Shown: positions 1-64,000 of the stretch, in pieces | Numbering within the stretch: position 1 is the first letter of the stretch | How the letters are laid out: every line of letters begins with the position of its first letter | Assembly: GCA_038212275.1 (NCBI GenBank) | Contig: JBBQUR010000020.1 | Location: forward strand, 25,288-89,287 | DNA length: 64,000 nt | Direction of reading: 5' to 3' | From: Planctomycetota bacterium | Lineage (GTDB): Bacteria > Planctomycetota > B15-G4 | Translations under genes and position numbers: made by a program | Notes under the pieces: model-generated | Told to the model about the DNA's origin: nothing | Databases searched by the model: none | Seen by the model: the letters and a program-made list of their open reading frames with translations, nothing else

Positions 1-303
1 ATGTTTCTGCATCTCGGGTGGGAATTGCGTCGGAGCGGGTATCGGCACTTTCGCGGCGGCATGCGCAGCTCTTGCGGCGGTTCACGAGCCTGACCGTGAG
101 CTCGGCAGGACATGCTCGCGGACACGTGGCGCGTGTCCGATCGCGTGCTGCCGAAGGGCTTCGGTGTCGTCGAGTTCCGTGAACATCGTGGTGGTGGGCG
201 ACGGCGGCGCGGCATTCTACGGGCGGTCGCCGAAACGCGCAGCCGGCGGATTCCGGCGCCGGCGACGGTGCGTCGCGCCACCTCGGCCGCTACCGTAGCG
301 CCC

Positions 304-1944
304 ATGGCGACACCGGCCCCCATCCCCGCGCGCATGCCGCGGCAGATCCCGTTCATCATCGCGAACGAGGGCTGCGAGCGCTTCAGCTTCTACGGGATGC
401 GCAACATCCTGACCACGTTCCTGGCCGGCGCCTTCTTCGCCGGCCTGACGACGGCGGAGGCCGAGAGCGAAGCCAAGGACATCTTTCACGTCTTCGTGCT
501 GGGCGTGTACTTCTTCCCGTTGCTGGGCGGCTGGCTGTCGGACCGCTTCTTCGGCAAGTACCGCACCATCCTGTGGGTCTCGCTCATCTACTGCCTGGGG
601 CATGCATGCCTCGCGGCGTACGAGGACGTGCCCGGCGGCTTCTACTTCGGGCTGTTCCTCATCGCGCTGGGGTCGGGCGGCATCAAGCCGCTGGTGTCCA
701 CGTTCATGGGCGACCAGTTCGACCAGCGCAACAAGCACCTGGCCAAGGTCGCCTTCGACGGCTTCTACTGGATCATCAATTTCGGGTCCTTCTTCGCGTC
801 GCTCGTGATGCCCAAGCTGCTGCAGGGCTGGGGCCCCGCCGCGTGGTGGGGACTCTCGCCGGCGTCGGTGGCCTTCGGGATCCCCGGCATCCTCATGGCC
901 ATCGCCACGCTGTTCTTCTGGATCGGGCGCAGGCGCTACGTGATGGTGCCGCAGACGCCGCCGGATCCGCACTCGTTCGCGTGCGTGGTGCGCACCGCGC
1001 TCACGGCCCGCGGCGGCAGCCCGGGCGTCGCGGGCAGTCGAGGCGGCGTCGCGGGCGGCGACGGGGGCAGCCGCCCGGGCCTCGTGGTCGCCTGCCTCGG
1101 CGGGTTGTTCGCGCTCGGCTCGATCGCGCTCATTCCCCTGCTGCACTGGACCAGCGGCAAGGACATCGTCATCGCGCTCTGCCTCGCCCTGGTGTTCGTG
1201 CTCATCGGCGTGGGCACCGGCGCGTGGATGCAGCTCGAGCGCGCGCGCGGCAGCCATCCCGACGAGGCCGTGGACGGCGTGCGCTCCGTGCTCCGCGTGC
1301 TGGTGATCTTCGCGCTGGTCACGCCCTTCTGGTCACTCTTCGACCAGAAGGCCTCCACCTGGGTCTTCCAGGCCGGCGAGATGACCAAGCCCGACTGGTT
1401 CAGTCCGGCGCAGATGCAGGCCGTCAACCCGGCGCTGGTGCTGCTGCTCATCCCCTTCAACAATCTCGTCGTCTATCCCTTCATGCGGCGCCGCGGCCGC
1501 GAGCCGAGCCAGCTGGGTCGCATGGGACTGGGCATCGCGCTCTCCGGCGCGTCGTGGATTGCCGCCGGCTCGCTGCAGCTCGTGCTCGACGCCGGGCAGC
1601 CCGTTTCCATCGCGTGGCAGCTCCTGCCGTATCTGCTGCTCACGGCGGGCGAGGTGCTGGTGTCGGCGACGGGCCTCGAGTTCGCCTACAGCCAGGCGCC
1701 GCCCGCGATGAAGGGCGTCATCATGAGCTTCTGGAGCCTGGCGGTGACCGTCGGCAATCTGTGGGTGCTCATTGTGAATGCCGCCGTGAAGAACGATGCC
1801 GTCAACGAGGCCATCCTCGGCACGGGCCTGTCCCTCATCGCCTTCCAGATGTTCTTCTTCGCGGCCTTCGCCTTCGCCGCGGCGCTGGCCTTCCACGCCG
1901 TCGCGCGCCGCTACCGCATGGTGGACAACTACCGGCGAGCCTGA
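304..1944 (+). CDS. POT/PTR family proton-dependent oligopeptide transporter (MFS)
   Basis: EGCERFSFYG (ExxERFxYY-like) motif, GGWLSDRFFGKYRTI, GSGGIKP, FYWIINFGS, LEFAYSQAP; many TM segments. Start moved to ATG304 because TACCGT lies 7 nt upstream. Confidence 0.93.
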   Translation: MATPAPIPARMPRQIPFIIANEGCERFSFYGMRNILTTFLAGAFFAGLTTAEAESEAKDIFHVFVLGVYFFPLLGGWLSDRFFGKYRTILWVSLIYCLGHACLAAYEDVPGGFYFGLFLIALGSGGIKPLVSTFMGDQFDQRNKHLAKVAFDGFYWIINFGSFFASLVMPKLLQGWGPAAWWGLSPASVAFGIPGILMAIATLFFWIGRRRYVMVPQTPPDPHSFACVVRTALTARGGSPGVAGSRGGVAGGDGGSRPGLVVACLGGLFALGSIALIPLLHWTSGKDIVIALCLALVFVLIGVGTGAWMQLERARGSHPDEAVDGVRSVLRVLVIFALVTPFWSLFDQKASTWVFQAGEMTKPDWFSPAQMQAVNPALVLLLIPFNNLVVYPFMRRRGREPSQLGRMGLGIALSGASWIAAGSLQLVLDAGQPVSIAWQLLPYLLLTAGEVLVSATGLEFAYSQAPPAMKGVIMSFWSLAVTVGNLWVLIVNAAVKNDAVNEAILGTGLSLIAFQMFFFAAFAFAAALAFHAVARRYRMVDNYRRA

Positions 1945-2091
1945 GCGCCCGATTCGACAGCGACACGCACGCGCGTCCCGAGCTGCGCGCTTCAGCCGCT
2001 GATCGCACAACGGATCCGGCAGCAGATCGCAGGGCCGTCGGGTGCCGCCCATCCATCTCATGCTCGGCCACGGGAAGGATGCCGCGCCGGC

Positions 2092-3822
2092 TCACTGCCA
2101 GTGCACGTCCTGCCCTACCGGACACTCCACCTGGAAGACGTAGGCGATCGTGGTGGGGCTGCCGGCGGCCGCGTCGAGCGTCCAGCGCAGCATGCCGGAC
2201 TTGGGATCGAGCGTGTGCGGGCGGCTGGACTCGAGGAACGTGACCTGAATCTCCGCGGTGGTCGAGACGGGAATCTGGTCCGTCACCTCGACCTCGACGG
2301 CGCGCTGGTTGAAACTCTCGACCACGATCTCGTAGCGATACGTGATGACCTGCGACAGGCGGAAGGCCTCGGGCCCCTTGACGGTGCGCGAGACGAGATG
2401 CCTGTCCACGATGAGGCCGTCGTCCGGGCCGAAGCCGAAGGCGAGGCCCTCGTTCTGTGCGGCGCCGGACTGCTGCGATGTGCCGATGTAGGACTCGTCG
2501 CCGAAGATGGCCACGCTGCCCTCGAGGATCGGGTGGCCCGTCGTGTTCACGATCTCGCCCTGCAGCAGCACCGAGTTGCCCAGCGCGGGTGTCGCCACGT
2601 ACTTCAGCTTCGCGGGCACGGTTGCGCTGAAGGCCACGACCTTGTGTGGCGCCGAGTTGAACGGGATCGACTCGCGCTGCGCAACTTCGTAGCGCACCGC
2701 GGCGAAGCGGTCCACGAGCCTGGACATCGCGTTGCGGATCACGTCCGCGTTGAGGCCGTACTGGACCAGCGCCTGCTCGCTGTAGCGCGACAGCAGCTCA
2801 AGGTTCCGGCGGAAGGTCTCGCGATCCTGGCGCCGCTGGAAGCGCCCCGTCATCCACTTCTGCAGCGAGCCCTGCGCCACGGCGTTGAGCACTCCCACCT
2901 CCTGCGCGATCTTGATCATCTGCGTCGCATCGAGGCTGGCCTGCATCGGCGTGAGTTCGGGCAGCGCGAGTTCCAGGTCCGGCCGGGTCATCGCCAGCGA
3001 CAGCTCCACGTCGTCCCAGGCCTCGCCCGTCCACTGCATGACCTGGCCGTAGCCGGTGATTTCGATCTGCTCCGTCGCGCGGTCGAGGTGCACGTCGTAG
3101 CTGGGCTTCCACACGGCCCCCTCGACCATGTAGTGGATCTCGACGCGCGTCGGACCGCCGGTCTCGGAGTGGAACGAGACAAGCGCCTCCTTGACCTCCA
3201 ACGGCTGGCGGCCGGCGAATTCCTTGCGCTCGTCGCTGCGCGCGGAGAGCTCCTTGCCCAGGCTGCGCTCGTGCGCCTCGATGGCGCGACGCTGATCGTC
3301 GCAGCGCTGGAGGCCGGCATCCACGAAGGCGAGCACGTTCTCCCACTCCGCGACGGTGGGCCGGCTGTCGGTCAGCTCGCGCGTCATGTCGCCGCCCAGC
3401 CGGCCCTTTACCGACGCGTAGAACGCGGCCTGCTCCGCCAGCCGCGCCTTGCCATCCGACTCCGCCGACAGCTCATCCGTCAGCTCCTGGATGCGCGCAT
3501 CCAGCACGTTGATTTCCTCCGAGACCGACTCGTTGAGGAACACCTTCTGGATCTCGGTGCCGGCGATCCGCGCCCCCGCGGAGACGCTGGCTCGCAGCGT
3601 GTTCGGATTGAGAAGCGGAATGAGATTGAGAAAGCGCACGGCATTGAGGCCAGGCACCGCTTCCACGCTGATCTCCCGCGTGACCTCCGCGTGCTCCGGG
3701 TACACGACGACATGCGTGATGCGCGAGGCGCCGGGGGCCGGCGGCTGCGGGGTGGCGGGCGGCTGCTGCACGAAGCTTGCGGCCAGCATCAGCGGCACGA
3801 CGAAGAGGTCATTCCCGAACAT
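2092..3822 (-). CDS. DUF4140/DUF4139 (MuiA-like) exported protein
   Basis: ITHVVVYPEHAEVTR N-terminus, coiled-coil middle, WKPSYD and QWTGEAWDDVELSL, C-terminal DQIPVS...GMLRWTL. Start at ATG3822 with GGAGA upstream. Confidence 0.85.
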   Translation of the reverse strand: MFGNDLFVVPLMLAASFVQQPPATPQPPAPGASRITHVVVYPEHAEVTREISVEAVPGLNAVRFLNLIPLLNPNTLRASVSAGARIAGTEIQKVFLNESVSEEINVLDARIQELTDELSAESDGKARLAEQAAFYASVKGRLGGDMTRELTDSRPTVAEWENVLAFVDAGLQRCDDQRRAIEAHERSLGKELSARSDERKEFAGRQPLEVKEALVSFHSETGGPTRVEIHYMVEGAVWKPSYDVHLDRATEQIEITGYGQVMQWTGEAWDDVELSLAMTRPDLELALPELTPMQASLDATQMIKIAQEVGVLNAVAQGSLQKWMTGRFQRRQDRETFRRNLELLSRYSEQALVQYGLNADVIRNAMSRLVDRFAAVRYEVAQRESIPFNSAPHKVVAFSATVPAKLKYVATPALGNSVLLQGEIVNTTGHPILEGSVAIFGDESYIGTSQQSGAAQNEGLAFGFGPDDGLIVDRHLVSRTVKGPEAFRLSQVITYRYEIVVESFNQRAVEVEVTDQIPVSTTAEIQVTFLESSRPHTLDPKSGMLRWTLDAAAGSPTTIAYVFQVECPVGQDVHWQ

Positions 3823-4005
3823 CGCTGCGTCTCTCCAGCCTCGGTGCGCACGGCGCCCGTCCGGAGGCGGAGCCGCAGCCGCGTCTTGAAGAGACACAGC
3901 GGACGGCACGCGCTCCGGATCTGCCGACGATGAAGTAGCGGCACGCGACGCGTGGTTACACGTCGCGTCGCTCAGCCGGCCGTCGCGCTCAGCTGGCACG
4001 CGCGC

Positions 4006-4563
4006 TCAGTCGGTTGTCGCACTCAGCCGGCCCGCGCGCAGTTCCTGATCGAGGCGCATCAGCGCGCAGAGCGTCTTGCCGTCGGTGATCTCCCCGCGTG
4101 CGACGAGCTCCAGCGCCTCGGCGAACGGAAGGCGCACCAGCTCGATGAGTTCATCCTGCTCCAGCGCCTGCGGCACCGCTGAGAGCGCCGTCGCGGCGTA
4201 GAGCCAGATGCGCTCGTCGGTGAAGCCCGGCGTCGTGTGGATCACGCCCAACGGGGTCAGCACGCCGGGCAGCAGCCCCGCCTCTTCCTGCACCTCGCGC
4301 AGCGCGCACTGCTCGGGCGACTCGCCCGGATCGAGCTTTCCCGCCGGCGCCTCGAGGATGGTGCCACCCGCCGCGTAGCGATACTGCCGGATGAGCGTGA
4401 GGCTTCCATCTTCGTGCAGCGGCAGCACCGCGGCCGCGCCTGGATGCTCGATGAATTCCAGATCCACCTCCTGGCCGTCGGGAAGCCGCACGCGATCCAC
4501 GTTCACCGTGAGGATGCGTCCCCGGTACGCAACGCGGCGCGAGATGCGTTCGCTCATGCTCAT
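4006..4563 (-). CDS. Nudix hydrolase, ADP-ribose pyrophosphatase-like
   Basis: EHPGAAAVLP, RQYRY, Nudix box GKLDPGESPEQCALREVQEEAGL, TPGFTDE, ITDGKT. Confidence 0.92.
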   Translation of the reverse strand: MSMSERISRRVAYRGRILTVNVDRVRLPDGQEVDLEFIEHPGAAAVLPLHEDGSLTLIRQYRYAAGGTILEAPAGKLDPGESPEQCALREVQEEAGLLPGVLTPLGVIHTTPGFTDERIWLYAATALSAVPQALEQDELIELVRLPFAEALELVARGEITDGKTLCALMRLDQELRAGRLSATTD

Positions 4564-4567
4564 CGTC

Positions 4568-4633
4568 GCCTCATCGCCGCCTCGTGGTCGCCTCGTGGTC
4601 GCCTCGTGGTCGCCTTGTGGTTGCCTTGTGGCC
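4568..4633. repeat. 11-bp tandem repeat GCCTCGTGGTC, about 6 copies
   Basis: Three exact copies at 4579-4611 plus degenerate copies on both sides, directly upstream of the Nudix start. Confidence 0.9.
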
Positions 4634-4653
4634 GCGCGCATGTCGCGGCTGTG

Positions 4654-5715
4654 TCAGCGGCCGGCCGGCGCCGGCGCTTCCGCAGAGACCGCCGGATCGG
4701 GCTCATGCGCCTTGGCGGCCCGCGCGAGTTCGGCCTCCGCGGCGATGCGACCGAAGGCGGCCCACATCTCCGCGCCGGCCACCTGCTTCAGGAGTTCCGT
4801 GCCGCGCTCGAGGTGGCCCTGCGCGAGCTGCCACTGCGCGATGCCGTAGCCCAGCGTCGCAAAGTCGACCGACGTTTCGCCCGTGGGTGCGAGGCCAGCG
4901 AGCACCTCGTCCGGGTCCTTCAGGCCGCGATAGACGAGCACCGCGTCGTGGTAGGCGTGGTAGTCCACGATGTCCATCTCGGGCGTGATGGACGCGATGG
5001 CCGCGGCTGCCTCGTCGGGGCGCCCGAGCTTCTGCAGCGTCAGCCAGGTCCAGTGCGCGACCATCGCGCGGCCGTCGCCGTTCTTCACGCAACGGCCCGT
5101 GGCCTCCCATTCGGCCAGCGCGGCTTCCCACTCGCCGCGCATGTAGTGCGCCAGGCCGAGGTGGTAATGGATGTTCTCGTGGAAGGTGTCGAGCACCACG
5201 CCCAGGCTGTTCGGGTTCGTCGGCGGCTCGTCCTCGTCCGGCTGGCCCTGCACGAGTTCGGCGGCGCGCGCGAGGTCCTCGACGGCCTTGTCGAACTGCC
5301 GCAGCGTGATGTAGCGGTGGCCGCGGAAGCGCAGCAGGTGCGCGTCCTCGGGATGCAGCTGCAGGCCCACGCTGAAGAGCGCGACGGCCTCCTTGTACTT
5401 GCCCATGGCGGCGAAGCGGCGCCCGAGCCAGGTGATGGACTCGGGGTCGTTCGGGCGCTCGCCGTAACGCTGCTGCGCCTTCTCGAGCGCCTGCTTGGCG
5501 CGCGCGAGCTCCGCGGCCGGCAGGGGCGGAATGTCCAGCGGCTCCCCGAGGAGCGACGTGGTCTGCGGCGTGGCGGCCGGTGCGGCCACCCTGGCGCCGG
5601 CCTGCGGATGCACCTTGGCGGCGGCGTCCTGGGGTGCGGCCGGAGGCGCCATCAGGGCAAGACCCAGGCACACGCTCGCGCACCGAACTGCCGCCATCGC
5701 CGATCGTGCTGACAT
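4654..5715 (-). CDS. Exported TPR-repeat protein
   Basis: Signal-like N-terminus, TPR-like helices (WLGRRFAAMGKYKEAVALF, RFRGHRYITLRQFDKAVEDL, YHLGLAHYMRGEWEAA). GAGG lies before ATG5715; the 5' extension in the ORF track is antisense to sodC. Confidence 0.8.
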   Translation of the reverse strand: MSARSAMAAVRCASVCLGLALMAPPAAPQDAAAKVHPQAGARVAAPAATPQTTSLLGEPLDIPPLPAAELARAKQALEKAQQRYGERPNDPESITWLGRRFAAMGKYKEAVALFSVGLQLHPEDAHLLRFRGHRYITLRQFDKAVEDLARAAELVQGQPDEDEPPTNPNSLGVVLDTFHENIHYHLGLAHYMRGEWEAALAEWEATGRCVKNGDGRAMVAHWTWLTLQKLGRPDEAAAAIASITPEMDIVDYHAYHDAVLVYRGLKDPDEVLAGLAPTGETSVDFATLGYGIAQWQLAQGHLERGTELLKQVAGAEMWAAFGRIAAEAELARAAKAHEPDPAVSAEAPAPAGR

Positions 5716-5923
5716 GGGACCTCTCCGACACCCGGTTCGCGGCCGTCGCCGCAGCACGCGCTGCGGGACCGGCGGATCGCCCGTGATGGTACAGCGCGAG
5801 CGCCGGGCACCGATGGCAAAGTCACTCGCATCTGGACGAGCCCGCTGCGGTTCGGAGAATGAGCCGGGCATTCTGCGTGCCATGCGCGAGTCTGCCCCGC
5901 CGCCCGCCGGCCTGCCCGGCGGG

Positions 5924-5963
5924 CCACGCATCCACGCATCCACGCATCCACGCATCCACGCAT
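5924..5963. repeat. 8-bp tandem repeat (CCACGCAT)x5 in the sodC leader, preceded by a GC hairpin (5903-5923)
   Basis: Read directly from the sequence. Confidence 0.95.
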
Positions 5964-5998
5964 CAAGGCTCCGCTTCCCATCCCGATCCGAGGTCGAC

Positions 5999-6622
5999 AT
6001 GAAGACGAGTTCACTGTCCTGGTGCTGTCTGCTCCTGCTCGCGGCGTGCGCGTCGCACGATGACGGCTCGAAGGCGAAGGACGCGCAGTCCAAGGCCGCG
6101 ATGAAAGCGCCCGTCGCGGCGACGACGACCGGCAGCACGGCCACTGCCCCGGACGGCACGATGCCGGCCAGTGCCCCGCGACGCGCGGTCGCCAAGCTCG
6201 TGGCGGCGTCCGACTCGAACGTCACCGGGACGGTCACCTTCACGCAACAGGCCGGCGGCGTCGAGGTGCGCGCGCACGTCGAGCACCTCACGGCCGGCAA
6301 GCACGGCTTCCACGTCCACGAGATGGGCGATTGCAGCGCGCACGACGGCGCCTCGGCGGGCGGCCACTTCAACCCTGACACCAAGCCGCACGGCGACCGC
6401 CTCGCCGCCGAGCGCCACGTCGGCGATCTCGGCAATCTCGTCGCCGACGGCTCCGGCGTCGCGGACGTCGTGTTCGTCGACACGGAGCTCGCGCTCTCCG
6501 GCCCGCATTCGATCGTGAACCGCTCGATCATGGTGCACGCCGACCCCGACGATGGCACCACGCAGCCCACCGGCAACTCCGGCAAGCGCATCGCCTGCGG
6601 CGTCATCAATGCCGAGCCGTAG
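5999..6622 (+). CDS. sodC: Cu/Zn superoxide dismutase, lipoprotein
   Basis: Lipobox LLAAC; HGFHVHE, GGHFNP, HG...HVGDLGN, HADPDD, GNSGKRIACG; GAGG before ATG5999. Confidence 0.96.
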   Translation: MKTSSLSWCCLLLLAACASHDDGSKAKDAQSKAAMKAPVAATTTGSTATAPDGTMPASAPRRAVAKLVAASDSNVTGTVTFTQQAGGVEVRAHVEHLTAGKHGFHVHEMGDCSAHDGASAGGHFNPDTKPHGDRLAAERHVGDLGNLVADGSGVADVVFVDTELALSGPHSIVNRSIMVHADPDDGTTQPTGNSGKRIACGVINAEP

Positions 6623-6628
6623 ACGCAG

Positions 6629-6664
6629 GGGCTGAGGCGCCTTGCGCCGAGCCAGCCTCAGCCC
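6629..6664. terminator. Inverted repeat between convergent sodC and Mur-ligase genes
   Basis: GGGCTGAGGC (6629-6638) pairs with GCCTCAGCCC (6655-6664); no U-tract. Confidence 0.5.
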
Positions 6665-8580
6665 AGCCCCTCGCCGGGTTTCCAGCCGCGCGTCCGTAGC
6701 GACTCCAGCAGCGCGAGGCACTCGTCGCGCTGGCTGTGCAGGAAGAGGCCGAGCAGGTCGCCGGGGCGGGCCCAGGCCAGCGCGTCGCGCACGGCGTCCA
6801 GTTCCGACGGCGCGCGACTCACGCTCTCGGCGGGCGCGCCGAGGCGCGCGAGTTCCGCCTCGATGACGGCGGGTACTTCGCCCAGGGCGCGGCCGCGCAG
6901 ATCCTGCACCTGCTCCTTGACGATGACGCGGTCGGGACGCGCGCGCCACGCGATGCCGACCAGCGCGCGGATCGCGTCGTCGCTGCGGTCGCCGGCCTGA
7001 CCGAGGATGAGCAGGCGGCGCTGCGCCGGCAACGCGCCGAAGGTCTGCACGAGCGCGGTCATCGCGTGCACGTTGTGCGCGAAGTCCGCCAGCACCGTGA
7101 CGCCGTTCAGTTCGAAGCGATTGCCTCGTCCGGGGTTTGCCTCGCTGTCCGGCACGAAGCCGCGCAGGCCGCGCGCCATCGCGTCGACCGGCAGGTCGAG
7201 CGCGTCGGCCGCGAGGATCGCGGCCAGCGCATTGGCGAGGTTGTGCCGCGCCGCCCCGCCGAAGGCGACGGGCAGCTCCGCCGCGGCGACGATCTCGTCG
7301 CGCCGCGCGCCCCGTCGCAGGACGAGCATCCCGCCCTCCAGCAACGCGGCGCTGCCGCCGCGCGCGATGTGCGCCGCGACCTCCGGCTGATCGGCGCGCA
7401 GCGTGAACCACGCCAGCGCACCGTCGTGCTGCGCGGCGCGGGCGACGAGGCCCGCGTCGTCGGCATTGAGAATGAGCGGCGCGTGTCCCGTGCGGCCGCC
7501 GCGCTCCACGAGCCGGCCGACCACGGCCTTCGTGTCGATCATGCCGGCCAGGTCCAGCACGCCCCACTGCCCGAGGTGATCCTCCGCGACATTGGTGATG
7601 ATGGCGGCGTCGGCGCGCGTGAGCGGCAGGCCGCGACGCAGGATGCCGCCGCGCGCGGTCTCGCAGATCGCGAGCTGCACGCGCGTGTCGCGCAGCAGCG
7701 TGCGCGCGCCGTCGGGGCCGGCACAGTCGCCGCGCTCCACGATGTCGGAGCCCACGCGGATCCAGTCGGTGGACGTGAGGCCGGTGACCTTGCCGGCAGC
7801 GAGACCGATCGCGTGCAGCAGGCGCACCGTCGTAGACTTGCCGTTCGTGCCGGTGACGAAGACCACGGGGATGTCGTGCAGTGCGTCCCACGTCACGTCG
7901 GCGGGCGCGGGCAGCTCGGTCGTGTCGAAGACGCGGCTGCCGGTGCCGGTGCCGATCGATGTGCGCCGGTCGTCGCAGAGCAGCGCAATGCCGCGGCGGT
8001 GCGCCTCGCGCTGCAGCTCATCGAGGTGTGCGCGGCGACGCAACTCCTTGCGGTGCGAGGCGCGCAGCGCGTCGATCGAGGCGCCCATGTCGAAGGGCGC
8101 TCCGCGAACATCGGCCATCGCGGCGCGCACGGCGTGCTCGCACACCTCGGTCGCGGTCCACAGGCCGCTCTGCGGCGCTGAGACGGCCAGCGTCGCGCCG
8201 CGCAGCGGCCCCCCGCTCTGGTTGCGGCCGGCGAAGCGGCGCACGAAGACGCCCTCGCCCTCCCACGACAGCGCGTCGAGCAAGGTTCGGGCACAGGCCC
8301 TCCACGACGCGATGACCTGCCCGAGCATCATGTCGAGCGCTGCAAGCGAGGCGGCGTCGGGCACGCTGATCGAGGGTGGTGCCACCGGGTCGCGCCAGCC
8401 GGGCGGCGCGGGGAGGACGTGGTCGCCGCCGGGCTGCGCGGAACGGTCTTCGCCCCAGACCAGTTCGAGCGCGCCGCCGGGGCCGTCGTGCAGCAGATTG
8501 GGGCCGATCTGTCGACGGCTGTCGAAGACGTGCAGCGTGATCGTGCGCGTGTCGCCGTCCATCGGGGAGTCTTCGGTCAT
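6658..8580 (-). CDS. Cyanophycin synthetase-like Mur ligase lacking the ATP-grasp domain
   Basis: VTGTNGKSTT P-loop, ETARGGILRRG, TNVAEDHLG, LNADD, HNLANAL, PGRGN, DFAHN and AGDRSD are all collinear with the M domain of the adjacent CphA. Confidence 0.85.
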   Translation of the reverse strand: MTEDSPMDGDTRTITLHVFDSRRQIGPNLLHDGPGGALELVWGEDRSAQPGGDHVLPAPPGWRDPVAPPSISVPDAASLAALDMMLGQVIASWRACARTLLDALSWEGEGVFVRRFAGRNQSGGPLRGATLAVSAPQSGLWTATEVCEHAVRAAMADVRGAPFDMGASIDALRASHRKELRRRAHLDELQREAHRRGIALLCDDRRTSIGTGTGSRVFDTTELPAPADVTWDALHDIPVVFVTGTNGKSTTVRLLHAIGLAAGKVTGLTSTDWIRVGSDIVERGDCAGPDGARTLLRDTRVQLAICETARGGILRRGLPLTRADAAIITNVAEDHLGQWGVLDLAGMIDTKAVVGRLVERGGRTGHAPLILNADDAGLVARAAQHDGALAWFTLRADQPEVAAHIARGGSAALLEGGMLVLRRGARRDEIVAAAELPVAFGGAARHNLANALAAILAADALDLPVDAMARGLRGFVPDSEANPGRGNRFELNGVTVLADFAHNVHAMTALVQTFGALPAQRRLLILGQAGDRSDDAIRALVGIAWRARPDRVIVKEQVQDLRGRALGEVPAVIEAELARLGAPAESVSRAPSELDAVRDALAWARPGDLLGLFLHSQRDECLALLESLRTRGWKPGEGLG

Positions 8581-8609
8581 GGCGTGCGCGTCATCACGGT
8601 CTTGGGGCG

Positions 8610-8637
8610 TCGGGCTTCGGGCTTCGGGCTTCGGGCT
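8610..8637. repeat. 7-bp tandem repeat (TCGGGCT)x4 between cphA and its paralogue
   Basis: Read directly from the sequence. Confidence 0.9.
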
Positions 8638-8661
8638 GCTGGCTCCGGGGCCGCGCGCCGC

Positions 8662-11463
8662 TCAGTCGTCGGCTTCGCGGGCGAGGCGCACGCCGCGTTC
8701 GTCGCGCACCAGCGTCTCGGTGCCCAGCGAGTGCGCGAGCGACGGCTGGTCTTCCAGCACGACGTGCGGCGGCGCGGCGCGTTCCTCGGCGGCTTCCGCG
8801 GCAGGCACGCTGTCAGCCTGGAAGCCGCTGATCTGGCGCCAGCAGCGCGCGGGCTTGTCGCCGAAAATCAGCAGCAGGTCGTCCTTGCGGCCCATGGCCA
8901 GCGCGGCGGTGATGGCCTCCTGCTCGTCGGGAATCACGGCGATGCGCGCGGCCGGCACGCCCTGCGCGAGCAGCGTGTCGCGCAACATCTTCGGCACCTC
9001 TTCGGCGCCTCGCCCGCGCAGGTTGTCGTCGCGGCGCAGGATGTAGTGGTCGAACTTTCCCGCGCAGAGCGAGGCGATGGCGCGGATGTCCTCGTCACGC
9101 CGGTCGCCGGGCGCCGCGAGCACCAGCAGCTTGCGGCCCTTGGGCTCCATGCGCTGCACGAGGCTCACCATCGCCTGCACCGCCGCGGCGTTGTGGCCGT
9201 AGTCGAGGATCACCTTGAAGGGGTGGCCGTCGAAGATGTTCATGCGGCCCGGCGCCTGGAAGTACGTCGTGTCGAAGGTGCGCAGGCCGTGGCGGATGTC
9301 CTCCAGCTTGCGGTTCATGGAGAAGGCCATCGCCGCCGCAAACATCGCGTTCTGCACGTTGTGCAGCGCCTTGCCCTCCACCGTCGCCGGGATGAGGTGC
9401 GTCCACAGCAGCGGGATGTGCGCGCCCTTGTCGTAGAGCGTGATCATGTGGCCGTTCATGCCGGCCTCCAGCACCACCGCGCGGCCACCGCTGCGGATGT
9501 GCTCCTTCACCAGCGCGTGGGCCGGGTTCATCGTGACGTAGCAGACGTGCTTCGCCTCGGTGTAGTCGGCCATCTTGAGGCACAGGTCGTCGTCGGCGTT
9601 GAGCACCGCGGTGTCCGTCGCGACCTCGACGATGATGCGCTTGACCTCGGCAAGGTCCTCCAGCGTGTGGATGCCCTTGAGCCCAAGGTGATCGGACTGC
9701 ACGTTGAGCACGGCGCCGACGTCGTGCCTGGTGTAGCCGAGGCCCGAGCGCAGCAGCCCGCCGCGCGCCGCCTCCAGCACGGCCGCATCCACCGACGGAT
9801 CGCGCAGCACCATCCGCGCGGCCATCGGGCCCGTCATGTCGCCCTCCACCGTGAGGTGGCCGTCGATGTAGACGCCATCCGTGGTGGCGAGGCCGACGTG
9901 AAAGCCGGCCAGCTTGAAGATGTGCGCCAGCATGCGCGACGTGGTGGTCTTGCCGTTGGTGCCCGTGATGGCGGCGATGGGAATGCGGCTCGGGCTGCCG
10001 GGCGGAAAGAGCATGTCCATCACCGGGCCTGCCGCGTCGCGCGGCGTGCCTTCGGACGGCGCCACGTGCATGCGGAAGCCCGGCGCGGCATTCACTTCGC
10101 AGATCCCGCCGCGCGTCACCTTGTAGGACTGCGCGATGTCGGAGCAGAGGAAGTCGATGCCCGCGACGTCGAGGCCGATGGCCTTCGCGGCGCGCACGGC
10201 CATCTCGCGGTTGTCGGGGTGCACCTGGTCCGTGACATCCACCGCCGTGCCGCCCGTGCTCAGGTTCCCGGTGCTGCGCAGGTACACGACCTCGCCGGCC
10301 GGCGGCACGGTGTCGTGGCCGAAGCCTTTCTTGGCCAGCAGGCGCTCGGCCTGGTGGTCGAACTCCAGGCGCGTGAGCACCTTCTCGTGGCCGATGCCGC
10401 GGCGCGGATCCGCGTTGGTGATGTCCACGAGCTGCGCGATCGTGTGCTCGCCGTCACCCACGACGTGCCCGGGCACGCGCTTGGCCACCGCGATGAGCTC
10501 GCCGTTCACGACGAGCATGCGGTGATCGAAGCCGGTGATGAAGCTCTCCACGATGACGGTGCGGCTGTGTTCCTGCGCCTGTGCGAAGGCCGTGGCGATC
10601 GCGTCGTCCTCGGAGAGGTGGATGGAAACGCCGCGGCCGTGGTTCGCATCGAGCGGCTTGACCACCACCGGGTGCCCGATGCGCCGCGCCGCGCGCACCG
10701 CCTCGCCCGCACTGCGCACCGGAATCTGCCGCGGCACGGGCAGCCCGAGGTCCGAGAGAATGCGGTTGGTCTCCTCCTTGTCGGAAGCGATCGCGACGGC
10801 GATGTGCCGCGTCTCGCTGGTGACCGTCGCCTGGATGCGCTTCTGCAGCTTGCCGTGCCCGAACTGCACGAGGCTGTAGTTGTTGAGGCGCAGGTACGGG
10901 ATGCCGCGATCCCCGGCCGCCTTCACGAGCGACGCCGTGCTGGGCCCCAGCGCGCGCTTCTGCGCGAAACGGATGAAACCGTCGCGCGCCTCCGCGAAGT
11001 CGAAGGGCTCGCGTTCGGCGGCGACCTCCTTCGGCTGCAGTGCTGCCGGCAGCAGGTGATGCAGCACGGACAATGCCAGCTCGCCCGCAGCGACGCCGAT
11101 GTCCTCCTGCTCGTACTCGTAGACGACGTCGTAGACACCGTGGTCGCCGGAGCCGCGCGTCTTGCCGAAGGTCACGTGCGCGCCGGCCTCGTTCTGCAGC
11201 TCGATGGCGACGTGCTCGAGCACATGTCCCAGCCACGTGCCCTCGTTCTCGTGCAGCCGGCGCACGAAGCCGCCGGCCTCGCCGAAGCTGCAGCCGTGCT
11301 CGGCAAGTCCGGGCAGCAACGCGAGCAGCGACTCGGTGAACGGCCGCCCGAGCCGCGACGTGGGCCACGCTTCCAGCTCGCCGAGATCGACGCGCAGGCG
11401 CATCACCGGGAAGTGCGCATAGAGACTCGGGCCGATGTACACCGACGATTCGACGATCTTCAC
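8662..11463 (-). CDS. cphA: Cyanophycin synthetase CphA1
   Basis: N domain with C...GHVLEH, LGPSTASLV; ATP-grasp (VVKPLDANHGRGV, DHRMLVV, NLSTGG, EVNAAPGFRMH); Mur domain GTNGKTTT, DYGHN. GTG11463 start with GAGG upstream. Confidence 0.96.
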   Translation of the reverse strand: MKIVESSVYIGPSLYAHFPVMRLRVDLGELEAWPTSRLGRPFTESLLALLPGLAEHGCSFGEAGGFVRRLHENEGTWLGHVLEHVAIELQNEAGAHVTFGKTRGSGDHGVYDVVYEYEQEDIGVAAGELALSVLHHLLPAALQPKEVAAEREPFDFAEARDGFIRFAQKRALGPSTASLVKAAGDRGIPYLRLNNYSLVQFGHGKLQKRIQATVTSETRHIAVAIASDKEETNRILSDLGLPVPRQIPVRSAGEAVRAARRIGHPVVVKPLDANHGRGVSIHLSEDDAIATAFAQAQEHSRTVIVESFITGFDHRMLVVNGELIAVAKRVPGHVVGDGEHTIAQLVDITNADPRRGIGHEKVLTRLEFDHQAERLLAKKGFGHDTVPPAGEVVYLRSTGNLSTGGTAVDVTDQVHPDNREMAVRAAKAIGLDVAGIDFLCSDIAQSYKVTRGGICEVNAAPGFRMHVAPSEGTPRDAAGPVMDMLFPPGSPSRIPIAAITGTNGKTTTSRMLAHIFKLAGFHVGLATTDGVYIDGHLTVEGDMTGPMAARMVLRDPSVDAAVLEAARGGLLRSGLGYTRHDVGAVLNVQSDHLGLKGIHTLEDLAEVKRIIVEVATDTAVLNADDDLCLKMADYTEAKHVCYVTMNPAHALVKEHIRSGGRAVVLEAGMNGHMITLYDKGAHIPLLWTHLIPATVEGKALHNVQNAMFAAAMAFSMNRKLEDIRHGLRTFDTTYFQAPGRMNIFDGHPFKVILDYGHNAAAVQAMVSLVQRMEPKGRKLLVLAAPGDRRDEDIRAIASLCAGKFDHYILRRDDNLRGRGAEEVPKMLRDTLLAQGVPAARIAVIPDEQEAITAALAMGRKDDLLLIFGDKPARCWRQISGFQADSVPAAEAAEERAAPPHVVLEDQPSLAHSLGTETLVRDERGVRLAREADD

Positions 11464-11523
11464 GGGAGCGCGCACCTCGCACGGGGGCCGCGGGCCATGC
11501 CGGCCCGCCCGAAGGGGAGGCAC

Positions 11524-11552
11524 AGAATCCGGCCGGCGGGCCGCGCCGTCAA
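11524..11552 (-). promoter_or_regulatory. Putative sigma70 promoter of cphA (TTGACG-17-GATTCT)
   Basis: Near-consensus -35 and 17-nt spacer, 60 nt upstream of the start. Confidence 0.5.
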
Positions 11553-11571
11553 ATCCGCTGCCGCCCCGCGC

Positions 11572-12885
11572 TCACCCGCCGAGCCAGGTTTCGATGGCGC
11601 CGCGTTCGGCGGGCAGCAGGTAGGTGGCGGACTGCGTGTCGGCGAGGAGCTGCCTGCCCCAGCGCTTGCTGAACTCGTCGGGCGGCCCGGCCTCCATGCA
11701 GGCCTTGACCGCGACCGCCAGGCCGCGCGCGCCGAGCGATTCGCGCAGGTGCGCGACGACGGCGCCGGTCGCGCTGCTGTCGCGACCGAGCAGCGCCACG
11801 CGCACGCAGCACCGGCCGACCTCCTCGCGCACGTCCGCCGTCGCGCCGACCTCCGCAAGCGACTCCAGCCGATCTTTCAGATAGGCCGGGAGTTTCGGGC
11901 CGATGAGCAGGCGCGCCGCGCCGAAATTTCCGTCGCCGCAGAGCAGGTCGAAACCGCCGTCGCGCGCGAGCGCGAAGGCCAACCTGCCGGCCGGGTCGAA
12001 TTCCATGTGGCGTCGCACCTGCAGCGCGAAGGTGCCGGGCTGCCCCAACAACGCGCACAGCAACTGGATGTCCTTGAAGATGAACATGTCCTTGGAGTGC
12101 TGGTCGCCGTCGGAAATGGAGCGCTCCAACTCGGCCTGCAGAGCGGCGCGCGTGCCGTCGGGATCGACGGCAAGCAGGTCCGACCACATGTGCCCGAGAT
12201 AGACGCTCCGTACACCGAGGAACACGTGCGAACCGCGCGTGGCGTCCCAGACCTGGCGCGCACCGACCAATGCACGCTCGTGCTCGCGCAACGACGAGAA
12301 CAGCGAGACCACGGCAAGGCATCGGGCGATGGCCTCGGCATCGTGTTTCCCCTGGGCGGAGAACGAGTCGAGGTTTCCGTCGCCCAGTTCCGCCATGGCC
12401 ACGAACCCCGCCGCCTTGCCCAGCATCCCACCCACGCTGCCGCGCGGCAGCTCCGCCGGATCAAACAGCTCCACGCCATCCAGCTCGCCGCTCACGACGC
12501 CAGCCACCCAGAGGAAGACGCTGCCGTCCCATGCCTCGTTCCAGTAGAGCGCGAGCGGCTTGCGGCCTCTCCACGCGATGAGCGCCGGCGTGAAGGCGTC
12601 CGGCGCAAGGCCCGCGGGCGACGGTATCGCCACGCAGAGCGCGTTGCCGTCGATGAGCCGGCGCACGTCGGGCGCACACAGCGCCGCTTCCAGCTCCGCG
12701 TGGCGCGAGAGAATCGCGATGACCAGCGGCCCCTCCTCCGACGGTGCGCCCGGACCGAAGGCCGGGGCGACGGCGTGGTCCGCAGGCAGGTCGAGGACAA
12801 GATCACAGGCGTGCTGGGCGCGGGCAGCGGGGACCGCGCCGACGATCGCCCCCACGAGCAGGATCGCGAGACAACGTGCACGCAT
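11572..12885 (-). CDS. Hypothetical exported protein
   Basis: Signal peptide MRARCLAILLVGAIVGAVPAARA and protein-like composition; no family recognised. Confidence 0.6.
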   Translation of the reverse strand: MRARCLAILLVGAIVGAVPAARAQHACDLVLDLPADHAVAPAFGPGAPSEEGPLVIAILSRHAELEAALCAPDVRRLIDGNALCVAIPSPAGLAPDAFTPALIAWRGRKPLALYWNEAWDGSVFLWVAGVVSGELDGVELFDPAELPRGSVGGMLGKAAGFVAMAELGDGNLDSFSAQGKHDAEAIARCLAVVSLFSSLREHERALVGARQVWDATRGSHVFLGVRSVYLGHMWSDLLAVDPDGTRAALQAELERSISDGDQHSKDMFIFKDIQLLCALLGQPGTFALQVRRHMEFDPAGRLAFALARDGGFDLLCGDGNFGAARLLIGPKLPAYLKDRLESLAEVGATADVREEVGRCCVRVALLGRDSSATGAVVAHLRESLGARGLAVAVKACMEAGPPDEFSKRWGRQLLADTQSATYLLPAERGAIETWLGG

Positions 12886-12921
12886 GGGCAGCCCCCCGGT
12901 GAGTGCGGGCATCCTATCCTG

Positions 12922-13461
12922 CTACCCGAGGGGGTGCCGCAGCACTTCGCCGGTGAGCGTGTCGTCACCTATGGTGAGGTAGAGGTGGCCGCCGGTGACG
13001 GAAAGCGTGAAGGCCATGCGGCGCTTGAGGCGCGCCACGACGCCCGCGATGAGCGTGCGGTCGAGGCTGAGCAGCTCCACGGCCTCCGCGCGGTGGATCT
13101 TCTCGCCCTGCCACTGACGCACGAGCACGGCCGGGTCCTTGTGCGTGTAGATGACGACGCGCGGCGCGGCCTTGCTGGCCTTGTGCACGCGGCGCGCGTC
13201 CGGCGCGCCCACTTCGATCCACGCACGCAGCTGCCCGGTCAGGTCGCGCACGGTCAGCGCGGGGTCGTCGGGCTCGGAGAGTCCCTTGCCGAAGGCCAGT
13301 CCTTCCGTGAATTCCAGGCAATACGCCAGCACACGCGCGACGAGGAACTCCTCGGACTCCGACGGATGGCACGCGACGCGCAGCGCCAGCGCCTCGTAGA
13401 CGCCGCGATCGGCATCCGCGAGCTCGATGTCGAAGTTGAAGATGGTGGACGGATTGGCCAC
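12922..13461 (-). CDS. yaeQ: YaeQ family protein
   Basis: LADADRGVY, ACHPSESEE, RVLAYCL, FGKGLSEPDDPAL, WIEVGAPDARRVHKASKAA; GTG13461 start. Confidence 0.92.
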   Translation of the reverse strand: MANPSTIFNFDIELADADRGVYEALALRVACHPSESEEFLVARVLAYCLEFTEGLAFGKGLSEPDDPALTVRDLTGQLRAWIEVGAPDARRVHKASKAAPRVVIYTHKDPAVLVRQWQGEKIHRAEAVELLSLDRTLIAGVVARLKRRMAFTLSVTGGHLYLTIGDDTLTGEVLRHPLG

Positions 13462-13576
13462 GTACAGGACCGGAGAGTGCGGAGCGCGCCGCGATGCGCC
13501 GCGTCGCGGCGCCGACGGTTGTAACACCGCACCGGCCGGTTCGCGGCTGGTTCGCGGCCGTCGCGCGGGCCGCGCG

Positions 13577-14038
13577 TCAGCGCGGGCCGGCTTCGCGGTT
13601 GTCCTGCTCCAGCCGCTCGACATCCGCCAGATCCTGGAGTCGGCCCGCGGCGCGCTTGTTCGTGATGAGGTGCCGGCGGGAGAGCACGGCGACCGGCACG
13701 CTCCCGAAGCTGGTCATGACTCTTTCCGGCCATGCTGTCGCGAAGTCGATGCCATCGATGTCGGTGATGACATCGATGCGCAGAGGCGGCACGCCGATCT
13801 GGAAGATCAGACCGGGACGCGAGAGATCGCTCTGCGAGAGTCCCTGGATCGGGGCGCCGAAGTCGGCGAGTGCCCGCAACACGCGACCGGCATTCTCCTG
13901 ATCCGGTCGAACCCAGACATCGAGGTCCTTCGTCGCACGGACATGGCCGTGCGCTGCGAGCGCATGTGCGCCGACAATCAGGTAGTCAACGCGCTGCGCG
14001 TTGAACGCTGACAACAGATCGCTGAAGTCGCGGTTCAT
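13577..14038 (-). CDS. Small nucleotidyltransferase-fold protein (DUF6036-like)
   Basis: YLIVGAHALAAHGHVRATKDLDVWV (G...DxD), RIDVIT, NKRAAGRLQDLADV. Confidence 0.85.
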   Translation of the reverse strand: MNRDFSDLLSAFNAQRVDYLIVGAHALAAHGHVRATKDLDVWVRPDQENAGRVLRALADFGAPIQGLSQSDLSRPGLIFQIGVPPLRIDVITDIDGIDFATAWPERVMTSFGSVPVAVLSRRHLITNKRAAGRLQDLADVERLEQDNREAGPR

Positions 14039-14201
14039 CGCAGGATTCGAGCCCCCAGGAATTGCACAGCTGCGTCAGCATCCAGACAGCCTCGATCCGT
14101 TCTTCCATGGAAGCGTCCGCCCAGCTGTCGTCGGCCGGCCGGAGATCTCCGCGGCGCAGGACGCGGACGGTCACCGTGCGGCGTGAATCGCGATCCGTCA
14201 T
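13986..14201 (-). CDS. 71-aa partner protein, putative antitoxin-like
   Basis: W...SMEERIEAVWML...PRLQRSV pattern; overlaps the nucleotidyltransferase start by 53 nt; TG-n-TAGACT lies 6 nt upstream of the ATG. Confidence 0.7.
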   Translation of the reverse strand: MTDRDSRRTVTVRVLRRGDLRPADDSWADASMEERIEAVWMLTQLCNSWGLESCDEPRLQRSVVSVQRAAR

Positions 14202-14297
14202 GGCGCAAGTCTAACATGGCCAGGTCTGCATGCGCGCAGCGCCACCGGCGCACCGGCGCCTCTCCCGGCCTCCGCGCTTCCCGCGGAAGCGTCTCCG

Positions 14298-15707
14298 TCA
14301 GCGCCGGGCCTTCGCGATGCGCTCCACCTGCTCGAGGTAGCGTGCGACGTCCTCGTTGGGCTTCAGTTCCTGCGCGCGGCGCAGCAGCGGGACCGCGTCG
14401 GCATAACGGCCGAGACCGACGAGCACCCGCGCGTGGTAGATCCGCGCCTTGACCTCGAATTTCTCCAGGCTCTCGGCGCGCTCGTAGTAGAACATCGAGC
14501 GGTCGGGCTCGTTCGCGCTCGAGTAGTGCTGGCCGAGCAGCATGAGCACCTCGCCATCGAGCGGATCGAGCGCCAGGATCTCCTCGAGCACGTGGGCGGT
14601 CTCCGCGCTGCCGGGGCCGTCGGCCATGCTGATGCGCGCCTCGAGCTTGAGCAGCCGGCTCTTTTCGGCGTCGTCCAGACGCGCCTGCCAGGACGAGCGC
14701 ATGCGGGCGGCCACGAGCCAGGCCTGGGACAGCGCGCCGCGGGTCGCCAGCGCCTCCGCCGAGCTCATCGAGCGCGCGACCGGCTGTTCGGGATCCAGGT
14801 CGATGGCCCGCAGGTAGGCATTCACCGCGAGGTCCATGAGGTTCTCGCTGATGTAGATGTCGCCGAGCATGTAGAGGCTGTCCACCGTCGACTTGCCGAG
14901 GATGTCCATCGACTCGAGATTCTCGGCGGCGCGGATCGGCTGCTTCATGCCCAGGAAGGTGTTCGCCTGCAGCAGCCAGAACTTGGCGTTGTCCGGGTAG
15001 CGCACAATGAGCACGTCGAGCAGCGTGGCCGCGTCCTCGTACTTCTTCTGCTTGAAGGCGCAGGTCGTGAGGCCCAGGCGCCAGTCGGTGCTCTCCGGCT
15101 GCAGCAGCAGCGCGTTGCGGAAGGCCGCTTCGGCCGCCTGGTAATCCTGCTTGGCGGAGTAGACGGACCCGAGCAGGCCGTAGGAATAACCGTCGCCGCC
15201 GCCCAGCTCGATCATGCGCGTGAAGGCGGTGATCGCCTCGTCGTTGCGCCCGTCACGGGCATGGATGAGGCCGAGGTTGCGCCACGCGCGCCGGAAGCTC
15301 GGGAACTTCTCCACGGCCCGCGTGTAGTTGGCCAGCGCGTCGGCCATGCGGTCCTGCTGGAACTGGATGCTGCCCAGCGTGAAGTCCAGCATCGCGGAGC
15401 CGTCGGGCTTCATCTTCTTGATGAGCAGGGCCTCGGCGCCGGGCAGGTCGTCCGCCATGAGCGGCCGCACCGCCTCGAGGAGCTTGACCTCGTCGGGCGT
15501 GACGCGCGGCTCGATCTCCGCGTTGATACCGTACGTGCCGATGAACTGCTTCTGGAAGGTCGGGTCCTTCCAGATCGCCGCGATGTCGTCCTTGTCGTCC
15601 GCGCGGCAGGTGCCGGCCAGGGAGGCCAGGGCGAGCAGGGTTGCGGAGGCCGCGAGCGAAGCGCGGGTCGCGAAGCTGGAACGGTGCATGAGCGTCGGCA
15701 TGTGCAT
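14298..15707 (-). CDS. Exported TPR protein of the TonB module (TtpD-like position)
   Basis: Signal peptide and many TPRs (FPSFRRAWRNLGLI, YQAAEAAFRNALLLQP); directly follows tonB. Confidence 0.85.
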   Translation of the reverse strand: MHMPTLMHRSSFATRASLAASATLLALASLAGTCRADDKDDIAAIWKDPTFQKQFIGTYGINAEIEPRVTPDEVKLLEAVRPLMADDLPGAEALLIKKMKPDGSAMLDFTLGSIQFQQDRMADALANYTRAVEKFPSFRRAWRNLGLIHARDGRNDEAITAFTRMIELGGGDGYSYGLLGSVYSAKQDYQAAEAAFRNALLLQPESTDWRLGLTTCAFKQKKYEDAATLLDVLIVRYPDNAKFWLLQANTFLGMKQPIRAAENLESMDILGKSTVDSLYMLGDIYISENLMDLAVNAYLRAIDLDPEQPVARSMSSAEALATRGALSQAWLVAARMRSSWQARLDDAEKSRLLKLEARISMADGPGSAETAHVLEEILALDPLDGEVLMLLGQHYSSANEPDRSMFYYERAESLEKFEVKARIYHARVLVGLGRYADAVPLLRRAQELKPNEDVARYLEQVERIAKARR

Positions 15708-15712
15708 GGGTT

Positions 15713-16444
15713 TCAACTCGGTGGAAAGCGGACCGACACGCGCATCTTGCAGGGGACGCGCTGGCCGGCCTTGATGGCTGGTTCGAACTTCCAATTCTTC
15801 ACGGCGTCGAGCGCCGGTTTCTCGAAGGCAACGCCGTTGGACTTGTCGATGCGCGGGTTCTCGACCTTGCCGTTGCTGTCGACGACGAAGAGCACGGACA
15901 CGACGCCCTCGATCTTCTTGCCGCGCATCGACGAGGGAAACGTGGCCGCGGCCTGGTAGACGACGCGCGGCTGCTGATCGATTTCCGTGAGGCTGAAGGC
16001 GCTCTCCACGGCCTCGCCGACGACGCCGGCCTTGCCGGTGCCGCCGATGCGCCCGCCCGACGCGAAGTCGAGCGAGTCGGCGCCGAAGCCGGCATTGCCG
16101 CCGGCCGACTGGCCGGAGAGCGCCGCCTCGATCGCGCTGAGGCTCGCCGCTTCCAGCTCCGGCATGCTGGCGGCCGCGGAGACCTCCATGTTGCGGATCA
16201 TCTCGGCCGAGTCGGGAGCCTCCTCGGCGTCGGCCTTCAGTTCGTCTTCGTCCAGGGCCCGGTCCGCGGTCTGCTCGTCGGGCTTCTTCTCGTCGGTCGC
16301 CGCGTCGTCATCGCTCATCAGCTCCACCACGGTGTGCGTGGCGGGTCCCTTGTCGTCGTGCATGAAGAAGATCCCGCCGAAGAGCAGGACCGCGACGTGC
16401 AGCACGACGGCGCAGAGAATGCCGAGCGCGAGTCCGAACTTCAT
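15713..16444 (-). CDS. tonB: Energy transducer TonB
   Basis: N-terminal TM with His, C-terminal TonB domain (IEGVVSVLFVVDSNGKV, FEKPALDAVKNWKFEPA). Confidence 0.9.
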   Translation of the reverse strand: MKFGLALGILCAVVLHVAVLLFGGIFFMHDDKGPATHTVVELMSDDDAATDEKKPDEQTADRALDEDELKADAEEAPDSAEMIRNMEVSAAASMPELEAASLSAIEAALSGQSAGGNAGFGADSLDFASGGRIGGTGKAGVVGEAVESAFSLTEIDQQPRVVYQAAATFPSSMRGKKIEGVVSVLFVVDSNGKVENPRIDKSNGVAFEKPALDAVKNWKFEPAIKAGQRVPCKMRVSVRFPPS

Positions 16445-16869
16445 TTCTTGTCCGTGTTGATGCCGACCTTGGCGATGCCGCTCTTGCGCGCCTCATCGAG
16501 GACGGCGACCACGTGCTTGAAGTCGGCGCCGGCATCGCCGTTGATCAGCACCTTTGGGTCCTTGTTCGTGGACTTCAGCGTCGCCAGCTTGATGGGAAGC
16601 TGCGCGAGCGTGATCTTCTCCTTGTTGTAGAAGACCTCGCCCTTCGCGTTGATGCTGAGCGTGACGGCCTTGTCCATCTCGGCCTGGGTTCCCAGGGACG
16701 CCGCCGTGCTCGCACCCGGAAGCGGCACCTGGATGCCCTGATTCTTCGTCATCGACAGCGACACCATCACGAAGGTCGCGAGCAGGAAGAAGATGATGTC
16801 GATGAGCGGGATGATCTCGAGCCGCGCCTTCTTGACGCCTCCCGCGCTGCCGCCTCCTCCGCCGTGCAT
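16441..16869 (-). CDS. exbD: ExbD/TolR biopolymer transport protein
   Basis: IIPLIDIIFFLLATFVM with conserved Asp; INGD...VVAVLDEARKSG. Confidence 0.93.
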   Translation of the reverse strand: MHGGGGGSAGGVKKARLEIIPLIDIIFFLLATFVMVSLSMTKNQGIQVPLPGASTAASLGTQAEMDKAVTLSINAKGEVFYNKEKITLAQLPIKLATLKSTNKDPKVLINGDAGADFKHVVAVLDEARKSGIAKVGINTDKK

Positions 16870-16870
16870 C

Positions 16871-18322
16871 TCAGTGACTCCCAGCCAGCTGCGGGCGTGG
16901 CGCGGGAGGCGCCGGCGGCGTGGCCCGGGGAAGCGCCTCGCTCCCGGGCTGCAGCAGCAGTTCGAGCTGGGTGGCGGCCGACTCGATCTCGGCGCGCGCC
17001 TCCTCGAGCTTGGTGTTGAGGATGTTGAACGGGATGAGCGACGTGATCGCGATGCCGAGACCGAAGGCCGTCGCGATGAGCGCTTCCGCGATGCCGCCCG
17101 TGATCGCGCCCGGCGCGCTGAGGTCGCCGCCGATGAGCGCGAAGGACGCCATCATGCCGGTCACCGTGCCGAGCAGGCCGAGCAGCGGCGCGAGCGTGAT
17201 GACGGTGTCGAGGATCGGGATGCCGCGCCGGAAGCGCTTGAGCTCCGCGGCCTGGGCGTAGAGCACGGCGTTGGCCAGCGAGCCCTCCTTGTGGGACAGC
17301 GCGTAGGCCAGCGTGCGCACCACGTAGAACTTCGACTCGTTGCCGATGCGGATCGCCGCGTCCATGTCACCCCGTCCGGCGGCGGCGAAGAAGCTCTCCA
17401 TCGCCTTCGGGTCGCGCTTGCGGCGCGTGCCGAGCAGGAAGATGACGCGCTCGATGACCACGCCCAGCGCGATGATCGAGCAGATGAGCAGCGGCCACAT
17501 GATGGGACCGCCCTTCTCGAAGATGTGGATGAGGTTGGTCTTCTGGACCAGCTCCTTCAGCGCGCCGCCGCGCGACGGGTCGAGCGGCAGCGAGCCCGTG
17601 CCGCTCTCCACGAGGCCGGCAAGTCCCGCCTGCATCTGTCCCTCGAGCGGCCGGATGAGCGGCTTGGTCGACCCGGACTGCGGGATGACGAGGCCGGCCA
17701 TGCCCGTCGTCGCACGGAAGAGCGCGACCGGGCCGATGAGCGCGAACTGTCCGTCCACCACCGCGCCGGTCAGGTCCACGCCGACGCCCGGAAAGCGCAT
17801 GCCGCCGATGGCGTCGAAGAGCCGCTTCAGCGAGACGTCCACGAAGCTCGCCTGACGCGAGAAGCGCTCCGGCGGGGTGAGCGTCGTGTTCTCGGTGGCC
17901 TGCTTCGCGGTCTCGATCGCCTCGCCGCAGTACTGCAGTTCGCTGATGTTCACCTTGGACTCGAAGGTCCGCGCGTACTCGTCGAGCAGGTTGGCGATGT
18001 AGGACTGCTCGTCCTCGCGCGCCTTCATCTCGGCCTTGATCGTGGGAAGCTCGAGATTGCTCGAGTCGATGAGGCGCGAAACCTTGTCGTAGTCCTTGCG
18101 CAGCTGGCCGAGCTGCTCCTCGAGCCGGGTCAGCTCCTGCGCGAGCGGGAGCTTCTCGTTGGCGATGGTGTCACGCAGCGCGTTGAGCGCCGCCGTGCTC
18201 GTCGCAAGCTCCTGCGTCGCGGAACGCGAGACCTGCCCGAGCGTGTCGGAGGAAGCCGCGTCCTGGGCGCGGCTACCCGCCGCAAGGACGAGGATGACGA
18301 AGAGGCTGCTGAGAGTCTTCAT
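16871..18322 (-). CDS. exbB: Long ExbB/MotA/TolQ protein with periplasmic coiled-coil extension (TtpC-like)
   Basis: Signal peptide, coiled coil, LDPSRG, GGPIMWPL, APLLGLLGTVTGM, GGIAEALIATAFGL. Confidence 0.9.
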   Translation of the reverse strand: MKTLSSLFVILVLAAGSRAQDAASSDTLGQVSRSATQELATSTAALNALRDTIANEKLPLAQELTRLEEQLGQLRKDYDKVSRLIDSSNLELPTIKAEMKAREDEQSYIANLLDEYARTFESKVNISELQYCGEAIETAKQATENTTLTPPERFSRQASFVDVSLKRLFDAIGGMRFPGVGVDLTGAVVDGQFALIGPVALFRATTGMAGLVIPQSGSTKPLIRPLEGQMQAGLAGLVESGTGSLPLDPSRGGALKELVQKTNLIHIFEKGGPIMWPLLICSIIALGVVIERVIFLLGTRRKRDPKAMESFFAAAGRGDMDAAIRIGNESKFYVVRTLAYALSHKEGSLANAVLYAQAAELKRFRRGIPILDTVITLAPLLGLLGTVTGMMASFALIGGDLSAPGAITGGIAEALIATAFGLGIAITSLIPFNILNTKLEEARAEIESAATQLELLLQPGSEALPRATPPAPPAPRPQLAGSH

Positions 18323-19200
18323 TGGATGGTCACCGGAAGCGGCACGAAGGCCGGGGAGTGCTTGCCCTGGAGGATGTCGAATGCCATGAGGACGTCGCCG
18401 GCAATGGAGTTGGAGGATTCCCAGACCCAGCCGTCGGGCGTCGGCTTTCCGATGCCGGCCTCGCCGCCCGCGCTCACGTAGTAGGCCTGCGCGAGTCCGA
18501 CGTACATGACCTGCACCTCGGCCGGCCTGCCGTCGGAGAGGTTGCGCACCTCGAAGGCCACGGTGATTTCACTGTTGGCCTTGTTGACCTCGTTGAGGAT
18601 GCCGAGCACGTTCTGGAAGCGCTCGGCGGCGGAGACGTTCGTCTTCGTCGGGTCCTCGGGGACGCGCTGGTACAGCGGCTGCAGCCGCGTGGCGATCGGC
18701 TCGGGCAGCGTCTTGAACAGCTTGCGCACCTCGGCTTCCATGCCGGCCACGGCTTCGTTGAGCTGTGCATTCGCCGCCTTGAGCCTGTCGTTCTCCGCGA
18801 CGAGCTCGCCGCGCTTGCGGTCGGCCTCGACGACGCCGGCCTGCGCCTCGCCGATCTTCGACTGCAGGCTGGCGATCTCGTTCTTCACGAGCTCGAGGCG
18901 GCCGAGCAGGATCTCCTTGCCCTGCTGCCAGTCCTTGCTCTCGCGCGAGATGATCTGCTGCGTCTCGATCCACTTGTCCATCGTGAGGCGCGTCTCGTCG
19001 AGCGTCTGCGAACCGCCGGCATCCTGCGCGACGGTCTCGTCGGGGCCGGGGCGCGCACCGGCCGACAGCAGGCCGATGGCGCCTGCCAGCACGAGCGAGC
19101 CGACCGTCCGCCGGCGGCGCACGAGCCCTGACGAACGCTCGCCGCATCGCGCTCGCTGCGCTGCGGGGCTCTGCTGTCTGGGTGCTTTCACTGGATTCAT
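18319..19200 (-). CDS. DUF3450 family coiled-coil periplasmic protein
   Basis: Coiled coil, SAAERFQNVL, YVGLAQAYY, GWVW, FVPLPV; position between the TonB receptor and exbB; ATG19200. Confidence 0.8.
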   Translation of the reverse strand: MNPVKAPRQQSPAAQRARCGERSSGLVRRRRTVGSLVLAGAIGLLSAGARPGPDETVAQDAGGSQTLDETRLTMDKWIETQQIISRESKDWQQGKEILLGRLELVKNEIASLQSKIGEAQAGVVEADRKRGELVAENDRLKAANAQLNEAVAGMEAEVRKLFKTLPEPIATRLQPLYQRVPEDPTKTNVSAAERFQNVLGILNEVNKANSEITVAFEVRNLSDGRPAEVQVMYVGLAQAYYVSAGGEAGIGKPTPDGWVWESSNSIAGDVLMAFDILQGKHSPAFVPLPVTIQ

Positions 19201-19238
19201 CTCCCGTTTGCCTTTCTGGATCTCATGGCCGCGCGCTC

Positions 19239-22200
19239 CTAGAACCTCACGCTCAGGCCGATCGAAAACTCCCGGCCGAGCGTGTAACTGGACCTCAGGG
19301 TCTCGCCGTCGGTGCCCTGTCCGCCGTAGACCGTCTCGATCGCCTCGTTGGTGAGATTCTTCGCCTGGAAGGTCACCTTCGTCTGCTCGGTGACTTCCTG
19401 CGACACGCTCAGGTTGAGCGTCCCGTACTCCTTGGCGTACACGCTCGGCACGAAGTTGCCGTTCGACTGCCCCGCGCCGGCGATGAGCGTGTCGCCCTTG
19501 ATCGTGTAGAAGAGCGCGAACTGCGTGCCCGTGCTCTCCACGTCGTAGGTGACATAGAGGTTGTAGAGGTGATCGGGGGCGTTGGTCGCGTCGCGCGACG
19601 TGATCGGCACGTCGATCGCCGGCGCAGCGAAGGCCGCAGCCTCGGAGGCCGGCAGCGTCACCTCGGAGTTGATGAACGTCGCGTTCGCGCCGACCGAGAG
19701 GCCGTCGAGGTCCTCCGTGTAGTTTCCCAGCGCCTGCCGCACCTCGAACTCGAAGCCGTTCAGGTTGCCATCCGGGTAGTTCTCGGGCGTCGTGTAGTCG
19801 AAGCCGACGATCTTCTGCACGTTCTCGATCGGGCCCTTGATGTCCTTGTTGAACCAGGACGCGGAGTAGAGCTCGCCGTTGCGGGGCACATAGTCGAGAC
19901 GCAGGTCGTCGTTCGTGAGCTCGGCCGTCTGCAGGTCCGGGTTGCCGATGAACACCGGTCCGCCGAGGAACTCCTGCTGCACGATCGGCGTGAGCTCCTT
20001 GAAGGTCTGGCGCGCGATGGTCTGGCTGTACGAGGCGCGCAGCGTCCACTCCTCGGTGAACCTGTAGACCAGGCCGAGCGACGGCAGCAGGTCGTCCTGG
20101 CTGAAGTCCACGTCGGCGTCGCCGGGGTTCAGCTTCACCGGTGCGGTGGCGCCCGGCGGGAACCAGACCGCATCCGCCTCGGGCTGGTTGATGATGCTGA
20201 TCTGCGTCGACTCGTAGCGCGCGCCGCCGATGATGTTCAGCTTCGACGTGACCGGCAGGTCGACCATGCCGTACTCGGCCGTGATGTCCTGCTTGCCCTT
20301 GTAGTCCACGTCGGTATTCGACGCGTTGATGGGGTGATCCTCGCTCGGGAACACCACGCTCCACGGGTCGTCCCACCCGCCGAGATAGAAGGACCCCGAG
20401 TCGCCGAAGTTGCTGAAGGTCTCCTGGTCGAACGTGCGCTTCACGCGGTCGGCGAAGTAGCCGAACTTGAAGTAGCCCTCGTGGCCGTCCCATTGCTGGA
20501 AGGGCAGCTTGAGGTTCAGCGCGCCCTGCTTGCTGTGCTCGTCGATGGTCTTGTAGATGCGCTGGAGGTTGCCGAGGTTGAAGTTGGCGCCGGGCTTGTA
20601 GGGCAGCCACGTCTCCGGCGTGGTGAAGGGCGGCACGAAGGGCGGGAAGCCCGGGTTCTGGGATTCGGGCAGCCAGATCGCGCCGAACTGCCGCTTGTCG
20701 GGCTCGTCCAGGCTGGAGTCGCTGTCCGACAGGGTCCAGTCCACTTCGGGCGCGCTGAAGTCGAACAGCGTGCCGAGCGAGAAGTCCTCCATCGGCAGCA
20801 CGTGCGTGCCGTTGAGCTGCAGCGTGCCGGTCTCGCGTTCGGCGTAGTCGAGCGTGTCGGTGCGGATGTAGGGCGCCGCGTTCAGGTTGCCGGGCTGGTT
20901 GCCCTCGCTGCTCGGATCGTCCGGGTTGTAGCCCGGGAAGAAGTATTTCTTGCCGTTCGTGTCCTCGGCGAGCGTGGCCGTGGAGACCGTCTCGCGCGTG
21001 TAGAGGTACGTCAGGCCGAGCGAGTTGTTCTCGTTCTCGATGCCCAGCGTGCCGAGCCCGCCCCAGTTGATGGACTCCGTGCTCTCGGTCACGTCGAAGA
21101 GCGCCGTCTTGAAGTCGCCGTCCGACGGCGTGCCCTGGTTGGTCTTGGGTGTCAGCGGATTGCCGGGCGCGGTGCGCCAGTAGGAGTTGTCCTTACCGTC
21201 GTCGAAGAAGGAGCTGTCCTGCTCGTAGAAGCCGGTCACGAGTCCGCCGACGGTCCAGCCGTTCTCGAGGTCGTGCTTGCCGCCCGCGGTCGCGGACCAC
21301 TTGTAGTCGATGGGCGCATTGCCCTTCGTCACGCCGGTGGCGCCCGTCCAGCTCTTGCCGATGTTGTCGTACTGGATGCCCTTGCCGTCGGTGTCGCCGG
21401 GAAAGTGGACGCCGCCGCCGTCGTAGGAAATGAAGTCGTCGTTGCCGGTCACCTGCGAGTTGCCGCTGACCTGCGTGTTGATCTGGAAGATGGTCTCGTC
21501 GGGGATCGACTTCAGGCGCACGTCCACGGCCCCGCCCGAGGCGTCTCCCTGCTGGTCCGGCGTGAAGGTCTTGGTGACCTGGATGCTCTCGATCACCGCC
21601 GCGGGGAAGAGGTCCAGCTCGACGGCGCGCGTGTTCTCGTCCGCCGACGGCAGCCGCACGCCGTTCACCTGCGAGCTCACGTAGCGATCGGGCAGGCCGC
21701 GGATCACCGCGAACTTGCCGTCCTGGATGGAGGCGCCCGAGACGAGCTTCAGCGCGCTGGCCGCATCACCCGCGCCGGCGCGGCTGATGAAGTCCGAGCT
21801 GATCGAATCCAGCACGGAAGAGCTCTCGAAGCGCAGGCCGAGCAGTGCCGCTTCCGTCCCCGTGCCTCCCTGCAGGATGTCCTGCACCACGAACTCGTCC
21901 ATGTCCGTGAACTCGCCGGGCAGTTCCGCCTCCACGTCGGTGAGCTGGCCGGCCAGCACGATCACGTCGGGTCGCACGACCCTCACGTAGCCTTCCTTGA
22001 AGAAGACGACCGTGTACTTGCCCGCCGGCACTCCGCTCAGGACGAAGCTGCCCTCGGCCGTGGTGTTGGTCCGCTGGCTGGTCTCCACGATGAGCACCTG
22101 CGCGGCGGCGAGTGGCGTGCCGAAGTCCTTGTCGCGCACGGCTCCGCGGATCGAACCCGCAGGCTGCTGCTGCGCTATCGCTCCCATGCCGATGATCAGC

Positions 22201-22244
22201 ATGGCGGCGGCCACCAACATGAAGCGCAGACCGAAGGCGACCAC
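19239..22244 (-). CDS. TonB-dependent outer-membrane receptor with N-terminal carboxypeptidase-regulatory-like domain
   Basis: Signal peptide, GSIRGAVRD...PL, plug (IRGLPDRY, LDLFPAAVIESIQVTKTFTPD, GGAVDV), GNPDL, C-terminal GREFSIGLSVRF. Confidence 0.95.
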   Translation of the reverse strand: MVAFGLRFMLVAAAMLIIGMGAIAQQQPAGSIRGAVRDKDFGTPLAAAQVLIVETSQRTNTTAEGSFVLSGVPAGKYTVVFFKEGYVRVVRPDVIVLAGQLTDVEAELPGEFTDMDEFVVQDILQGGTGTEAALLGLRFESSSVLDSISSDFISRAGAGDAASALKLVSGASIQDGKFAVIRGLPDRYVSSQVNGVRLPSADENTRAVELDLFPAAVIESIQVTKTFTPDQQGDASGGAVDVRLKSIPDETIFQINTQVSGNSQVTGNDDFISYDGGGVHFPGDTDGKGIQYDNIGKSWTGATGVTKGNAPIDYKWSATAGGKHDLENGWTVGGLVTGFYEQDSSFFDDGKDNSYWRTAPGNPLTPKTNQGTPSDGDFKTALFDVTESTESINWGGLGTLGIENENNSLGLTYLYTRETVSTATLAEDTNGKKYFFPGYNPDDPSSEGNQPGNLNAAPYIRTDTLDYAERETGTLQLNGTHVLPMEDFSLGTLFDFSAPEVDWTLSDSDSSLDEPDKRQFGAIWLPESQNPGFPPFVPPFTTPETWLPYKPGANFNLGNLQRIYKTIDEHSKQGALNLKLPFQQWDGHEGYFKFGYFADRVKRTFDQETFSNFGDSGSFYLGGWDDPWSVVFPSEDHPINASNTDVDYKGKQDITAEYGMVDLPVTSKLNIIGGARYESTQISIINQPEADAVWFPPGATAPVKLNPGDADVDFSQDDLLPSLGLVYRFTEEWTLRASYSQTIARQTFKELTPIVQQEFLGGPVFIGNPDLQTAELTNDDLRLDYVPRNGELYSASWFNKDIKGPIENVQKIVGFDYTTPENYPDGNLNGFEFEVRQALGNYTEDLDGLSVGANATFINSEVTLPASEAAAFAAPAIDVPITSRDATNAPDHLYNLYVTYDVESTGTQFALFYTIKGDTLIAGAGQSNGNFVPSVYAKEYGTLNLSVSQEVTEQTKVTFQAKNLTNEAIETVYGGQGTDGETLRSSYTLGREFSIGLSVRF

Positions 22245-22310
22245 GAGCGGACCGTTTTCTCCTTGGGGTGTCGAATCCGCGGGAGCGTAGGAATCGCTTT
22301 GCAGGACGAA

Positions 22311-22393
22311 GTGAACGCTGCGTGGGGATCGCGTGAAGGCGATTCTCGCGCGATCACACAGGAGACCGGGGCCTGTGAAGATTCAGGGAAGAT
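22311..22393 (-). promoter_or_regulatory. 11-bp-periodic direct repeats (OmpR/PhoB-type operator candidate)
   Basis: On the + strand: GTGAAC 22311, GTGGGG 22322, GTGAAG 22333; and GTGAAGAT 22375, GGGAAGAT 22386. Confidence 0.5.
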
Positions 22394-22423
22394 CCGACAG
22401 GCACGCGCGATGCCCGGCGGTCT

Positions 22424-23731
22424 TCACCACGGAGCGCGCAAGGCTTCCCGGAGTTGCGCGAGCCTGGCGAGCAGCTCCGGCCCGGGCTCCACCGCATGCA
22501 CGGCCATCGAGCAGCACGTGGCCGAGAGGTCCTCCGCGCGTGGCCGTGCATTGGGATTCACGGCGCCCGCTTCGACCGCCCGGACGTAGATGGCTCGCGC
22601 GGTGTCCGTGTCCCCCATCGACTGGTACGCCTCGGCGATCGGGCGAAGCGCACCGGCGCGCGAGATGTCCGGGATGCGCACGAGCTCCGCATCGAAGAGC
22701 GCCAGCGCGGCGGCAAGGCTGGCGCGGGCCGGTTCGGCCTCGCCGGCGCGGGCGCGCGACTCGGCGACCGTTGCCACCAGCCGGATGCGGTCCTCGGGCA
22801 GCCAGGTCTGGCCGTCGACGATCTGCTGCACCTCGTCCAGAAGGGCGCGCGCGCCGTCGGTGTCACCGTGCTCCACCGCGACATCCGCCAGGTCCAGCAT
22901 GAGCTGCAGGCCGATGGCGACCGGCAGCTTCTTCGCCGAGGCGACGATGCGCTGCTTGAGCTGCGCACGCCGGCCTTCCTGCGCGTAGTCGCGGTCGAAG
23001 AGCCGCGAGCAGGTGACGAGTGCGTTGCGCACGCCGTCGAAGCCGCCCGTGGCCAGCTCGGCGTCCAGCTCGGCGAGCTGCTCGTCGAAGCGGTCGCCGT
23101 CCACGAGCAAGGCCTGCGCCGCCTCCCATTCGCAGGACTCGGCAGCGGCGATGTCCGTCGCGAACGACGCGGCGCGATCCGACTGGCCAAGGACGAGGCA
23201 CGTCCGGGCGATCTTCGCCCTGATGCGGTCACGCCGCCAGGCCTGTCCGGTGCCGCCGTCCTCGCTGCCGCTCTCCTCGCTCTCCGAGCATTCGCGGGCG
23301 CGGCTCAGCGCCTGCTCGGCCCCCGCGGCGTCACCCTGCTGCGCGAGATGCAGCGCGAGGTCGGCCCAGCAGGTGCCGCGCCTCCAGTTGTCGATCTTCT
23401 CGATGCAGGCGATGGCGAGCTGCGGCCGGTCCAGCTGCAGGCATGCGGCCACGACGGCTTCCTGGGCCCGCGAGCGATCCTTGAGGTGCGGCTCGACGGG
23501 GATGGCGGACGACGCGCCGATCGCCATGTCGAGCAGCGAAGCGGTCAGGTCCGGCTGCGCTGCACTCGATGACGAGAGGGACGCGGAGTCCGCAGCCGGC
23601 ACGGTCTCGCCGTCGGCGGGGCTCGGGCCGGCGGCGCGCGAGTCCGAGCATGCGCTGCCCGTCGCGAGAATCACGCAGGCCGTCGCGAACAGTGCGGCCG
23701 TGCGGAGGAAGTTGCCGGTTGCCGGAATCAT
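22424..23731 (-). CDS. Putative lipoprotein with TPR-like helical repeats
   Basis: Hydrophobic N-terminus ending GSAC; alpha-solenoid pattern (LAxxxAxxGxxxxA). Confidence 0.75.
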   Translation of the reverse strand: MIPATGNFLRTAALFATACVILATGSACSDSRAAGPSPADGETVPAADSASLSSSSAAQPDLTASLLDMAIGASSAIPVEPHLKDRSRAQEAVVAACLQLDRPQLAIACIEKIDNWRRGTCWADLALHLAQQGDAAGAEQALSRARECSESEESGSEDGGTGQAWRRDRIRAKIARTCLVLGQSDRAASFATDIAAAESCEWEAAQALLVDGDRFDEQLAELDAELATGGFDGVRNALVTCSRLFDRDYAQEGRRAQLKQRIVASAKKLPVAIGLQLMLDLADVAVEHGDTDGARALLDEVQQIVDGQTWLPEDRIRLVATVAESRARAGEAEPARASLAAALALFDAELVRIPDISRAGALRPIAEAYQSMGDTDTARAIYVRAVEAGAVNPNARPRAEDLSATCCSMAVHAVEPGPELLARLAQLREALRAPW

Positions 23732-23900
23732 CTGTCAGCCCCGTGGGGAGGAATCATCGCGTGGAGGTTCGAAGTGGTCAGTCTTGTCGAGGGCCGGCCC
23801 GTGCAGGCGCCGGCGCGATGCATCGCATCGGAGCACCCCGGGCGGCCTCCGCCCGGCCGAAGCCGGACGAAGACCGCCTGGAGCGAACGCGTGGCACTGC

Positions 23901-25778
23901 TTACGGCTGGCCCGTGGCCTTCATGCAGTTGGACAGCGAGACGCCCTTCACGGCGGCCGCGTCCTGGATGCCGTACTGGAAGTAGAGCGAGACACCCGTC
24001 AGGTTCGGAACCGTGGGCCACACGATCGGCAGCGCGAGCGCGCCCACCGAGTTGGTGCCCAGGTCCAGCTGGAGGATGATCGGAATCGTCTTCAGCGTGC
24101 CGCCCTTGAACGGAACCGGCGTGGAGGAGACCGACACCAGCAGCACCGCGAGGGCGTTGGCCTTGGCGTTGGTCAGCTCGAGCGAGTTCACGCTGTTCGG
24201 CGTGAGCGGGCCCGTGCCGGTGAGCGTCGGATACGCCCGGTCGGCCGGAAGCGCGCAACCTTCATCGGTCCACGGATTGTCCGTCGTGGTGAAGCCGAAC
24301 GCCGCGGAGGCCGTCCAGTCGGAGAGCCAGCTCTGGCCGGGAGCGAACGCGCCACGGTACTTGGCTGCCGAGAAGAAGCCGTCGGCCGGAGCCGTCGCCA
24401 CGCTCGTGAGCGCCGAGGCCGCCGGACGCGGATCGAGCGAGATCACGGGAAGCATGTTCTTGCCGCCCTTGACGACGAGCGGGCCGCGGGTGATCGCCGC
24501 GATCGGCTGATCAACCAGGGCAGAGCCGGCGTTCACGTTGTTGTTGGCCGGGTTGAAGACGCCGACAGTGGTCGCCTCCGTGTAGGCCGACGCGAACAGG
24601 TTGCGGAAGAAGACGCTGTCCTTGATCTCCGCGAGGTTGCCGTTGACCTGGGACTGGTTGAGGGCGGAGAACACCGCCGGGGTGGTCCACGTGTTCAGCC
24701 ACGAGAGCGTGCCGTTGAAGCCGTAGCCGGCGCCGCCGTCGCCATCGACGTTGTCGAGCTGGACGAGACGCTCGCCCAGGTCCATCCAGATGCAGTTCCG
24801 GTACTGCACGCGGGCGTTGTCGCGCCACGCCGTGCCATGGTCACCGTCGATCGGCTGGCCGATGCAGGTGAAGTTGTAGATCGAGGCCGTGGTGACGGGG
24901 AGCCAGTCGGAGTTCTCCGCGCCGTCGGTCTCGAAGAGGTTGTCGCCGACACCCGAGCCCTGCGACGCGTTGGCCGCATAGCCCTGCACGAGCAGGCCGA
25001 ACTGCGCCTTGCCGCGCCAGCCCTGGTCGATGTCGAAGCTGTCGTCACCGATGTTCCAGATGTTGACGTACTTCAGGTTGACGGTGCCGCCCCAGATCTC
25101 GATGCCGTCATCGACGTTGTTCATGATGTCGATGTGGTGGATGTCCGTCTCGCGACCGACGCCGCCCAGCGAAAGGCCGTTGAGCTCGTTGTTCAGCGCG
25201 ACGACCTTGCCGCCGTAGCGCAGCGACAGGTACTCGATCGTGCCGCTGTTGTCGTCGTCGTCACCGCCGCCGTAGAGCACGTTCGGGTCGCCGGGGAAGG
25301 CAGCCACGAGCCCCTCCATCGCGCCGATGTTGTTCGCATTGGGCGTCGGCACGTTGCCGAGGATGGCGTCCTCCGAGATGTAGCCCTTGCCCATGATGGT
25401 GAGGTTGCCCCACTCGTTGACCGCCTCGCGCCATGTGCCGGTCTTCGGGTTGCCGCCGACCCACGTCGCGACGTCGGCCTTGGAGGTCATGATCACCGGA
25501 TTGTCCTGCGTGCCGAGCACGAAGATCTTCGCGCCGCGCGCCACGGCCAGGCTGCCGCCGATGTTGGTCGTGCTGGCGACGATCGTGCCGGCCTCGATCG
25601 TCAGGGTCGCACCCGGGAGCACGTAGATCTGGGTCTGCAGGTTGTAGGTGTTGTTCGCTGTCCACGTGGTGGACACGGCGATGTTGCTCGACACGAGAAT
25701 ATCAGCGGCCTGCGCCGAGCCGGTCAGGCCGACTCCCAGCGCGACGGCTGCTGCTGCTGCTTTGATGGAACTGCTCAC
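23901..25778 (-). CDS. Secreted beta-helix-like protein of the TonB-receptor-associated family, with C-terminal PFKGG domain
   Basis: GAGGAG before GTG25778; AQA signal; GTQDNPVIMTS, WGNL, YGGGDDDDNSGTIEY, NELNGLSLGGVG, DDGIEIWGGTVN, DDSFDIDQGWRG. Confidence 0.88.
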   Translation of the reverse strand: MSSSIKAAAAAVALGVGLTGSAQAADILVSSNIAVSTTWTANNTYNLQTQIYVLPGATLTIEAGTIVASTTNIGGSLAVARGAKIFVLGTQDNPVIMTSKADVATWVGGNPKTGTWREAVNEWGNLTIMGKGYISEDAILGNVPTPNANNIGAMEGLVAAFPGDPNVLYGGGDDDDNSGTIEYLSLRYGGKVVALNNELNGLSLGGVGRETDIHHIDIMNNVDDGIEIWGGTVNLKYVNIWNIGDDSFDIDQGWRGKAQFGLLVQGYAANASQGSGVGDNLFETDGAENSDWLPVTTASIYNFTCIGQPIDGDHGTAWRDNARVQYRNCIWMDLGERLVQLDNVDGDGGAGYGFNGTLSWLNTWTTPAVFSALNQSQVNGNLAEIKDSVFFRNLFASAYTEATTVGVFNPANNNVNAGSALVDQPIAAITRGPLVVKGGKNMLPVISLDPRPAASALTSVATAPADGFFSAAKYRGAFAPGQSWLSDWTASAAFGFTTTDNPWTDEGCALPADRAYPTLTGTGPLTPNSVNSLELTNAKANALAVLLVSVSSTPVPFKGGTLKTIPIILQLDLGTNSVGALALPIVWPTVPNLTGVSLYFQYGIQDAAAVKGVSLSNCMKATGQP

Positions 25779-25874
25779 GGGGTTGGACTCCTCAACAGGT
25801 TCGCTCCACGGATCGCGGAGGAGACACTCTCCTTCGCCTGATGGCTCCGTGTTCCGGCAAGCTAGAGACGCGAT

Positions 25875-26020
25875 GTGGGCCGGACGTGAAGAGCCGGTGC
25901 GATTTCGCCCAATTCCGGCGGGCTGATCGCGAACAGGTCGGCCACGCACGACGCGACATCTGCAGCCTGGAGTGAATGCCGTCAGCCTGCGGCGAAGACG
26001 GCGTGAAGATCGCCACAAGA
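25875..26020 (-). promoter_or_regulatory. 11-bp-periodic direct repeats upstream of the TonB module
   Basis: On the + strand: GCGAAGA 25992, GTGAAGA 26003, CACAAGA 26014; also GTGGGC 25875, GTGAAG 25886, GTGCGA 25897. Confidence 0.45.
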
Positions 26021-26168
26021 CTGCAGAGGCCGCGTCACGCTTCGCCGCGAGAGCCGCCGCCGCCCTGCGTCACCGCCGGCGAGTCACGGAAGGCGCCCGG
26101 ACGACCTCAGCGGCCTGTCGCCGTGCGGATCCTTCGGCAGGTGGCGTGCCGCGAGGGGCGCGCGGGGT

Positions 26169-26996
26169 TCAGTGCGCCTCGCTCGTCGTCGCGCCGGCTG
26201 CCGTCGCCTTGCGTGCGTGCAGGTCGTAGCGGTCGCCGCGCGTGAGGATGTGGAGGCGGATGTTGATCAGCGAGATGGGCTCATTGGCCTTCAGCGCATC
26301 CACCGACGAGAACTCGAGGTCGTGGGCATCCACGATCGTGACGCCGCCGCTGCCCACCACTTCCAGGCTGTCGTCCGGGCCGATGAACACCGAGGTGTCC
26401 TCGTCGAGGCCGACGCCGATGGCGAAGGGGTTGTAAGCCAGCGCCGTGAGCAGGCGCCCGAGGCGGTCGCGCTGCCGGAAGTGCTGGTCCACGATGATGC
26501 GATTGGTGAGGCCGAGCCCCGGCGACAGGGCGACCATGCGGCGGTGCGGCGTGGCGCCCTCGTCGCCGTACGCGATCATGTGCTCGCAGACGAAGGCCGC
26601 GCCGGCCGACGTGCCGGCGATGTGCATGCCGTCGGCGTTGCGCTCGCGCAGCAGCGTGGAGGCGCGCGTGCCGCCGAGCGTCGTCGCCAGCCGCAGCTGG
26701 TTGCCGCCGGTGATGAACACGCCGTCGGCTTCCTCGATGAGTTCCAGCCAGTCTTCGCGATGACAGTCCACGCGCGTGTCGAAGGGCACCACGACGGCGC
26801 GCCGCACGCCCAATTCCAGCAGCGTCTCCTCGTAACCCGGGCCGGTGCTCTTGTCCCCCGACGCCGTCGGGATGACCACGATGCGCGCGCGGCGCCCGCC
26901 GCACAGCTGCACGAACTGTTTGAGGATGGTCGGGTCCTTGACCTTGTCGATGCCGCCGCCGATGGGAACGATGAAGCCGCGCGTCAAGGTGGGCAC
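26169..26996 (-). CDS. cphB: Cyanophycinase (peptidase S51)
   Basis: IGGGIDK, IPTAS, FITGGNQLRL, catalytic GTSAGA, DQHFRQRDRLGRL, GVGLDEDT. Start is GTG26996 or TTG26987. Confidence 0.95.
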   Translation of the reverse strand: MPTLTRGFIVPIGGGIDKVKDPTILKQFVQLCGGRRARIVVIPTASGDKSTGPGYEETLLELGVRRAVVVPFDTRVDCHREDWLELIEEADGVFITGGNQLRLATTLGGTRASTLLRERNADGMHIAGTSAGAAFVCEHMIAYGDEGATPHRRMVALSPGLGLTNRIIVDQHFRQRDRLGRLLTALAYNPFAIGVGLDEDTSVFIGPDDSLEVVGSGGVTIVDAHDLEFSSVDALKANEPISLINIRLHILTRGDRYDLHARKATAAGATTSEAH

Positions 26997-27096
26997 TCCG
27001 GGGAGAGACGGGCCGGGGGCCGGCGGACCGGGAGCGCCCGGCCAGCCGTCGCAGGCCTGCCGGTCTCGGGGCGCCGGCAGCTCGTGATGGCGGCCA

Positions 27097-27125
27097 AACA
27101 TCGCCCACGAATGGCCTTCGGTCAA
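27097..27125 (-). promoter_or_regulatory. Putative sigma70 promoter of cphB (TTGACC-17-GATGTT)
   Basis: Same architecture as the cphA promoter candidate. Confidence 0.4.
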
Positions 27126-27213
27126 CCGCGGAATGCGCGGCCAGCGGCGCGTTGCCGATGCGCGCCGAGTCGTCGCGTCGGCAGCGCGCCGTGACGGAGC
27201 ACGCTGCGAGCCG

Positions 27214-27909
27214 TCAGCGCCCGTGCAGTGGCTCGGGATCCGAAGCGGGAGGCACCTCGGGAAGTGCGGGAAAACGAGCACGCTCCTGCCAGCGCTGGCT
27301 GCCCTTGTTCTCCCCACGATCCAGGAGGACGAGCGGCCCGAGCGTACGGGGCACGACGAAGAACGCGAAGGGCGTGACGCGGTCGCCACCGTCATCAGCA
27401 TCGGCCGACCAGAAGAAGGCCCCCGCTGACGGCGGCTCTCCGCCACTGCCGGGCGGCCCGTTGTTCAACGTCTGATAGCCGAGTTCCTTGATGATCAGCC
27501 GGGCCGCACCATCGCCGGAAGGAATGCCGGCACCGCCCGCAGGCACAGTCCCCGCCGCGTAACCCGCCGAATTGACCGAGGCGCCGCCGAAGATCGCGAC
27601 GACCATGCAGCGCTCGAAGTCCACCACCGGCAGGCCGGCCTTGTTGTGGTAGAGGCTGTCGTCGGCCTTCGACGCCTCGCCCAGATGTTCGAGCCACAGC
27701 GCCGCCCACTCGGCCTGCGTGGTGATGCGCAGGCAGCGCGCGTCGGCGATGTGACTGTGCGCGCCCGTCAGCGTCACGAGCGCGGGCAGCGTCGAAGGCG
27801 GCGCCTCCTGACGCTCACGAGGCTGCATCTCCGCGGCGCAGCCCAGCACGAGAAACAGTCCGCCGACAGCGACAAGCTTGTTCTTCCGCACACCCTGCAT
27901 GCTGCGCAT
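27214..27909 (-). CDS. Putative lipoprotein, PrcB C-terminal-like domain
   Basis: AGGAGG before ATG27909; lipobox LVLGC; ITTQAEWAALW...PVVDFERCMVVAIFGG...GY and VTPFAFFVVPR. Confidence 0.65.
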   Translation of the reverse strand: MRSMQGVRKNKLVAVGGLFLVLGCAAEMQPRERQEAPPSTLPALVTLTGAHSHIADARCLRITTQAEWAALWLEHLGEASKADDSLYHNKAGLPVVDFERCMVVAIFGGASVNSAGYAAGTVPAGGAGIPSGDGAARLIIKELGYQTLNNGPPGSGGEPPSAGAFFWSADADDGGDRVTPFAFFVVPRTLGPLVLLDRGENKGSQRWQERARFPALPEVPPASDPEPLHGR

Positions 27910-28080
27910 GACGAGCTCCTCCTGCGTCCGGGCCCCGCGGTTTTCGCGCACGGGCCCATGAGTGCGCCGGTCCAGCGAGGCAACGGAACACGCCCTTTGA
28001 AGACGGGCAGCGTCGCACACCCCCCACGACACGTCCAACCGAGCGCCGCGCTCGGGTGCCGCAGCGATGCCGCGCGAAAG

Positions 28081-28137
28081 GCGCGCCCCGTCGCGTCGTC
28101 GGGCGCGACGCGACGGGGCCTGACGCGACGGGGCGCG
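28081..28137. terminator. GC hairpin downstream of the FG-GAP gene, with a duplicated 3' arm
   Basis: CCCCGTCGCGTC can pair with either of two GACGCGACGGGG copies. Confidence 0.5.
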
Positions 28138-28142
28138 TCCAC

Positions 28143-29783
28143 TCACGGCATGAAGTGCGCCGACACCACGTTGGAGATGCCGACGCCCTTGGGCTGCGCC
28201 GGATCCTGCACAATGACCTGCAGCAGCACATCGAAGGCGCCGAGACCTCCCGGCACGCCGGGGATCAGGACCTTTCCCTGCGCGTTGGTCGTGAGCGTGA
28301 ACGCCGCGCCGAGGCCGAGATCCGGCACCAGCGTGCCGCCCTTGAAAGGGAGACTCGCTGCCTGCAGCGAGACGGCCAGCAACGCGGGCCGGTTCGCCGG
28401 CGCGTTCTTCAGCAGCAGGTCGGCCTTGCCGCCCGGACCCAGCGTCGTGCCGCACAGGCTCAGCTTGCTGACGCCCGGGCCGCCGAAGCCGAGGTCCGCC
28501 TGGCAGACCAGCGGCGAGATCACCGACACGGTGCCTTGCTTGCCGTTCGCTTGGGTGGCGTAAGGCGCGCCGATGAGCATCTCCGGCCAGCCGTCACCGG
28601 TCACGTCGCCGAGGTGCGAGAGCGCGGTGCCGAAGGAATCGCCGAGTTGCCCGGTCATGTCCGGCAGCAGCGCAGCGCCGGTCGCGAGCGACAGCACCCG
28701 CGCAAAGCTCGGCTTGCCGGGCGTGAGCGGCGCGCTGCCGACGAGGAGGTCCGGCGTGCCGTCCTTGTCCACGTCGCCCGCCACATCGAGGACCACGCCG
28801 AACTGGTCGCTCATCGCGTCGCCGGTGAAGACCCACGAGGCCGCGCCCGCCGGGCCACGGAAGACGCGCACCGACCCGCGTCCGCCGTTCTCGCTGTAGG
28901 CCCCGACGGCGATGTCGGCAAAGCCGTCGTGGTCGAAGTCGCCGAGGCCCGCGATCGCCGTGCCGAAGAGCGTGAGTTCCCCGGCGCCGTAGCGCGAGTA
29001 GAGCACCGAGCCGTCGACGCCCGAGCGCACTTCGACGCGCCCCGTCAGGTCACCCAGGCTCTGGTCCCCCGGTACGCCGACGACGAAGTCCGGCTTGCCG
29101 TCGCCGTTCACGTCGCCCGCGGCTGCGACGCACCAGCCCATGCGCTGGTTGGCCGAGCCGTAGAAGGTGTTGAGCACGACACCGGTGGCGCCGTCGATCA
29201 GCCGCGCGCGGCCCGCGAGCGGCACGAGCGCGCTGCTCTCGTAGTCGGGCGCACCGACGACGAAGTCCGGCCGGCCGTCGCCGGTCACGTCGCCCACACC
29301 GGCGATGGAGAAGCCGAAGCTCTCCTTCGACTTGGTGCCGTTCACCGTGTAGAGCTTGCTGCCGGTCAGTCCGGAGAAGACCTGCACCGAGCCCGTGTCC
29401 GTGCCGTTGACGTCCGTGCCGAGTGCGCTGATGGCGACGTCGCCGTGACCGTCGCCGTTCACGTCGCCAAGGCCGGCCACCGCGTAGCCGAACTGTTCGT
29501 TGACCGCCGCACCGTGCAGCGAGAGCAGCAGCGACCAGTCCTTGCCGGAGTAGACGTAGGCGCTGCCGCTGTTGGCGCCGAAGTCCGTGTCGCCGGCCTC
29601 GCCGACGAGGATGTCCGGCACGCCGTCGTGGTCGACGTCGCCAGCCGACGCGACGGCGCGTCCGAAGTGGCCCTGCGGCGCGGTGCCGCTGAAGACGTGC
29701 TGACTGAGCTGTGCGCGAGTCTCGGCGCAGAGCAGGGCGCTGCCGGCGAGCGCGAGGAGACCGGCGATGCGAAGCTGAATCAT
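28143..29783 (-). CDS. Secreted FG-GAP (integrin-alpha-like) beta-propeller protein with C-terminal PFKGG domain
   Basis: Signal peptide; seven FG...GDVxxDGxxD..VGA repeats; C-terminal domain at 28143-28505. Confidence 0.92.
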   Translation of the reverse strand: MIQLRIAGLLALAGSALLCAETRAQLSQHVFSGTAPQGHFGRAVASAGDVDHDGVPDILVGEAGDTDFGANSGSAYVYSGKDWSLLLSLHGAAVNEQFGYAVAGLGDVNGDGHGDVAISALGTDVNGTDTGSVQVFSGLTGSKLYTVNGTKSKESFGFSIAGVGDVTGDGRPDFVVGAPDYESSALVPLAGRARLIDGATGVVLNTFYGSANQRMGWCVAAAGDVNGDGKPDFVVGVPGDQSLGDLTGRVEVRSGVDGSVLYSRYGAGELTLFGTAIAGLGDFDHDGFADIAVGAYSENGGRGSVRVFRGPAGAASWVFTGDAMSDQFGVVLDVAGDVDKDGTPDLLVGSAPLTPGKPSFARVLSLATGAALLPDMTGQLGDSFGTALSHLGDVTGDGWPEMLIGAPYATQANGKQGTVSVISPLVCQADLGFGGPGVSKLSLCGTTLGPGGKADLLLKNAPANRPALLAVSLQAASLPFKGGTLVPDLGLGAAFTLTTNAQGKVLIPGVPGGLGAFDVLLQVIVQDPAQPKGVGISNVVSAHFMP

Positions 29784-29864
29784 GGAAGTGTTCCGTGTGA
29801 AGTGGAGGGTCCTGTCGCCGCGCCGCGCGCGGCCTGCAGCACGCGCCTGCGCACTGAGGTCCTT

Positions 29865-29898
29865 CAGATCCGGATCGCGCGCGAAAAGGTCTCAGCCG
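29865..29898 (-). promoter_or_regulatory. 34-bp element identical to 31693-31726 (candidate alternative-sigma promoter)
   Basis: On the + strand CAGATCCGGATCGCGCGCGAAAAGGTCTCAGCCG, 82 nt from the ATG in both paralogues. Confidence 0.6.
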
Positions 29899-29921
29899 AG
29901 CGCGCGCTGTGCCCATGAAAG

Positions 29922-29952
29922 CGCCCGCCCGGGAATCGATCCCGGGCGGGCG
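29922..29952 (-). terminator. Intrinsic terminator-like hairpin after the 547-aa FG-GAP gene
   Basis: 13-bp perfect stem CGCCCGCCCGGGA/TCCCGGGCGGGCG, 5-nt loop, followed by CTTTC on the - strand. Confidence 0.7.
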
Positions 29953-29967
29953 TCACGTCGGCTGCCC

Positions 29968-31611
29968 TCAGTTCAGGAAGTGCGCGAGCACCACGTTGGA
30001 GAGCGCGAAGCCCTTGGCCTGCGCCGGATCCTGGATCACCACCTGCAGGAAGACGTCGAAGAGTCCGAGCCCGCCGGGAATGCCGACCAGGTGCATCGCA
30101 CCGTGCGTGTCGGTCGCGAGCACGAACGTCACGCCGCTGGCAAGGTTCGGCACGATCACTCCGCCCTTGAAGGCCTTGGCGGACGCCTGCAGCGACGCCG
30201 CCAGCAGCGCGGGCCTGCTCACCGCCGCGCCCTGCAGCACGATGTCCGCCTGGCCCGCCGCGCCGAGCGGCGCGCCGCACATCGAGAGGTGCGCGAGACC
30301 CGGGCCGCCGGAGCCGAGGTCGGCCTGGCACCAGAGCGGCGAGTAAACCGTGACCTGGCCCTGCGTGGCGCCGACGATGGCGTACGGCGCGCCGACGAGC
30401 ACGTCCGGCCAGCCGTCGCCGGTGACGTCGCCCGCGGCGGCGAGGGCGCTGCCGAAGCCGGAGATGTTCGGGCCTGTCGGACTGCCGTATAGCGGCAGGC
30501 CCGTCGCGCCGGAGAGCACGCGCACGTAAGGGAGCTTGCCGCCGTTCGGCGGGAAGGTGCCGACGAGCAGGTCGGCGTGACCGTCCTTGTCCACGTCACC
30601 GGCTGCGGAGACGGCCGTGCCGAAGCGGTCGTCAGGCGCGTCGCCGACAAAGATCCACGAGGCCGCGCCGCTCGGGCCGCGGTACACGTGCGCCGCGCCG
30701 GCAGCGCCGGACTCGCCCGAGGCGCCGACCAGCAGGTCCGCGAAGCCGTCGCCATCCACGTCGCCGACACCGTCCAGCGCCGTGCCGAAGAAGGACGCGG
30801 CGTGCGGGCCGAAGCGCTGGTAGAGCAGCGCGCCGCCGTTGCCGGAGCGCACGTCGATGCGGCCGGTTGCGGCGCCGAGAATGGCCTCGCCGGGCGCCCC
30901 CATCGCGACGTCGTCGCGGCCGTCGCCGTCCACGTCGCCGGCGCCTGCCACCACGCTGCCCAGCCGGTCGCCTTTCTTGCCGACGAAGGTGAGCAGCGTC
31001 GCGCCCGTGTTGCCCGAGACGACGATCACGCGCCCCGCATCCGGCGTGAGCCCGAGCACGCCGTCGTAACCGGGCGCGCCGATGACCATGTCCGGGATGC
31101 CGTCGAGGTTCACGTCGCCGGCCGCGGCGATGGAGAGGCCGAAGTTCAAGCCGGCTGCGCTGCCGGTCAGCGCATAGATCAACACGCCGGTCTTGCCGGA
31201 GTAGACGCGCACCGCGCCGGCCTGGGCGGCGACGCTGCTGTCGTAGGGCGCGGCCACGGCGAGGTCCGCGAAGCCGTCGCCGTTCACGTCACCCGGGCCT
31301 GCCACGGAGCGGCCGAACTGCTCGAGCGTCGTGCCGCCGTGCAGCACGCGCAGCAGCGACCAGTCCTTGCCGGAGTAGACGAAGGCGCTGCCGGAGGCGT
31401 AGCCGTTGACGCTGTCCGCGGGCGCGCCGAGCAGGATGTCGTCGATGCCGTCGGCATTCACGTCGTGCGCGGCCGCCACGGCCTGGCCGATCTGCGCCGA
31501 TTGCGTGATCGACGTGAAGACGTGCTGGGAGATCTGCGCGTGAACCGGCGCGCAGACCAGCGCGCTGCCGGCGAGCGCGAGGAAACCGGCCGTGATGTGA
31601 GATTGATGCAT
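29968..31611 (-). CDS. Secreted FG-GAP beta-propeller protein with C-terminal AFKGG domain; tandem paralogue of 28143..29783
   Basis: Collinear with the paralogue (IxGxLALAGSAL, SQHVF, VYSGKDWSLL, CQADLG, QDPAQ.KG). Confidence 0.92.
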   Translation of the reverse strand: MHQSHITAGFLALAGSALVCAPVHAQISQHVFTSITQSAQIGQAVAAAHDVNADGIDDILLGAPADSVNGYASGSAFVYSGKDWSLLRVLHGGTTLEQFGRSVAGPGDVNGDGFADLAVAAPYDSSVAAQAGAVRVYSGKTGVLIYALTGSAAGLNFGLSIAAAGDVNLDGIPDMVIGAPGYDGVLGLTPDAGRVIVVSGNTGATLLTFVGKKGDRLGSVVAGAGDVDGDGRDDVAMGAPGEAILGAATGRIDVRSGNGGALLYQRFGPHAASFFGTALDGVGDVDGDGFADLLVGASGESGAAGAAHVYRGPSGAASWIFVGDAPDDRFGTAVSAAGDVDKDGHADLLVGTFPPNGGKLPYVRVLSGATGLPLYGSPTGPNISGFGSALAAAGDVTGDGWPDVLVGAPYAIVGATQGQVTVYSPLWCQADLGSGGPGLAHLSMCGAPLGAAGQADIVLQGAAVSRPALLAASLQASAKAFKGGVIVPNLASGVTFVLATDTHGAMHLVGIPGGLGLFDVFLQVVIQDPAQAKGFALSNVVLAHFLN

Positions 31612-31692
31612 GACGATGTTCCTTGCGTGGAGGGACCGACGGAAGCCGCACGATGTGCGACGGGGAGCACGCTGCTGCGCGCCGTGGCCCTA

Positions 31693-31726
31693 CAGATCCG
31701 GATCGCGCGCGAAAAGGTCTCAGCCG
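31693..31726 (-). promoter_or_regulatory. 34-bp element identical to 29865-29898; overlaps the kinase stop codon
   Basis: Direct sequence comparison. Confidence 0.6.
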
Positions 31727-34700
31727 GGCGCGCAGGCCGCCAGAAGCTCCTCGAATTCCGGCAGCTCCCGCAGCGAGGCCAGGTCGTCCGAGGTGGCGAG
31801 GTTCGTCCGGTCGTCGTAGCCCGCGGCGATCGCCTGGCGCAGAAGGTCGAGCGCTCGCGCACGGATGACATCGGCCAGCCCCGCGGCCTGTTCCGGCCCC
31901 ACGGCACCCGCGGCGGAAGCATCGCCCGCGGCGGATGCGCCGGGTGAGGGGCCCGCAGCGGTGGCCGTCAGCGCGGCGGCCGTCAGCGCGGCGGCCGTCA
32001 GCGCGGCGGCCAGCTCGGCGTAGAGGCCCGCCCCCAGGCGCACCTGCAGCGCGGTGCCCGGCGGGTCGGCGAGATAGTCGTCGGCGGCGGCGCGCGCGGC
32101 GTCCCAGTCCTGCAGTTCGCGGCACATCGCGGAGAGCCGGCGATGCTGCCCGCGCAGCGTGGTCCTCCAGGTCGTGTTCGTCGGCGCGCGCTCCGCCGCG
32201 AGGCGCTGTTCCTGCGCGGCGCGCTCGAGAATCGGCCGCGCCTCGGCCAGCGCCCCCTGCTGCGAAAGCAGCTCCGAACGGTTGGTGAGCATGAGCGCGA
32301 AACGCGCGCGCATGTCGGGCGAATCGGGCGCCGCGTCCAGCACGCGCTCCTGCGCGGAGATTGCTTCGGCCAGCAGCGCACCGGCTTCCTCGAAGCGTTG
32401 CTGCTGCAGGCACGCCACGCCCAGCCCGTTGGCGGACATCGCGAGGAGCGTCAGGTTGTCCATCGAGTCGGGGAATTGCTCGACCAGCTCGCGCTGACCC
32501 TGCAGCGCCTGCCGGTAGCGGACCTCCGCCTCGTCGACGCGTCCGAGTTCGCGCAGCAGCAGCCCGAGGTTCTGACGCAGGCTGGCCAGTTCCTGGCGGC
32601 AGACCCGGTCGGTCGGGAGGATCTCCAGCGCCGCCAGATAGTGCTGCTCGGACGCGTTGTAGAAGGCCTCGGCCTCGGGCGTGCGATCGAGCGAGCGCAT
32701 CAGCCCGCCCAGATTGTTCTGCAGGTAGGCCACGCGGCGCTCGTTTTCCGGATCGCCGGGCTGCTCGTCCGCAATCCGCAGGAGCAGCTCCAGCGCTTCG
32801 CGCAGCGGCACCTCGGCTTCCTGCAGCTGGCCCGCGCGCAGCAGTCTCACGCCCACGGAGTTGGTCAGGCTCGCGATGCTGCTGGCCGTGTGGAGGTCTC
32901 CGGGTGCGATCTCCTCGCGGCGCCGGAACAGCTCGCGCGCGCGCGCGTCGGCCTCGTCGGAGGCCGGATAGTCGCCCGCGGTCTGCTCCGCCAGCCCGAT
33001 GTCCATCCACACGTCCCCGAGGTCCGTGAGAAGCTCGGGCGTGTCCGGATGCGAGGCGTTCAGCTCCTCGAACAGCGCGCGCGCCTCCTCGAAGGCCGAG
33101 CGCGCGATCTCCACGTCCTGCGACACCATCGCCAGCTCGCCGATGCGTCGCGCGGTCCGTCCCGCCGCCTGGCGCAGCTCGGGCACGTCCCGGTGGCTGC
33201 TCAGCAGCTCGCGGTAGAAGCCGAGCGCGTCCTGCAGCAGTTGCCGGCGCACGGGTCCGACCTGCGGCACGTTGGCCAGCGACTTGTCGCCGACACGCGC
33301 GAGCATCGTGTCGACGGCCCCCATCGCGCGCTGCAGGTCCATGCGCGCCGCATCGCGCTGTGCAGCCGCCTCCTCGCCTTGCAGGCGCGCCTGCTCTCCC
33401 TGAAAGGTCGCCTCGTCCAGCGCGGCCCGGATCGCGATGTTGGCGCGCCGCTCCCACAGGCCCCAGGCCAGCGGTCCGCCCACCACGAGCAGGACGCTCA
33501 TGACCAGCGCGGTGCTGGCCGCCGGATGGCGCTGCACGAAGCGGCGCGCGCGCAGCAGCATGCCGGGGCGCCGCGCCTCGACGGGCCGGCGCTGGAGCAC
33601 GTTGTCCAGGTCGCGCGCGAATTCGCCGGGGCCTGCGTAGCGGCGCGCGCAGTCGGCCTCCATCGCCACGAGGCACACCGTTTCGGCGTCCCGCGGCACG
33701 GCGGGATTGCGCACGCGCAGCGGCGCCGCCGCACCCGCAAGGATCGCTGCGCGCAGGCGCTGCTCGTCCTCCGCCGCAAAAGGCGTGGACAGAGCGAGCA
33801 GCTCGTACAGCGTCACGCCCAGCGAGTAGACGTCGCTGCGCGCATCGAGGCTCGTCACCTCGCCACGCACCTGCTCCGGCGACATGTAGGCCAGCGAGCC
33901 GAGCTGGCTGCCGCTGCGCGTGATGCGGCTGCTGCCCTCGGCGGCGGCCAGGCCGAAATCGAAGAGCAGCACGCGGCCGTCGGGCGTGAGCATCAGATTG
34001 CTGGGCTTCACGTCGCGGTGCAGCACGCCGCGATCGTGCGCATGCTGCAGCGCCTGGGCCGCCTGCCCCACCAGTCGCAGGCAGGCCTCGACCCAGCTGC
34101 CCGCAAAGCTGCGCGCGCCAGTATCGCTGCCGCTGCCGCGGCTGCCGCGCGAGTCACGCCCATCGCGCGCACCTTGCGCCGCCGGCTCCGGAGCCGGCGC
34201 CCCCTCGCGCCGCGCGACGACGGCCACGACCGCGCGCTGCAGGTCGCGTCCCGTCAACGCGGCGGGATCGCGGCTGTGCAACTCCGCAAGCACCTCGGCA
34301 AGCGTCGCGCCGCGCACCCATTCCATCGCGAAATAGGGCACGCCGGACTCTTCACCGACGGTGTAGATCGGCACGATGCCCGGATGCGCGAGGCGCGCGA
34401 CGGACTCGGCCTCGCGGCGGAAGCGCTCGCGCGCTCCGGGGAAAAACAAGTGCTCGGGTCGCACGAGCTTGAGCGCCACGCGACGCTGCAGCGAGGTCTG
34501 CTCGGCGAGGTAGACCACGCCCATGCCGCCGCCGCCGAGCCGCTGCAGCAGGCGGAACTCGCCGAGGCGTTCGGGGATGGCTTCGGGCGCGGCGCCGTTG
34601 GCGTCGCCACCGAGTTCGAGCAGGCCCGCGGCGTGAAGCATCTGCAGGCGTTCGCGGATCGCAGGCGCGAGGTCCGGTCGCCGCGCGCAGACGTCCTCGA

Positions 34701-34797
34701 AAACCGCCGAGCCCTCCTCCTCGACGCGCTGCAGGCATTCCTCGACGAGTGCCCGGATCTCGAGCGCGCGCTGGCTCTGTCCGTCGCCCTGGGTCAT
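31720..34797 (-). CDS. Hanks-type Ser/Thr protein kinase with TM helix and C-terminal TPR repeats
   Basis: LGGGGMGVVY, VALK, HRDVKPSN, DFGLA, YMSPEQ, SDVYSLG; TM segment; TPRs; GGAG before ATG34797. Confidence 0.95.
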   Translation of the reverse strand: MTQGDGQSQRALEIRALVEECLQRVEEEGSAVFEDVCARRPDLAPAIRERLQMLHAAGLLELGGDANGAAPEAIPERLGEFRLLQRLGGGGMGVVYLAEQTSLQRRVALKLVRPEHLFFPGARERFRREAESVARLAHPGIVPIYTVGEESGVPYFAMEWVRGATLAEVLAELHSRDPAALTGRDLQRAVVAVVARREGAPAPEPAAQGARDGRDSRGSRGSGSDTGARSFAGSWVEACLRLVGQAAQALQHAHDRGVLHRDVKPSNLMLTPDGRVLLFDFGLAAAEGSSRITRSGSQLGSLAYMSPEQVRGEVTSLDARSDVYSLGVTLYELLALSTPFAAEDEQRLRAAILAGAAAPLRVRNPAVPRDAETVCLVAMEADCARRYAGPGEFARDLDNVLQRRPVEARRPGMLLRARRFVQRHPAASTALVMSVLLVVGGPLAWGLWERRANIAIRAALDEATFQGEQARLQGEEAAAQRDAARMDLQRAMGAVDTMLARVGDKSLANVPQVGPVRRQLLQDALGFYRELLSSHRDVPELRQAAGRTARRIGELAMVSQDVEIARSAFEEARALFEELNASHPDTPELLTDLGDVWMDIGLAEQTAGDYPASDEADARARELFRRREEIAPGDLHTASSIASLTNSVGVRLLRAGQLQEAEVPLREALELLLRIADEQPGDPENERRVAYLQNNLGGLMRSLDRTPEAEAFYNASEQHYLAALEILPTDRVCRQELASLRQNLGLLLRELGRVDEAEVRYRQALQGQRELVEQFPDSMDNLTLLAMSANGLGVACLQQQRFEEAGALLAEAISAQERVLDAAPDSPDMRARFALMLTNRSELLSQQGALAEARPILERAAQEQRLAAERAPTNTTWRTTLRGQHRRLSAMCRELQDWDAARAAADDYLADPPGTALQVRLGAGLYAELAAALTAAALTAAALTATAAGPSPGASAAGDASAAGAVGPEQAAGLADVIRARALDLLRQAIAAGYDDRTNLATSDDLASLRELPEFEELLAACAPG

Positions 34798-34975
34798 CGC
34801 GCTCCGGTCTGCCTCAGAGGCCCCTGCGCAACCCGCCTGGCCGCCACGGCCGCGCAGTCTATCCGGCCGCCGACCGGCCCGTGCACGCGGCGCTCCGTCG
34901 CGTGGCGTACGGCGGCCCTCACGGCTTCCGGAAGCATCGAGTCCCGACACGTCGACGGCGGGTTAGGATTCCGCC

Positions 34976-35602
34976 GTGAGCGATGACAGCCGCATCCTCG
35001 TCGAGCAGGCGGCGCGCGGTGATGGCGCGGCGATCGAGCAGTTGCTGCAGCGGCACATGCCCGGACTGCGCGCCTATGTGCGCCTGCGCTCCGGCGCCAT
35101 GCTGCGCGCGAAGGAATCCTCCAGCGATCTCGTGCAGTCCGTCTGCCGCGACGTCCTGCAGAACATCGACACCTTCCGCTTCCCCGGCGAGGCGGCGTTC
35201 CGCGGCTGGCTGTACACGACGGCCATGCGCAAGATCGCCGATCGCGCGGAGTACTGGAGCGCCGGCAAGCGCGACGCGGCGCGCGAGGCGCTGCCCGTCA
35301 GCCAGCGGCTGGGAGCCGGCAGCCTGTCGGCACCGAGCGCCGCGGACGACGAGCTGCTTTTCGACTGCTATCGCAGCGTCTGCAGCCCGAGCGGCGAGGC
35401 CGCCGGGCGCGAGGCGCTGGAGCACATGGAGCGCGCCTTCGAGAAGCTGCCCGACGACCATCGCGAGGTCATCGTGCTCTCGCGACTCGTGGGCCTGACG
35501 CGCGTGGAGATCGCCGAGCGCATGGGCCGCACCGAGGCGTCCATCCGCAACCTGCTGCCGCGCGCGCTGGCCGAGCTGGCCGACCACCTCGCAGGAAGCT
35601 GA
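34976..35602 (+). CDS. ECF RNA polymerase sigma factor, kinase-associated type
   Basis: GDGAAIEQLL, SDLVQSV, FRGWLY, LPDDHREVIVLSRLVGLTRVEIAERMGRT; divergent from the kinase. Confidence 0.93.
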   Translation: MSDDSRILVEQAARGDGAAIEQLLQRHMPGLRAYVRLRSGAMLRAKESSSDLVQSVCRDVLQNIDTFRFPGEAAFRGWLYTTAMRKIADRAEYWSAGKRDAAREALPVSQRLGAGSLSAPSAADDELLFDCYRSVCSPSGEAAGREALEHMERAFEKLPDDHREVIVLSRLVGLTRVEIAERMGRTEASIRNLLPRALAELADHLAGS

Positions 35603-35608
35603 GCCGCG

Positions 35609-37207
35609 TCAGCGCGCGGCGCGACGCGTCCCCAGCTCGAGCAGGCCCGGCACGAACAGGTCCATGAGCAGCACGCGCACGGGCTTGTAGAAATGGCAGT
35701 TGTCCATCAGCAGCTCGTAGGTCATCAGGCCGCCGGGACACGACGCGCGCACGAGGTTCTCGGCGTCCACGAACATCGCGTCCGGGTGCTGCTCGGCGAG
35801 ATCGCGCACGATCCCGTTGGTGACGTCGTTGCCGCGCGTGGGTGCATGGTCGTAGCGCGCCGCGTCCCGCAGCAACTGGCACGCGCGCGCATCGTCGCCG
35901 CCCAGCAGCCAGGTGCACAGGCCCAGGTCGAAGAGCGTCACCGCGTCCGCTGGCGAGATCGCGAGCGCTTTTTCGAACGTCGCCATGGCGGCCGTCACGT
36001 CGGCGCGCTCTGACTCCGACAGCGTGCGCGCCAGCACCGCGGCGACGGTGGGCAGCAGCTCGCGCACCTCGCCGTCCCAGAGCGCGGGTTCGGGCCAGTA
36101 CGGGCCCTGCGCGAAGGGCGCAGGCAGCGCGCGCAGCTCCGGAGGCACGAAGCCCGTGTCTGGCAGCGAGCGGCGGCGCTCGCGTTCCTCGGCAGTGACC
36201 GTATCGCCCCAGTCGCGCGGGTCGACGCGGAGGGGCGTGCTGGTCTTGCCCACCTGCGCGAGGCCCGATCGCAGGCGCAGCGGGATGCTGTTCACGCCCT
36301 CGGCCTGCAGTTTGCGCAGGCGCGCGACCGTCGCCGCCGAAAGCTCCGGCGGATCGGTCACCACCATCGGCGGGACGAGCATGTTGCCGACGACCGTGGA
36401 CATCATCACCTGCGCCCCGTGCCGCTGGGCCGTGGAGATCATGCGCTCCAGGTTGTGACGGTATTCCTCGTAGAACTGCAGCGTCTTGTCGTAGCTGAGT
36501 CCGCGGAAGTCGGCGCCGCGCTCCACGCGGCGTTCGGGCGGCGGACCGGTGGTCGCCGCCGCGTCGGGCCGGTGTTCCAGCGCCGACACGAGGACATTGA
36601 GCGTGCGCAGCCGCGAGAGCCTGTCCACGAGGCGCACGATCCATGGCTGCTGCCACTCCGCGACCAGCTCCATCGCGAAGCCGCGCTCCACGAATTCGTT
36701 GTGCCCCGAGTAGAGGAACACGATGTCGGGCTGCAGCACCATGGCCTGATCGAGCAGGATGGCCACGCGTTCGCTGCCATAACCCTGCCGTCCCAGGTTG
36801 ATGACCTCGAAGCCCGGGTCGGGCGCGCGGCTGCACAGCGCAGCCTGCAGGTCGTCGGCGGGAAAGCCCTGCGTGTTCGAGCCGCCGAAGAGCAGCACGC
36901 GCAGCCGGCCGTCCTTGGGCGGGATGTGAACCTCGGGCACCACGCCCTCGTACATCTGCGTGACCCAGCCACCCGGCACGGCGGGGTCCGCGACGAGATA
37001 GCGCGCGCGCTCGTCGAAGCCGCGGGTGAGCGAGAGGCGCTCGCGCGGATCGCCGAGCCCCAGCGCCCGGAGGAGCAACTCGGACAGCAGCAGCAGCAGC
37101 GCCAGCGGGATCAACCCGAACAGCACGCCCTTCAGCGCACGGCTGCCGCGGCCGGCGCCCGCCTCGCGATCGCCCGACCGCGGGCTTCCTGTCGAGGTGT
37201 CACCCAT
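35609..37207 (-). CDS. Membrane-anchored SGNH/GDSL hydrolase-like protein with TPR-like insert
   Basis: N-terminal TM; blocks FGGSNT, NLGRQGYGS, YSGHNE, DNCH; ATG37207. Confidence 0.8.
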   Translation of the reverse strand: MGDTSTGSPRSGDREAGAGRGSRALKGVLFGLIPLALLLLLSELLLRALGLGDPRERLSLTRGFDERARYLVADPAVPGGWVTQMYEGVVPEVHIPPKDGRLRVLLFGGSNTQGFPADDLQAALCSRAPDPGFEVINLGRQGYGSERVAILLDQAMVLQPDIVFLYSGHNEFVERGFAMELVAEWQQPWIVRLVDRLSRLRTLNVLVSALEHRPDAAATTGPPPERRVERGADFRGLSYDKTLQFYEEYRHNLERMISTAQRHGAQVMMSTVVGNMLVPPMVVTDPPELSAATVARLRKLQAEGVNSIPLRLRSGLAQVGKTSTPLRVDPRDWGDTVTAEERERRRSLPDTGFVPPELRALPAPFAQGPYWPEPALWDGEVRELLPTVAAVLARTLSESERADVTAAMATFEKALAISPADAVTLFDLGLCTWLLGGDDARACQLLRDAARYDHAPTRGNDVTNGIVRDLAEQHPDAMFVDAENLVRASCPGGLMTYELLMDNCHFYKPVRVLLMDLFVPGLLELGTRRAAR

Positions 37208-37397
37208 CGCCGCAGGATGAAGGCGGCAGCGCGCTCTGGCAAGTCCGGCCTCTGCGGAGGAGTTCGTGCCTTCCTCCGCGCGGGTGGGAGAACTTCCGGG
37301 CAGCCCCCCGGAAAGCATGACGCGACGTTCACGGCCCCGCGGCAGGGCGACTTCTATCCTCCGGGCGTCCTCCAAGACTCCTCTCCGGATCAATCCC

Positions 37398-38417
37398 ATG
37401 AACACGATGGTCATGTCCCTGGACACGTTCAACCGAGGCCGCTTGCGCACCGCCGCGTGCGCGTTGCTGCTGCTCGCCGCCTTCGGGCCGCGCGTCCACG
37501 CCCAGGTGGTCTTCGCCAAGGCGCCGAGCCCGGCCGGCGGCGTGAATGCCTCCTCGTGGGTGCCTCCGGACGGCAGCGACTCCGACATGTACTCGTGGGA
37601 CGACTTCACGCTGGCCACGACGCAGACCATCACGGAGGTGCGCTGGCGCGGCGGCTACGCGCTCGGCGCGACCTACGGCAAGGCCACGGACTTCCGCGTG
37701 TCCTTCTTCGCGTCCAACGTGACCGGCTTCGAGCCGAAGATCGTCGCCATCCCCGAGAACGAATCCCAGGAGCAGGCGCTGATCAACGTCCACACGAACA
37801 ACAATGCGGGCGAGAGCTTCGCGGGCGTCTTCGGCGGCGTGGCGATGTACGACTACCACTTCACGCTGCCCGTCCCGTTCGTCGCGCAGGCCGGCGTGAA
37901 GTACTGGTTCCGCGTCGTGTGCGGGCAGCCCGTCTACCCGGACTGGGGCATGGCCACGAGCGATCCCGCGGGCAGCCACTTCCGCTACAGCACCGGCAGC
38001 ACCATGTTCCACAACTACTCGCACGACCTGGCGTTCTCGCTGCATGCGCGCTGGGCCGACCTCGGGGGCGCCATCGCCGGCACGTCCGGCGTGCCGGCAC
38101 TTGGCGGCGCCGGAAGCCTGACGAGCGGCTCGGCCGACACGCTCACGTTGACCTCGGCGAGGCCCTCGTCCGCCGTGACGCTGCTCTTCGGCGTGTCGAA
38201 ACTCGGCGCGCCCTTCAAGGGCGGCACGCTGGTGCCTGATCCGTTCCTGCTGCTCGCCTTGACCAGCGACGCGCAAGGCCACGTGTCGCTGCCCTTCACG
38301 CTGCCGGCGGGCCTGCCCCCCGGAACGTCGCTCTACTTCCAGGCCTGGCTGCCCGACCCGGCCGCGGTGAAGGGGCTTGCCGCGAGCAATGGCCTCGCCG
38401 GCACGACGCCCGGATGA
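37398..38417 (+). CDS. Secreted beta-sandwich protein with C-terminal PFKGG domain
   Basis: Signal ending VHA-Q; DDFTL...TITEVRWRGGY...KYWF...DLAFSL domain; C-terminal domain at 38052-38417. Confidence 0.85.
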   Translation: MNTMVMSLDTFNRGRLRTAACALLLLAAFGPRVHAQVVFAKAPSPAGGVNASSWVPPDGSDSDMYSWDDFTLATTQTITEVRWRGGYALGATYGKATDFRVSFFASNVTGFEPKIVAIPENESQEQALINVHTNNNAGESFAGVFGGVAMYDYHFTLPVPFVAQAGVKYWFRVVCGQPVYPDWGMATSDPAGSHFRYSTGSTMFHNYSHDLAFSLHARWADLGGAIAGTSGVPALGGAGSLTSGSADTLTLTSARPSSAVTLLFGVSKLGAPFKGGTLVPDPFLLLALTSDAQGHVSLPFTLPAGLPPGTSLYFQAWLPDPAAVKGLAASNGLAGTTPG

Positions 38418-38420
38418 CAG

Positions 38421-38493
38421 CCGTCGCGGCCATCCGTCGCGGCCATCCGTCGCGGCCATCCGTCGCGGTCACCGTCGCGGCCATCCGTCGCGG
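38421..38493. repeat. 13-bp tandem repeat CCGTCGCGGCCAT, about 6 copies, between convergent genes
   Basis: Read directly from the sequence; copy 4 is 12 bp. Confidence 0.95.
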
Positions 38494-38549
38494 TAGCTGA
38501 CTTCGACGGACCCGGTGCGGCAGCCTCGCGCTCCGCGCCGGGTCTGCTG

Positions 38550-39203
38550 CTACCTGGCGAGGCGCGGCGCGCGCAGGCCCGTGACGATGTCCGCCTCGAG
38601 CGGCGCGTAGTGCTCGATGAGGTCGGCGGCGTGCACGCGCAGCTGCCAGTCGTCGTCGAAGGCGACGGGCGGCTGCATCGCCGCGGCCACCGCGGCTGCC
38701 GACGGCGGCGCGATACCCGCACGACGCGCGGCGGCCAGCTCGCGCGCAATGATCGCGGCATCCACCTGCTCGGGCAGTTCCGCGCTGCCGAAGAAGATCG
38801 GCGACGCGGCGAGGTCGAGCGACACGCCACCCTTTGCATCGAGGTCCGCGGGCACGAGGACCACGAGCATGCCCGACGTGTCGCCCACGTTGACGCGCTC
38901 GGCCGTCTGCGCGCCGACGTAGAGCACGGGCTCGGCCGTCTGCCGCGAGGCGAGCACGTCCACCGGCGCGCGCAGCACGAGCAGCATCCCAGCGCGGTAG
39001 GACGGCTGCTCCTTGCGCCACGCGTGCGTCGTGGGCGTCGCCAGCACGAACGGACGTGCGAAGACCAGCTCGACCCCGCCCGCGGGGAGCACCGCGGGCA
39101 GCGCGGGCGGGCTGTCATCGACGTGGCCGATGAAGAGGGCGAGGCCGCCGCCGGCGAGCAGCAGCACGAGCGCGATCGGAAGCACGATGCGTGGAGTGCT
39201 CAT
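38550..39203 (-). CDS. Hypothetical membrane-anchored protein
   Basis: N-terminal TM; starts 3 nt after the hydrolase stop; protein-like composition. Confidence 0.75.
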   Translation of the reverse strand: MSTPRIVLPIALVLLLAGGGLALFIGHVDDSPPALPAVLPAGGVELVFARPFVLATPTTHAWRKEQPSYRAGMLLVLRAPVDVLASRQTAEPVLYVGAQTAERVNVGDTSGMLVVLVPADLDAKGGVSLDLAASPIFFGSAELPEQVDAAIIARELAAARRAGIAPPSAAAVAAAMQPPVAFDDDWQLRVHAADLIEHYAPLEADIVTGLRAPRLAR

Positions 39204-39206
39204 GAT

Positions 39207-41621
39207 TCAGTCCTTCACCAGTTCGATGTCGTCGATGCCGAGTCGCCCGGCCGGCGAGCCGAAGCCCGGGCCGAAACGGAAAGTGACGCGCGCGAGCCGC
39301 GCGAGGTCCAGCGCGCTGCCATCCTGCGCGCCCACCCGGCGGAAGTCGGCGAGCGCGAGGCGGATGGTCTCGAAGTCATTGCCCCAGCCGGCGCCGACGC
39401 CGCAGCCCGTGCGCTGGTAGGGCTCCTCGATGCCGCCGCCGTACGCGCCGATGTTCATCGAGCTGGAGTGCCCGTCGAGGTCGGACAGCTCGACCGTGAA
39501 GGTGGCGTCGCCCAGCTCGGCGATGGTGAAGGGGTGGCGTGTCACCTGCGCGGCGCGGAACGAAAGGTAGCGGAAGCCGCGCACATCCTGGGACCACGGC
39601 GCGACGTCGAAGGAAAGCGAGCGCGGGCCGCTGCCGTCGTACTCGAGCACCAGCCCGCGGGTCGTGTCGGCGGCGCTGCCGTTGGTGAAGCCGTTGAGCA
39701 TCGCGCCGTCCCAGGTGAAGTTGGCGTTCGGGTCGTCGAGACGCCCCTCGGTCACGATCTGCACGTCGCCGCTGATGCCGGCGCCCGAGCTGGACGTGCC
39801 GTTGTCCTCGTGCGTCTGGAAGTCGTCGATGACGAACTTGCCGGACGCCGCCGATCCGCGGTACTGCATGTCCACCGTGACGCACGGATTGAGATCCGGT
39901 GCGCCGATCGGCCGGAAGTCTTCCCATTGCCGGCACAGGAAGTCCTGCGCGGGCACGTTGCCCTCGATCTCGTGCTTCACCAGCGCCAGCAGGTAGCCGC
40001 GCATGATCGTGTGCGTGTCCGCCTTGCCGACGAGGCACGGGCCGCTGGCGACCGAACCCGTGCTGTTGTGGAAGTCGCCGTGTCCCACGCCGTGGAGCGA
40101 GATGGACAGCCGCCGGTCCTGTGCGCGATCGAGCAGATGGAAGGACTGCGCCACGTTGTTGTTCGCGCAGCCGGTCACGTCACCGTCCGCCCCGCCGACC
40201 CAGAGGTGGTAGTCCACGTCGTGCGGATCGGCCTGCGTCGGTCCGAGAAAGTCCGTGGGCGCCATGCTCGAGATGAGCTTGATGTCGCCGGCCGTGAAAT
40301 TCACCGGCACGTAGTCGCCCTCGACGACGCGGTCGTAGGCGCGCACCACGCCCTCGCCGCCGCGGCTGTGCCCCATCCACGTGATGCGGTGGGAATCCAC
40401 GTGCCCCAGCAGCTTGCCGCCCTCGATCGTGGCCAGGTTGGAGAGCAGGTAATCCGTGTTGGTGAGCGTGGTGGTCGAGGCCGCCTCGATGCCCGGCCCC
40501 GTGTTGTTCTGATGGCTCATGACGATGTAGCCGTAGGAAGCAAGGTGCAGGCCGATGTGGTCATACCACTGGTAGTTGTGGCCATTGCCGTGGCTGACGA
40601 CGACGAGCGGGAGCGCGCCCATGTTCGCGATGTCGGTCGGATAGAAGAGGTTCTGCCCGAGGAAGGAGCCGCCCGAATAGAGCGCCTCGGTCACCGCGAG
40701 CGGCCCGGGCAGCGTGATGTCGTGCACGACGTAGAGGCCGGCCTCATCGGAGAAGCCGTCGATCAGGTCGTCATTGTCGAAGCGGCCGTCGCGGTCCAGG
40801 TCGACCACGACGTCGTAGCCGACGCCCAGCCCGATGCCTGCGTCCGCCGGGAGCGTGCCGGTGTCCAGCGTGAAGAGGTTGTCGGTGATGGGCCCGCCCG
40901 GAAAGGTGAAGGTCCGGGCGCCGCCGCCGACATCGATGAGCGAGTCGTCCGCGAGCCACTCGGCGCGCGTGCGCTTGGCGGTGATGTACACGTCGCCGGT
41001 GACGCCCGCCGTCCACGGGTAGCGCACCGGATCCACGGCCAGCAGGATGGGCCTGCCCGCGTTGAAGGCGCGCACGAACTCCACGTGAGGAAAGCCGGGC
41101 AGCGCGTTGCCGGCAAGCTGCACGTTGCGGTCGTCCACGTGCAGCGCCACGCCGTTGCTCACCTGCAGCGGGCCACCGGAAAGCACCACCGCCGCCATGT
41201 AGGCGTCGACGCCGATGAGCCCGTCGTTGAACGGAATGGCCGACGCGAGCTCCAGCGTGCCGCCGGCTGGCATGGCTCCGAAGTCGAGCACAGCCAGGTT
41301 CGGGCTGAGCCCCACGGGCAGCATCTGTCCATTGATCGTCGTCGGTCCGGGCGACGAATCCACGAGCACGAAGACCTGCGCGCCCGGCGGACCCTCGATG
41401 GTCATCGTGATGGGCTGGCCGAGCAGGCGGATGACATCCACCTGGCCGTTGATGGTCAGGTCGGCGGCGCGGGCCTGGGTCACGACGGACAGCAGCAGCG
41501 CCAGTGCGGCGACCGGCGCGGCCAGACGCGCGGCCAGACGGGCGGCCAGACGGGCGGCGAGGAGCGCGGCCGGGAGCGCGGCCAGACGCGCGACAAGGGA
41601 CATGGAAAGGGCGGACTTCAT
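39207..41621 (-). CDS. Large secreted alpha/beta hydrolase
   Basis: PLVVVSHGNG, HLASYGYIVMS, nucleophile elbow GHSRGGEG, DGDV, HGDF; signal peptide inflated by LAAR repeats. Confidence 0.85.
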   Translation of the reverse strand: MKSALSMSLVARLAALPAALLAARLAARLAARLAAPVAALALLLSVVTQARAADLTINGQVDVIRLLGQPITMTIEGPPGAQVFVLVDSSPGPTTINGQMLPVGLSPNLAVLDFGAMPAGGTLELASAIPFNDGLIGVDAYMAAVVLSGGPLQVSNGVALHVDDRNVQLAGNALPGFPHVEFVRAFNAGRPILLAVDPVRYPWTAGVTGDVYITAKRTRAEWLADDSLIDVGGGARTFTFPGGPITDNLFTLDTGTLPADAGIGLGVGYDVVVDLDRDGRFDNDDLIDGFSDEAGLYVVHDITLPGPLAVTEALYSGGSFLGQNLFYPTDIANMGALPLVVVSHGNGHNYQWYDHIGLHLASYGYIVMSHQNNTGPGIEAASTTTLTNTDYLLSNLATIEGGKLLGHVDSHRITWMGHSRGGEGVVRAYDRVVEGDYVPVNFTAGDIKLISSMAPTDFLGPTQADPHDVDYHLWVGGADGDVTGCANNNVAQSFHLLDRAQDRRLSISLHGVGHGDFHNSTGSVASGPCLVGKADTHTIMRGYLLALVKHEIEGNVPAQDFLCRQWEDFRPIGAPDLNPCVTVDMQYRGSAASGKFVIDDFQTHEDNGTSSSGAGISGDVQIVTEGRLDDPNANFTWDGAMLNGFTNGSAADTTRGLVLEYDGSGPRSLSFDVAPWSQDVRGFRYLSFRAAQVTRHPFTIAELGDATFTVELSDLDGHSSSMNIGAYGGGIEEPYQRTGCGVGAGWGNDFETIRLALADFRRVGAQDGSALDLARLARVTFRFGPGFGSPAGRLGIDDIELVKD

Positions 41622-41749
41622 GCGGCCGGGGTCCAGCGGGGGAGCGGGCTTCGGGGGACCGGGAGTCGGGACAGACTACACGCGACTCGGCGGGCCGTCA
41701 TCCGCTCGTCCGCTGGAATGCGGCCTTCCTCGCCCCGCGCGCCCCGCGC

Positions 41750-43036
41750 TCACGCCGGAGACGCTGCGGGCTCCGGCTCCGGCGGCGTGTGCGGCTCGCC
41801 GCGACTCACCACCACCGCCGCCGCGAGGTCGCCGCTCACGTTGAGCGTGGTGCGGCACATGTCCAGGAAGCGGTCCACGCCGAGGATGAGTCCGATGCCC
41901 TCGGTCGGCACATTCACCATGCCCAGAATCATCGCGATGACCGGGATGGAACCCGCCGGCACGCCCGCCGTCCCGATGCCTCCCAGGATGCACACGAGGC
42001 ACACCAGCACCTGCTGCCCGAACTCCAGGTGCACGCCGTAGAACTGCGCCAGAAACAGCACCGTGACGCCTTCGAAGAGCGCCGTGCCGTTCTGGTTGGC
42101 GGTGGAGCCGATCGTCAGCACGAAGCGGCTGATCTGAGGCGGAAGCCTCAGCTTCTCCTCGGCCACGCGGATGGCGGTGGGCAGCGTGGCATTGCTGCTC
42201 GCCGTCGAGAAGGCCGTGATCATGGCCTCGGAGATGCCGCGGAAGAAGAACACCGGGCTCATGCCGCCGACGTACTTCACCGCCAGCGAAAACACCACGA
42301 ACTGGTGGAGCGCCAGCGCGAGCACCACCACGCCGACGTAGCGCCCGAGCTGCACGAGGATCTCCACGCCCAGCTCGGCCGTCAGCGTGAAGAGCAGCGC
42401 GGCCACGCCCCAGGGCGCGATGCGGATCACCAGCCCGATGAGGTTCATCGTGACGTCGTAGAGGCCCTGCGTCATCTCCTCGAAACGGCGCGCGGCCTCG
42501 GTGCGCGTGAGGCGCAGGCCGATGCCGAACAACAGCGAGAAGAACATGAAACCCAGCATGTCGCCGCTGGCCGCCGCATCGAGCGGATTGCGCGGCACGA
42601 TGTTCACCAGCAGCTCGATGCCCGTCTTCGGCGCGACGCCTCCCGAGACGGCCGACGCGCGCGTCCCGGCGCCGGCCAGCATGCGTGCGCGCACCTCCTC
42701 GCTCATGCCGCCGCCGGGCTGCAGCAGGTTGACGAGCCCGACGCCGATCAGCACGGCGATGCTCGACACCACGACCGTGTACAGGAGCGTCTTGAGGCCC
42801 ACCCTGCCGAGGCTCTTCAGATCGCCAAGACCGGCCACGCCGAGCACCAGCGCCGAAAAGATGAGCGGCACCACGAGCATGAGCAGCAGGCGCAGATAGA
42901 CCTGCCCGATGGCGCGCGTGACGGGCAGGATGTCGTCCAGCGGCGAGGCGGGCGTGCCGCCCCACAGCGAATGCGCCGCGATGCCCGCGACGATCCCGGC
43001 CAGCACGCCGAGCAACATTCTGGTGTGCAGCTTCAC
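41750..43036 (-). CDS. Dicarboxylate/amino acid:cation symporter (DAACS, GltP-like)
   Basis: LRLLLMLVVPLIFS, AFSTASSNATLP, GSTANQNGTALFE, GTAGVP, GVDRFLDMCRTTLNVSGD; GTG43036. Confidence 0.95.
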   Translation of the reverse strand: MKLHTRMLLGVLAGIVAGIAAHSLWGGTPASPLDDILPVTRAIGQVYLRLLLMLVVPLIFSALVLGVAGLGDLKSLGRVGLKTLLYTVVVSSIAVLIGVGLVNLLQPGGGMSEEVRARMLAGAGTRASAVSGGVAPKTGIELLVNIVPRNPLDAAASGDMLGFMFFSLLFGIGLRLTRTEAARRFEEMTQGLYDVTMNLIGLVIRIAPWGVAALLFTLTAELGVEILVQLGRYVGVVVLALALHQFVVFSLAVKYVGGMSPVFFFRGISEAMITAFSTASSNATLPTAIRVAEEKLRLPPQISRFVLTIGSTANQNGTALFEGVTVLFLAQFYGVHLEFGQQVLVCLVCILGGIGTAGVPAGSIPVIAMILGMVNVPTEGIGLILGVDRFLDMCRTTLNVSGDLAAAVVVSRGEPHTPPEPEPAASPA

Positions 43037-43075
43037 CGGCGCACTATCACCGGGCCGTCGCGGGTGATCAATCAT

Positions 43076-43149
43076 GCCGGGCCGCGTGCGCAGGTCGGGC
43101 CGCGTGCGCAGGCCGGGCCGCGTGCGCAGGCGCCGGGCCGCGTGTGCGG
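43076..43149. repeat. 18-bp tandem repeat GCCGGGCCGCGTGCGCAG, about 4 copies
   Basis: Read directly from the sequence. Confidence 0.9.
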
Positions 43150-43179
43150 GATGCGGGCCGCGCGCGCACGGCTCTGCGG

Positions 43180-45711
43180 CTACGGCAGGAAGCTGAGCTT
43201 CACCGCATTGGTGATGGCGACGCTCTGCGGCAACGAAGGATCGAAGACGCGTGCCTGCAGGTACACGTCCGCCGGCCCCATGCCGCCGGGAATCAGGATC
43301 TGGATCAGGCCCGACGGCGGCGCCACCAGACCGATGTCCAGGAACGAGGGCACGGTGACCAGCGTGCCGCCCTTGAAGGGCTGCGGGTTGAGCGAGAAGG
43401 AGGCCGAGAGCAGCATCGGCTTGCCGGGAGGCAGGTGGGCCAGCGTCATCGTCGCGTACTGGCAGCTTGCCAGCGGCTGACCGCACACCGCGAGCGTCGA
43501 TGCACCGGGGCCCTGGAAGCCGAGGTCCGTCTGGCACGTGACGCAGGCGTCTCCGAAGCCGTCGCCGTCGAGATCGGCCTGATCCGGATTGGGAAAGTCG
43601 GGACAGTTGTCCCAGTCGTCGGGCCAGCCGTCGCCGTCGGCATCCAGCTGACTGCGGCGCACGTCGGAGAGTCGCACGTCGTCGAAGGTCCAGCCCCTCG
43701 CGCGGTGCTGGTTGCTGACGTCGCTGCCGAGGCGGAAGACCGGGCTCACGGAGCTCACGCGGAAGGCGGGCCCGCGCAGCGTGAAGGCATTGGCGGACTT
43801 GCCGGCATTGCCCGTGCGCAGCTCGAGCAGACCCTGGTTCGGCGCCCACTCCGCCTGCACGTGACGGAAGCCGTTCACGTTGTCCTCGGCGTTCGCGTCG
43901 GGAAACGGGGCGACGACCTCGTGACGCCCGTTGAGGCGATCGACCACCACGAAGTGGAGCTGTCCGCCTTCCACGTACAGATCCATGCTGTTGCTGGTGT
44001 CGTGCACCGTGCCGTAGGTGGTCGTGCCACCCACCACCGCCGCGAACACGCCTGCACCTTCGCCGAAGGGACTGTTCATCGTGGGCTGCGTGGTCACGAG
44101 CTGGCTGGGAAGCTGCTCGCCCCCGGGACCTGTGCCCGCCAGCGAGCGCCCGTCCGCGTCCAGGTAGAAGATCGCGGACTGCGTCGAGGTGCACGAGCGA
44201 TAGAAGATGTCCGAGAGGCCGTCGCCGTTCAGGTCGCCCAGCGTCATGCTCACGGCGCTTTCCACCTTGTAGGTCAGCGTCTCGGGCGTCAGCAGGTCGC
44301 TGAAGCCCATCGGATTGAGCGGGCCCAGCAGCACGGTGGAGGCAGGCGCGTTCACCAGTCCCTGGCGCCAGTTGGCCACGGCCACGTCCACGAAGCCGTC
44401 GTTGTTGACGTCCTTCACGGCGGAGACGGTGAACGGGCGCGGCGTCTTGATGATGCCGTCGGGCTCCGGATTGAAGGTCCCGTCGCCGTTGTTGAGGTGG
44501 ATCGCGACGCGGCCGAACAGCGAGCCGCTGCCGTCGTCGTACAGCGGTTGAGTGAGCACGGAATCGAGGAACCCGTCGCAATTCACGTCGCCGAAGGAGG
44601 CGCCCAGCACCTGATTGCTGCGATCCGAGGACAGGAGCGACAGGTTCTCGAAGGTGTAGCCGGTGGGCCCGATCCTGCCGATGAGTACGCGGCTCGCGGG
44701 CTCGCCGAAGCTGCCGTAGAGCACGTCCAGCACGTCATCGCCGTTCACGTCGCCGGCGGCGATGGCCTCCGCGCCCGCGATGATGTTCGCGTACGGGAAG
44801 TCCATGATCGTGAAGTTGCCGGAGCCGTCGTTGGCGAAGCCCACCACGGCCGGCGTGTTCTGCGCGTACGAGGCGACCACGATGTCGAGGTCGCCGTCCT
44901 TGTCGAAGTCCGCGAGCACGAGTCCCTGCGGAAGGTCCATCTCGAGGGCCATCTGCGGCTGGTAGATGCTGCCCTTCTTGAAGGGGCCGCGGAAAATCTG
45001 CACCTCGCCGGGAGTGGGCGTGAGCGGGTTGGCCAGCGTGCTGCCCTGGTGCATCGACACGACGAGGTCGAGGTAGCCGTCGCCGTCCACGTCACCGATC
45101 TCGAGGCCGCGCGGCACCTGCGACTTGAAGCGCGCCGGCGCCGAAAAATCGAGGCCGTTGCCGCTGTTGAAGTAGATGCGTGAGAGCGAGCCGGGCGTGA
45201 CGCCAAAGGGCTCGCCCACGATGAGGTCGTTGAAGGCGTCGCCATCCAGCGACTTGGTGCCCTGCAGGCTGAAGAGATGCTGGCGCGCCGAGGTCTCCGG
45301 CCCCGGCTTGACCCACATCTCGAGCGTGCCGTGGTTCAGGTCCAGAGCGCCGGTGCTGTACATGCCCACCGCGGCAGCCGCCGGCATGACGACGCAGCCA
45401 GTGTTGAAGACGCCGCCGCCGACGGGCAGCAGGCCGCTCTTCACCACGTTGGTGGTGCCCACCGCAGTGAGCATGGCGGGTGTTCCCTCGAACTGGCCGA
45501 GGACCACCGTGTGGCTGTCGAGTCCACCGATCGGCGCGTGTGACAGAGGCAGCCCGCTCGGCGGGCACTGGGCGCTGGCGGCGCAGGCCACCAGCGACAG
45601 GGTCGTCGTGCACGCGATCAGCGTGCCGCGGATCGGAGTGCCTGGGCGCGCGCCGGCGTCGGGCGTCGGGGTCTGCTGCAACGGCATCGGGGCGTCGGCT
45701 CGGGGCTTCAT
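43180..45711 (-). CDS. Secreted FG-GAP/VCBS protein with LamG-like segments, TSP3 repeat and C-terminal PFKGG domain
   Basis: Signal ending ASA-Q; DxxxDGxxD repeats; DADGDGWPDDWDNCP..PNPDQADLDGDGFGDAC (TSP3); C-terminal domain at 43180-43536. Start is ATG45711 or ATG45687. Confidence 0.88.
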   Translation of the reverse strand: MKPRADAPMPLQQTPTPDAGARPGTPIRGTLIACTTTLSLVACAASAQCPPSGLPLSHAPIGGLDSHTVVLGQFEGTPAMLTAVGTTNVVKSGLLPVGGGVFNTGCVVMPAAAAVGMYSTGALDLNHGTLEMWVKPGPETSARQHLFSLQGTKSLDGDAFNDLIVGEPFGVTPGSLSRIYFNSGNGLDFSAPARFKSQVPRGLEIGDVDGDGYLDLVVSMHQGSTLANPLTPTPGEVQIFRGPFKKGSIYQPQMALEMDLPQGLVLADFDKDGDLDIVVASYAQNTPAVVGFANDGSGNFTIMDFPYANIIAGAEAIAAGDVNGDDVLDVLYGSFGEPASRVLIGRIGPTGYTFENLSLLSSDRSNQVLGASFGDVNCDGFLDSVLTQPLYDDGSGSLFGRVAIHLNNGDGTFNPEPDGIIKTPRPFTVSAVKDVNNDGFVDVAVANWRQGLVNAPASTVLLGPLNPMGFSDLLTPETLTYKVESAVSMTLGDLNGDGLSDIFYRSCTSTQSAIFYLDADGRSLAGTGPGGEQLPSQLVTTQPTMNSPFGEGAGVFAAVVGGTTTYGTVHDTSNSMDLYVEGGQLHFVVVDRLNGRHEVVAPFPDANAEDNVNGFRHVQAEWAPNQGLLELRTGNAGKSANAFTLRGPAFRVSSVSPVFRLGSDVSNQHRARGWTFDDVRLSDVRRSQLDADGDGWPDDWDNCPDFPNPDQADLDGDGFGDACVTCQTDLGFQGPGASTLAVCGQPLASCQYATMTLAHLPPGKPMLLSASFSLNPQPFKGGTLVTVPSFLDIGLVAPPSGLIQILIPGGMGPADVYLQARVFDPSLPQSVAITNAVKLSFLP

Positions 45712-45898
45712 ATCGTCGGACGGGTGGCCCTGAAGTCTACCCGCAAGGCACGATCGGCGTGGGGCTTTCGCGGGTCGGAGGGCACCCCCGGAACTCCTTG
45801 TTCCCTCATCGGTGCACGCTCCCATCAGCCTTGAATGCCTGAGGGTCGACGGCAGGAGACCGCCCCCCCTTGGACCGGGATGGTCCCGCTCCTGTCAC

Positions 45899-45994
45899 GC
45901 CGCGCACGGCCCGACCACGCACGGGCGGGCCGCGCACGGGCGGGCCGCACACCGGCGGGCCGCACACCGGCGGGCCGCGCTCGGGCAGGCCGCG
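45899..45994. repeat. 15-bp degenerate tandem repeat GGCGGGCCGCRCACS, about 6 copies
   Basis: Read directly; lies just upstream of a TAGAAT -10 box. Confidence 0.85.
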
Positions 45995-46015
45995 GGGTGG
46001 CATAGAATCCGCGCC

Positions 46016-46204
46016 ATGGACGACGACGCGAGCTACCGGTGCGCCTTCTGCGGCGAGGAGATCGTGGTGTCGATCGACCTCAGCGCGGGCAACGAGCAGG
46101 AGTACGTCGAGGACTGTCCCGTCTGCTGCCGGCCGCACGTGATCCGCGTGACCATCGAGCGCGACGGCTCCGTCAGCGTGCACGCCGAGGCAGAGACCGA
46201 GTGA
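46016..46204 (+). CDS. CPXCG-type cysteine-rich zinc-ribbon protein
   Basis: CAFCGE...QEYVEDCPVCCRP; TAGAAT lies 7 nt before ATG46016. Confidence 0.9.
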   Translation: MDDDASYRCAFCGEEIVVSIDLSAGNEQEYVEDCPVCCRPHVIRVTIERDGSVSVHAEAETE

Positions 46205-47478
46205 GCGCGGTGCCTTCCGGCGCGCCCTTCGACCTGCGCACGCTGGCCATCGACCCGGACATCCGCCGCGCCCGCACCCTGCCGGCGGCCTTCTACATCG
46301 ACCCCGCGGCCTTCGCGTCCAGCCGGCAGTCCGTCTTCGCGCGGAGCTGGCAGCTCGTCGGCGACGCGGCCTCGCTCGCCCGGCCCGGCGCCTGCGTCCC
46401 CGCCACGCTCCTCCCCGGCCTGCTCGATGAGCCGCTGCTGCTCACCCGGCCGGCGGACGGCGCCGACGCGGGGCGCGCGGGCGGCGACTCGCGCATGGCC
46501 ACCGACGTCCGCTTCACCAACGACGCCCGCTTCGCCGGTGACCAGCGCTTCGCCGCCCATGGCATCGCCTGCCTCTCCAACGTGTGCACGCATCGCGGCA
46601 TGCTGCTCTGCGACGCGCCGCGCACCGGGACGCAGCTCCAGTGCCGCTACCACGGGCGGCGCTTCGCGCTCGACGGCCGCCTGCTTTCCGCGCCGGAGTT
46701 CGACGGCGCGGAAGACTTCCCGTCGCCGCGCGACGATCTGCCGCGCGTGGCGCTCGCGCGCTGGGGCCCGCTGCTCTTCGCCAGTCTTGACCCCGCCGTG
46801 CCCTTCGCGGAGTGGATCGCGCCGCTGCAGGCGCGCCTCGGCTGGCTGCCGCTCGACAGTGCGCGCCTGCACCCCGAGCGTTCGCGCGACTACCCCGTGG
46901 CCGCGCACTGGGCGCTCTACTGCGACAACTTCCTCGAGGGCTTCCACATCCCGTACGTGCACCCGGCCCTGGCCGGCGCGCTGGACTGCGGCAGCTACCG
47001 CACGGAGCTATTCGCGCACGCCAATCTGCAGGTGGGCATCGCGCAAGCGAGGGCAGCGAACGCGCTCGCTGCCGTCGTGTCACGGGACGCGCGCCTCGGA
47101 GACGGCGACGTCCCCGTCTTCGACCTGCCGCGCGAGTCGCCGGACGCCGGCCAGGCCGTCGCCGGCTACTACTTCTGGCTGTTCCCGAACACGATGGTGA
47201 ACGCCTACCCGTGGGGGCTGTCGCTCAACATCGTGAAGCCCGTCGCGCCGGACCGCTGCGTGGTGAGCTTCCTCAGCTACGTGTGGGACGAGAGCAAGCT
47301 GGACCGCGGCGCCGGCGCCGGTCTCGACCGCGTGGAAGCCGAGGACGAGAGCGTGGTGGAAGCCGTGCAGCGCGGCCTGCGCAGCCGGCTGTATCGCGGC
47401 GGGCGCTACTCGCCGTCGCGCGAGGCCTGCGTGCACCACTTCCACCGGATGCTCGTGGAGAGCCTGCGCGGCGGGTGA
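46201..47478 (+). CDS. Rieske non-heme iron oxygenase alpha subunit (choline/carnitine monooxygenase-like)
   Basis: NVCTHRG...CRYHG Rieske motif; DNFLEGFHIPYVH; FPN; ED..VVEAVQRG; GTGA overlap with the upstream gene. Confidence 0.9.
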   Translation: MSAVPSGAPFDLRTLAIDPDIRRARTLPAAFYIDPAAFASSRQSVFARSWQLVGDAASLARPGACVPATLLPGLLDEPLLLTRPADGADAGRAGGDSRMATDVRFTNDARFAGDQRFAAHGIACLSNVCTHRGMLLCDAPRTGTQLQCRYHGRRFALDGRLLSAPEFDGAEDFPSPRDDLPRVALARWGPLLFASLDPAVPFAEWIAPLQARLGWLPLDSARLHPERSRDYPVAAHWALYCDNFLEGFHIPYVHPALAGALDCGSYRTELFAHANLQVGIAQARAANALAAVVSRDARLGDGDVPVFDLPRESPDAGQAVAGYYFWLFPNTMVNAYPWGLSLNIVKPVAPDRCVVSFLSYVWDESKLDRGAGAGLDRVEAEDESVVEAVQRGLRSRLYRGGRYSPSREACVHHFHRMLVESLRGG

Positions 47479-47526
47479 TGACGCCTGCGTGCGCCGCCGG
47501 GGCGCGGTCCGCGTTACGCTCAGCGC

Positions 47527-49854
47527 GTGCGATCCGACCTGCCCGCAAGCGACCTCCGGCGCCCGACCGCTGTCGCGGCGCTGCTCGCCCTCATGGTGGT
47601 CAGCCTGCGACTCGGGCTGCCCGACCTCCGGCACGGCCTGCCCTTCGTCTTCCACTCGGACTTCGTGCAGATCGAGCAGGCGGCGCAGCTGCTGCGACAG
47701 GGCTGGTTCACGAACGACAGCATCTATCCGCTGCCGCTCGTGTGGCTGTACGCGGGCGCGGCCTGGCTGGCGCACGTGCTCGGTGCACTCGGCGGCGCCG
47801 CGGGCGAGGGCATGGACGCCTTCGCGCAGCGCTTCACCGACCCGGCCGTGCACCACCCGCTCGGGCGCTTCGTCGACGTGGCCTGCGCTGCGCTGCTCGT
47901 GCCGGCCACGTACCGGCTCGCCCGCGTGCGCTTTCCGCGCGGCGTCGCGCTGCTCGCGGCCGCGGTCATCGCCGTGGACCCGGTGCTCCTGCTCACGGCG
48001 CGGCAGGTGCGGCCGCATGCGCCGGCGGTGCTGTGCCTGGCGCTGGCGGCGCCCTCGGTGCTGGCCCTTGCGCGCCGCGGCGCCGGCCCGCGGCAGGGCC
48101 TGCTCGCCGGAGCGCTCGTCGGCATGAGCGCCGCCGTGTTCCAGGTGGCGTCGCTGCAGGGCGTGGCGCTGCTGCTCATCGTGGCGGCGTGCGTGCGTCC
48201 CGCGCGGCGCGCGCTGGCGACGGCGTGCACGGCGCTGGCCGGCATGGCGGGCAGCGCGTGGCTGGTGAGCGTGCTCGCGGGCGCACCGGCTTCCGTGCGC
48301 GCGCCCTCGGGCGCAAGCCTCGACGACGCGGCGCACTCGGCCGGCTTCCTCATGCGCATGCTGGACTGGGGAATGACCGGGCCCTTCCAGCAGGCCGGAA
48401 AAGCCTGGTTGCTGGCAGAGCCAGCTCTGTGTCTCGGCGTCGCGGGCGCCGTGCTGCTGGCGTTGCGCACCGCGCGCCGCCGGCGGGACGCGCTCGCAGC
48501 ACCCGCACCGCCGGGCGCGTCGGCCCCCGGCCTGGTGGATCTGCTGCTCTACGGAGCGTGTCCGGCCATCGTGCTCGCCTGCACGGCCACGATGCTCGGG
48601 GCGCACGTGCGCTACGTCGTCGCGGCCCTGCCGTTTCTTGCGACGCTCGCTGCGGCGGCGTGTCTCTCGGCGCGACCCGCCCTTCCGCGCATCGCCGCGG
48701 TGGCGCTGCTGCTCGCGGTGCCGCTGGCCACGACGCTGCGGACGCGCGCGCTGCTGCACACGGCGGACTCGCGCTTCGTGCTGGATGCAGCTCTGCAGTC
48801 GATCGGGGCGGGCGAGGCGCCGCTCGTCATCGCGTTGCAGGACACGCTGGTCCTGGACCGCAGCGCGCTGCCGCGCGGCGTGCTCGAGTTTCCGCCGCAC
48901 GGCGACCTGTCGCGCTGGGACGAGGCGAAGTTCGTGCCGCGCGCCGAGCTCCGGGCCTGCGGCGCCGCGGTCTACGCACGCGTGCCCGGTGCGCGCTGGG
49001 CCACCGGGCCGCTCGACGCGGCCTCGATGCAGCGGCTCGGCTTCCAGCTGTGGGGCACGCTGGGCGACGCGCCGACGAGCCGCCTGTACCTGCCCGACGT
49101 CCCCGATGCGCTGGTCATCGACGCGTGGTCCGCGAGCCGCACGGGCCCGCCCATCGAGCTTTGGATCGCGAACGGTCCCGCCGGAGACCTGGCGCGCTCG
49201 CGACTCGCGACGGCGGACCTCGCCGCGGCGGCCGCATCCGATGCCGACGCCGCCGTGGCCGCCACGCTCGCGCGGATCGCGAGCCAGCGCGCGGCACGCT
49301 CGGGTGCAGGTGCGGGTGCAGGTGCGGGTGCAGGTGCGGGTGCAGGTGCAGGTGCAAGTGCGGGTGCAGGTGCAGGTGCAAGTGCGGGAGCGGGTGCGGG
49401 CCGGGGCGCAGCGAGCGGCGCGCAAGGCTCCGGCATCGTCGATCCGGCGCTGCTCGCGAAGCTGCTGGCGCTGCCGACGGACCGCTGGCAGGCGACGGGA
49501 GGCGCTCTGCCGGGTGCGGCGCACGCGCCCACGCTCTCGGCGCGCGGCACGATGCGCCACGACGAGCCCGTGCTGCTGCTGGTGGACGGCGCGCCGCCCG
49601 GCAGCACGTGCCGGCTCGTGCTCGGCGCGCGCGAACTGCGCGCCCCGTTTCGCGGCGGCACGCTCGTCCCCGCGCCGGACCTGCTCCTGGACGGCCTGAT
49701 CGTGGGCGACGACGGTCGACTCGCCCTCGGCGCCCTGTGGCCGCACAGTTCGCCGGCAGGCCTCACCCTCTGCGCCCAGGTCTGGGTGCAGGATCCCAGC
49801 GGGCCGCACGGCTACTCGGCCACGAACGCCGTCGTCGGCACGAGCCCCGACTGA
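47527..49854 (+). CDS. Polytopic membrane protein, GT-C (ArnT/PMT-like) candidate, with (GA)n linker and C-terminal PFRGG domain
   Basis: TM1 followed by GLPFVFHSD, YPLP, many TM segments, RY...LPFL; Gly-Ala linker at 49303-49401; C-terminal domain at 49486-49854. Confidence 0.7.
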   Translation: MRSDLPASDLRRPTAVAALLALMVVSLRLGLPDLRHGLPFVFHSDFVQIEQAAQLLRQGWFTNDSIYPLPLVWLYAGAAWLAHVLGALGGAAGEGMDAFAQRFTDPAVHHPLGRFVDVACAALLVPATYRLARVRFPRGVALLAAAVIAVDPVLLLTARQVRPHAPAVLCLALAAPSVLALARRGAGPRQGLLAGALVGMSAAVFQVASLQGVALLLIVAACVRPARRALATACTALAGMAGSAWLVSVLAGAPASVRAPSGASLDDAAHSAGFLMRMLDWGMTGPFQQAGKAWLLAEPALCLGVAGAVLLALRTARRRRDALAAPAPPGASAPGLVDLLLYGACPAIVLACTATMLGAHVRYVVAALPFLATLAAAACLSARPALPRIAAVALLLAVPLATTLRTRALLHTADSRFVLDAALQSIGAGEAPLVIALQDTLVLDRSALPRGVLEFPPHGDLSRWDEAKFVPRAELRACGAAVYARVPGARWATGPLDAASMQRLGFQLWGTLGDAPTSRLYLPDVPDALVIDAWSASRTGPPIELWIANGPAGDLARSRLATADLAAAAASDADAAVAATLARIASQRAARSGAGAGAGAGAGAGAGAGASAGAGAGASAGAGAGRGAASGAQGSGIVDPALLAKLLALPTDRWQATGGALPGAAHAPTLSARGTMRHDEPVLLLVDGAPPGSTCRLVLGARELRAPFRGGTLVPAPDLLLDGLIVGDDGRLALGALWPHSSPAGLTLCAQVWVQDPSGPHGYSATNAVVGTSPD

Positions 49855-49884
49855 CGCGCGCGATTCAGCGCGGAGGCGCGGCCC

Positions 49885-50868
49885 TTACTTCTTGAAGCCC
49901 GCCGAGGACGTCGGGCCCGTCGCGAGCAGCTCCTTCAAGCTGCCGATCGAGCCCAGCACGGCCGCGCTCTCGTAGGGCAGGAAGACGGTCTTCTGGCCGC
50001 CGCTGCCGGCGGCGATTTCGCGCATCATCTTGAGATACTCCAGCGCAATCAGGTACTGCGCGGGGTTGGTGCCGCTGGCGGACAGCGCCGCCGACACCTT
50101 CTCGATGGCGCCGGCCTCGCCGGTGGCCTTGAGGATGAGGCGCTGGCGCTCGCCTTCCGCTTCCGCAATGGCCGCGTCGCGCAGGCCCTCGGCGCGCAGC
50201 ACGCGCGCGGCCTTCTCGCCCTCGGCCTCCAGCACGACGGCGCGACGGTCGCGCTCGGCCTTCATCTGCTTCTCCATCGCCACCTGGATTTCCGGCGGCG
50301 GCGAGATGTCCTGCAGCTCGACGCGATTGATCTTCACGCCCCACTTGTCGGAGGCGTCGTCGAGCACGGCGCGCATCTTGGTGTTGATCTCGTCGCGGTT
50401 GGAGAGCGCCTTGTCGAGGTCGAGCTCGCCGATGATGTTGCGCAGCGTGGTCTGCGCCAGTTTCTCGATGGCCATCGGCAGGTTGCTGACCTCGTAGGCG
50501 GCGCGCGTCGGGTCCGTGATCTGGCTGAAGAGCAGCCCGTTGATCTGGATGACCACGTTGTCGCGCGTGATGACGCGCTGCTCGGGGAAGTCCATCACGG
50601 ACTCGCGCAGGTCGATGCGCTCGGTGAAGCGCGCGACATTGACGGCGCGGCCGCTGGCGGTGATCGGCGTCATCCACGCCACCGTGCGCGCCTGCTCGAT
50701 GAGCGGCAGCAGCACGTTGATGCCCGGAGTCAGCGTGCGGTTGTACTTGCCGAGACGCTCGATGATCATCACCTCGGCCTGGCGGATGACCTTGATGCTC
50801 CTGGCGACGAGCACGATCGCGAAGACGACCAGCGCGATGACGATGAAGGTGTAGGTATTCTCAGGCAT
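49885..50868 (-). CDS. SPFH/band-7 (stomatin/QmcA-like) protein
   Basis: IERLGKY, IDLRE, VITRDNV, QTTLRNIIGELDLD, WGVKINRVE, AMEKQMKAERDRRA; GAGGAGG before ATG50868. Confidence 0.95.
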   Translation of the reverse strand: MPENTYTFIVIALVVFAIVLVARSIKVIRQAEVMIIERLGKYNRTLTPGINVLLPLIEQARTVAWMTPITASGRAVNVARFTERIDLRESVMDFPEQRVITRDNVVIQINGLLFSQITDPTRAAYEVSNLPMAIEKLAQTTLRNIIGELDLDKALSNRDEINTKMRAVLDDASDKWGVKINRVELQDISPPPEIQVAMEKQMKAERDRRAVVLEAEGEKAARVLRAEGLRDAAIAEAEGERQRLILKATGEAGAIEKVSAALSASGTNPAQYLIALEYLKMMREIAAGSGGQKTVFLPYESAAVLGSIGSLKELLATGPTSSAGFKK

Positions 50869-50954
50869 CTGTCCGTCCTCCTCGGGGCGGCAGGGCCGAC
50901 CCGGACTCCGGCGACGCCCCTCGGGCCGTCGCCGCGTTCTTATGGTTGCGCTCT

Positions 50955-51461
50955 TCAGCTCCTGCCCACGGTGAGCGTGTTTCCGGTGACCTGCAGCACG
51001 CGCACGGGCTCGCCCACCGCGAGCGGCGTCGCCGCGGTGGCGCGCCATTCCTCGTTGCTCAGCCGCACGCGGCCGATGCCGCCCGCCCCGATCTGGTCGA
51101 TCACGGTACCCGACTGACCCACGAGCGAGGCCGCATTGGTCTCGTGCCTGTTGGTGGCCAGCAGCTTGAGGAACACGGGCCGCACCCAGATCAGCGAGGC
51201 GATGGACACGAGCGAGAACAGCACGAGCTGGCCGTTGCGCTCGAGCCCCAAGTACGCCCCCGCCGCGGTGATCAGCGTGCTCACGGCGAAGGCACCGATG
51301 AAGAAGCCCGCCGTGAAGATCTCGATGATCAGCACGACGAGCGTCATCCACAGCCAGAACTCGGTGTGTCCGACGAGACCGCCCAGCGTGATGACCGAGT
51401 CCAGCAGCGAGCTGGCAACCTGATCGCCACCTGTCTGGGCGAGCGCGAAGAGAGTCGGCAT
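50955..51461 (-). CDS. NfeD-like membrane protein (SPFH partner)
   Basis: Three TM segments, LVGQSGTV, GRVRLSNEEWRA, VTGNTLTV. Confidence 0.9.
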   Translation of the reverse strand: MPTLFALAQTGGDQVASSLLDSVITLGGLVGHTEFWLWMTLVVLIIEIFTAGFFIGAFAVSTLITAAGAYLGLERNGQLVLFSLVSIASLIWVRPVFLKLLATNRHETNAASLVGQSGTVIDQIGAGGIGRVRLSNEEWRATAATPLAVGEPVRVLQVTGNTLTVGRS

Positions 51462-51590
51462 GAAGGCCCCCCGGGCAGCGTGTGGTGGCGTGCGGCTTCG
51501 CGATCGGCGAGAGGCGATCCACCTGCCGCCGCGCGCAGTGTAGGCAATCCGGACCGCGAGGGACTTGACGCGACTGCGGCATCCCTCGCG

Positions 51591-51668
51591 CGCCGCGGGG
51601 CAGTTGCCGCGGGCCGATGCTGCTGGCCGATGCCGCGGGCCGATGCCGTGGGCAGTTGCCGCGGGCCG
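51591..51668. repeat. Degenerate ~13-bp tandem repeat TGCCGCGGGCCGA / TGCCGYGGGCAGT
   Basis: Read directly from the sequence. Confidence 0.8.
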
Positions 51669-51672
51669 GGGG

Positions 51673-52473
51673 TCAGGGCCTTGCGTAGCGGCCGGCCGCG
51701 AGAGCTGCTGCCTGGTCGCGCTCGGCGGGCGAGAGGGCGCCCGGCTCCCAGCGCAGCGCGAGGCGCCGCGCGAAGGTGGCGACGACGACGTCAGCCAGCT
51801 CGTCCCAGCTTACGGGGCGGCCGGCCGCGAGCGAGACGCTGCCGGAGCCCGGCGTGAGCGCGGGCACCTCCAGCGGCAGCGAGCCGTGATGCAGCACGCG
51901 GCCGCCTGTGCGGCGCTGTGCGGAGCCCACCACTTTGCGGCCGGCCCGGTCCAGCAGGTCCAGCGCGGTGTGGTCCATGAAACAGAGGGTGGCGTCGCGC
52001 GGCCTCGTGGAGAGCGGCGCGCTGCCGCCATGCGGCGCCACCTCGGCCCCCAGCGCGGACAGCGCCTCGCGCAGGATGTCGTGCACGAGGACATAGGCCT
52101 CCACCACGTCGGCCGGGTAGCCGTCATGGCCGGGGCGCGCGGCGATGCAGAAGGTCAGCTCGCGATCGTGGTGAATGGCGCCACCGCCGGTGGGCCGACG
52201 CACCACCACGGCCCCGGCGGCTGCGGCCGCCGCAAGGTCGAAGCCCTCCAGCGGCTGGAAGTGCCCGAGGGAGAGCGCGGCAGGCGACCACGCGTAAAGG
52301 CGGAGCACCGCGCGCGGATCCGCGCTCTGCAGCAGGGCTTCATCCGTCGCGAGATTGAGGGCCGGCGTCGCGGCGCCATCGCGCAGCAGGCGCCAGATCA
52401 GTGTGCCGCCGGAAGCCGGGTCACCCGCGGGCCGACTGCCGGACTGGGTCGGCGTGTCGGGGACGCGCTCCAC
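51673..52473 (-). CDS. Lipoate-protein ligase A / LipM family protein
   Basis: NLATDEALL, LRLYAW, LSLGHFQ, VVRRPTGGGAIHH, KVVGSAQRR, LHHGS. Confidence 0.92.
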   Translation of the reverse strand: MERVPDTPTQSGSRPAGDPASGGTLIWRLLRDGAATPALNLATDEALLQSADPRAVLRLYAWSPAALSLGHFQPLEGFDLAAAAAAGAVVVRRPTGGGAIHHDRELTFCIAARPGHDGYPADVVEAYVLVHDILREALSALGAEVAPHGGSAPLSTRPRDATLCFMDHTALDLLDRAGRKVVGSAQRRTGGRVLHHGSLPLEVPALTPGSGSVSLAAGRPVSWDELADVVVATFARRLALRWEPGALSPAERDQAAALAAGRYARP

Positions 52474-52492
52474 CGTTGGGCCGCCGAAGCGG

Positions 52493-54553
52493 CTACTTCC
52501 CGGCGCCTGCCCCGGTCAGCTTCATCGTGGGCAGCACGGCCTTGAGGCTCTCCTGCGCCCAGTTCAGGTAGTTGAGGTCGAGGTAGTCCTCGTAGGCGAG
52601 GTCCTTGTTGCGACCCTCGAAGGCGCCCACCGGACCGGCGCGCGTGAAGTCCTTGACCGAGACGGCCCACGAACCGGCGTTCGTCTCGGCGCCCCACGCA
52701 TGCTGGCGGCAGCTCTGCGGCCACGGGCCGTACACCTCGCCACGCTGGCCGTGGTAGTAGATGTCGTCGGAGAAGCCGTAGCCGGTGAGGAAGATGGACA
52801 GCTCATCCTCGGCCATGCGCATGCGGAGCTGGCTGCGCTGGAAGTTGTGGCCGTCGCCGCCCTGCGGGCTGGGCGGGGACGGATGCTGGCGCGCGACGCG
52901 CGCGAACCACGCGGCATTGTTCGGACCATTGCTGCGCTCGTCAGCCTGGACGGCCGCGGCCTCGGCGGCGTCTGCTGCCGCGTCGGCGACCGCTCCTTCG
53001 CCACCCGCTTCGAGCATGGCCGCAGCTCGCGCCGTGGCGATCGCCCCCTGCTGGTCCGCGGCCCATTCGGCGCGTGCGCGATCCATGAACTCCTGCAGTT
53101 CGGCCTTCGAGGCCTCCAGCGTGCCGTCGTTGAACGGCCGCTTGCCGACCTCGTTGTAGGCGATGTCGACCGAGATGTTGCCGCGCTCGAAGAACAGGCG
53201 GCCGCCACCCTGGTAGTGCTCGAGCACCTCCTCGTCGGAGAGCGTCTCCCGGCGCCAGCGGTTGTAGGCCTGGCGGTAGCGATAGTGCTCGCGGTAGCGG
53301 TCCAGCGAGGTGTAGCCGCGGAACAGGATGATGGTCTGCAGCGGGAAGATCGTGTTCGCGTACGTCGCCTTGTGCTCCTGCCAGAGCTTGTCGAACTCCT
53401 CGGGGCCGAGCCACTTGCCGGCGGCGGTCAGGCCCTCCTTCATGGCGGCCAGCGTGAGCAGCTCGCGGATGATGAGCTCGTTGTCGGTGTCGGCAAGCTT
53501 GTTCTCGACCAGGTACCACATCTCGCTGACCGGCACGAACTGGCCACCGACCTCCATGAAGATGTCGTCGGGCAGGTCCTTGTCGAAGAAGAAGGAGACG
53601 CCGGCCTCCGCGATGAGGCCCTCCCGGATCTTGGCCAGGATGCTCGGCTTGAACATGCCTGGAATGCCCGAGCCATCGATCGCCCACGACTTCACGAAAG
53701 AGCGCAGGTTGCGCCCCTGATCGTCGTGGCCGAGAGCATCCCAAGTGACCTGGGGCAACCACTCGGGACGCGGGTCATCCAGCGGCGGCGGGCCGGCACT
53801 CATGTCGTAGGCCTCACCCCCGACCGGCTCGGAAGGGAAGGGCAGGAACACCTTTTCGAAAAGCGCGTCGGCTGCGAGCAGCTGGCGATACGCCTCCATG
53901 CCGATGCTCGAGTGGATGGACGCCTCGTACTCGGCAATGGCCGCGTCGGACGGGTCCGGTGCGCCGGGCTCGAGACCCTGACGCGTCTGCTGGCGGATCT
54001 GCTCCTTGAGCTCCTCGAACTTGCGGTCGATGGCCGCTTCGTCCAGCTGGAAGCGCGCACGGAAGTCGGCGATGCCGGCATCCCGGTCGGGGGCGTCGGC
54101 CGCCAGCGTGCCCATGAAGTCGGCCAGCTCGCGGTCGATCTCCTGCTGGGTGAGCAGGTGCGTGATGTGCTTGTCGACCTCGTTGCCGCCCGAGTACATG
54201 AGCGCCCGCTTGCGATACGCGTTGCGCGACACCGGATGGCCTCCGACGGTCATGATCGGTTCTGCCGTCAGGTCGAGCCCGGCGAGATCGGGCACCACGC
54301 GATCCGCGAGCCGTCGCACATAGGAGAGCTCCTGGCCGCGGTGAGCCCGGATGTCCGGGATGCTGTAGATCGGCGCATCCACCTGATTGACCGGCACCAG
54401 CCCGCCCTGCTGAGGCGGCGGGGCTCCATCCTGAGCGCTCTCCGGCTGGACCTGGGTCTGGGCAGGCGCCTCCTGAGCGGCGGACGCGCGAGGCGTCGCA
54501 TGCGGCCACAGGACGAGGGCGCAGGCCAGGGCGAACGAGGCGGTGGACTTCAT
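52493..54553 (-). CDS. Exported protein, possible SurA/PrsA-like chaperone with degenerate parvulin domain
   Basis: Signal peptide; two TVGGHPVS/EVGGQFVP-helical units; C-terminal FARVARQHPS...GGDG...F...GEVYGP; GGAG before ATG54553. Confidence 0.6.
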   Translation of the reverse strand: MKSTASFALACALVLWPHATPRASAAQEAPAQTQVQPESAQDGAPPPQQGGLVPVNQVDAPIYSIPDIRAHRGQELSYVRRLADRVVPDLAGLDLTAEPIMTVGGHPVSRNAYRKRALMYSGGNEVDKHITHLLTQQEIDRELADFMGTLAADAPDRDAGIADFRARFQLDEAAIDRKFEELKEQIRQQTRQGLEPGAPDPSDAAIAEYEASIHSSIGMEAYRQLLAADALFEKVFLPFPSEPVGGEAYDMSAGPPPLDDPRPEWLPQVTWDALGHDDQGRNLRSFVKSWAIDGSGIPGMFKPSILAKIREGLIAEAGVSFFFDKDLPDDIFMEVGGQFVPVSEMWYLVENKLADTDNELIIRELLTLAAMKEGLTAAGKWLGPEEFDKLWQEHKATYANTIFPLQTIILFRGYTSLDRYREHYRYRQAYNRWRRETLSDEEVLEHYQGGGRLFFERGNISVDIAYNEVGKRPFNDGTLEASKAELQEFMDRARAEWAADQQGAIATARAAAMLEAGGEGAVADAAADAAEAAAVQADERSNGPNNAAWFARVARQHPSPPSPQGGDGHNFQRSQLRMRMAEDELSIFLTGYGFSDDIYYHGQRGEVYGPWPQSCRQHAWGAETNAGSWAVSVKDFTRAGPVGAFEGRNKDLAYEDYLDLNYLNWAQESLKAVLPTMKLTGAGAGK

Positions 54554-54736
54554 GAACAGGCTCCGGGGCCGGGAGGCGGGCGCGAGGGCCGCCACTACGC
54601 GAGGACGATGGGCCAACGTTGGCAAAGCGTGCCACGAGGCCAATCGATCATCAAAGAATAGAGCTTTGCACACTGTCAAGCTGGCGAGCGGCGCGCTGTT
54701 GATCGCCGTCGCCCGCACCGTTACGGTCGCCTTCAC

Positions 54737-55423
54737 TTGTCACTCGCGCAGGACATCGATGACACGCTGCGCCGGCCGGGGGGCGACCCCGCCGTGCGCT
54801 GCCTGGCGTTGCTTCACGGCGCCGCCTGCGCCGGGCGCTTCGACGCCGTGCCGGCATTGCTGGCCCGGGCTCGCGCGCACGGCCTCCCCCCCACGGACCC
54901 GCGCGTGCTCGAGACTGCGCTGCAGGTCGTGGCCTACGGCGGCTTCCCGCGCGCCATCGAGCTGCTGTCGCTGCTGCGCGACGCGCGGGCGGGAGCGCCG
55001 GCCGGCGCCCTGACCGAGACCCTCGCCTGCCCGCAACCCGAGGCGCAGCCCGAGGCGCTGGCCCGTCGCGGCCGCGTGATCTGGGATGCCATCTACAAGC
55101 ACAACGCCGACGAGGTGCGGACCACGCTCGACGAGCTGCTGCCGGGCTTCTCGCGGCTGGTGCTCGAGGACGCCTACGGTCGCTTGCTGGCTCGCTCCGG
55201 CCTCACGCTGGCCGAGCGCGAGTTGCTGGCCGTCGCCGCGCTGGGCCTGATGGCGCTGCCCGCGCCGCTGGGCTCGCACATCCGCGGAGCGCTCCGCAAC
55301 GGTTCCAACCTGCAGGCCGTAATGGATATTCTCGACAGCTGTCGAGTTCTGGCTGACCCGGCAGCGCTGGCTGTCCTCTCCCAGGCTCAGGACCGACTTT
55401 CACGGAGCGTGTACCGACCATGA
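54737..55423 (+). CDS. Carboxymuconolactone decarboxylase / AhpD-like family protein
   Basis: ETALQVVAYGGFPRA, YGRLLARSGLTLAERELLAVAAL, LGSHIRGALRNG. Confidence 0.85.
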   Translation: MSLAQDIDDTLRRPGGDPAVRCLALLHGAACAGRFDAVPALLARARAHGLPPTDPRVLETALQVVAYGGFPRAIELLSLLRDARAGAPAGALTETLACPQPEAQPEALARRGRVIWDAIYKHNADEVRTTLDELLPGFSRLVLEDAYGRLLARSGLTLAERELLAVAALGLMALPAPLGSHIRGALRNGSNLQAVMDILDSCRVLADPAALAVLSQAQDRLSRSVYRP

Positions 55424-58400
55424 CCGACCAGTCCCCGGCACGCGCCCGCCTCGGCTGGCTGGCCCCGCTGTTCCTGGCGCTGCTGTCCGTCGCGATCTAC
55501 GCGCCCACCCTGAAGCACAAGCTGGTCTACGACGACTCGCTGCTCATCCTGAACAACTCCTCGATGGCGCCCGTGCACACCAGCCTCGGCAGCGCCTTCG
55601 CCCTGTTCGCCAGGGAGTACTGGGATGGGGCCAACGAGACCGGCCTGCAGGGCGCCACGCCGCACCCGGCCGGCCAGGCGCTTTACCGCCCGCTGACGCT
55701 CTTCGCCTGGGCCCTCATCGTCAACCTGTCGGGCACGGAAAGAACCTGGCCTTTCCACCTGCTGTCCATTCTCTGCAATGCCTTCGTGGTGGTGCTGCTG
55801 CAGCAGGCGGTGTGCCGGCTCTGGCGCCAGCCGACGCTGGCCTTCGTGACGGCGCTGCTCTTCGCGCTGCACCCGCTCCACTCGGAGGCCGTGGCCTACG
55901 TGGCCGGCCTGTCGGACGTCCTGTCCGCCGGCGCGGTGCTGCTGGGCCTCATCTTCTGGGAACGCGCCACGTCGCAGCCCGGCGTGCTGCGTCGAGGCGC
56001 CTATGCGGGCCTGCTGATCACGCTTTTCGTGGGGCTGCTGGCCAAGGAACAGACGGTGATCCTGATCGCCGCGGTGGCGCTGACCGACCTGATGTTCGCG
56101 TGGCGCGGCGAGAACCGCGGGGGCATCCCGCGCGCGGCGGTCTACGCGGGCATGGCCATGGTGACGACGGCGCACCTGCTGCTTCGTTACGCGGTGATCG
56201 GCTACCTGCGCCCCGACGTGGGCTCGATCTCGCCGACGGACAACCCGCTCGTCGTCGAGCCCTTCGTCGTGCGGCTGCTGACCGGCGTGAAGATCATGGC
56301 CATGGAGACGTGGCTCTTCCTCTGGCCGAAGACGCTCTCCATCGACTACTCGTTCAACGCGATCCCCGTGTCGCGCACGTTGAGCCAGCCCGAGACGGCC
56401 ATCGGCTGCATCCTGCTGCTGATCCTGCTGCTGTACGGGATCGTGATGCTGCGCAAGCGGCCGGCCATCGGCTGGGGCGTGCTGCTCTTTTTGGGCTGCG
56501 CCCTGTTCATGTCGAGCATCCTCGTGCCGATCGGCACGATCTTCGGCGAGCGGCTCATGTACCTCTCCAGCGCCGGCGCATGCCTCGTCGTGGCGGCGCT
56601 CCTGCTGCCGTGGCTGCCCGGCCAGCGCGGCGCGACGGGTGGCGCAGGCGCCGCCCTCGGACTCGTCGTGGTGCTGGCGGCGGCCGGCCTCCTCGGCATC
56701 CGCACCTGGGAGCGCAACAAGGACTTCGAGAGCAGCGAGACGCTCTTCGAATCGGCCCTGAAGGTCGTGCCCGAGAGTGCGCGCGTGCACTTTCAGCTGG
56801 GCGCGCTCTATGCCGGCCAGGCGCTCTACAACAAGGCCGAGGAGCGCTACACCCGCGCGCTCCAGATCGACGACCGCTTCATGCAGGCGGCCATCGGCCT
56901 CGGCGACGTGCACTACGCCTCCCGCAACTGGGACAAGGCCATCGAGGTCTACACCCAGATCCTGAACGCGATGATCTACCCGCCCAAGGGACAGGCGTCC
57001 TTCATGACGGAGCTCTCGGGCGTCATCCGCGCGAAGCTCGCCGGAGCCAAGGCCGCCAAGGGAGATCTCGACGGCGCCGCCGCCGACCTGCGCCTCGCGA
57101 TGCAGACCGACGGAGCGGACAACAAGCAGCGCGTGATCGCCCACATCCAGCTCGCGCAGCTCCAGCTCGATCGCGGCAAGCCGGCGGAGGCCATCCAGGT
57201 GCTGCGCGAGGCGCTGAAGCTCGAGCCCGCGAACCTGAAGGCGCTGTACATGCTGGCGCGCACGTCCTTCGACTCGGGCGACACCGAGGTCTACGCCGAG
57301 TCGCTGGCCGGCCTCGAGAAGACGCAGGCGGGACGCCCCCTCGCGCTCGCGCTGAAGGGCGAGCAGCTCTACAACGAAGCGGACGAGGAGAACGACGTCG
57401 CCAAGCGCCAGCAGGCGATCAACCTCTTCGAGGAGGTGCGCGAGAGCAACCCGGAGCTCGGCACGCCCTACATCTATCGCGCGCGGTTCATGTTCGAGAA
57501 CGGCCGCTACGCCGACGCGATCCTCGAGTGCGACCTCGCGCTCCAGCGTGCGCCCCGACATCCCGGCGCACTGCTGCAGAAGGCCATGGCGCAGATCTAC
57601 GCCAACCGTCCGGAGGATGCCCTCGTGACGGCCCAGGAGCTGGCGCTCATCGCGCCGGACGTCTCCTGCTACGAGGCCATGTTCTATGCGCACTCGGCGC
57701 TGGGCGACCTGACGGCCATGGAAGCCGACGCGAAGAAGCTGGAAGAACTCGGCGGCGAGCCGGCCGAGCTCTTCATCAACCGCGCGATCACGCTGCAGGA
57801 CAACGGCCAGCTCGACGAGGCCATCACGGCCATCGAGCAGGGCCGACTCATCGCGGCCTATCGCGACAACGCGCGCCTGCTCCGCAGCCTCGGTGCGCTG
57901 CTGCTCGACGCCCGGCGCTACGACGAGGCGCTCGTCGCCTTCCAGCAGCAGGATGTCGCCGAACGCAGCTCGCCCGAGGTCGTGCCGGATCTCTTCCTGC
58001 CCGTCAATCGGGCCCGCGCGCTCATGGGCCTCGGCCGCGACATGGAGGCCGCCACCGAACTGGAGCTCTTCGAATCGCGGATCACGCCCGACAGTCCGGG
58101 CTGGCCGAGCCTCCTGCACCGTCGCGCGCAACTCTTCCTGCACGCCAGCGGCCCGTTCTACAACCCGGCCAAGGCCGCGGACATGTGCGACGAGGGCCTG
58201 ACAATCACGAAGAACCGCTTCCCGGCGCTGCTCGACACGTCGATCGAGGCGCTCGTGGCGAAGGGCGATCTTCCCGCGGCGATCGCGCGCGCAAGGCTCG
58301 CGTCCAGGGAGTTCCCGACGGACAAGCGCTACACCGTGGCCATCGAGGCGCTGGACAGGGCGCAGTCGGGCGACACGGCGGCCGCGCTGCCCATGCTGCG

Positions 58401-58452
58401 GCAGCCGAAGGCCGAACTGCTCGACCGCCTCGCGAGCATCCTGGAAGGCTGA
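55420..58452 (+). CDS. TMTC-like (DUF1736) GT-C protein O-mannosyltransferase candidate with long TPR array
   Basis: YDD...I, YRPLT, FH..., LFALHPLHSEAV, KEQ, DNP, LSIDYS, GERLMYL, RTWERN, followed by TPRs. Confidence 0.88.
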   Translation: MTDQSPARARLGWLAPLFLALLSVAIYAPTLKHKLVYDDSLLILNNSSMAPVHTSLGSAFALFAREYWDGANETGLQGATPHPAGQALYRPLTLFAWALIVNLSGTERTWPFHLLSILCNAFVVVLLQQAVCRLWRQPTLAFVTALLFALHPLHSEAVAYVAGLSDVLSAGAVLLGLIFWERATSQPGVLRRGAYAGLLITLFVGLLAKEQTVILIAAVALTDLMFAWRGENRGGIPRAAVYAGMAMVTTAHLLLRYAVIGYLRPDVGSISPTDNPLVVEPFVVRLLTGVKIMAMETWLFLWPKTLSIDYSFNAIPVSRTLSQPETAIGCILLLILLLYGIVMLRKRPAIGWGVLLFLGCALFMSSILVPIGTIFGERLMYLSSAGACLVVAALLLPWLPGQRGATGGAGAALGLVVVLAAAGLLGIRTWERNKDFESSETLFESALKVVPESARVHFQLGALYAGQALYNKAEERYTRALQIDDRFMQAAIGLGDVHYASRNWDKAIEVYTQILNAMIYPPKGQASFMTELSGVIRAKLAGAKAAKGDLDGAAADLRLAMQTDGADNKQRVIAHIQLAQLQLDRGKPAEAIQVLREALKLEPANLKALYMLARTSFDSGDTEVYAESLAGLEKTQAGRPLALALKGEQLYNEADEENDVAKRQQAINLFEEVRESNPELGTPYIYRARFMFENGRYADAILECDLALQRAPRHPGALLQKAMAQIYANRPEDALVTAQELALIAPDVSCYEAMFYAHSALGDLTAMEADAKKLEELGGEPAELFINRAITLQDNGQLDEAITAIEQGRLIAAYRDNARLLRSLGALLLDARRYDEALVAFQQQDVAERSSPEVVPDLFLPVNRARALMGLGRDMEAATELELFESRITPDSPGWPSLLHRRAQLFLHASGPFYNPAKAADMCDEGLTITKNRFPALLDTSIEALVAKGDLPAAIARARLASREFPTDKRYTVAIEALDRAQSGDTAAALPMLRQPKAELLDRLASILEG

Positions 58453-58510
58453 CGCGGAAGCCTGACGCGGAAGGCGCCCCGGCGGCGCGAGGCCGGGCGA
58501 CCGGCGCCGC

Positions 58511-60349
58511 TCAGCGCGTGTAGAGGTCGCGCACCACGAGGGTCCCGCTCGCTGCAGGCGGCTTCCAGCCGGCGAGTCCCAGTTCGTGATCCTCGAAACG
58601 CTCGTAACCCGCGGCGCGCAACTCGTCGGCAGTGACCATGAGCGGCGGCAGCGGCTCGACGAACAGGCCGATCTCGTGCTTCGCCACGGCATCGAGCAGC
58701 AGCGGCCTATCGTGGGCCAGGCCGCAGGCGAGCAGCCGCCCGACATACGGCCCGAAGGCTTCCAACCGCGCGTCATCCGGCGCGATGCCGCCGGCCAGCG
58801 GCGGACCGGCGCGGCCCAGCAGCAGCGACCCGCGACGCGCGGCCCACGTGGCGCGCAGGCCGTCCTCGTGCACGGCGGCCTGCAGGGCCAGCGCCAGCGA
58901 CTGCAGATCCAGGTAGCGCAGGAACTCGACGCGCCCCGCCTGCACCGAGGCCGCCGGCTGCAGCGTGCACACCACCTCGTCGGCCGTCGTGTGGCGCTGC
59001 AGAAAGGCGGCCGTGTGCGCGATGCCGACACGTGACCAGCCCTCGACGTAAGGCGCCAGCGCGCGCGGCGAGGCCGTCATGTCGGGCATGTAGGTGTCGG
59101 GCAGCGCCAGCACGGCGGCCAGCACGAGCGCCAGGGCGGCGGTCATGCGCCACGCCAGCGCGGCCGACCACGCTGCAGCCACGCCTCCCAGCAGCAGCGC
59201 GCCCGGCACGGCGAGGCCGATGAGGTTGTGACTCCACACCGTCGGGCTGATGACCGTGAGGAAGAGCAGCTCCGCCAGCAGCATGAGCGCCGGTGCGCCC
59301 GCGGGGCGACGCAGCGCCGGCAGCCCGAAGGCGAGGAGTGCCGCGAACATCAGCGCGAGCAGAGGATCCGTGAAGCCGGCCACGTGCCCCAACGCCTCCA
59401 CCGTCCCGCTGACGTTCGGATTGCGGAAGAAGCCGAAAAGGTAGACCTGCTGCAGGAAGGGCGTGCCCCACGCCCACCAGCACGCCAGCGTGGCCGCGCC
59501 GATCAGCGCACCGAAGACCGCCGCCGTGCGCGCGGCCTCGCGCAACCGCCCGGTCAACGCCAGGTACACGAGCAAGGCGCCCGCCGGCATGAGAGCGGTG
59601 ATCTTGATGCAGAAGGCGAGCGCCATCGACGCGCCGATCGCCGTCGCGCGCCGCCAGCCCGGCCGGCCCTCTGGCTCCGACGGCAGCGCCGGCGCGAACA
59701 ACGCCAGCAGCGCGAGTGCGGTGCCCGAGGCGGCCCAGGTCTCGCGCTCGAAGAGGTTGAAGTGCACGACCCACGCGCACCAGCTCCACGCCAGCGCCGC
59801 GACAATGCCCGCCCGCCGCGCAGCCGCCTCGGTCGCAACTGCGTTGGTGGCGGCCGCCTCGTTCGCAGCCGCGTTGGTCGCAGCCGCGTTGGTCGCAGCT
59901 GCGTTGGTCGCGGCCGCCTCGGTCGCAGCGGCGTTGGTCGCGGCCGCGTTGGTCGCAGCTGTCTCGGTCGCGGCTGTCCGCGCGCGGCGCACCATGCGTT
60001 GCGCGGCCGCCGCCAGTGTCGCCGCGACGCCGAGCACGACGAGCAGGTTGCAGAGCTCGACCACGCGCAGGTCGTGCCCGCAGAGCGCGAAGGCCGCGGC
60101 CAGCACGCCCTCGGCGAGCGGGAACGCCACCTGCGTGAACTGGATGTACGGCGTGAAGCCCTGCTGCAGCATCCACGCGGCGTGGGGATAGAAGCTGTCC
60201 GCCACCGTCGTGACGGGCAAGGCCATGCGCAGCAGATGCGGCCCCGCGCAGGCGAGCAGCAGCAGCACCAGGCTGAGCCGCGCACGCGGTGCATGCGGTG
60301 CACGCGGCCCATGCGATGCCTGCGGCGCGCTGCGCGGCGCGCCGGTCAT
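58511..60349 (-). CDS. Polytopic membrane protein, GT-C-like glycosyltransferase candidate
   Basis: TM1 then DSFY...WMLQQGFTPY...FPL; E in loop; AFCIK; many TM segments; contains 10 copies of an (N/E)AAAT repeat at about 59819-59977. Confidence 0.65.
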   Translation of the reverse strand: MTGAPRSAPQASHGPRAPHAPRARLSLVLLLLACAGPHLLRMALPVTTVADSFYPHAAWMLQQGFTPYIQFTQVAFPLAEGVLAAAFALCGHDLRVVELCNLLVVLGVAATLAAAAQRMVRRARTAATETAATNAAATNAAATEAAATNAAATNAAATNAAANEAAATNAVATEAAARRAGIVAALAWSWCAWVVHFNLFERETWAASGTALALLALFAPALPSEPEGRPGWRRATAIGASMALAFCIKITALMPAGALLVYLALTGRLREAARTAAVFGALIGAATLACWWAWGTPFLQQVYLFGFFRNPNVSGTVEALGHVAGFTDPLLALMFAALLAFGLPALRRPAGAPALMLLAELLFLTVISPTVWSHNLIGLAVPGALLLGGVAAAWSAALAWRMTAALALVLAAVLALPDTYMPDMTASPRALAPYVEGWSRVGIAHTAAFLQRHTTADEVVCTLQPAASVQAGRVEFLRYLDLQSLALALQAAVHEDGLRATWAARRGSLLLGRAGPPLAGGIAPDDARLEAFGPYVGRLLACGLAHDRPLLLDAVAKHEIGLFVEPLPPLMVTADELRAAGYERFEDHELGLAGWKPPAASGTLVVRDLYTR

Positions 60350-60852
60350 CAGCCGAGCTCGACCACCACGTCGCCCAGCGTGACCGTCTGGCCCGCGACG
60401 ACGGTGACGCGCTGCACGGTGCCGTCGGTGCCGGCCTTGACCTCGTTCTCCATCTTCATCGCCTCGAGGATGAAGAGCGTCTGGCCGCGGACCACCGCGT
60501 CACCCGCAGCGACGAGCACGTCGCGCACGATGCCGGTCATGACGGCGCGCACGATGCGCTCGCCGTCTTCGCGATCCGGAGAGATGCTGCGCGCGAGCCA
60601 CTCGCGCTCGCCCAGCACCTCGGTGGAATAGCGGCGGCCCGAGACCAGCAGATCGAGCGCGTCGCCGGGGCGCTCCTCCACGGCGGCGTCCACCGAGCGG
60701 TTGTCCACGAGCAGCGAGTAGGCGTGGCCGTCCGACAGCGTGCCGACATCCACGTGAAAGCTCTTTCCGTGCAGCGCGACGCGGTAGCCCGCGCCTTCGC
60801 GCTCGAGCACCACCTCGTGGTGCTGCCCGTCGATGAGCACGTGATACTTCAT
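60349..60852 (-). CDS. accB: Biotin carboxyl carrier protein
   Basis: ILEAMKMENE biotinylation motif; ATG60852 overlaps the biotin carboxylase stop. Confidence 0.9.
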   Translation of the reverse strand: MKYHVLIDGQHHEVVLEREGAGYRVALHGKSFHVDVGTLSDGHAYSLLVDNRSVDAAVEERPGDALDLLVSGRRYSTEVLGEREWLARSISPDREDGERIVRAVMTGIVRDVLVAAGDAVVRGQTLFILEAMKMENEVKAGTDGTVQRVTVVAGQTVTLGDVVVELG

Positions 60853-62444
60853 GGCGCACCTCCGCCCCACGAACCGCCGCCGGGGCGGAAGGCATCCACC
60901 CACGACGACGAAGCAGCGTGCGGTGTGTCCGCGCTCCGTGAGCCACCCGCACCGGCCGCCGCGCCGTGTCCTGCCCCGCCCGGGTTGCCGGGCGATGCGC
61001 GGTCGGGGAAGCCGCGGCGGCGACGCAACACGTGCGCAAGCGTCGCGGCGACGAGCGCCACGTTCTGCAGGCGCTGCTCGGAGTGGCCCACCGCGAACTG
61101 CTCGGGGTGCGCCTCGATGGTGCCCGTGTCGTAGCGGCCGCTGCGGAAGGCGGCGCAGCCGATGACGCGGCGCAGGAAGGGCACGTTGGTGGTCACGCCG
61201 GTGATCGTGACCTCTGACAGCGCGCGCGCCATGCGCTCGATGGCGAGCTCGCGCGTCGCAGCGTGCACGGAGAGTTTGGCCAGCATCGGGTCGTAGTGCG
61301 GCGAGACCTCCATGCCGTCGAACAGGCCCGAGTCCACGCGCACGCCGGGGCCGCCCGGGAGTTCGAGGCGCTGCACGCTGCCGACCGCGGGCAGGAAGCC
61401 GTGATCGGCGTCCTCCGCGTAGAGGCGCACCTCGATGGCGTGGCCGCTGTGCCGGATCTGCTCCTGCGTGAGCGGCAGCGGATGGCCCATCGCGACGAGG
61501 AGCTGCCAGCGCACGAGGTCGAGGCCGCAGGTCAGCTCCGTGACCGGGTGCTCCACCTGCAGCCGCGTGTTCATCTCGAGCATGTAGAAGTGCTTGTGCT
61601 TGTCGACGAGGAACTCGATGGTGCCGGCGTTCTCGTAGCGGATGGCGGCGGCAGCCTTCACGGCGGCCGCGCCCATGGCATCGCGCAACGCGTCGTCGAG
61701 CAGCACGGAGGGCCGCTCCTCCACGACTTTCTGGTGGCGGCGCTGCACGGAGCACTCGCGCTCGCCGAGATGCACGACGTGGCCGTGGCTGTCGCCGAAG
61801 ACCTGCACCTCGATGTGGCGCGGCTCCTCGAGGTATTTCTCGATGTAGACGCGGCTGTCGGCGAAGGCGTTCTGCGATTCGCTGCGCGCGCGGCGCGCCG
61901 CGGCGAGCAGCTCGCCTTCACTGCGCACGATGCGGATGCCCTTGCCGCCGCCGCCCGCGCTGGCCTTGATCATCACCGGGTAGCCGATGGCCGCCGCCTC
62001 GCGCAGCGCGCTTTCGTCGTCGCCGACGGGCTCGGTCGTGCCGGGCACCACGGGCACGCCGGCCGCGATCATGTTCTTCCGGGCGCCCAGCTTGTCGCCC
62101 ATGGACTCCATGGACTCCGCCGACGGGCCCACGAAGAGGAGTCCCGCCGCGCGCACCTGCCGCACGAAGTCGGCCTTCTCGGAAAGAAAGCCGTAGCCGG
62201 GATGCACCGCATCGCAGCCCGTGGCCAGCGCGGCGGCCACGATGAGGTCGCCGCGCAGGTAGCTCTCGCGCGAGGGCGCGGGCCCGAGGCGCACCGCCTC
62301 GTACGCGGCGCGGACGTGCAGCGCGTTGCGGTCGCCGTCGCTGTACACGGCCACCGTCTTGATGCCCATTTCGCGGCAGGTGCGGATGACGCGCAGCGCG
62401 ATCTCGCCACGGTTCGCGACGAGCACCTTGTGGATCTCACGCAT
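60849..62444 (-). CDS. accC: Acetyl/propionyl-CoA carboxylase, biotin carboxylase subunit
   Basis: VLVANRGEIA, HPGYGFLSE, KASAGGGGKG, ERECSVQRRHQK, EMNTRLQVEHPVTE, YDPMLAKL. Confidence 0.95.
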   Translation of the reverse strand: MREIHKVLVANRGEIALRVIRTCREMGIKTVAVYSDGDRNALHVRAAYEAVRLGPAPSRESYLRGDLIVAAALATGCDAVHPGYGFLSEKADFVRQVRAAGLLFVGPSAESMESMGDKLGARKNMIAAGVPVVPGTTEPVGDDESALREAAAIGYPVMIKASAGGGGKGIRIVRSEGELLAAARRARSESQNAFADSRVYIEKYLEEPRHIEVQVFGDSHGHVVHLGERECSVQRRHQKVVEERPSVLLDDALRDAMGAAAVKAAAAIRYENAGTIEFLVDKHKHFYMLEMNTRLQVEHPVTELTCGLDLVRWQLLVAMGHPLPLTQEQIRHSGHAIEVRLYAEDADHGFLPAVGSVQRLELPGGPGVRVDSGLFDGMEVSPHYDPMLAKLSVHAATRELAIERMARALSEVTITGVTTNVPFLRRVIGCAAFRSGRYDTGTIEAHPEQFAVGHSEQRLQNVALVAATLAHVLRRRRGFPDRASPGNPGGAGHGAAAGAGGSRSADTPHAASSSWVDAFRPGGGSWGGGAP

Positions 62445-62515
62445 CGGCCCGACGCTACATCGCCGCGCGCCGCCGGTCGACCGACGGTGCCGGGAACCGT
62501 GGTATCGATGGGGCC

Positions 62516-64000
62516 GTGACGGCGAACGCGCTCGAAGCGGGGTTGGCGCGGCTGGGCGTGAAGCGCCTGCTGCTGGCGATCCACGACGCGAGCTTTCCGT
62601 CGGATGCCGACGAGGACACCGGGCGCGGCTCGCCGGCGACGCGCGCCGCGACGCGGCTGTTTGGCTACCTGCGGGGGCTCGGGTTCACCGGGATCCAGCT
62701 CGGGCCGCAGGGCCAGACGTCGCGCAGCAATCCGTCGCCGTACGACGGCACGATCTTCTCGCGGCACCTCGGCAACATCGCGCCAGGATCGCTGCGCCCC
62801 GGCGGCGCGTTCGCCGGGCTGGTCGACGAGGCGACGATCGGCCAGGCGCTGCTGCGCGAGCCGGGCGGGCCAGCGCAGCACCAGCACGCGTACGACGCGC
62901 ACCACGCGCTGATCGACGCCGCGTACGCCGGGCTCGCGGCCAGACCGGAGCTGCGCGCACGGCTGGCGCAGTTTCGCGCCGCGTCGCCCTGGCTCGCGCG
63001 CGACGCGCTGTATGCCGCGATGTGCGTCGAGCGCGACGGCGCCGGGTTTCGCAGCTGGCCCGAAGCCGAGCGCAACCTGTGGCGCGACGCTCACGCGGGT
63101 GAGCTCGACGCGATGCTGGCGCGCCACGCGGGCGCGATCGATCGCTACGCGTTCGGCCAGCTGCTGGTCCACGAGGAGCATGCGCGCGTGCGCGTCGAGG
63201 CCGCGCGCCACCGGCTCGCGCTGTACGGCGATCTCCAGGTCGGCTACGCGGACGGCGATGCCTGGGCGTACGCGGCCGCGTTCCTGCGTGGCTACCGGAT
63301 GGGCGCGCCGCCGAGCCGGACCAATGCCGACGGCCAGCCGTGGGGCTACCCGGTGCTCGACCCCGAGCAGTACGACGGTCGCGCCGGCGCGCTGGTCCGC
63401 GCGCGCACGGACAAGGCGTTCGCCGAGTACGACAGCCTGCGCATCGACCATCCGCACGGCCTGGTCTGCCCGTGGGTCTATGACGGCGACGCCGCCGACC
63501 ACGATCTCGCGGTCAAGGGCGGCGCGCGCCTGTTCGAGTCGCCCGACCTCGCCGATCACCCGATGCTCGCGCGCTACGCGATCGCGCGGCCCGAGCAGCT
63601 CGATCGGGCGCAGCCGCGCCACGGCGATGACTGGGTCCGCGCGCTCGAGGCCGCGCAGGTCGATCGCTACGCGGTGTTGTTCGACGCGGTCGTCGAGAGC
63701 GCCCGCCGGCACGGTCGCAACGCGAGCGACCTCAGCTGCGAGGTGCTCAGCACGATGCCGCGGCCGCTGGGCGCCATGCTCGCGCGCTACGGGCTCGGCC
63801 GCTGGCGGGTCACGCAGAAGGCCAAGCTCGACGATCCGCGGGATGTCTACCGGACGGAGAACGCGGCGCCCGCCGACTGGGTGATGCTCGGCAACCACGA
63901 CACCGCGCCGATCTTCGCGCTGGTCCGCATGTGGTCGCCGGCGCAGCGCGAGGCGTGGGCACGCCACCTGAGCGCGCGCCTCGCCCTCGCCCACCCCGCG
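62516..64000 (+). CDS. malQ: 4-alpha-glucanotransferase (amylomaltase, GH77), 3'-truncated by the window
   Basis: Missing from the ORF track because it has no stop. Manual translation from GTG62516 gives GIQLGPQG, NPSPYDG, YGDLQVG, GQPWGYP, LRIDHPHG, LGNHDT. Confidence 0.88.
   Translation, partial: MTANALEAGLARLGVKRLLLAIHDASFPSDADEDTGRGSPATRAATRLFGYLRGLGFTGIQLGPQGQTSRSNPSPYDGTIFSRHLGNIAPGSLRPGGAFAGLVDEATIGQALLREPGGPAQHQHAYDAHHALIDAAYAGLAARPELRARLAQFRAASPWLARDALYAAMCVERDGAGFRSWPEAERNLWRDAHAGELDAMLARHAGAIDRYAFGQLLVHEEHARVRVEAARHRLALYGDLQVGYADGDAWAYAAAFLRGYRMGAPPSRTNADGQPWGYPVLDPEQYDGRAGALVRARTDKAFAEYDSLRIDHPHGLVCPWVYDGDAADHDLAVKGGARLFESPDLADHPMLARYAIARPEQLDRAQPRHGDDWVRALEAAQVDRYAVLFDAVVESARRHGRNASDLSCEVLSTMPRPLGAMLARYGLGRWRVTQKAKLDDPRDVYRTENAAPADWVMLGNHDTAPIFALVRMWSPAQREAWARHLSARLALAHPA

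Follow-up and report, generated by a model that had tools for sequence, protein, structure and literature searches.

Why do six proteins with different N-terminal parts, encoded close together in one planctomycete genome, end in the same domain? The window, which is the whole stretch of DNA that was analysed, is 64 kb long (64,000 nucleotides). A sequence-only reading of it had proposed that the shared tail is an export, docking or surface-anchoring signal, analogous to C-terminal tags known from other bacteria.

Six C-terminal tails and their passengers

All six tails were confirmed, four on the minus strand and two on the plus strand. The Cys-pair subtype ends protein B (28143..28505, minus strand), protein C (29968..30330, minus strand) and protein E (43180..43536, minus strand). 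The W subtype ends protein A (23901..24272, minus strand, stop codon included), protein D (38052..38417, plus strand) and protein F (49486..49854, plus strand). The six tails were aligned and a profile was built from them; the tail of A, itself a member of the profile, matches it at E 2e-51. The alignment comprises 127 columns, of which 12 are invariant, including F-x-G-G, Q, D and N. The tails share 26–40% identity with that of protein A, contain few charged residues and match their own profile at E 1e-45 to 1e-51. The motif [PA]F[KR]GG[TV][LI] is present in all six (as PFRGG in protein F). A late motif also exists as described, with the corrected spacing Q-x4-D[PA]-x4-G-x3-[ST]N instead of Q-x3-D, and its Asn lies 7–9 residues ahead of the last residue. 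The division into two subtypes is real: B, C and E carry CQxDLGxxGPG...CG with a Cys pair, and A, D and F have a Trp instead. The likeness of the tails is far beyond chance; the profile matches elsewhere in the genome, and the GC3 of the domain-bearing frames is of the coding type (median 0.88).

The passengers are of several kinds. Protein B (passenger 28506..29783, minus strand) and its paralogue protein C (30331..31611, minus strand) each consist of a signal peptide and an FG-GAP propeller (PF01839, E 2e-46 and 1.5e-51, respectively). In protein D, a signal peptide precedes a DUF7901 β-sandwich (PF25470, E 1.4e-5; passenger 37398..38051, plus strand, within a longest ORF from 37266). Protein E (43537..45825, minus strand) combines a long N-region and a signal peptide with FG-GAP repeats and one thrombospondin type 3 repeat (TSP_3, E 2e-4 in Pfam). 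The passenger of protein A (24273..26018, minus strand) shows a signal-peptide-like stretch, AAAAAVALGVGLTGSAQA, inside the longest ORF. Of the passenger types read earlier, Pfam did not confirm a LamG domain in E or a β-helix in A, which has no Pfam match at all. Signal-peptide-like N-termini were recognised by eye in five of the six proteins, in agreement with the earlier count.

The sixth, protein F (passenger 47527..49485, plus strand), is a polytopic inner-membrane glycosyltransferase of the PMT_2 (GT-C) type (PF13231, E 4e-9). Besides eight hydrophobic segments, it has a soluble portion and a (GA)n linker. It cannot be exported, yet it carries the domain, which is also kept in its single full-length orthologue among the 40 relatives searched with a stricter first look. 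Protein F was considered as a conserved machine part and rejected as core machinery, because only 1 of 40 relatives has a full-length orthologue.

Copy number, position and passengers beyond the window

This genome is 91% complete, and the six-tail profile matches it 129 times at E<=0.01, with non-query copies at E 1e-38 and weaker. At E<1e-5, 117 ORFs bear the domain; with roughly 3,230 genes called, this is about 3.6%. Of 41 related genomes, 40 contain the domain as well, often in about 100 copies each; most relatives have from tens to more than 100, and eight have at least 106. Across the phylum, 37 of 201 sampled genomes have it, and the cultured Engelhardtia mirabilis Pla133 has 67 matches. 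Worldwide, at least 9,029 protein clusters at 50% identity match.

The position of the domain is nearly constant. In 115 of the 117 copies, no more than 20 residues separate the end of the domain from the stop codon (median 2). The end itself follows the pattern [S/T/A]N-x6-last residue: the motif was found in 98 of the 115 C-terminal copies, and in 77 of these 98 exactly seven residues follow [STA]N. Pro is the final residue of 84 of the 115 C-terminal copies, compared with 14% of 1,546 control ORFs. Among the best 150 of the 9,029 cluster representatives, which are biased towards the profile consensus, the domain is C-terminal in 149, exactly seven residues follow [STA]N in 139 and a terminal Pro is present in 122. 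The two exceptions in this genome comprise one copy placed after a signal peptide and before a metallo-β-lactamase-fold domain, and one internal copy. Upstream of the domain, no conserved cleavage site was found, just a preference for Pro and small residues in the five positions before it (−1 to −5).

These data bear on the less likely possibility that the domain is a ligand-binding or adhesion module of the CBM- or Ig-like adhesin type, which would attach diverse exported proteins to prey, to a substrate outside the cell or to the glycan layer of the cell itself with no dedicated sorting machine. CBMs and adhesin repeats usually occur at any position and in tandem. The planctomycete domain, in contrast, nearly always occurs once, at the very C-terminus, with an end fixed to the residue, and two matched stretches occur in only 7 of the best 150 of the 9,029 representatives. 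Its conserved residues are mostly turn Gly and Pro, and no obvious aromatic binding platform is seen in the alignment. The copy on the polytopic membrane protein and the two copies in non-C-terminal positions, however, suit such a module, and binding modules or hydrolases are common among the passengers.

The passengers of 113 copies fall into 64 unrelated BLAST clusters. Pfam searches with 60 of them returned FG-GAP, DUF642/CBM_4_9, phytase-like, phosphoesterase, sulfatase, GSDH, Kelch, Laminin_B, TSP_C, β-helix and PD40 families, which are typical extracytoplasmic modules, and no family for 31. Signal peptides were predicted for 78 of 113 passengers versus 596 of 1,546 controls (odds ratio 3.6, p 3e-10) with a crude predictor that has a control rate of 39%; at least 19 of its 35 negatives among the passengers have a clear signal peptide by eye. 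The large copy number, the C-terminal bias and the excess of signal peptides that were proposed as checks of the sequence-only reading are all observed.

Predicted fold and comparison with described families

The AF2 model of the protein D copy (126 residues) has a pLDDT of 95.7 and a pTM of 0.89, and shows 11 strands. According to this model, the domain is an autonomous all-β Ig-like sandwich of about 120–125 residues, predicted with confidence. The fold is a generic sandwich, with a best VIA Z of 8.7. The best matches, the macroglobulin (MG)/Ig-like domains of TEP1, C3 and alpha-2-macroglobulin, resemble it in sandwich topology (rmsd 2.3–3.0 over 89–94 residues) with only 4–14% sequence identity, and their Z scores of 8.0–8.7 lie in a range common for models that have no true match. 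These alignments omit model residues 1 to 12–17 and leave the first strand uncovered. A generic Ig/macroglobulin-like sandwich is also what many CBMs and adhesins possess, which is compatible with a binding role.

The earlier statement that the tail belongs to no named family holds in the databases searched. Pfam and NCBIfam contain no family over the tail, either in the six full proteins or in 43 tails. Foldseek against the PDB with the model returned nothing at E<=1e-3, and the best PDB sequence match (E 0.11) is meaningless. In the ESM Atlas, the 30 clusters closest to the domain are all without a Pfam 38.1 family, and precomputed Pfam annotation is empty for relatives whose passenger belongs to no known family. 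Full-text literature searches returned no paper on this domain, and a term search of the Saltatorellota preprint gave no mention of C-terminal domains or secretion.

The compact and very confidently predicted fold with few charged residues would also suit a structural cap, that is, a stabilising, folding-helper or oligomerisation domain that has no localisation role and spread as a convenient 3´ cassette. Recombination at the 3´ end could yield a C-terminal bias, and the C-terminal rule could partly reflect such spread instead of function. We consider a cap improbable: one and the same helper would have to serve 64 unrelated passenger clusters, many of which are self-sufficient folds (propellers and sulfatases, for example), and the terminal Pro and the PFKGG hairpin are under purifying conservation across the 9,029 clusters, which points to an interaction that these have in common.

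Among known tags, the T9SS CTD of Bacteroidota (PF18962, TIGR04183; type B, TIGR04131) is close in organisation: in both cases unrelated Sec-exported proteins, from tens to more than 100 per genome, carry a single Ig-like β-sandwich at their very C-terminus. The CTD is described in PMC11285876 as a compact seven-strand (3+4) Ig-like sandwich, and secretion depends on a conserved loop motif as well as on the C-terminus; the planctomycete domain similarly combines a conserved loop motif with a conserved C-terminus. It differs in being larger (about 125 residues and 11 strands, with an extra N-terminal hairpin), in its phylum and in having one copy attached to a polytopic membrane protein. A highly diverged CTD served by a cryptic T9SS would account for a C-terminal Ig-like sandwich on many proteins with signal peptides, and the PorU CTD does align with the model (Z 6.9, rmsd 3.3 over 94 residues, within the generic range). 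We regard this explanation as very improbable, given that none of the 43 tails matches PF18962 or another T9SS model of Pfam or NCBIfam even at E<=10. In the 91%-complete genome, no match was found to PorV, for which a control matched, or to SprA (Sov), GldM (PorM) and the PorU-type C25 peptidase, for which none did. A precomputed PF18962 match in one protein (P0223) was pursued as a T9SS lead and rejected; it lies at residues 74–135, in a PPC-like region outside the tail.

Other tags are less similar. Dockerins of cellulosomes are likewise mostly C-terminal, present in single copy on many unrelated secreted proteins and subject to occasional positional exceptions, and by analogy the planctomycete domain may serve docking rather than catalysis. 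The dockerin, however, is a duplicated calcium-binding helix-loop module, a fold unrelated to the β-sandwich. No dockerin profile of Pfam matched the tails, and among 62 proteins of 1,200 residues or more, a self-BLAST search for a cohesin-like scaffold, which is a weak test, detected none with internal repeats. PEP-CTERM/exosortase and related TM-anchor signals are also lineage-specific C-terminal tags on many exported proteins, whereas the planctomycete tails end in a β-strand and Pro. The tag is not PEP-CTERM-like, as had been argued, because it has neither a TM helix nor a basic tail; exosortase (PF09721) had 0 matches in the genome (a control matched in one genome). Slam (PF04575) also had 0 matches. 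The searches for SprA, GldM, the C25 peptidase and Slam, four of the six for machinery, are weak negatives because no control matched. The PPC domain (pre-peptidase C-terminal domain, PF04151) is a small β-sandwich that is also C-terminal on secreted proteins; it has no sequence match to the tail, and P0223 contains PPC domains and the tail as separate modules.

Possible role of the domain

On the available evidence, we lean towards the domain being a new C-terminal localisation tag, which would work like a T9SS CTD or a dockerin and belong to neither family. The fixed end is the reason for a slight lean towards a recognised C-terminal signal. This planctomycete lineage appends one copy of the domain, ending in ...[S/T]N-x6-Pro-COOH, to well over 100 unrelated Sec-exported proteins. 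The passenger protein would leave the cytoplasm by Sec, and the domain would fold outside the cytoplasm; the Cys-pair subtype is suggestive here, through a likely disulfide in the first hairpin. A common envelope partner may then recognise the conserved PFKGG hairpin together with the fixed C-terminus, and bring the passenger to the cell surface or retain it there. The function itself is inferred: that a partner recognises the domain at all, what this partner is, and whether the passenger crosses the outer membrane or is kept at the surface. The analogous export, docking or surface-anchoring signal of the sequence-only reading is supported in every respect that was checked: no described domain of known function matched, the copies extend far beyond the window, and they favour the C-terminus of proteins with signal peptides.

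The glycosyltransferase copy and the two non-C-terminal copies qualify this picture. Export across the outer membrane accounts for them less well than docking or anchoring does, and a pure docking or binding module is therefore a serious rival to a localisation tag. Neither the neighbourhoods of 105 domain genes nor the machinery searches of the genome revealed a translocon, peptidase or receptor partner, and this failure to find sorting machinery is in keeping with a binding module. The recurrent neighbours among 457 genes near the 105 called domain genes are regulators only, namely Ser/Thr kinase-TPR proteins (15/35, p 5e-5) and ECF sigma factors. The other genes of the window encode ExbB/ExbD/TonB, a TonB-dependent receptor, kinases, sigma factors and metabolic proteins, with no machinery candidate. 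Secretins have eight matches in the genome; they are near-universal in the phylum sample (200 of 201 genomes, with 1–13 matches each), so their presence cannot discriminate. More specifically, and only tentatively, the tag could mark the cargo of an as yet undescribed Planctomycetota pathway for secretion through the outer membrane or attachment to the surface. This pathway would be unrelated to T9SS, would serve 3–4% of genes in the expanded lineages and would have its parts among unannotated genes.

Little is known of how planctomycetes deliver proteins to their unusual cell surface, and this lineage is known for shape-shifting and fragile envelopes. With a tag on about one gene in thirty, the surface and secreted proteins could be listed straight from the genome. 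The tag would also be a bait for finding the machinery or receptor, for example in the cultured Engelhardtia mirabilis. The domain family is large and unnamed, and merits a database entry. If a new machine stands behind the tag, it would represent a new bacterial sorting system; if the domain is a docking module, it would represent a new principle of surface display in Planctomycetota.

The shared domain and its copies in the genome

Six proteins encoded in the window (G000:C20:25288-89287, in a source genome of 4.65 Mb, 40 contigs, 70% G+C and 91% completeness) end in the same domain of ~120–125 residues, which confirms the central observation of the sequence-only reading exactly where that reading had located it. 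The ORFs are A (23901-26018, minus strand), B (28143-29783, minus), C (29968-31611, minus), D (37266/37398-38417, plus), E (43180-45825, minus) and F (47527-49854, plus). Alignment of the six tails contains 12 invariant columns. The [PA]F[KR]GG[TV][LI] motif is present in all six; the late motif is also present, although the spacing first proposed for it was one residue short and the correct form is Q-x4-D[PA]-x4-G-x3-[ST]N. The division into two subtypes holds: the tails of B, C and E start with a Cys pair (CQxDLG...CG), and those of A, D and F carry a Trp at that place. Pfam bears out most of the proposed passengers, with FG-GAP in B, C and E, TSP_3 in E, DUF7901 in D and PMT_2 in F, but finds no family in A; the "beta-helix" of A and the "LamG" of E were unconfirmed. 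Five of the six proteins exhibit signal-peptide-like N-termini when judged by eye, as had been claimed. Protein F has 8 hydrophobic segments, and a (Gly-Ala)n low-complexity linker of ~35 residues (~49350-49460, plus) separates its soluble PMT_2 part from the C-terminal domain. On the strand opposite the tail of gene D lies an overlapping 94-aa ORF whose GC3 is high (38018-38299, minus); rather than being a gene, it most likely arises from the high G+C content.

A profile built from the six tails yields 129 matches in the genome at E<=0.01. An hmmsearch of all stop-to-stop ORFs assigns the domain to 117 ORFs at domain E<1e-5, which corresponds to ~3.6% of genes (~3,230 called). In 115 of these ORFs, no more than 20 residues (median 2) lie between the end of the domain alignment and the stop codon. 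The conserved [STA]N is followed by exactly 7 residues in 77 of the 98 copies that could be scored, the motif being missing from the last 16 residues in 17 of the 115. The terminal residue is Pro in 84/115 copies, compared with 14% of 1,546 control ORFs. Exact PFKGG is found in 60 of the 115 copies, and the CQxDLG type in 8.

Passengers and distribution

The remainders of the domain proteins are highly diverse, with 113 passengers forming 64 BLAST clusters. Among the 60 best-scoring copies outside the window, Pfam identified FG-GAP/VCBS propellers, DUF642/CBM_4_9, phytase-like, phosphoesterase, sulfatase, glucose/sorbosone dehydrogenase, Kelch, Laminin_B, TSP_C, beta-helix, PD40 and DUF7948 families; 31 of the 60 passengers had no Pfam family. 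Signal peptides were called in 78/113 domain ORFs versus 596/1,546 controls (odds ratio 3.6, p 3e-10) by a predictor that scans candidate starts and whose crudeness is evident from the high control rate. At least 19 of its 35 negatives have, by eye, an evident signal peptide that terminates in A-x-A/Q; thus, the actual share among domain ORFs is near 85%.

The domain occurs in 40 of 41 related genomes, with at least 106 matches in each of eight relatives. Counts per genome are 40–100, 3–52 and 0–5 in the families f2, f4 and f5, respectively. Of 201 genomes sampled evenly across the phylum, with at most 21 candidates scored in each, 37 possess it, and these span at least 13 families. Close relatives in named records derive from Planctomycetota MAGs, one Phycisphaerales MAG and the cultured Engelhardtia mirabilis Pla133, whose genome holds 67 matches at E<=1e-5; the source annotation of relatives is "hypothetical protein" or names only the passenger. 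A search of 1.84 billion cluster representatives returned 9,029 matches at E<=1e-3 and 5,147 at E<=1e-10. Among the best 150 of the 9,029, a set skewed towards the profile consensus, the domain is C-terminal in 149, the 7-residue end is present in 139 and the terminal Pro in 122.

Fold, relatives and neighbouring genes

The AlphaFold2 model, based on a 43-sequence alignment, is all-beta with 11 strands and very confident (pLDDT 95.7, pTM 0.89). The PFKGG motif is located at a hairpin turn. The Trp/Cys position and its partner ~19 residues later both lie in the first hairpin, where, judging from the secondary structure, the Cys pair of that subtype would be able to form a disulfide. None of 43 tails matches a Pfam or NCBIfam model even at E<=10, a PDB sequence family is likewise lacking, and Foldseek of the model against the PDB gave no match at E<=1e-3. 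An exhaustive structural search retrieved macroglobulin and Ig-like domains at Z 8.0–8.7, a range that, according to the search tool, is commonly reached by models that have no true relative. The 30 nearest ESM Atlas clusters all lack a Pfam 38.1 family; their taxa, where known, are mostly Planctomycetota. Full-text searches of the literature and a term search of the Saltatorellota preprint turned up no description of the domain.

The same structural search aligned the PorU CTD of the T9SS to the domain model at Z 6.9. T9SS CTD and dockerin profiles do not match the tails. Searches of the genome for SprA, PorV, GldM, C25 peptidase, exosortase and Slam gave no match, with a positive control matching only for PorV and exosortase, and a self-BLAST of 62 proteins of >=1,200 aa, which is a weak test, found no internal repeats that would point to a cohesin-like scaffold. 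By analogy, the domain would resemble the T9SS CTD and the dockerin in its working, but it is a member of neither family. A cryptic T9SS is very improbable.

No partner of the domain was found. Eight secretin-domain matches are present in the genome (contig and position C4:228700, C12:86394, C10:88938, C9:127431, C12:17937, C6:123492, C6:131949 and C9:175187); however, secretins occur in 200 of the 201 phylum-sample genomes, at 10–13 per genome in f2 of the same order, and such near-universality makes co-occurrence with the domain uninformative. Ser/Thr kinase-TPR proteins are enriched beside domain genes genome-wide (15/35 family members, p 5e-5), and ECF sigma factors likewise. These are the only two types of recurrent neighbour, which suggests regulation, not transport.

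Several other genes of the window were also observed. Between genes C and D (31723-35599), a TPR-repeat Ser/Thr kinase of 1,076 aa and an ECF sigma factor are encoded divergently. One cluster (14301-22244, minus) encodes a TPR protein, TonB, ExbD, a long ExbB of 483 aa whose N-terminal part is DUF3450-like, and a TonB-dependent receptor carrying a CarboxypepD_reg domain at its N-terminus; it adjoins gene A, with a single TPR gene (22427-23731) intervening. A 953-aa cyanophycin synthetase adjoins a second Mur-ligase-type protein of 640 aa (6661-11523, minus), and a gene of peptidase S51, a family named for dipeptidase E, lies between genes A and B (26172-27446, minus). Cyanophycinase is a member of the S51 family. 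A second GT-C-type protein of 1,010 aa (55420-58449, plus) fuses a TMTC/PMT-like O-mannosyltransferase region (DUF1736) to many TPR repeats.

Proposed role of the domain

A single copy, a residue-exact extreme C-terminal end, more than 60 unrelated and mostly signal-peptide-bearing passengers and a lineage-wide expansion together form the signature of a localisation tag, not of a catalytic or substrate-specific module. That the domain is purely a structural cap is improbable. We favour, with moderate confidence, a tag that would fold after export of the passenger by Sec, whereupon a shared envelope partner may recognise its fixed C-terminus and its PFKGG hairpin; surface display or release of the passenger would be the outcome. 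The most thoroughly studied parallel, the T9SS CTD, requires both a loop motif and its C-terminus for secretion (PMC11285876), in keeping with reading the domain as a recognised tag.

Alternatively, the domain may be a docking or binding module instead of an outer-membrane export signal. The domain is retained on protein F, a polytopic GT-C glycosyltransferase, and on the only full-length orthologue of F that a search of 40 relatives yielded (43% identity). Only two of the 117 copies are not C-terminal: in C7:48390-49715, a signal peptide is followed by the domain and then a metallo-beta-lactamase-fold domain; in C28:566-2224, the domain is internal, with a TSP_C-like part before it and a further ~170-residue domain after it. 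Together with protein F, these copies show the domain to be functional as an autonomous module, and a docking or binding role accounts for them more easily than outer-membrane export. We regard this role as a possible but clearly less probable explanation than the localisation tag. The sorting or anchoring interpretation of the initial reading is supported as far as computation reaches, and the domain is a large family without a name, representing a new variety of the known idea of a C-terminal sorting or docking module.
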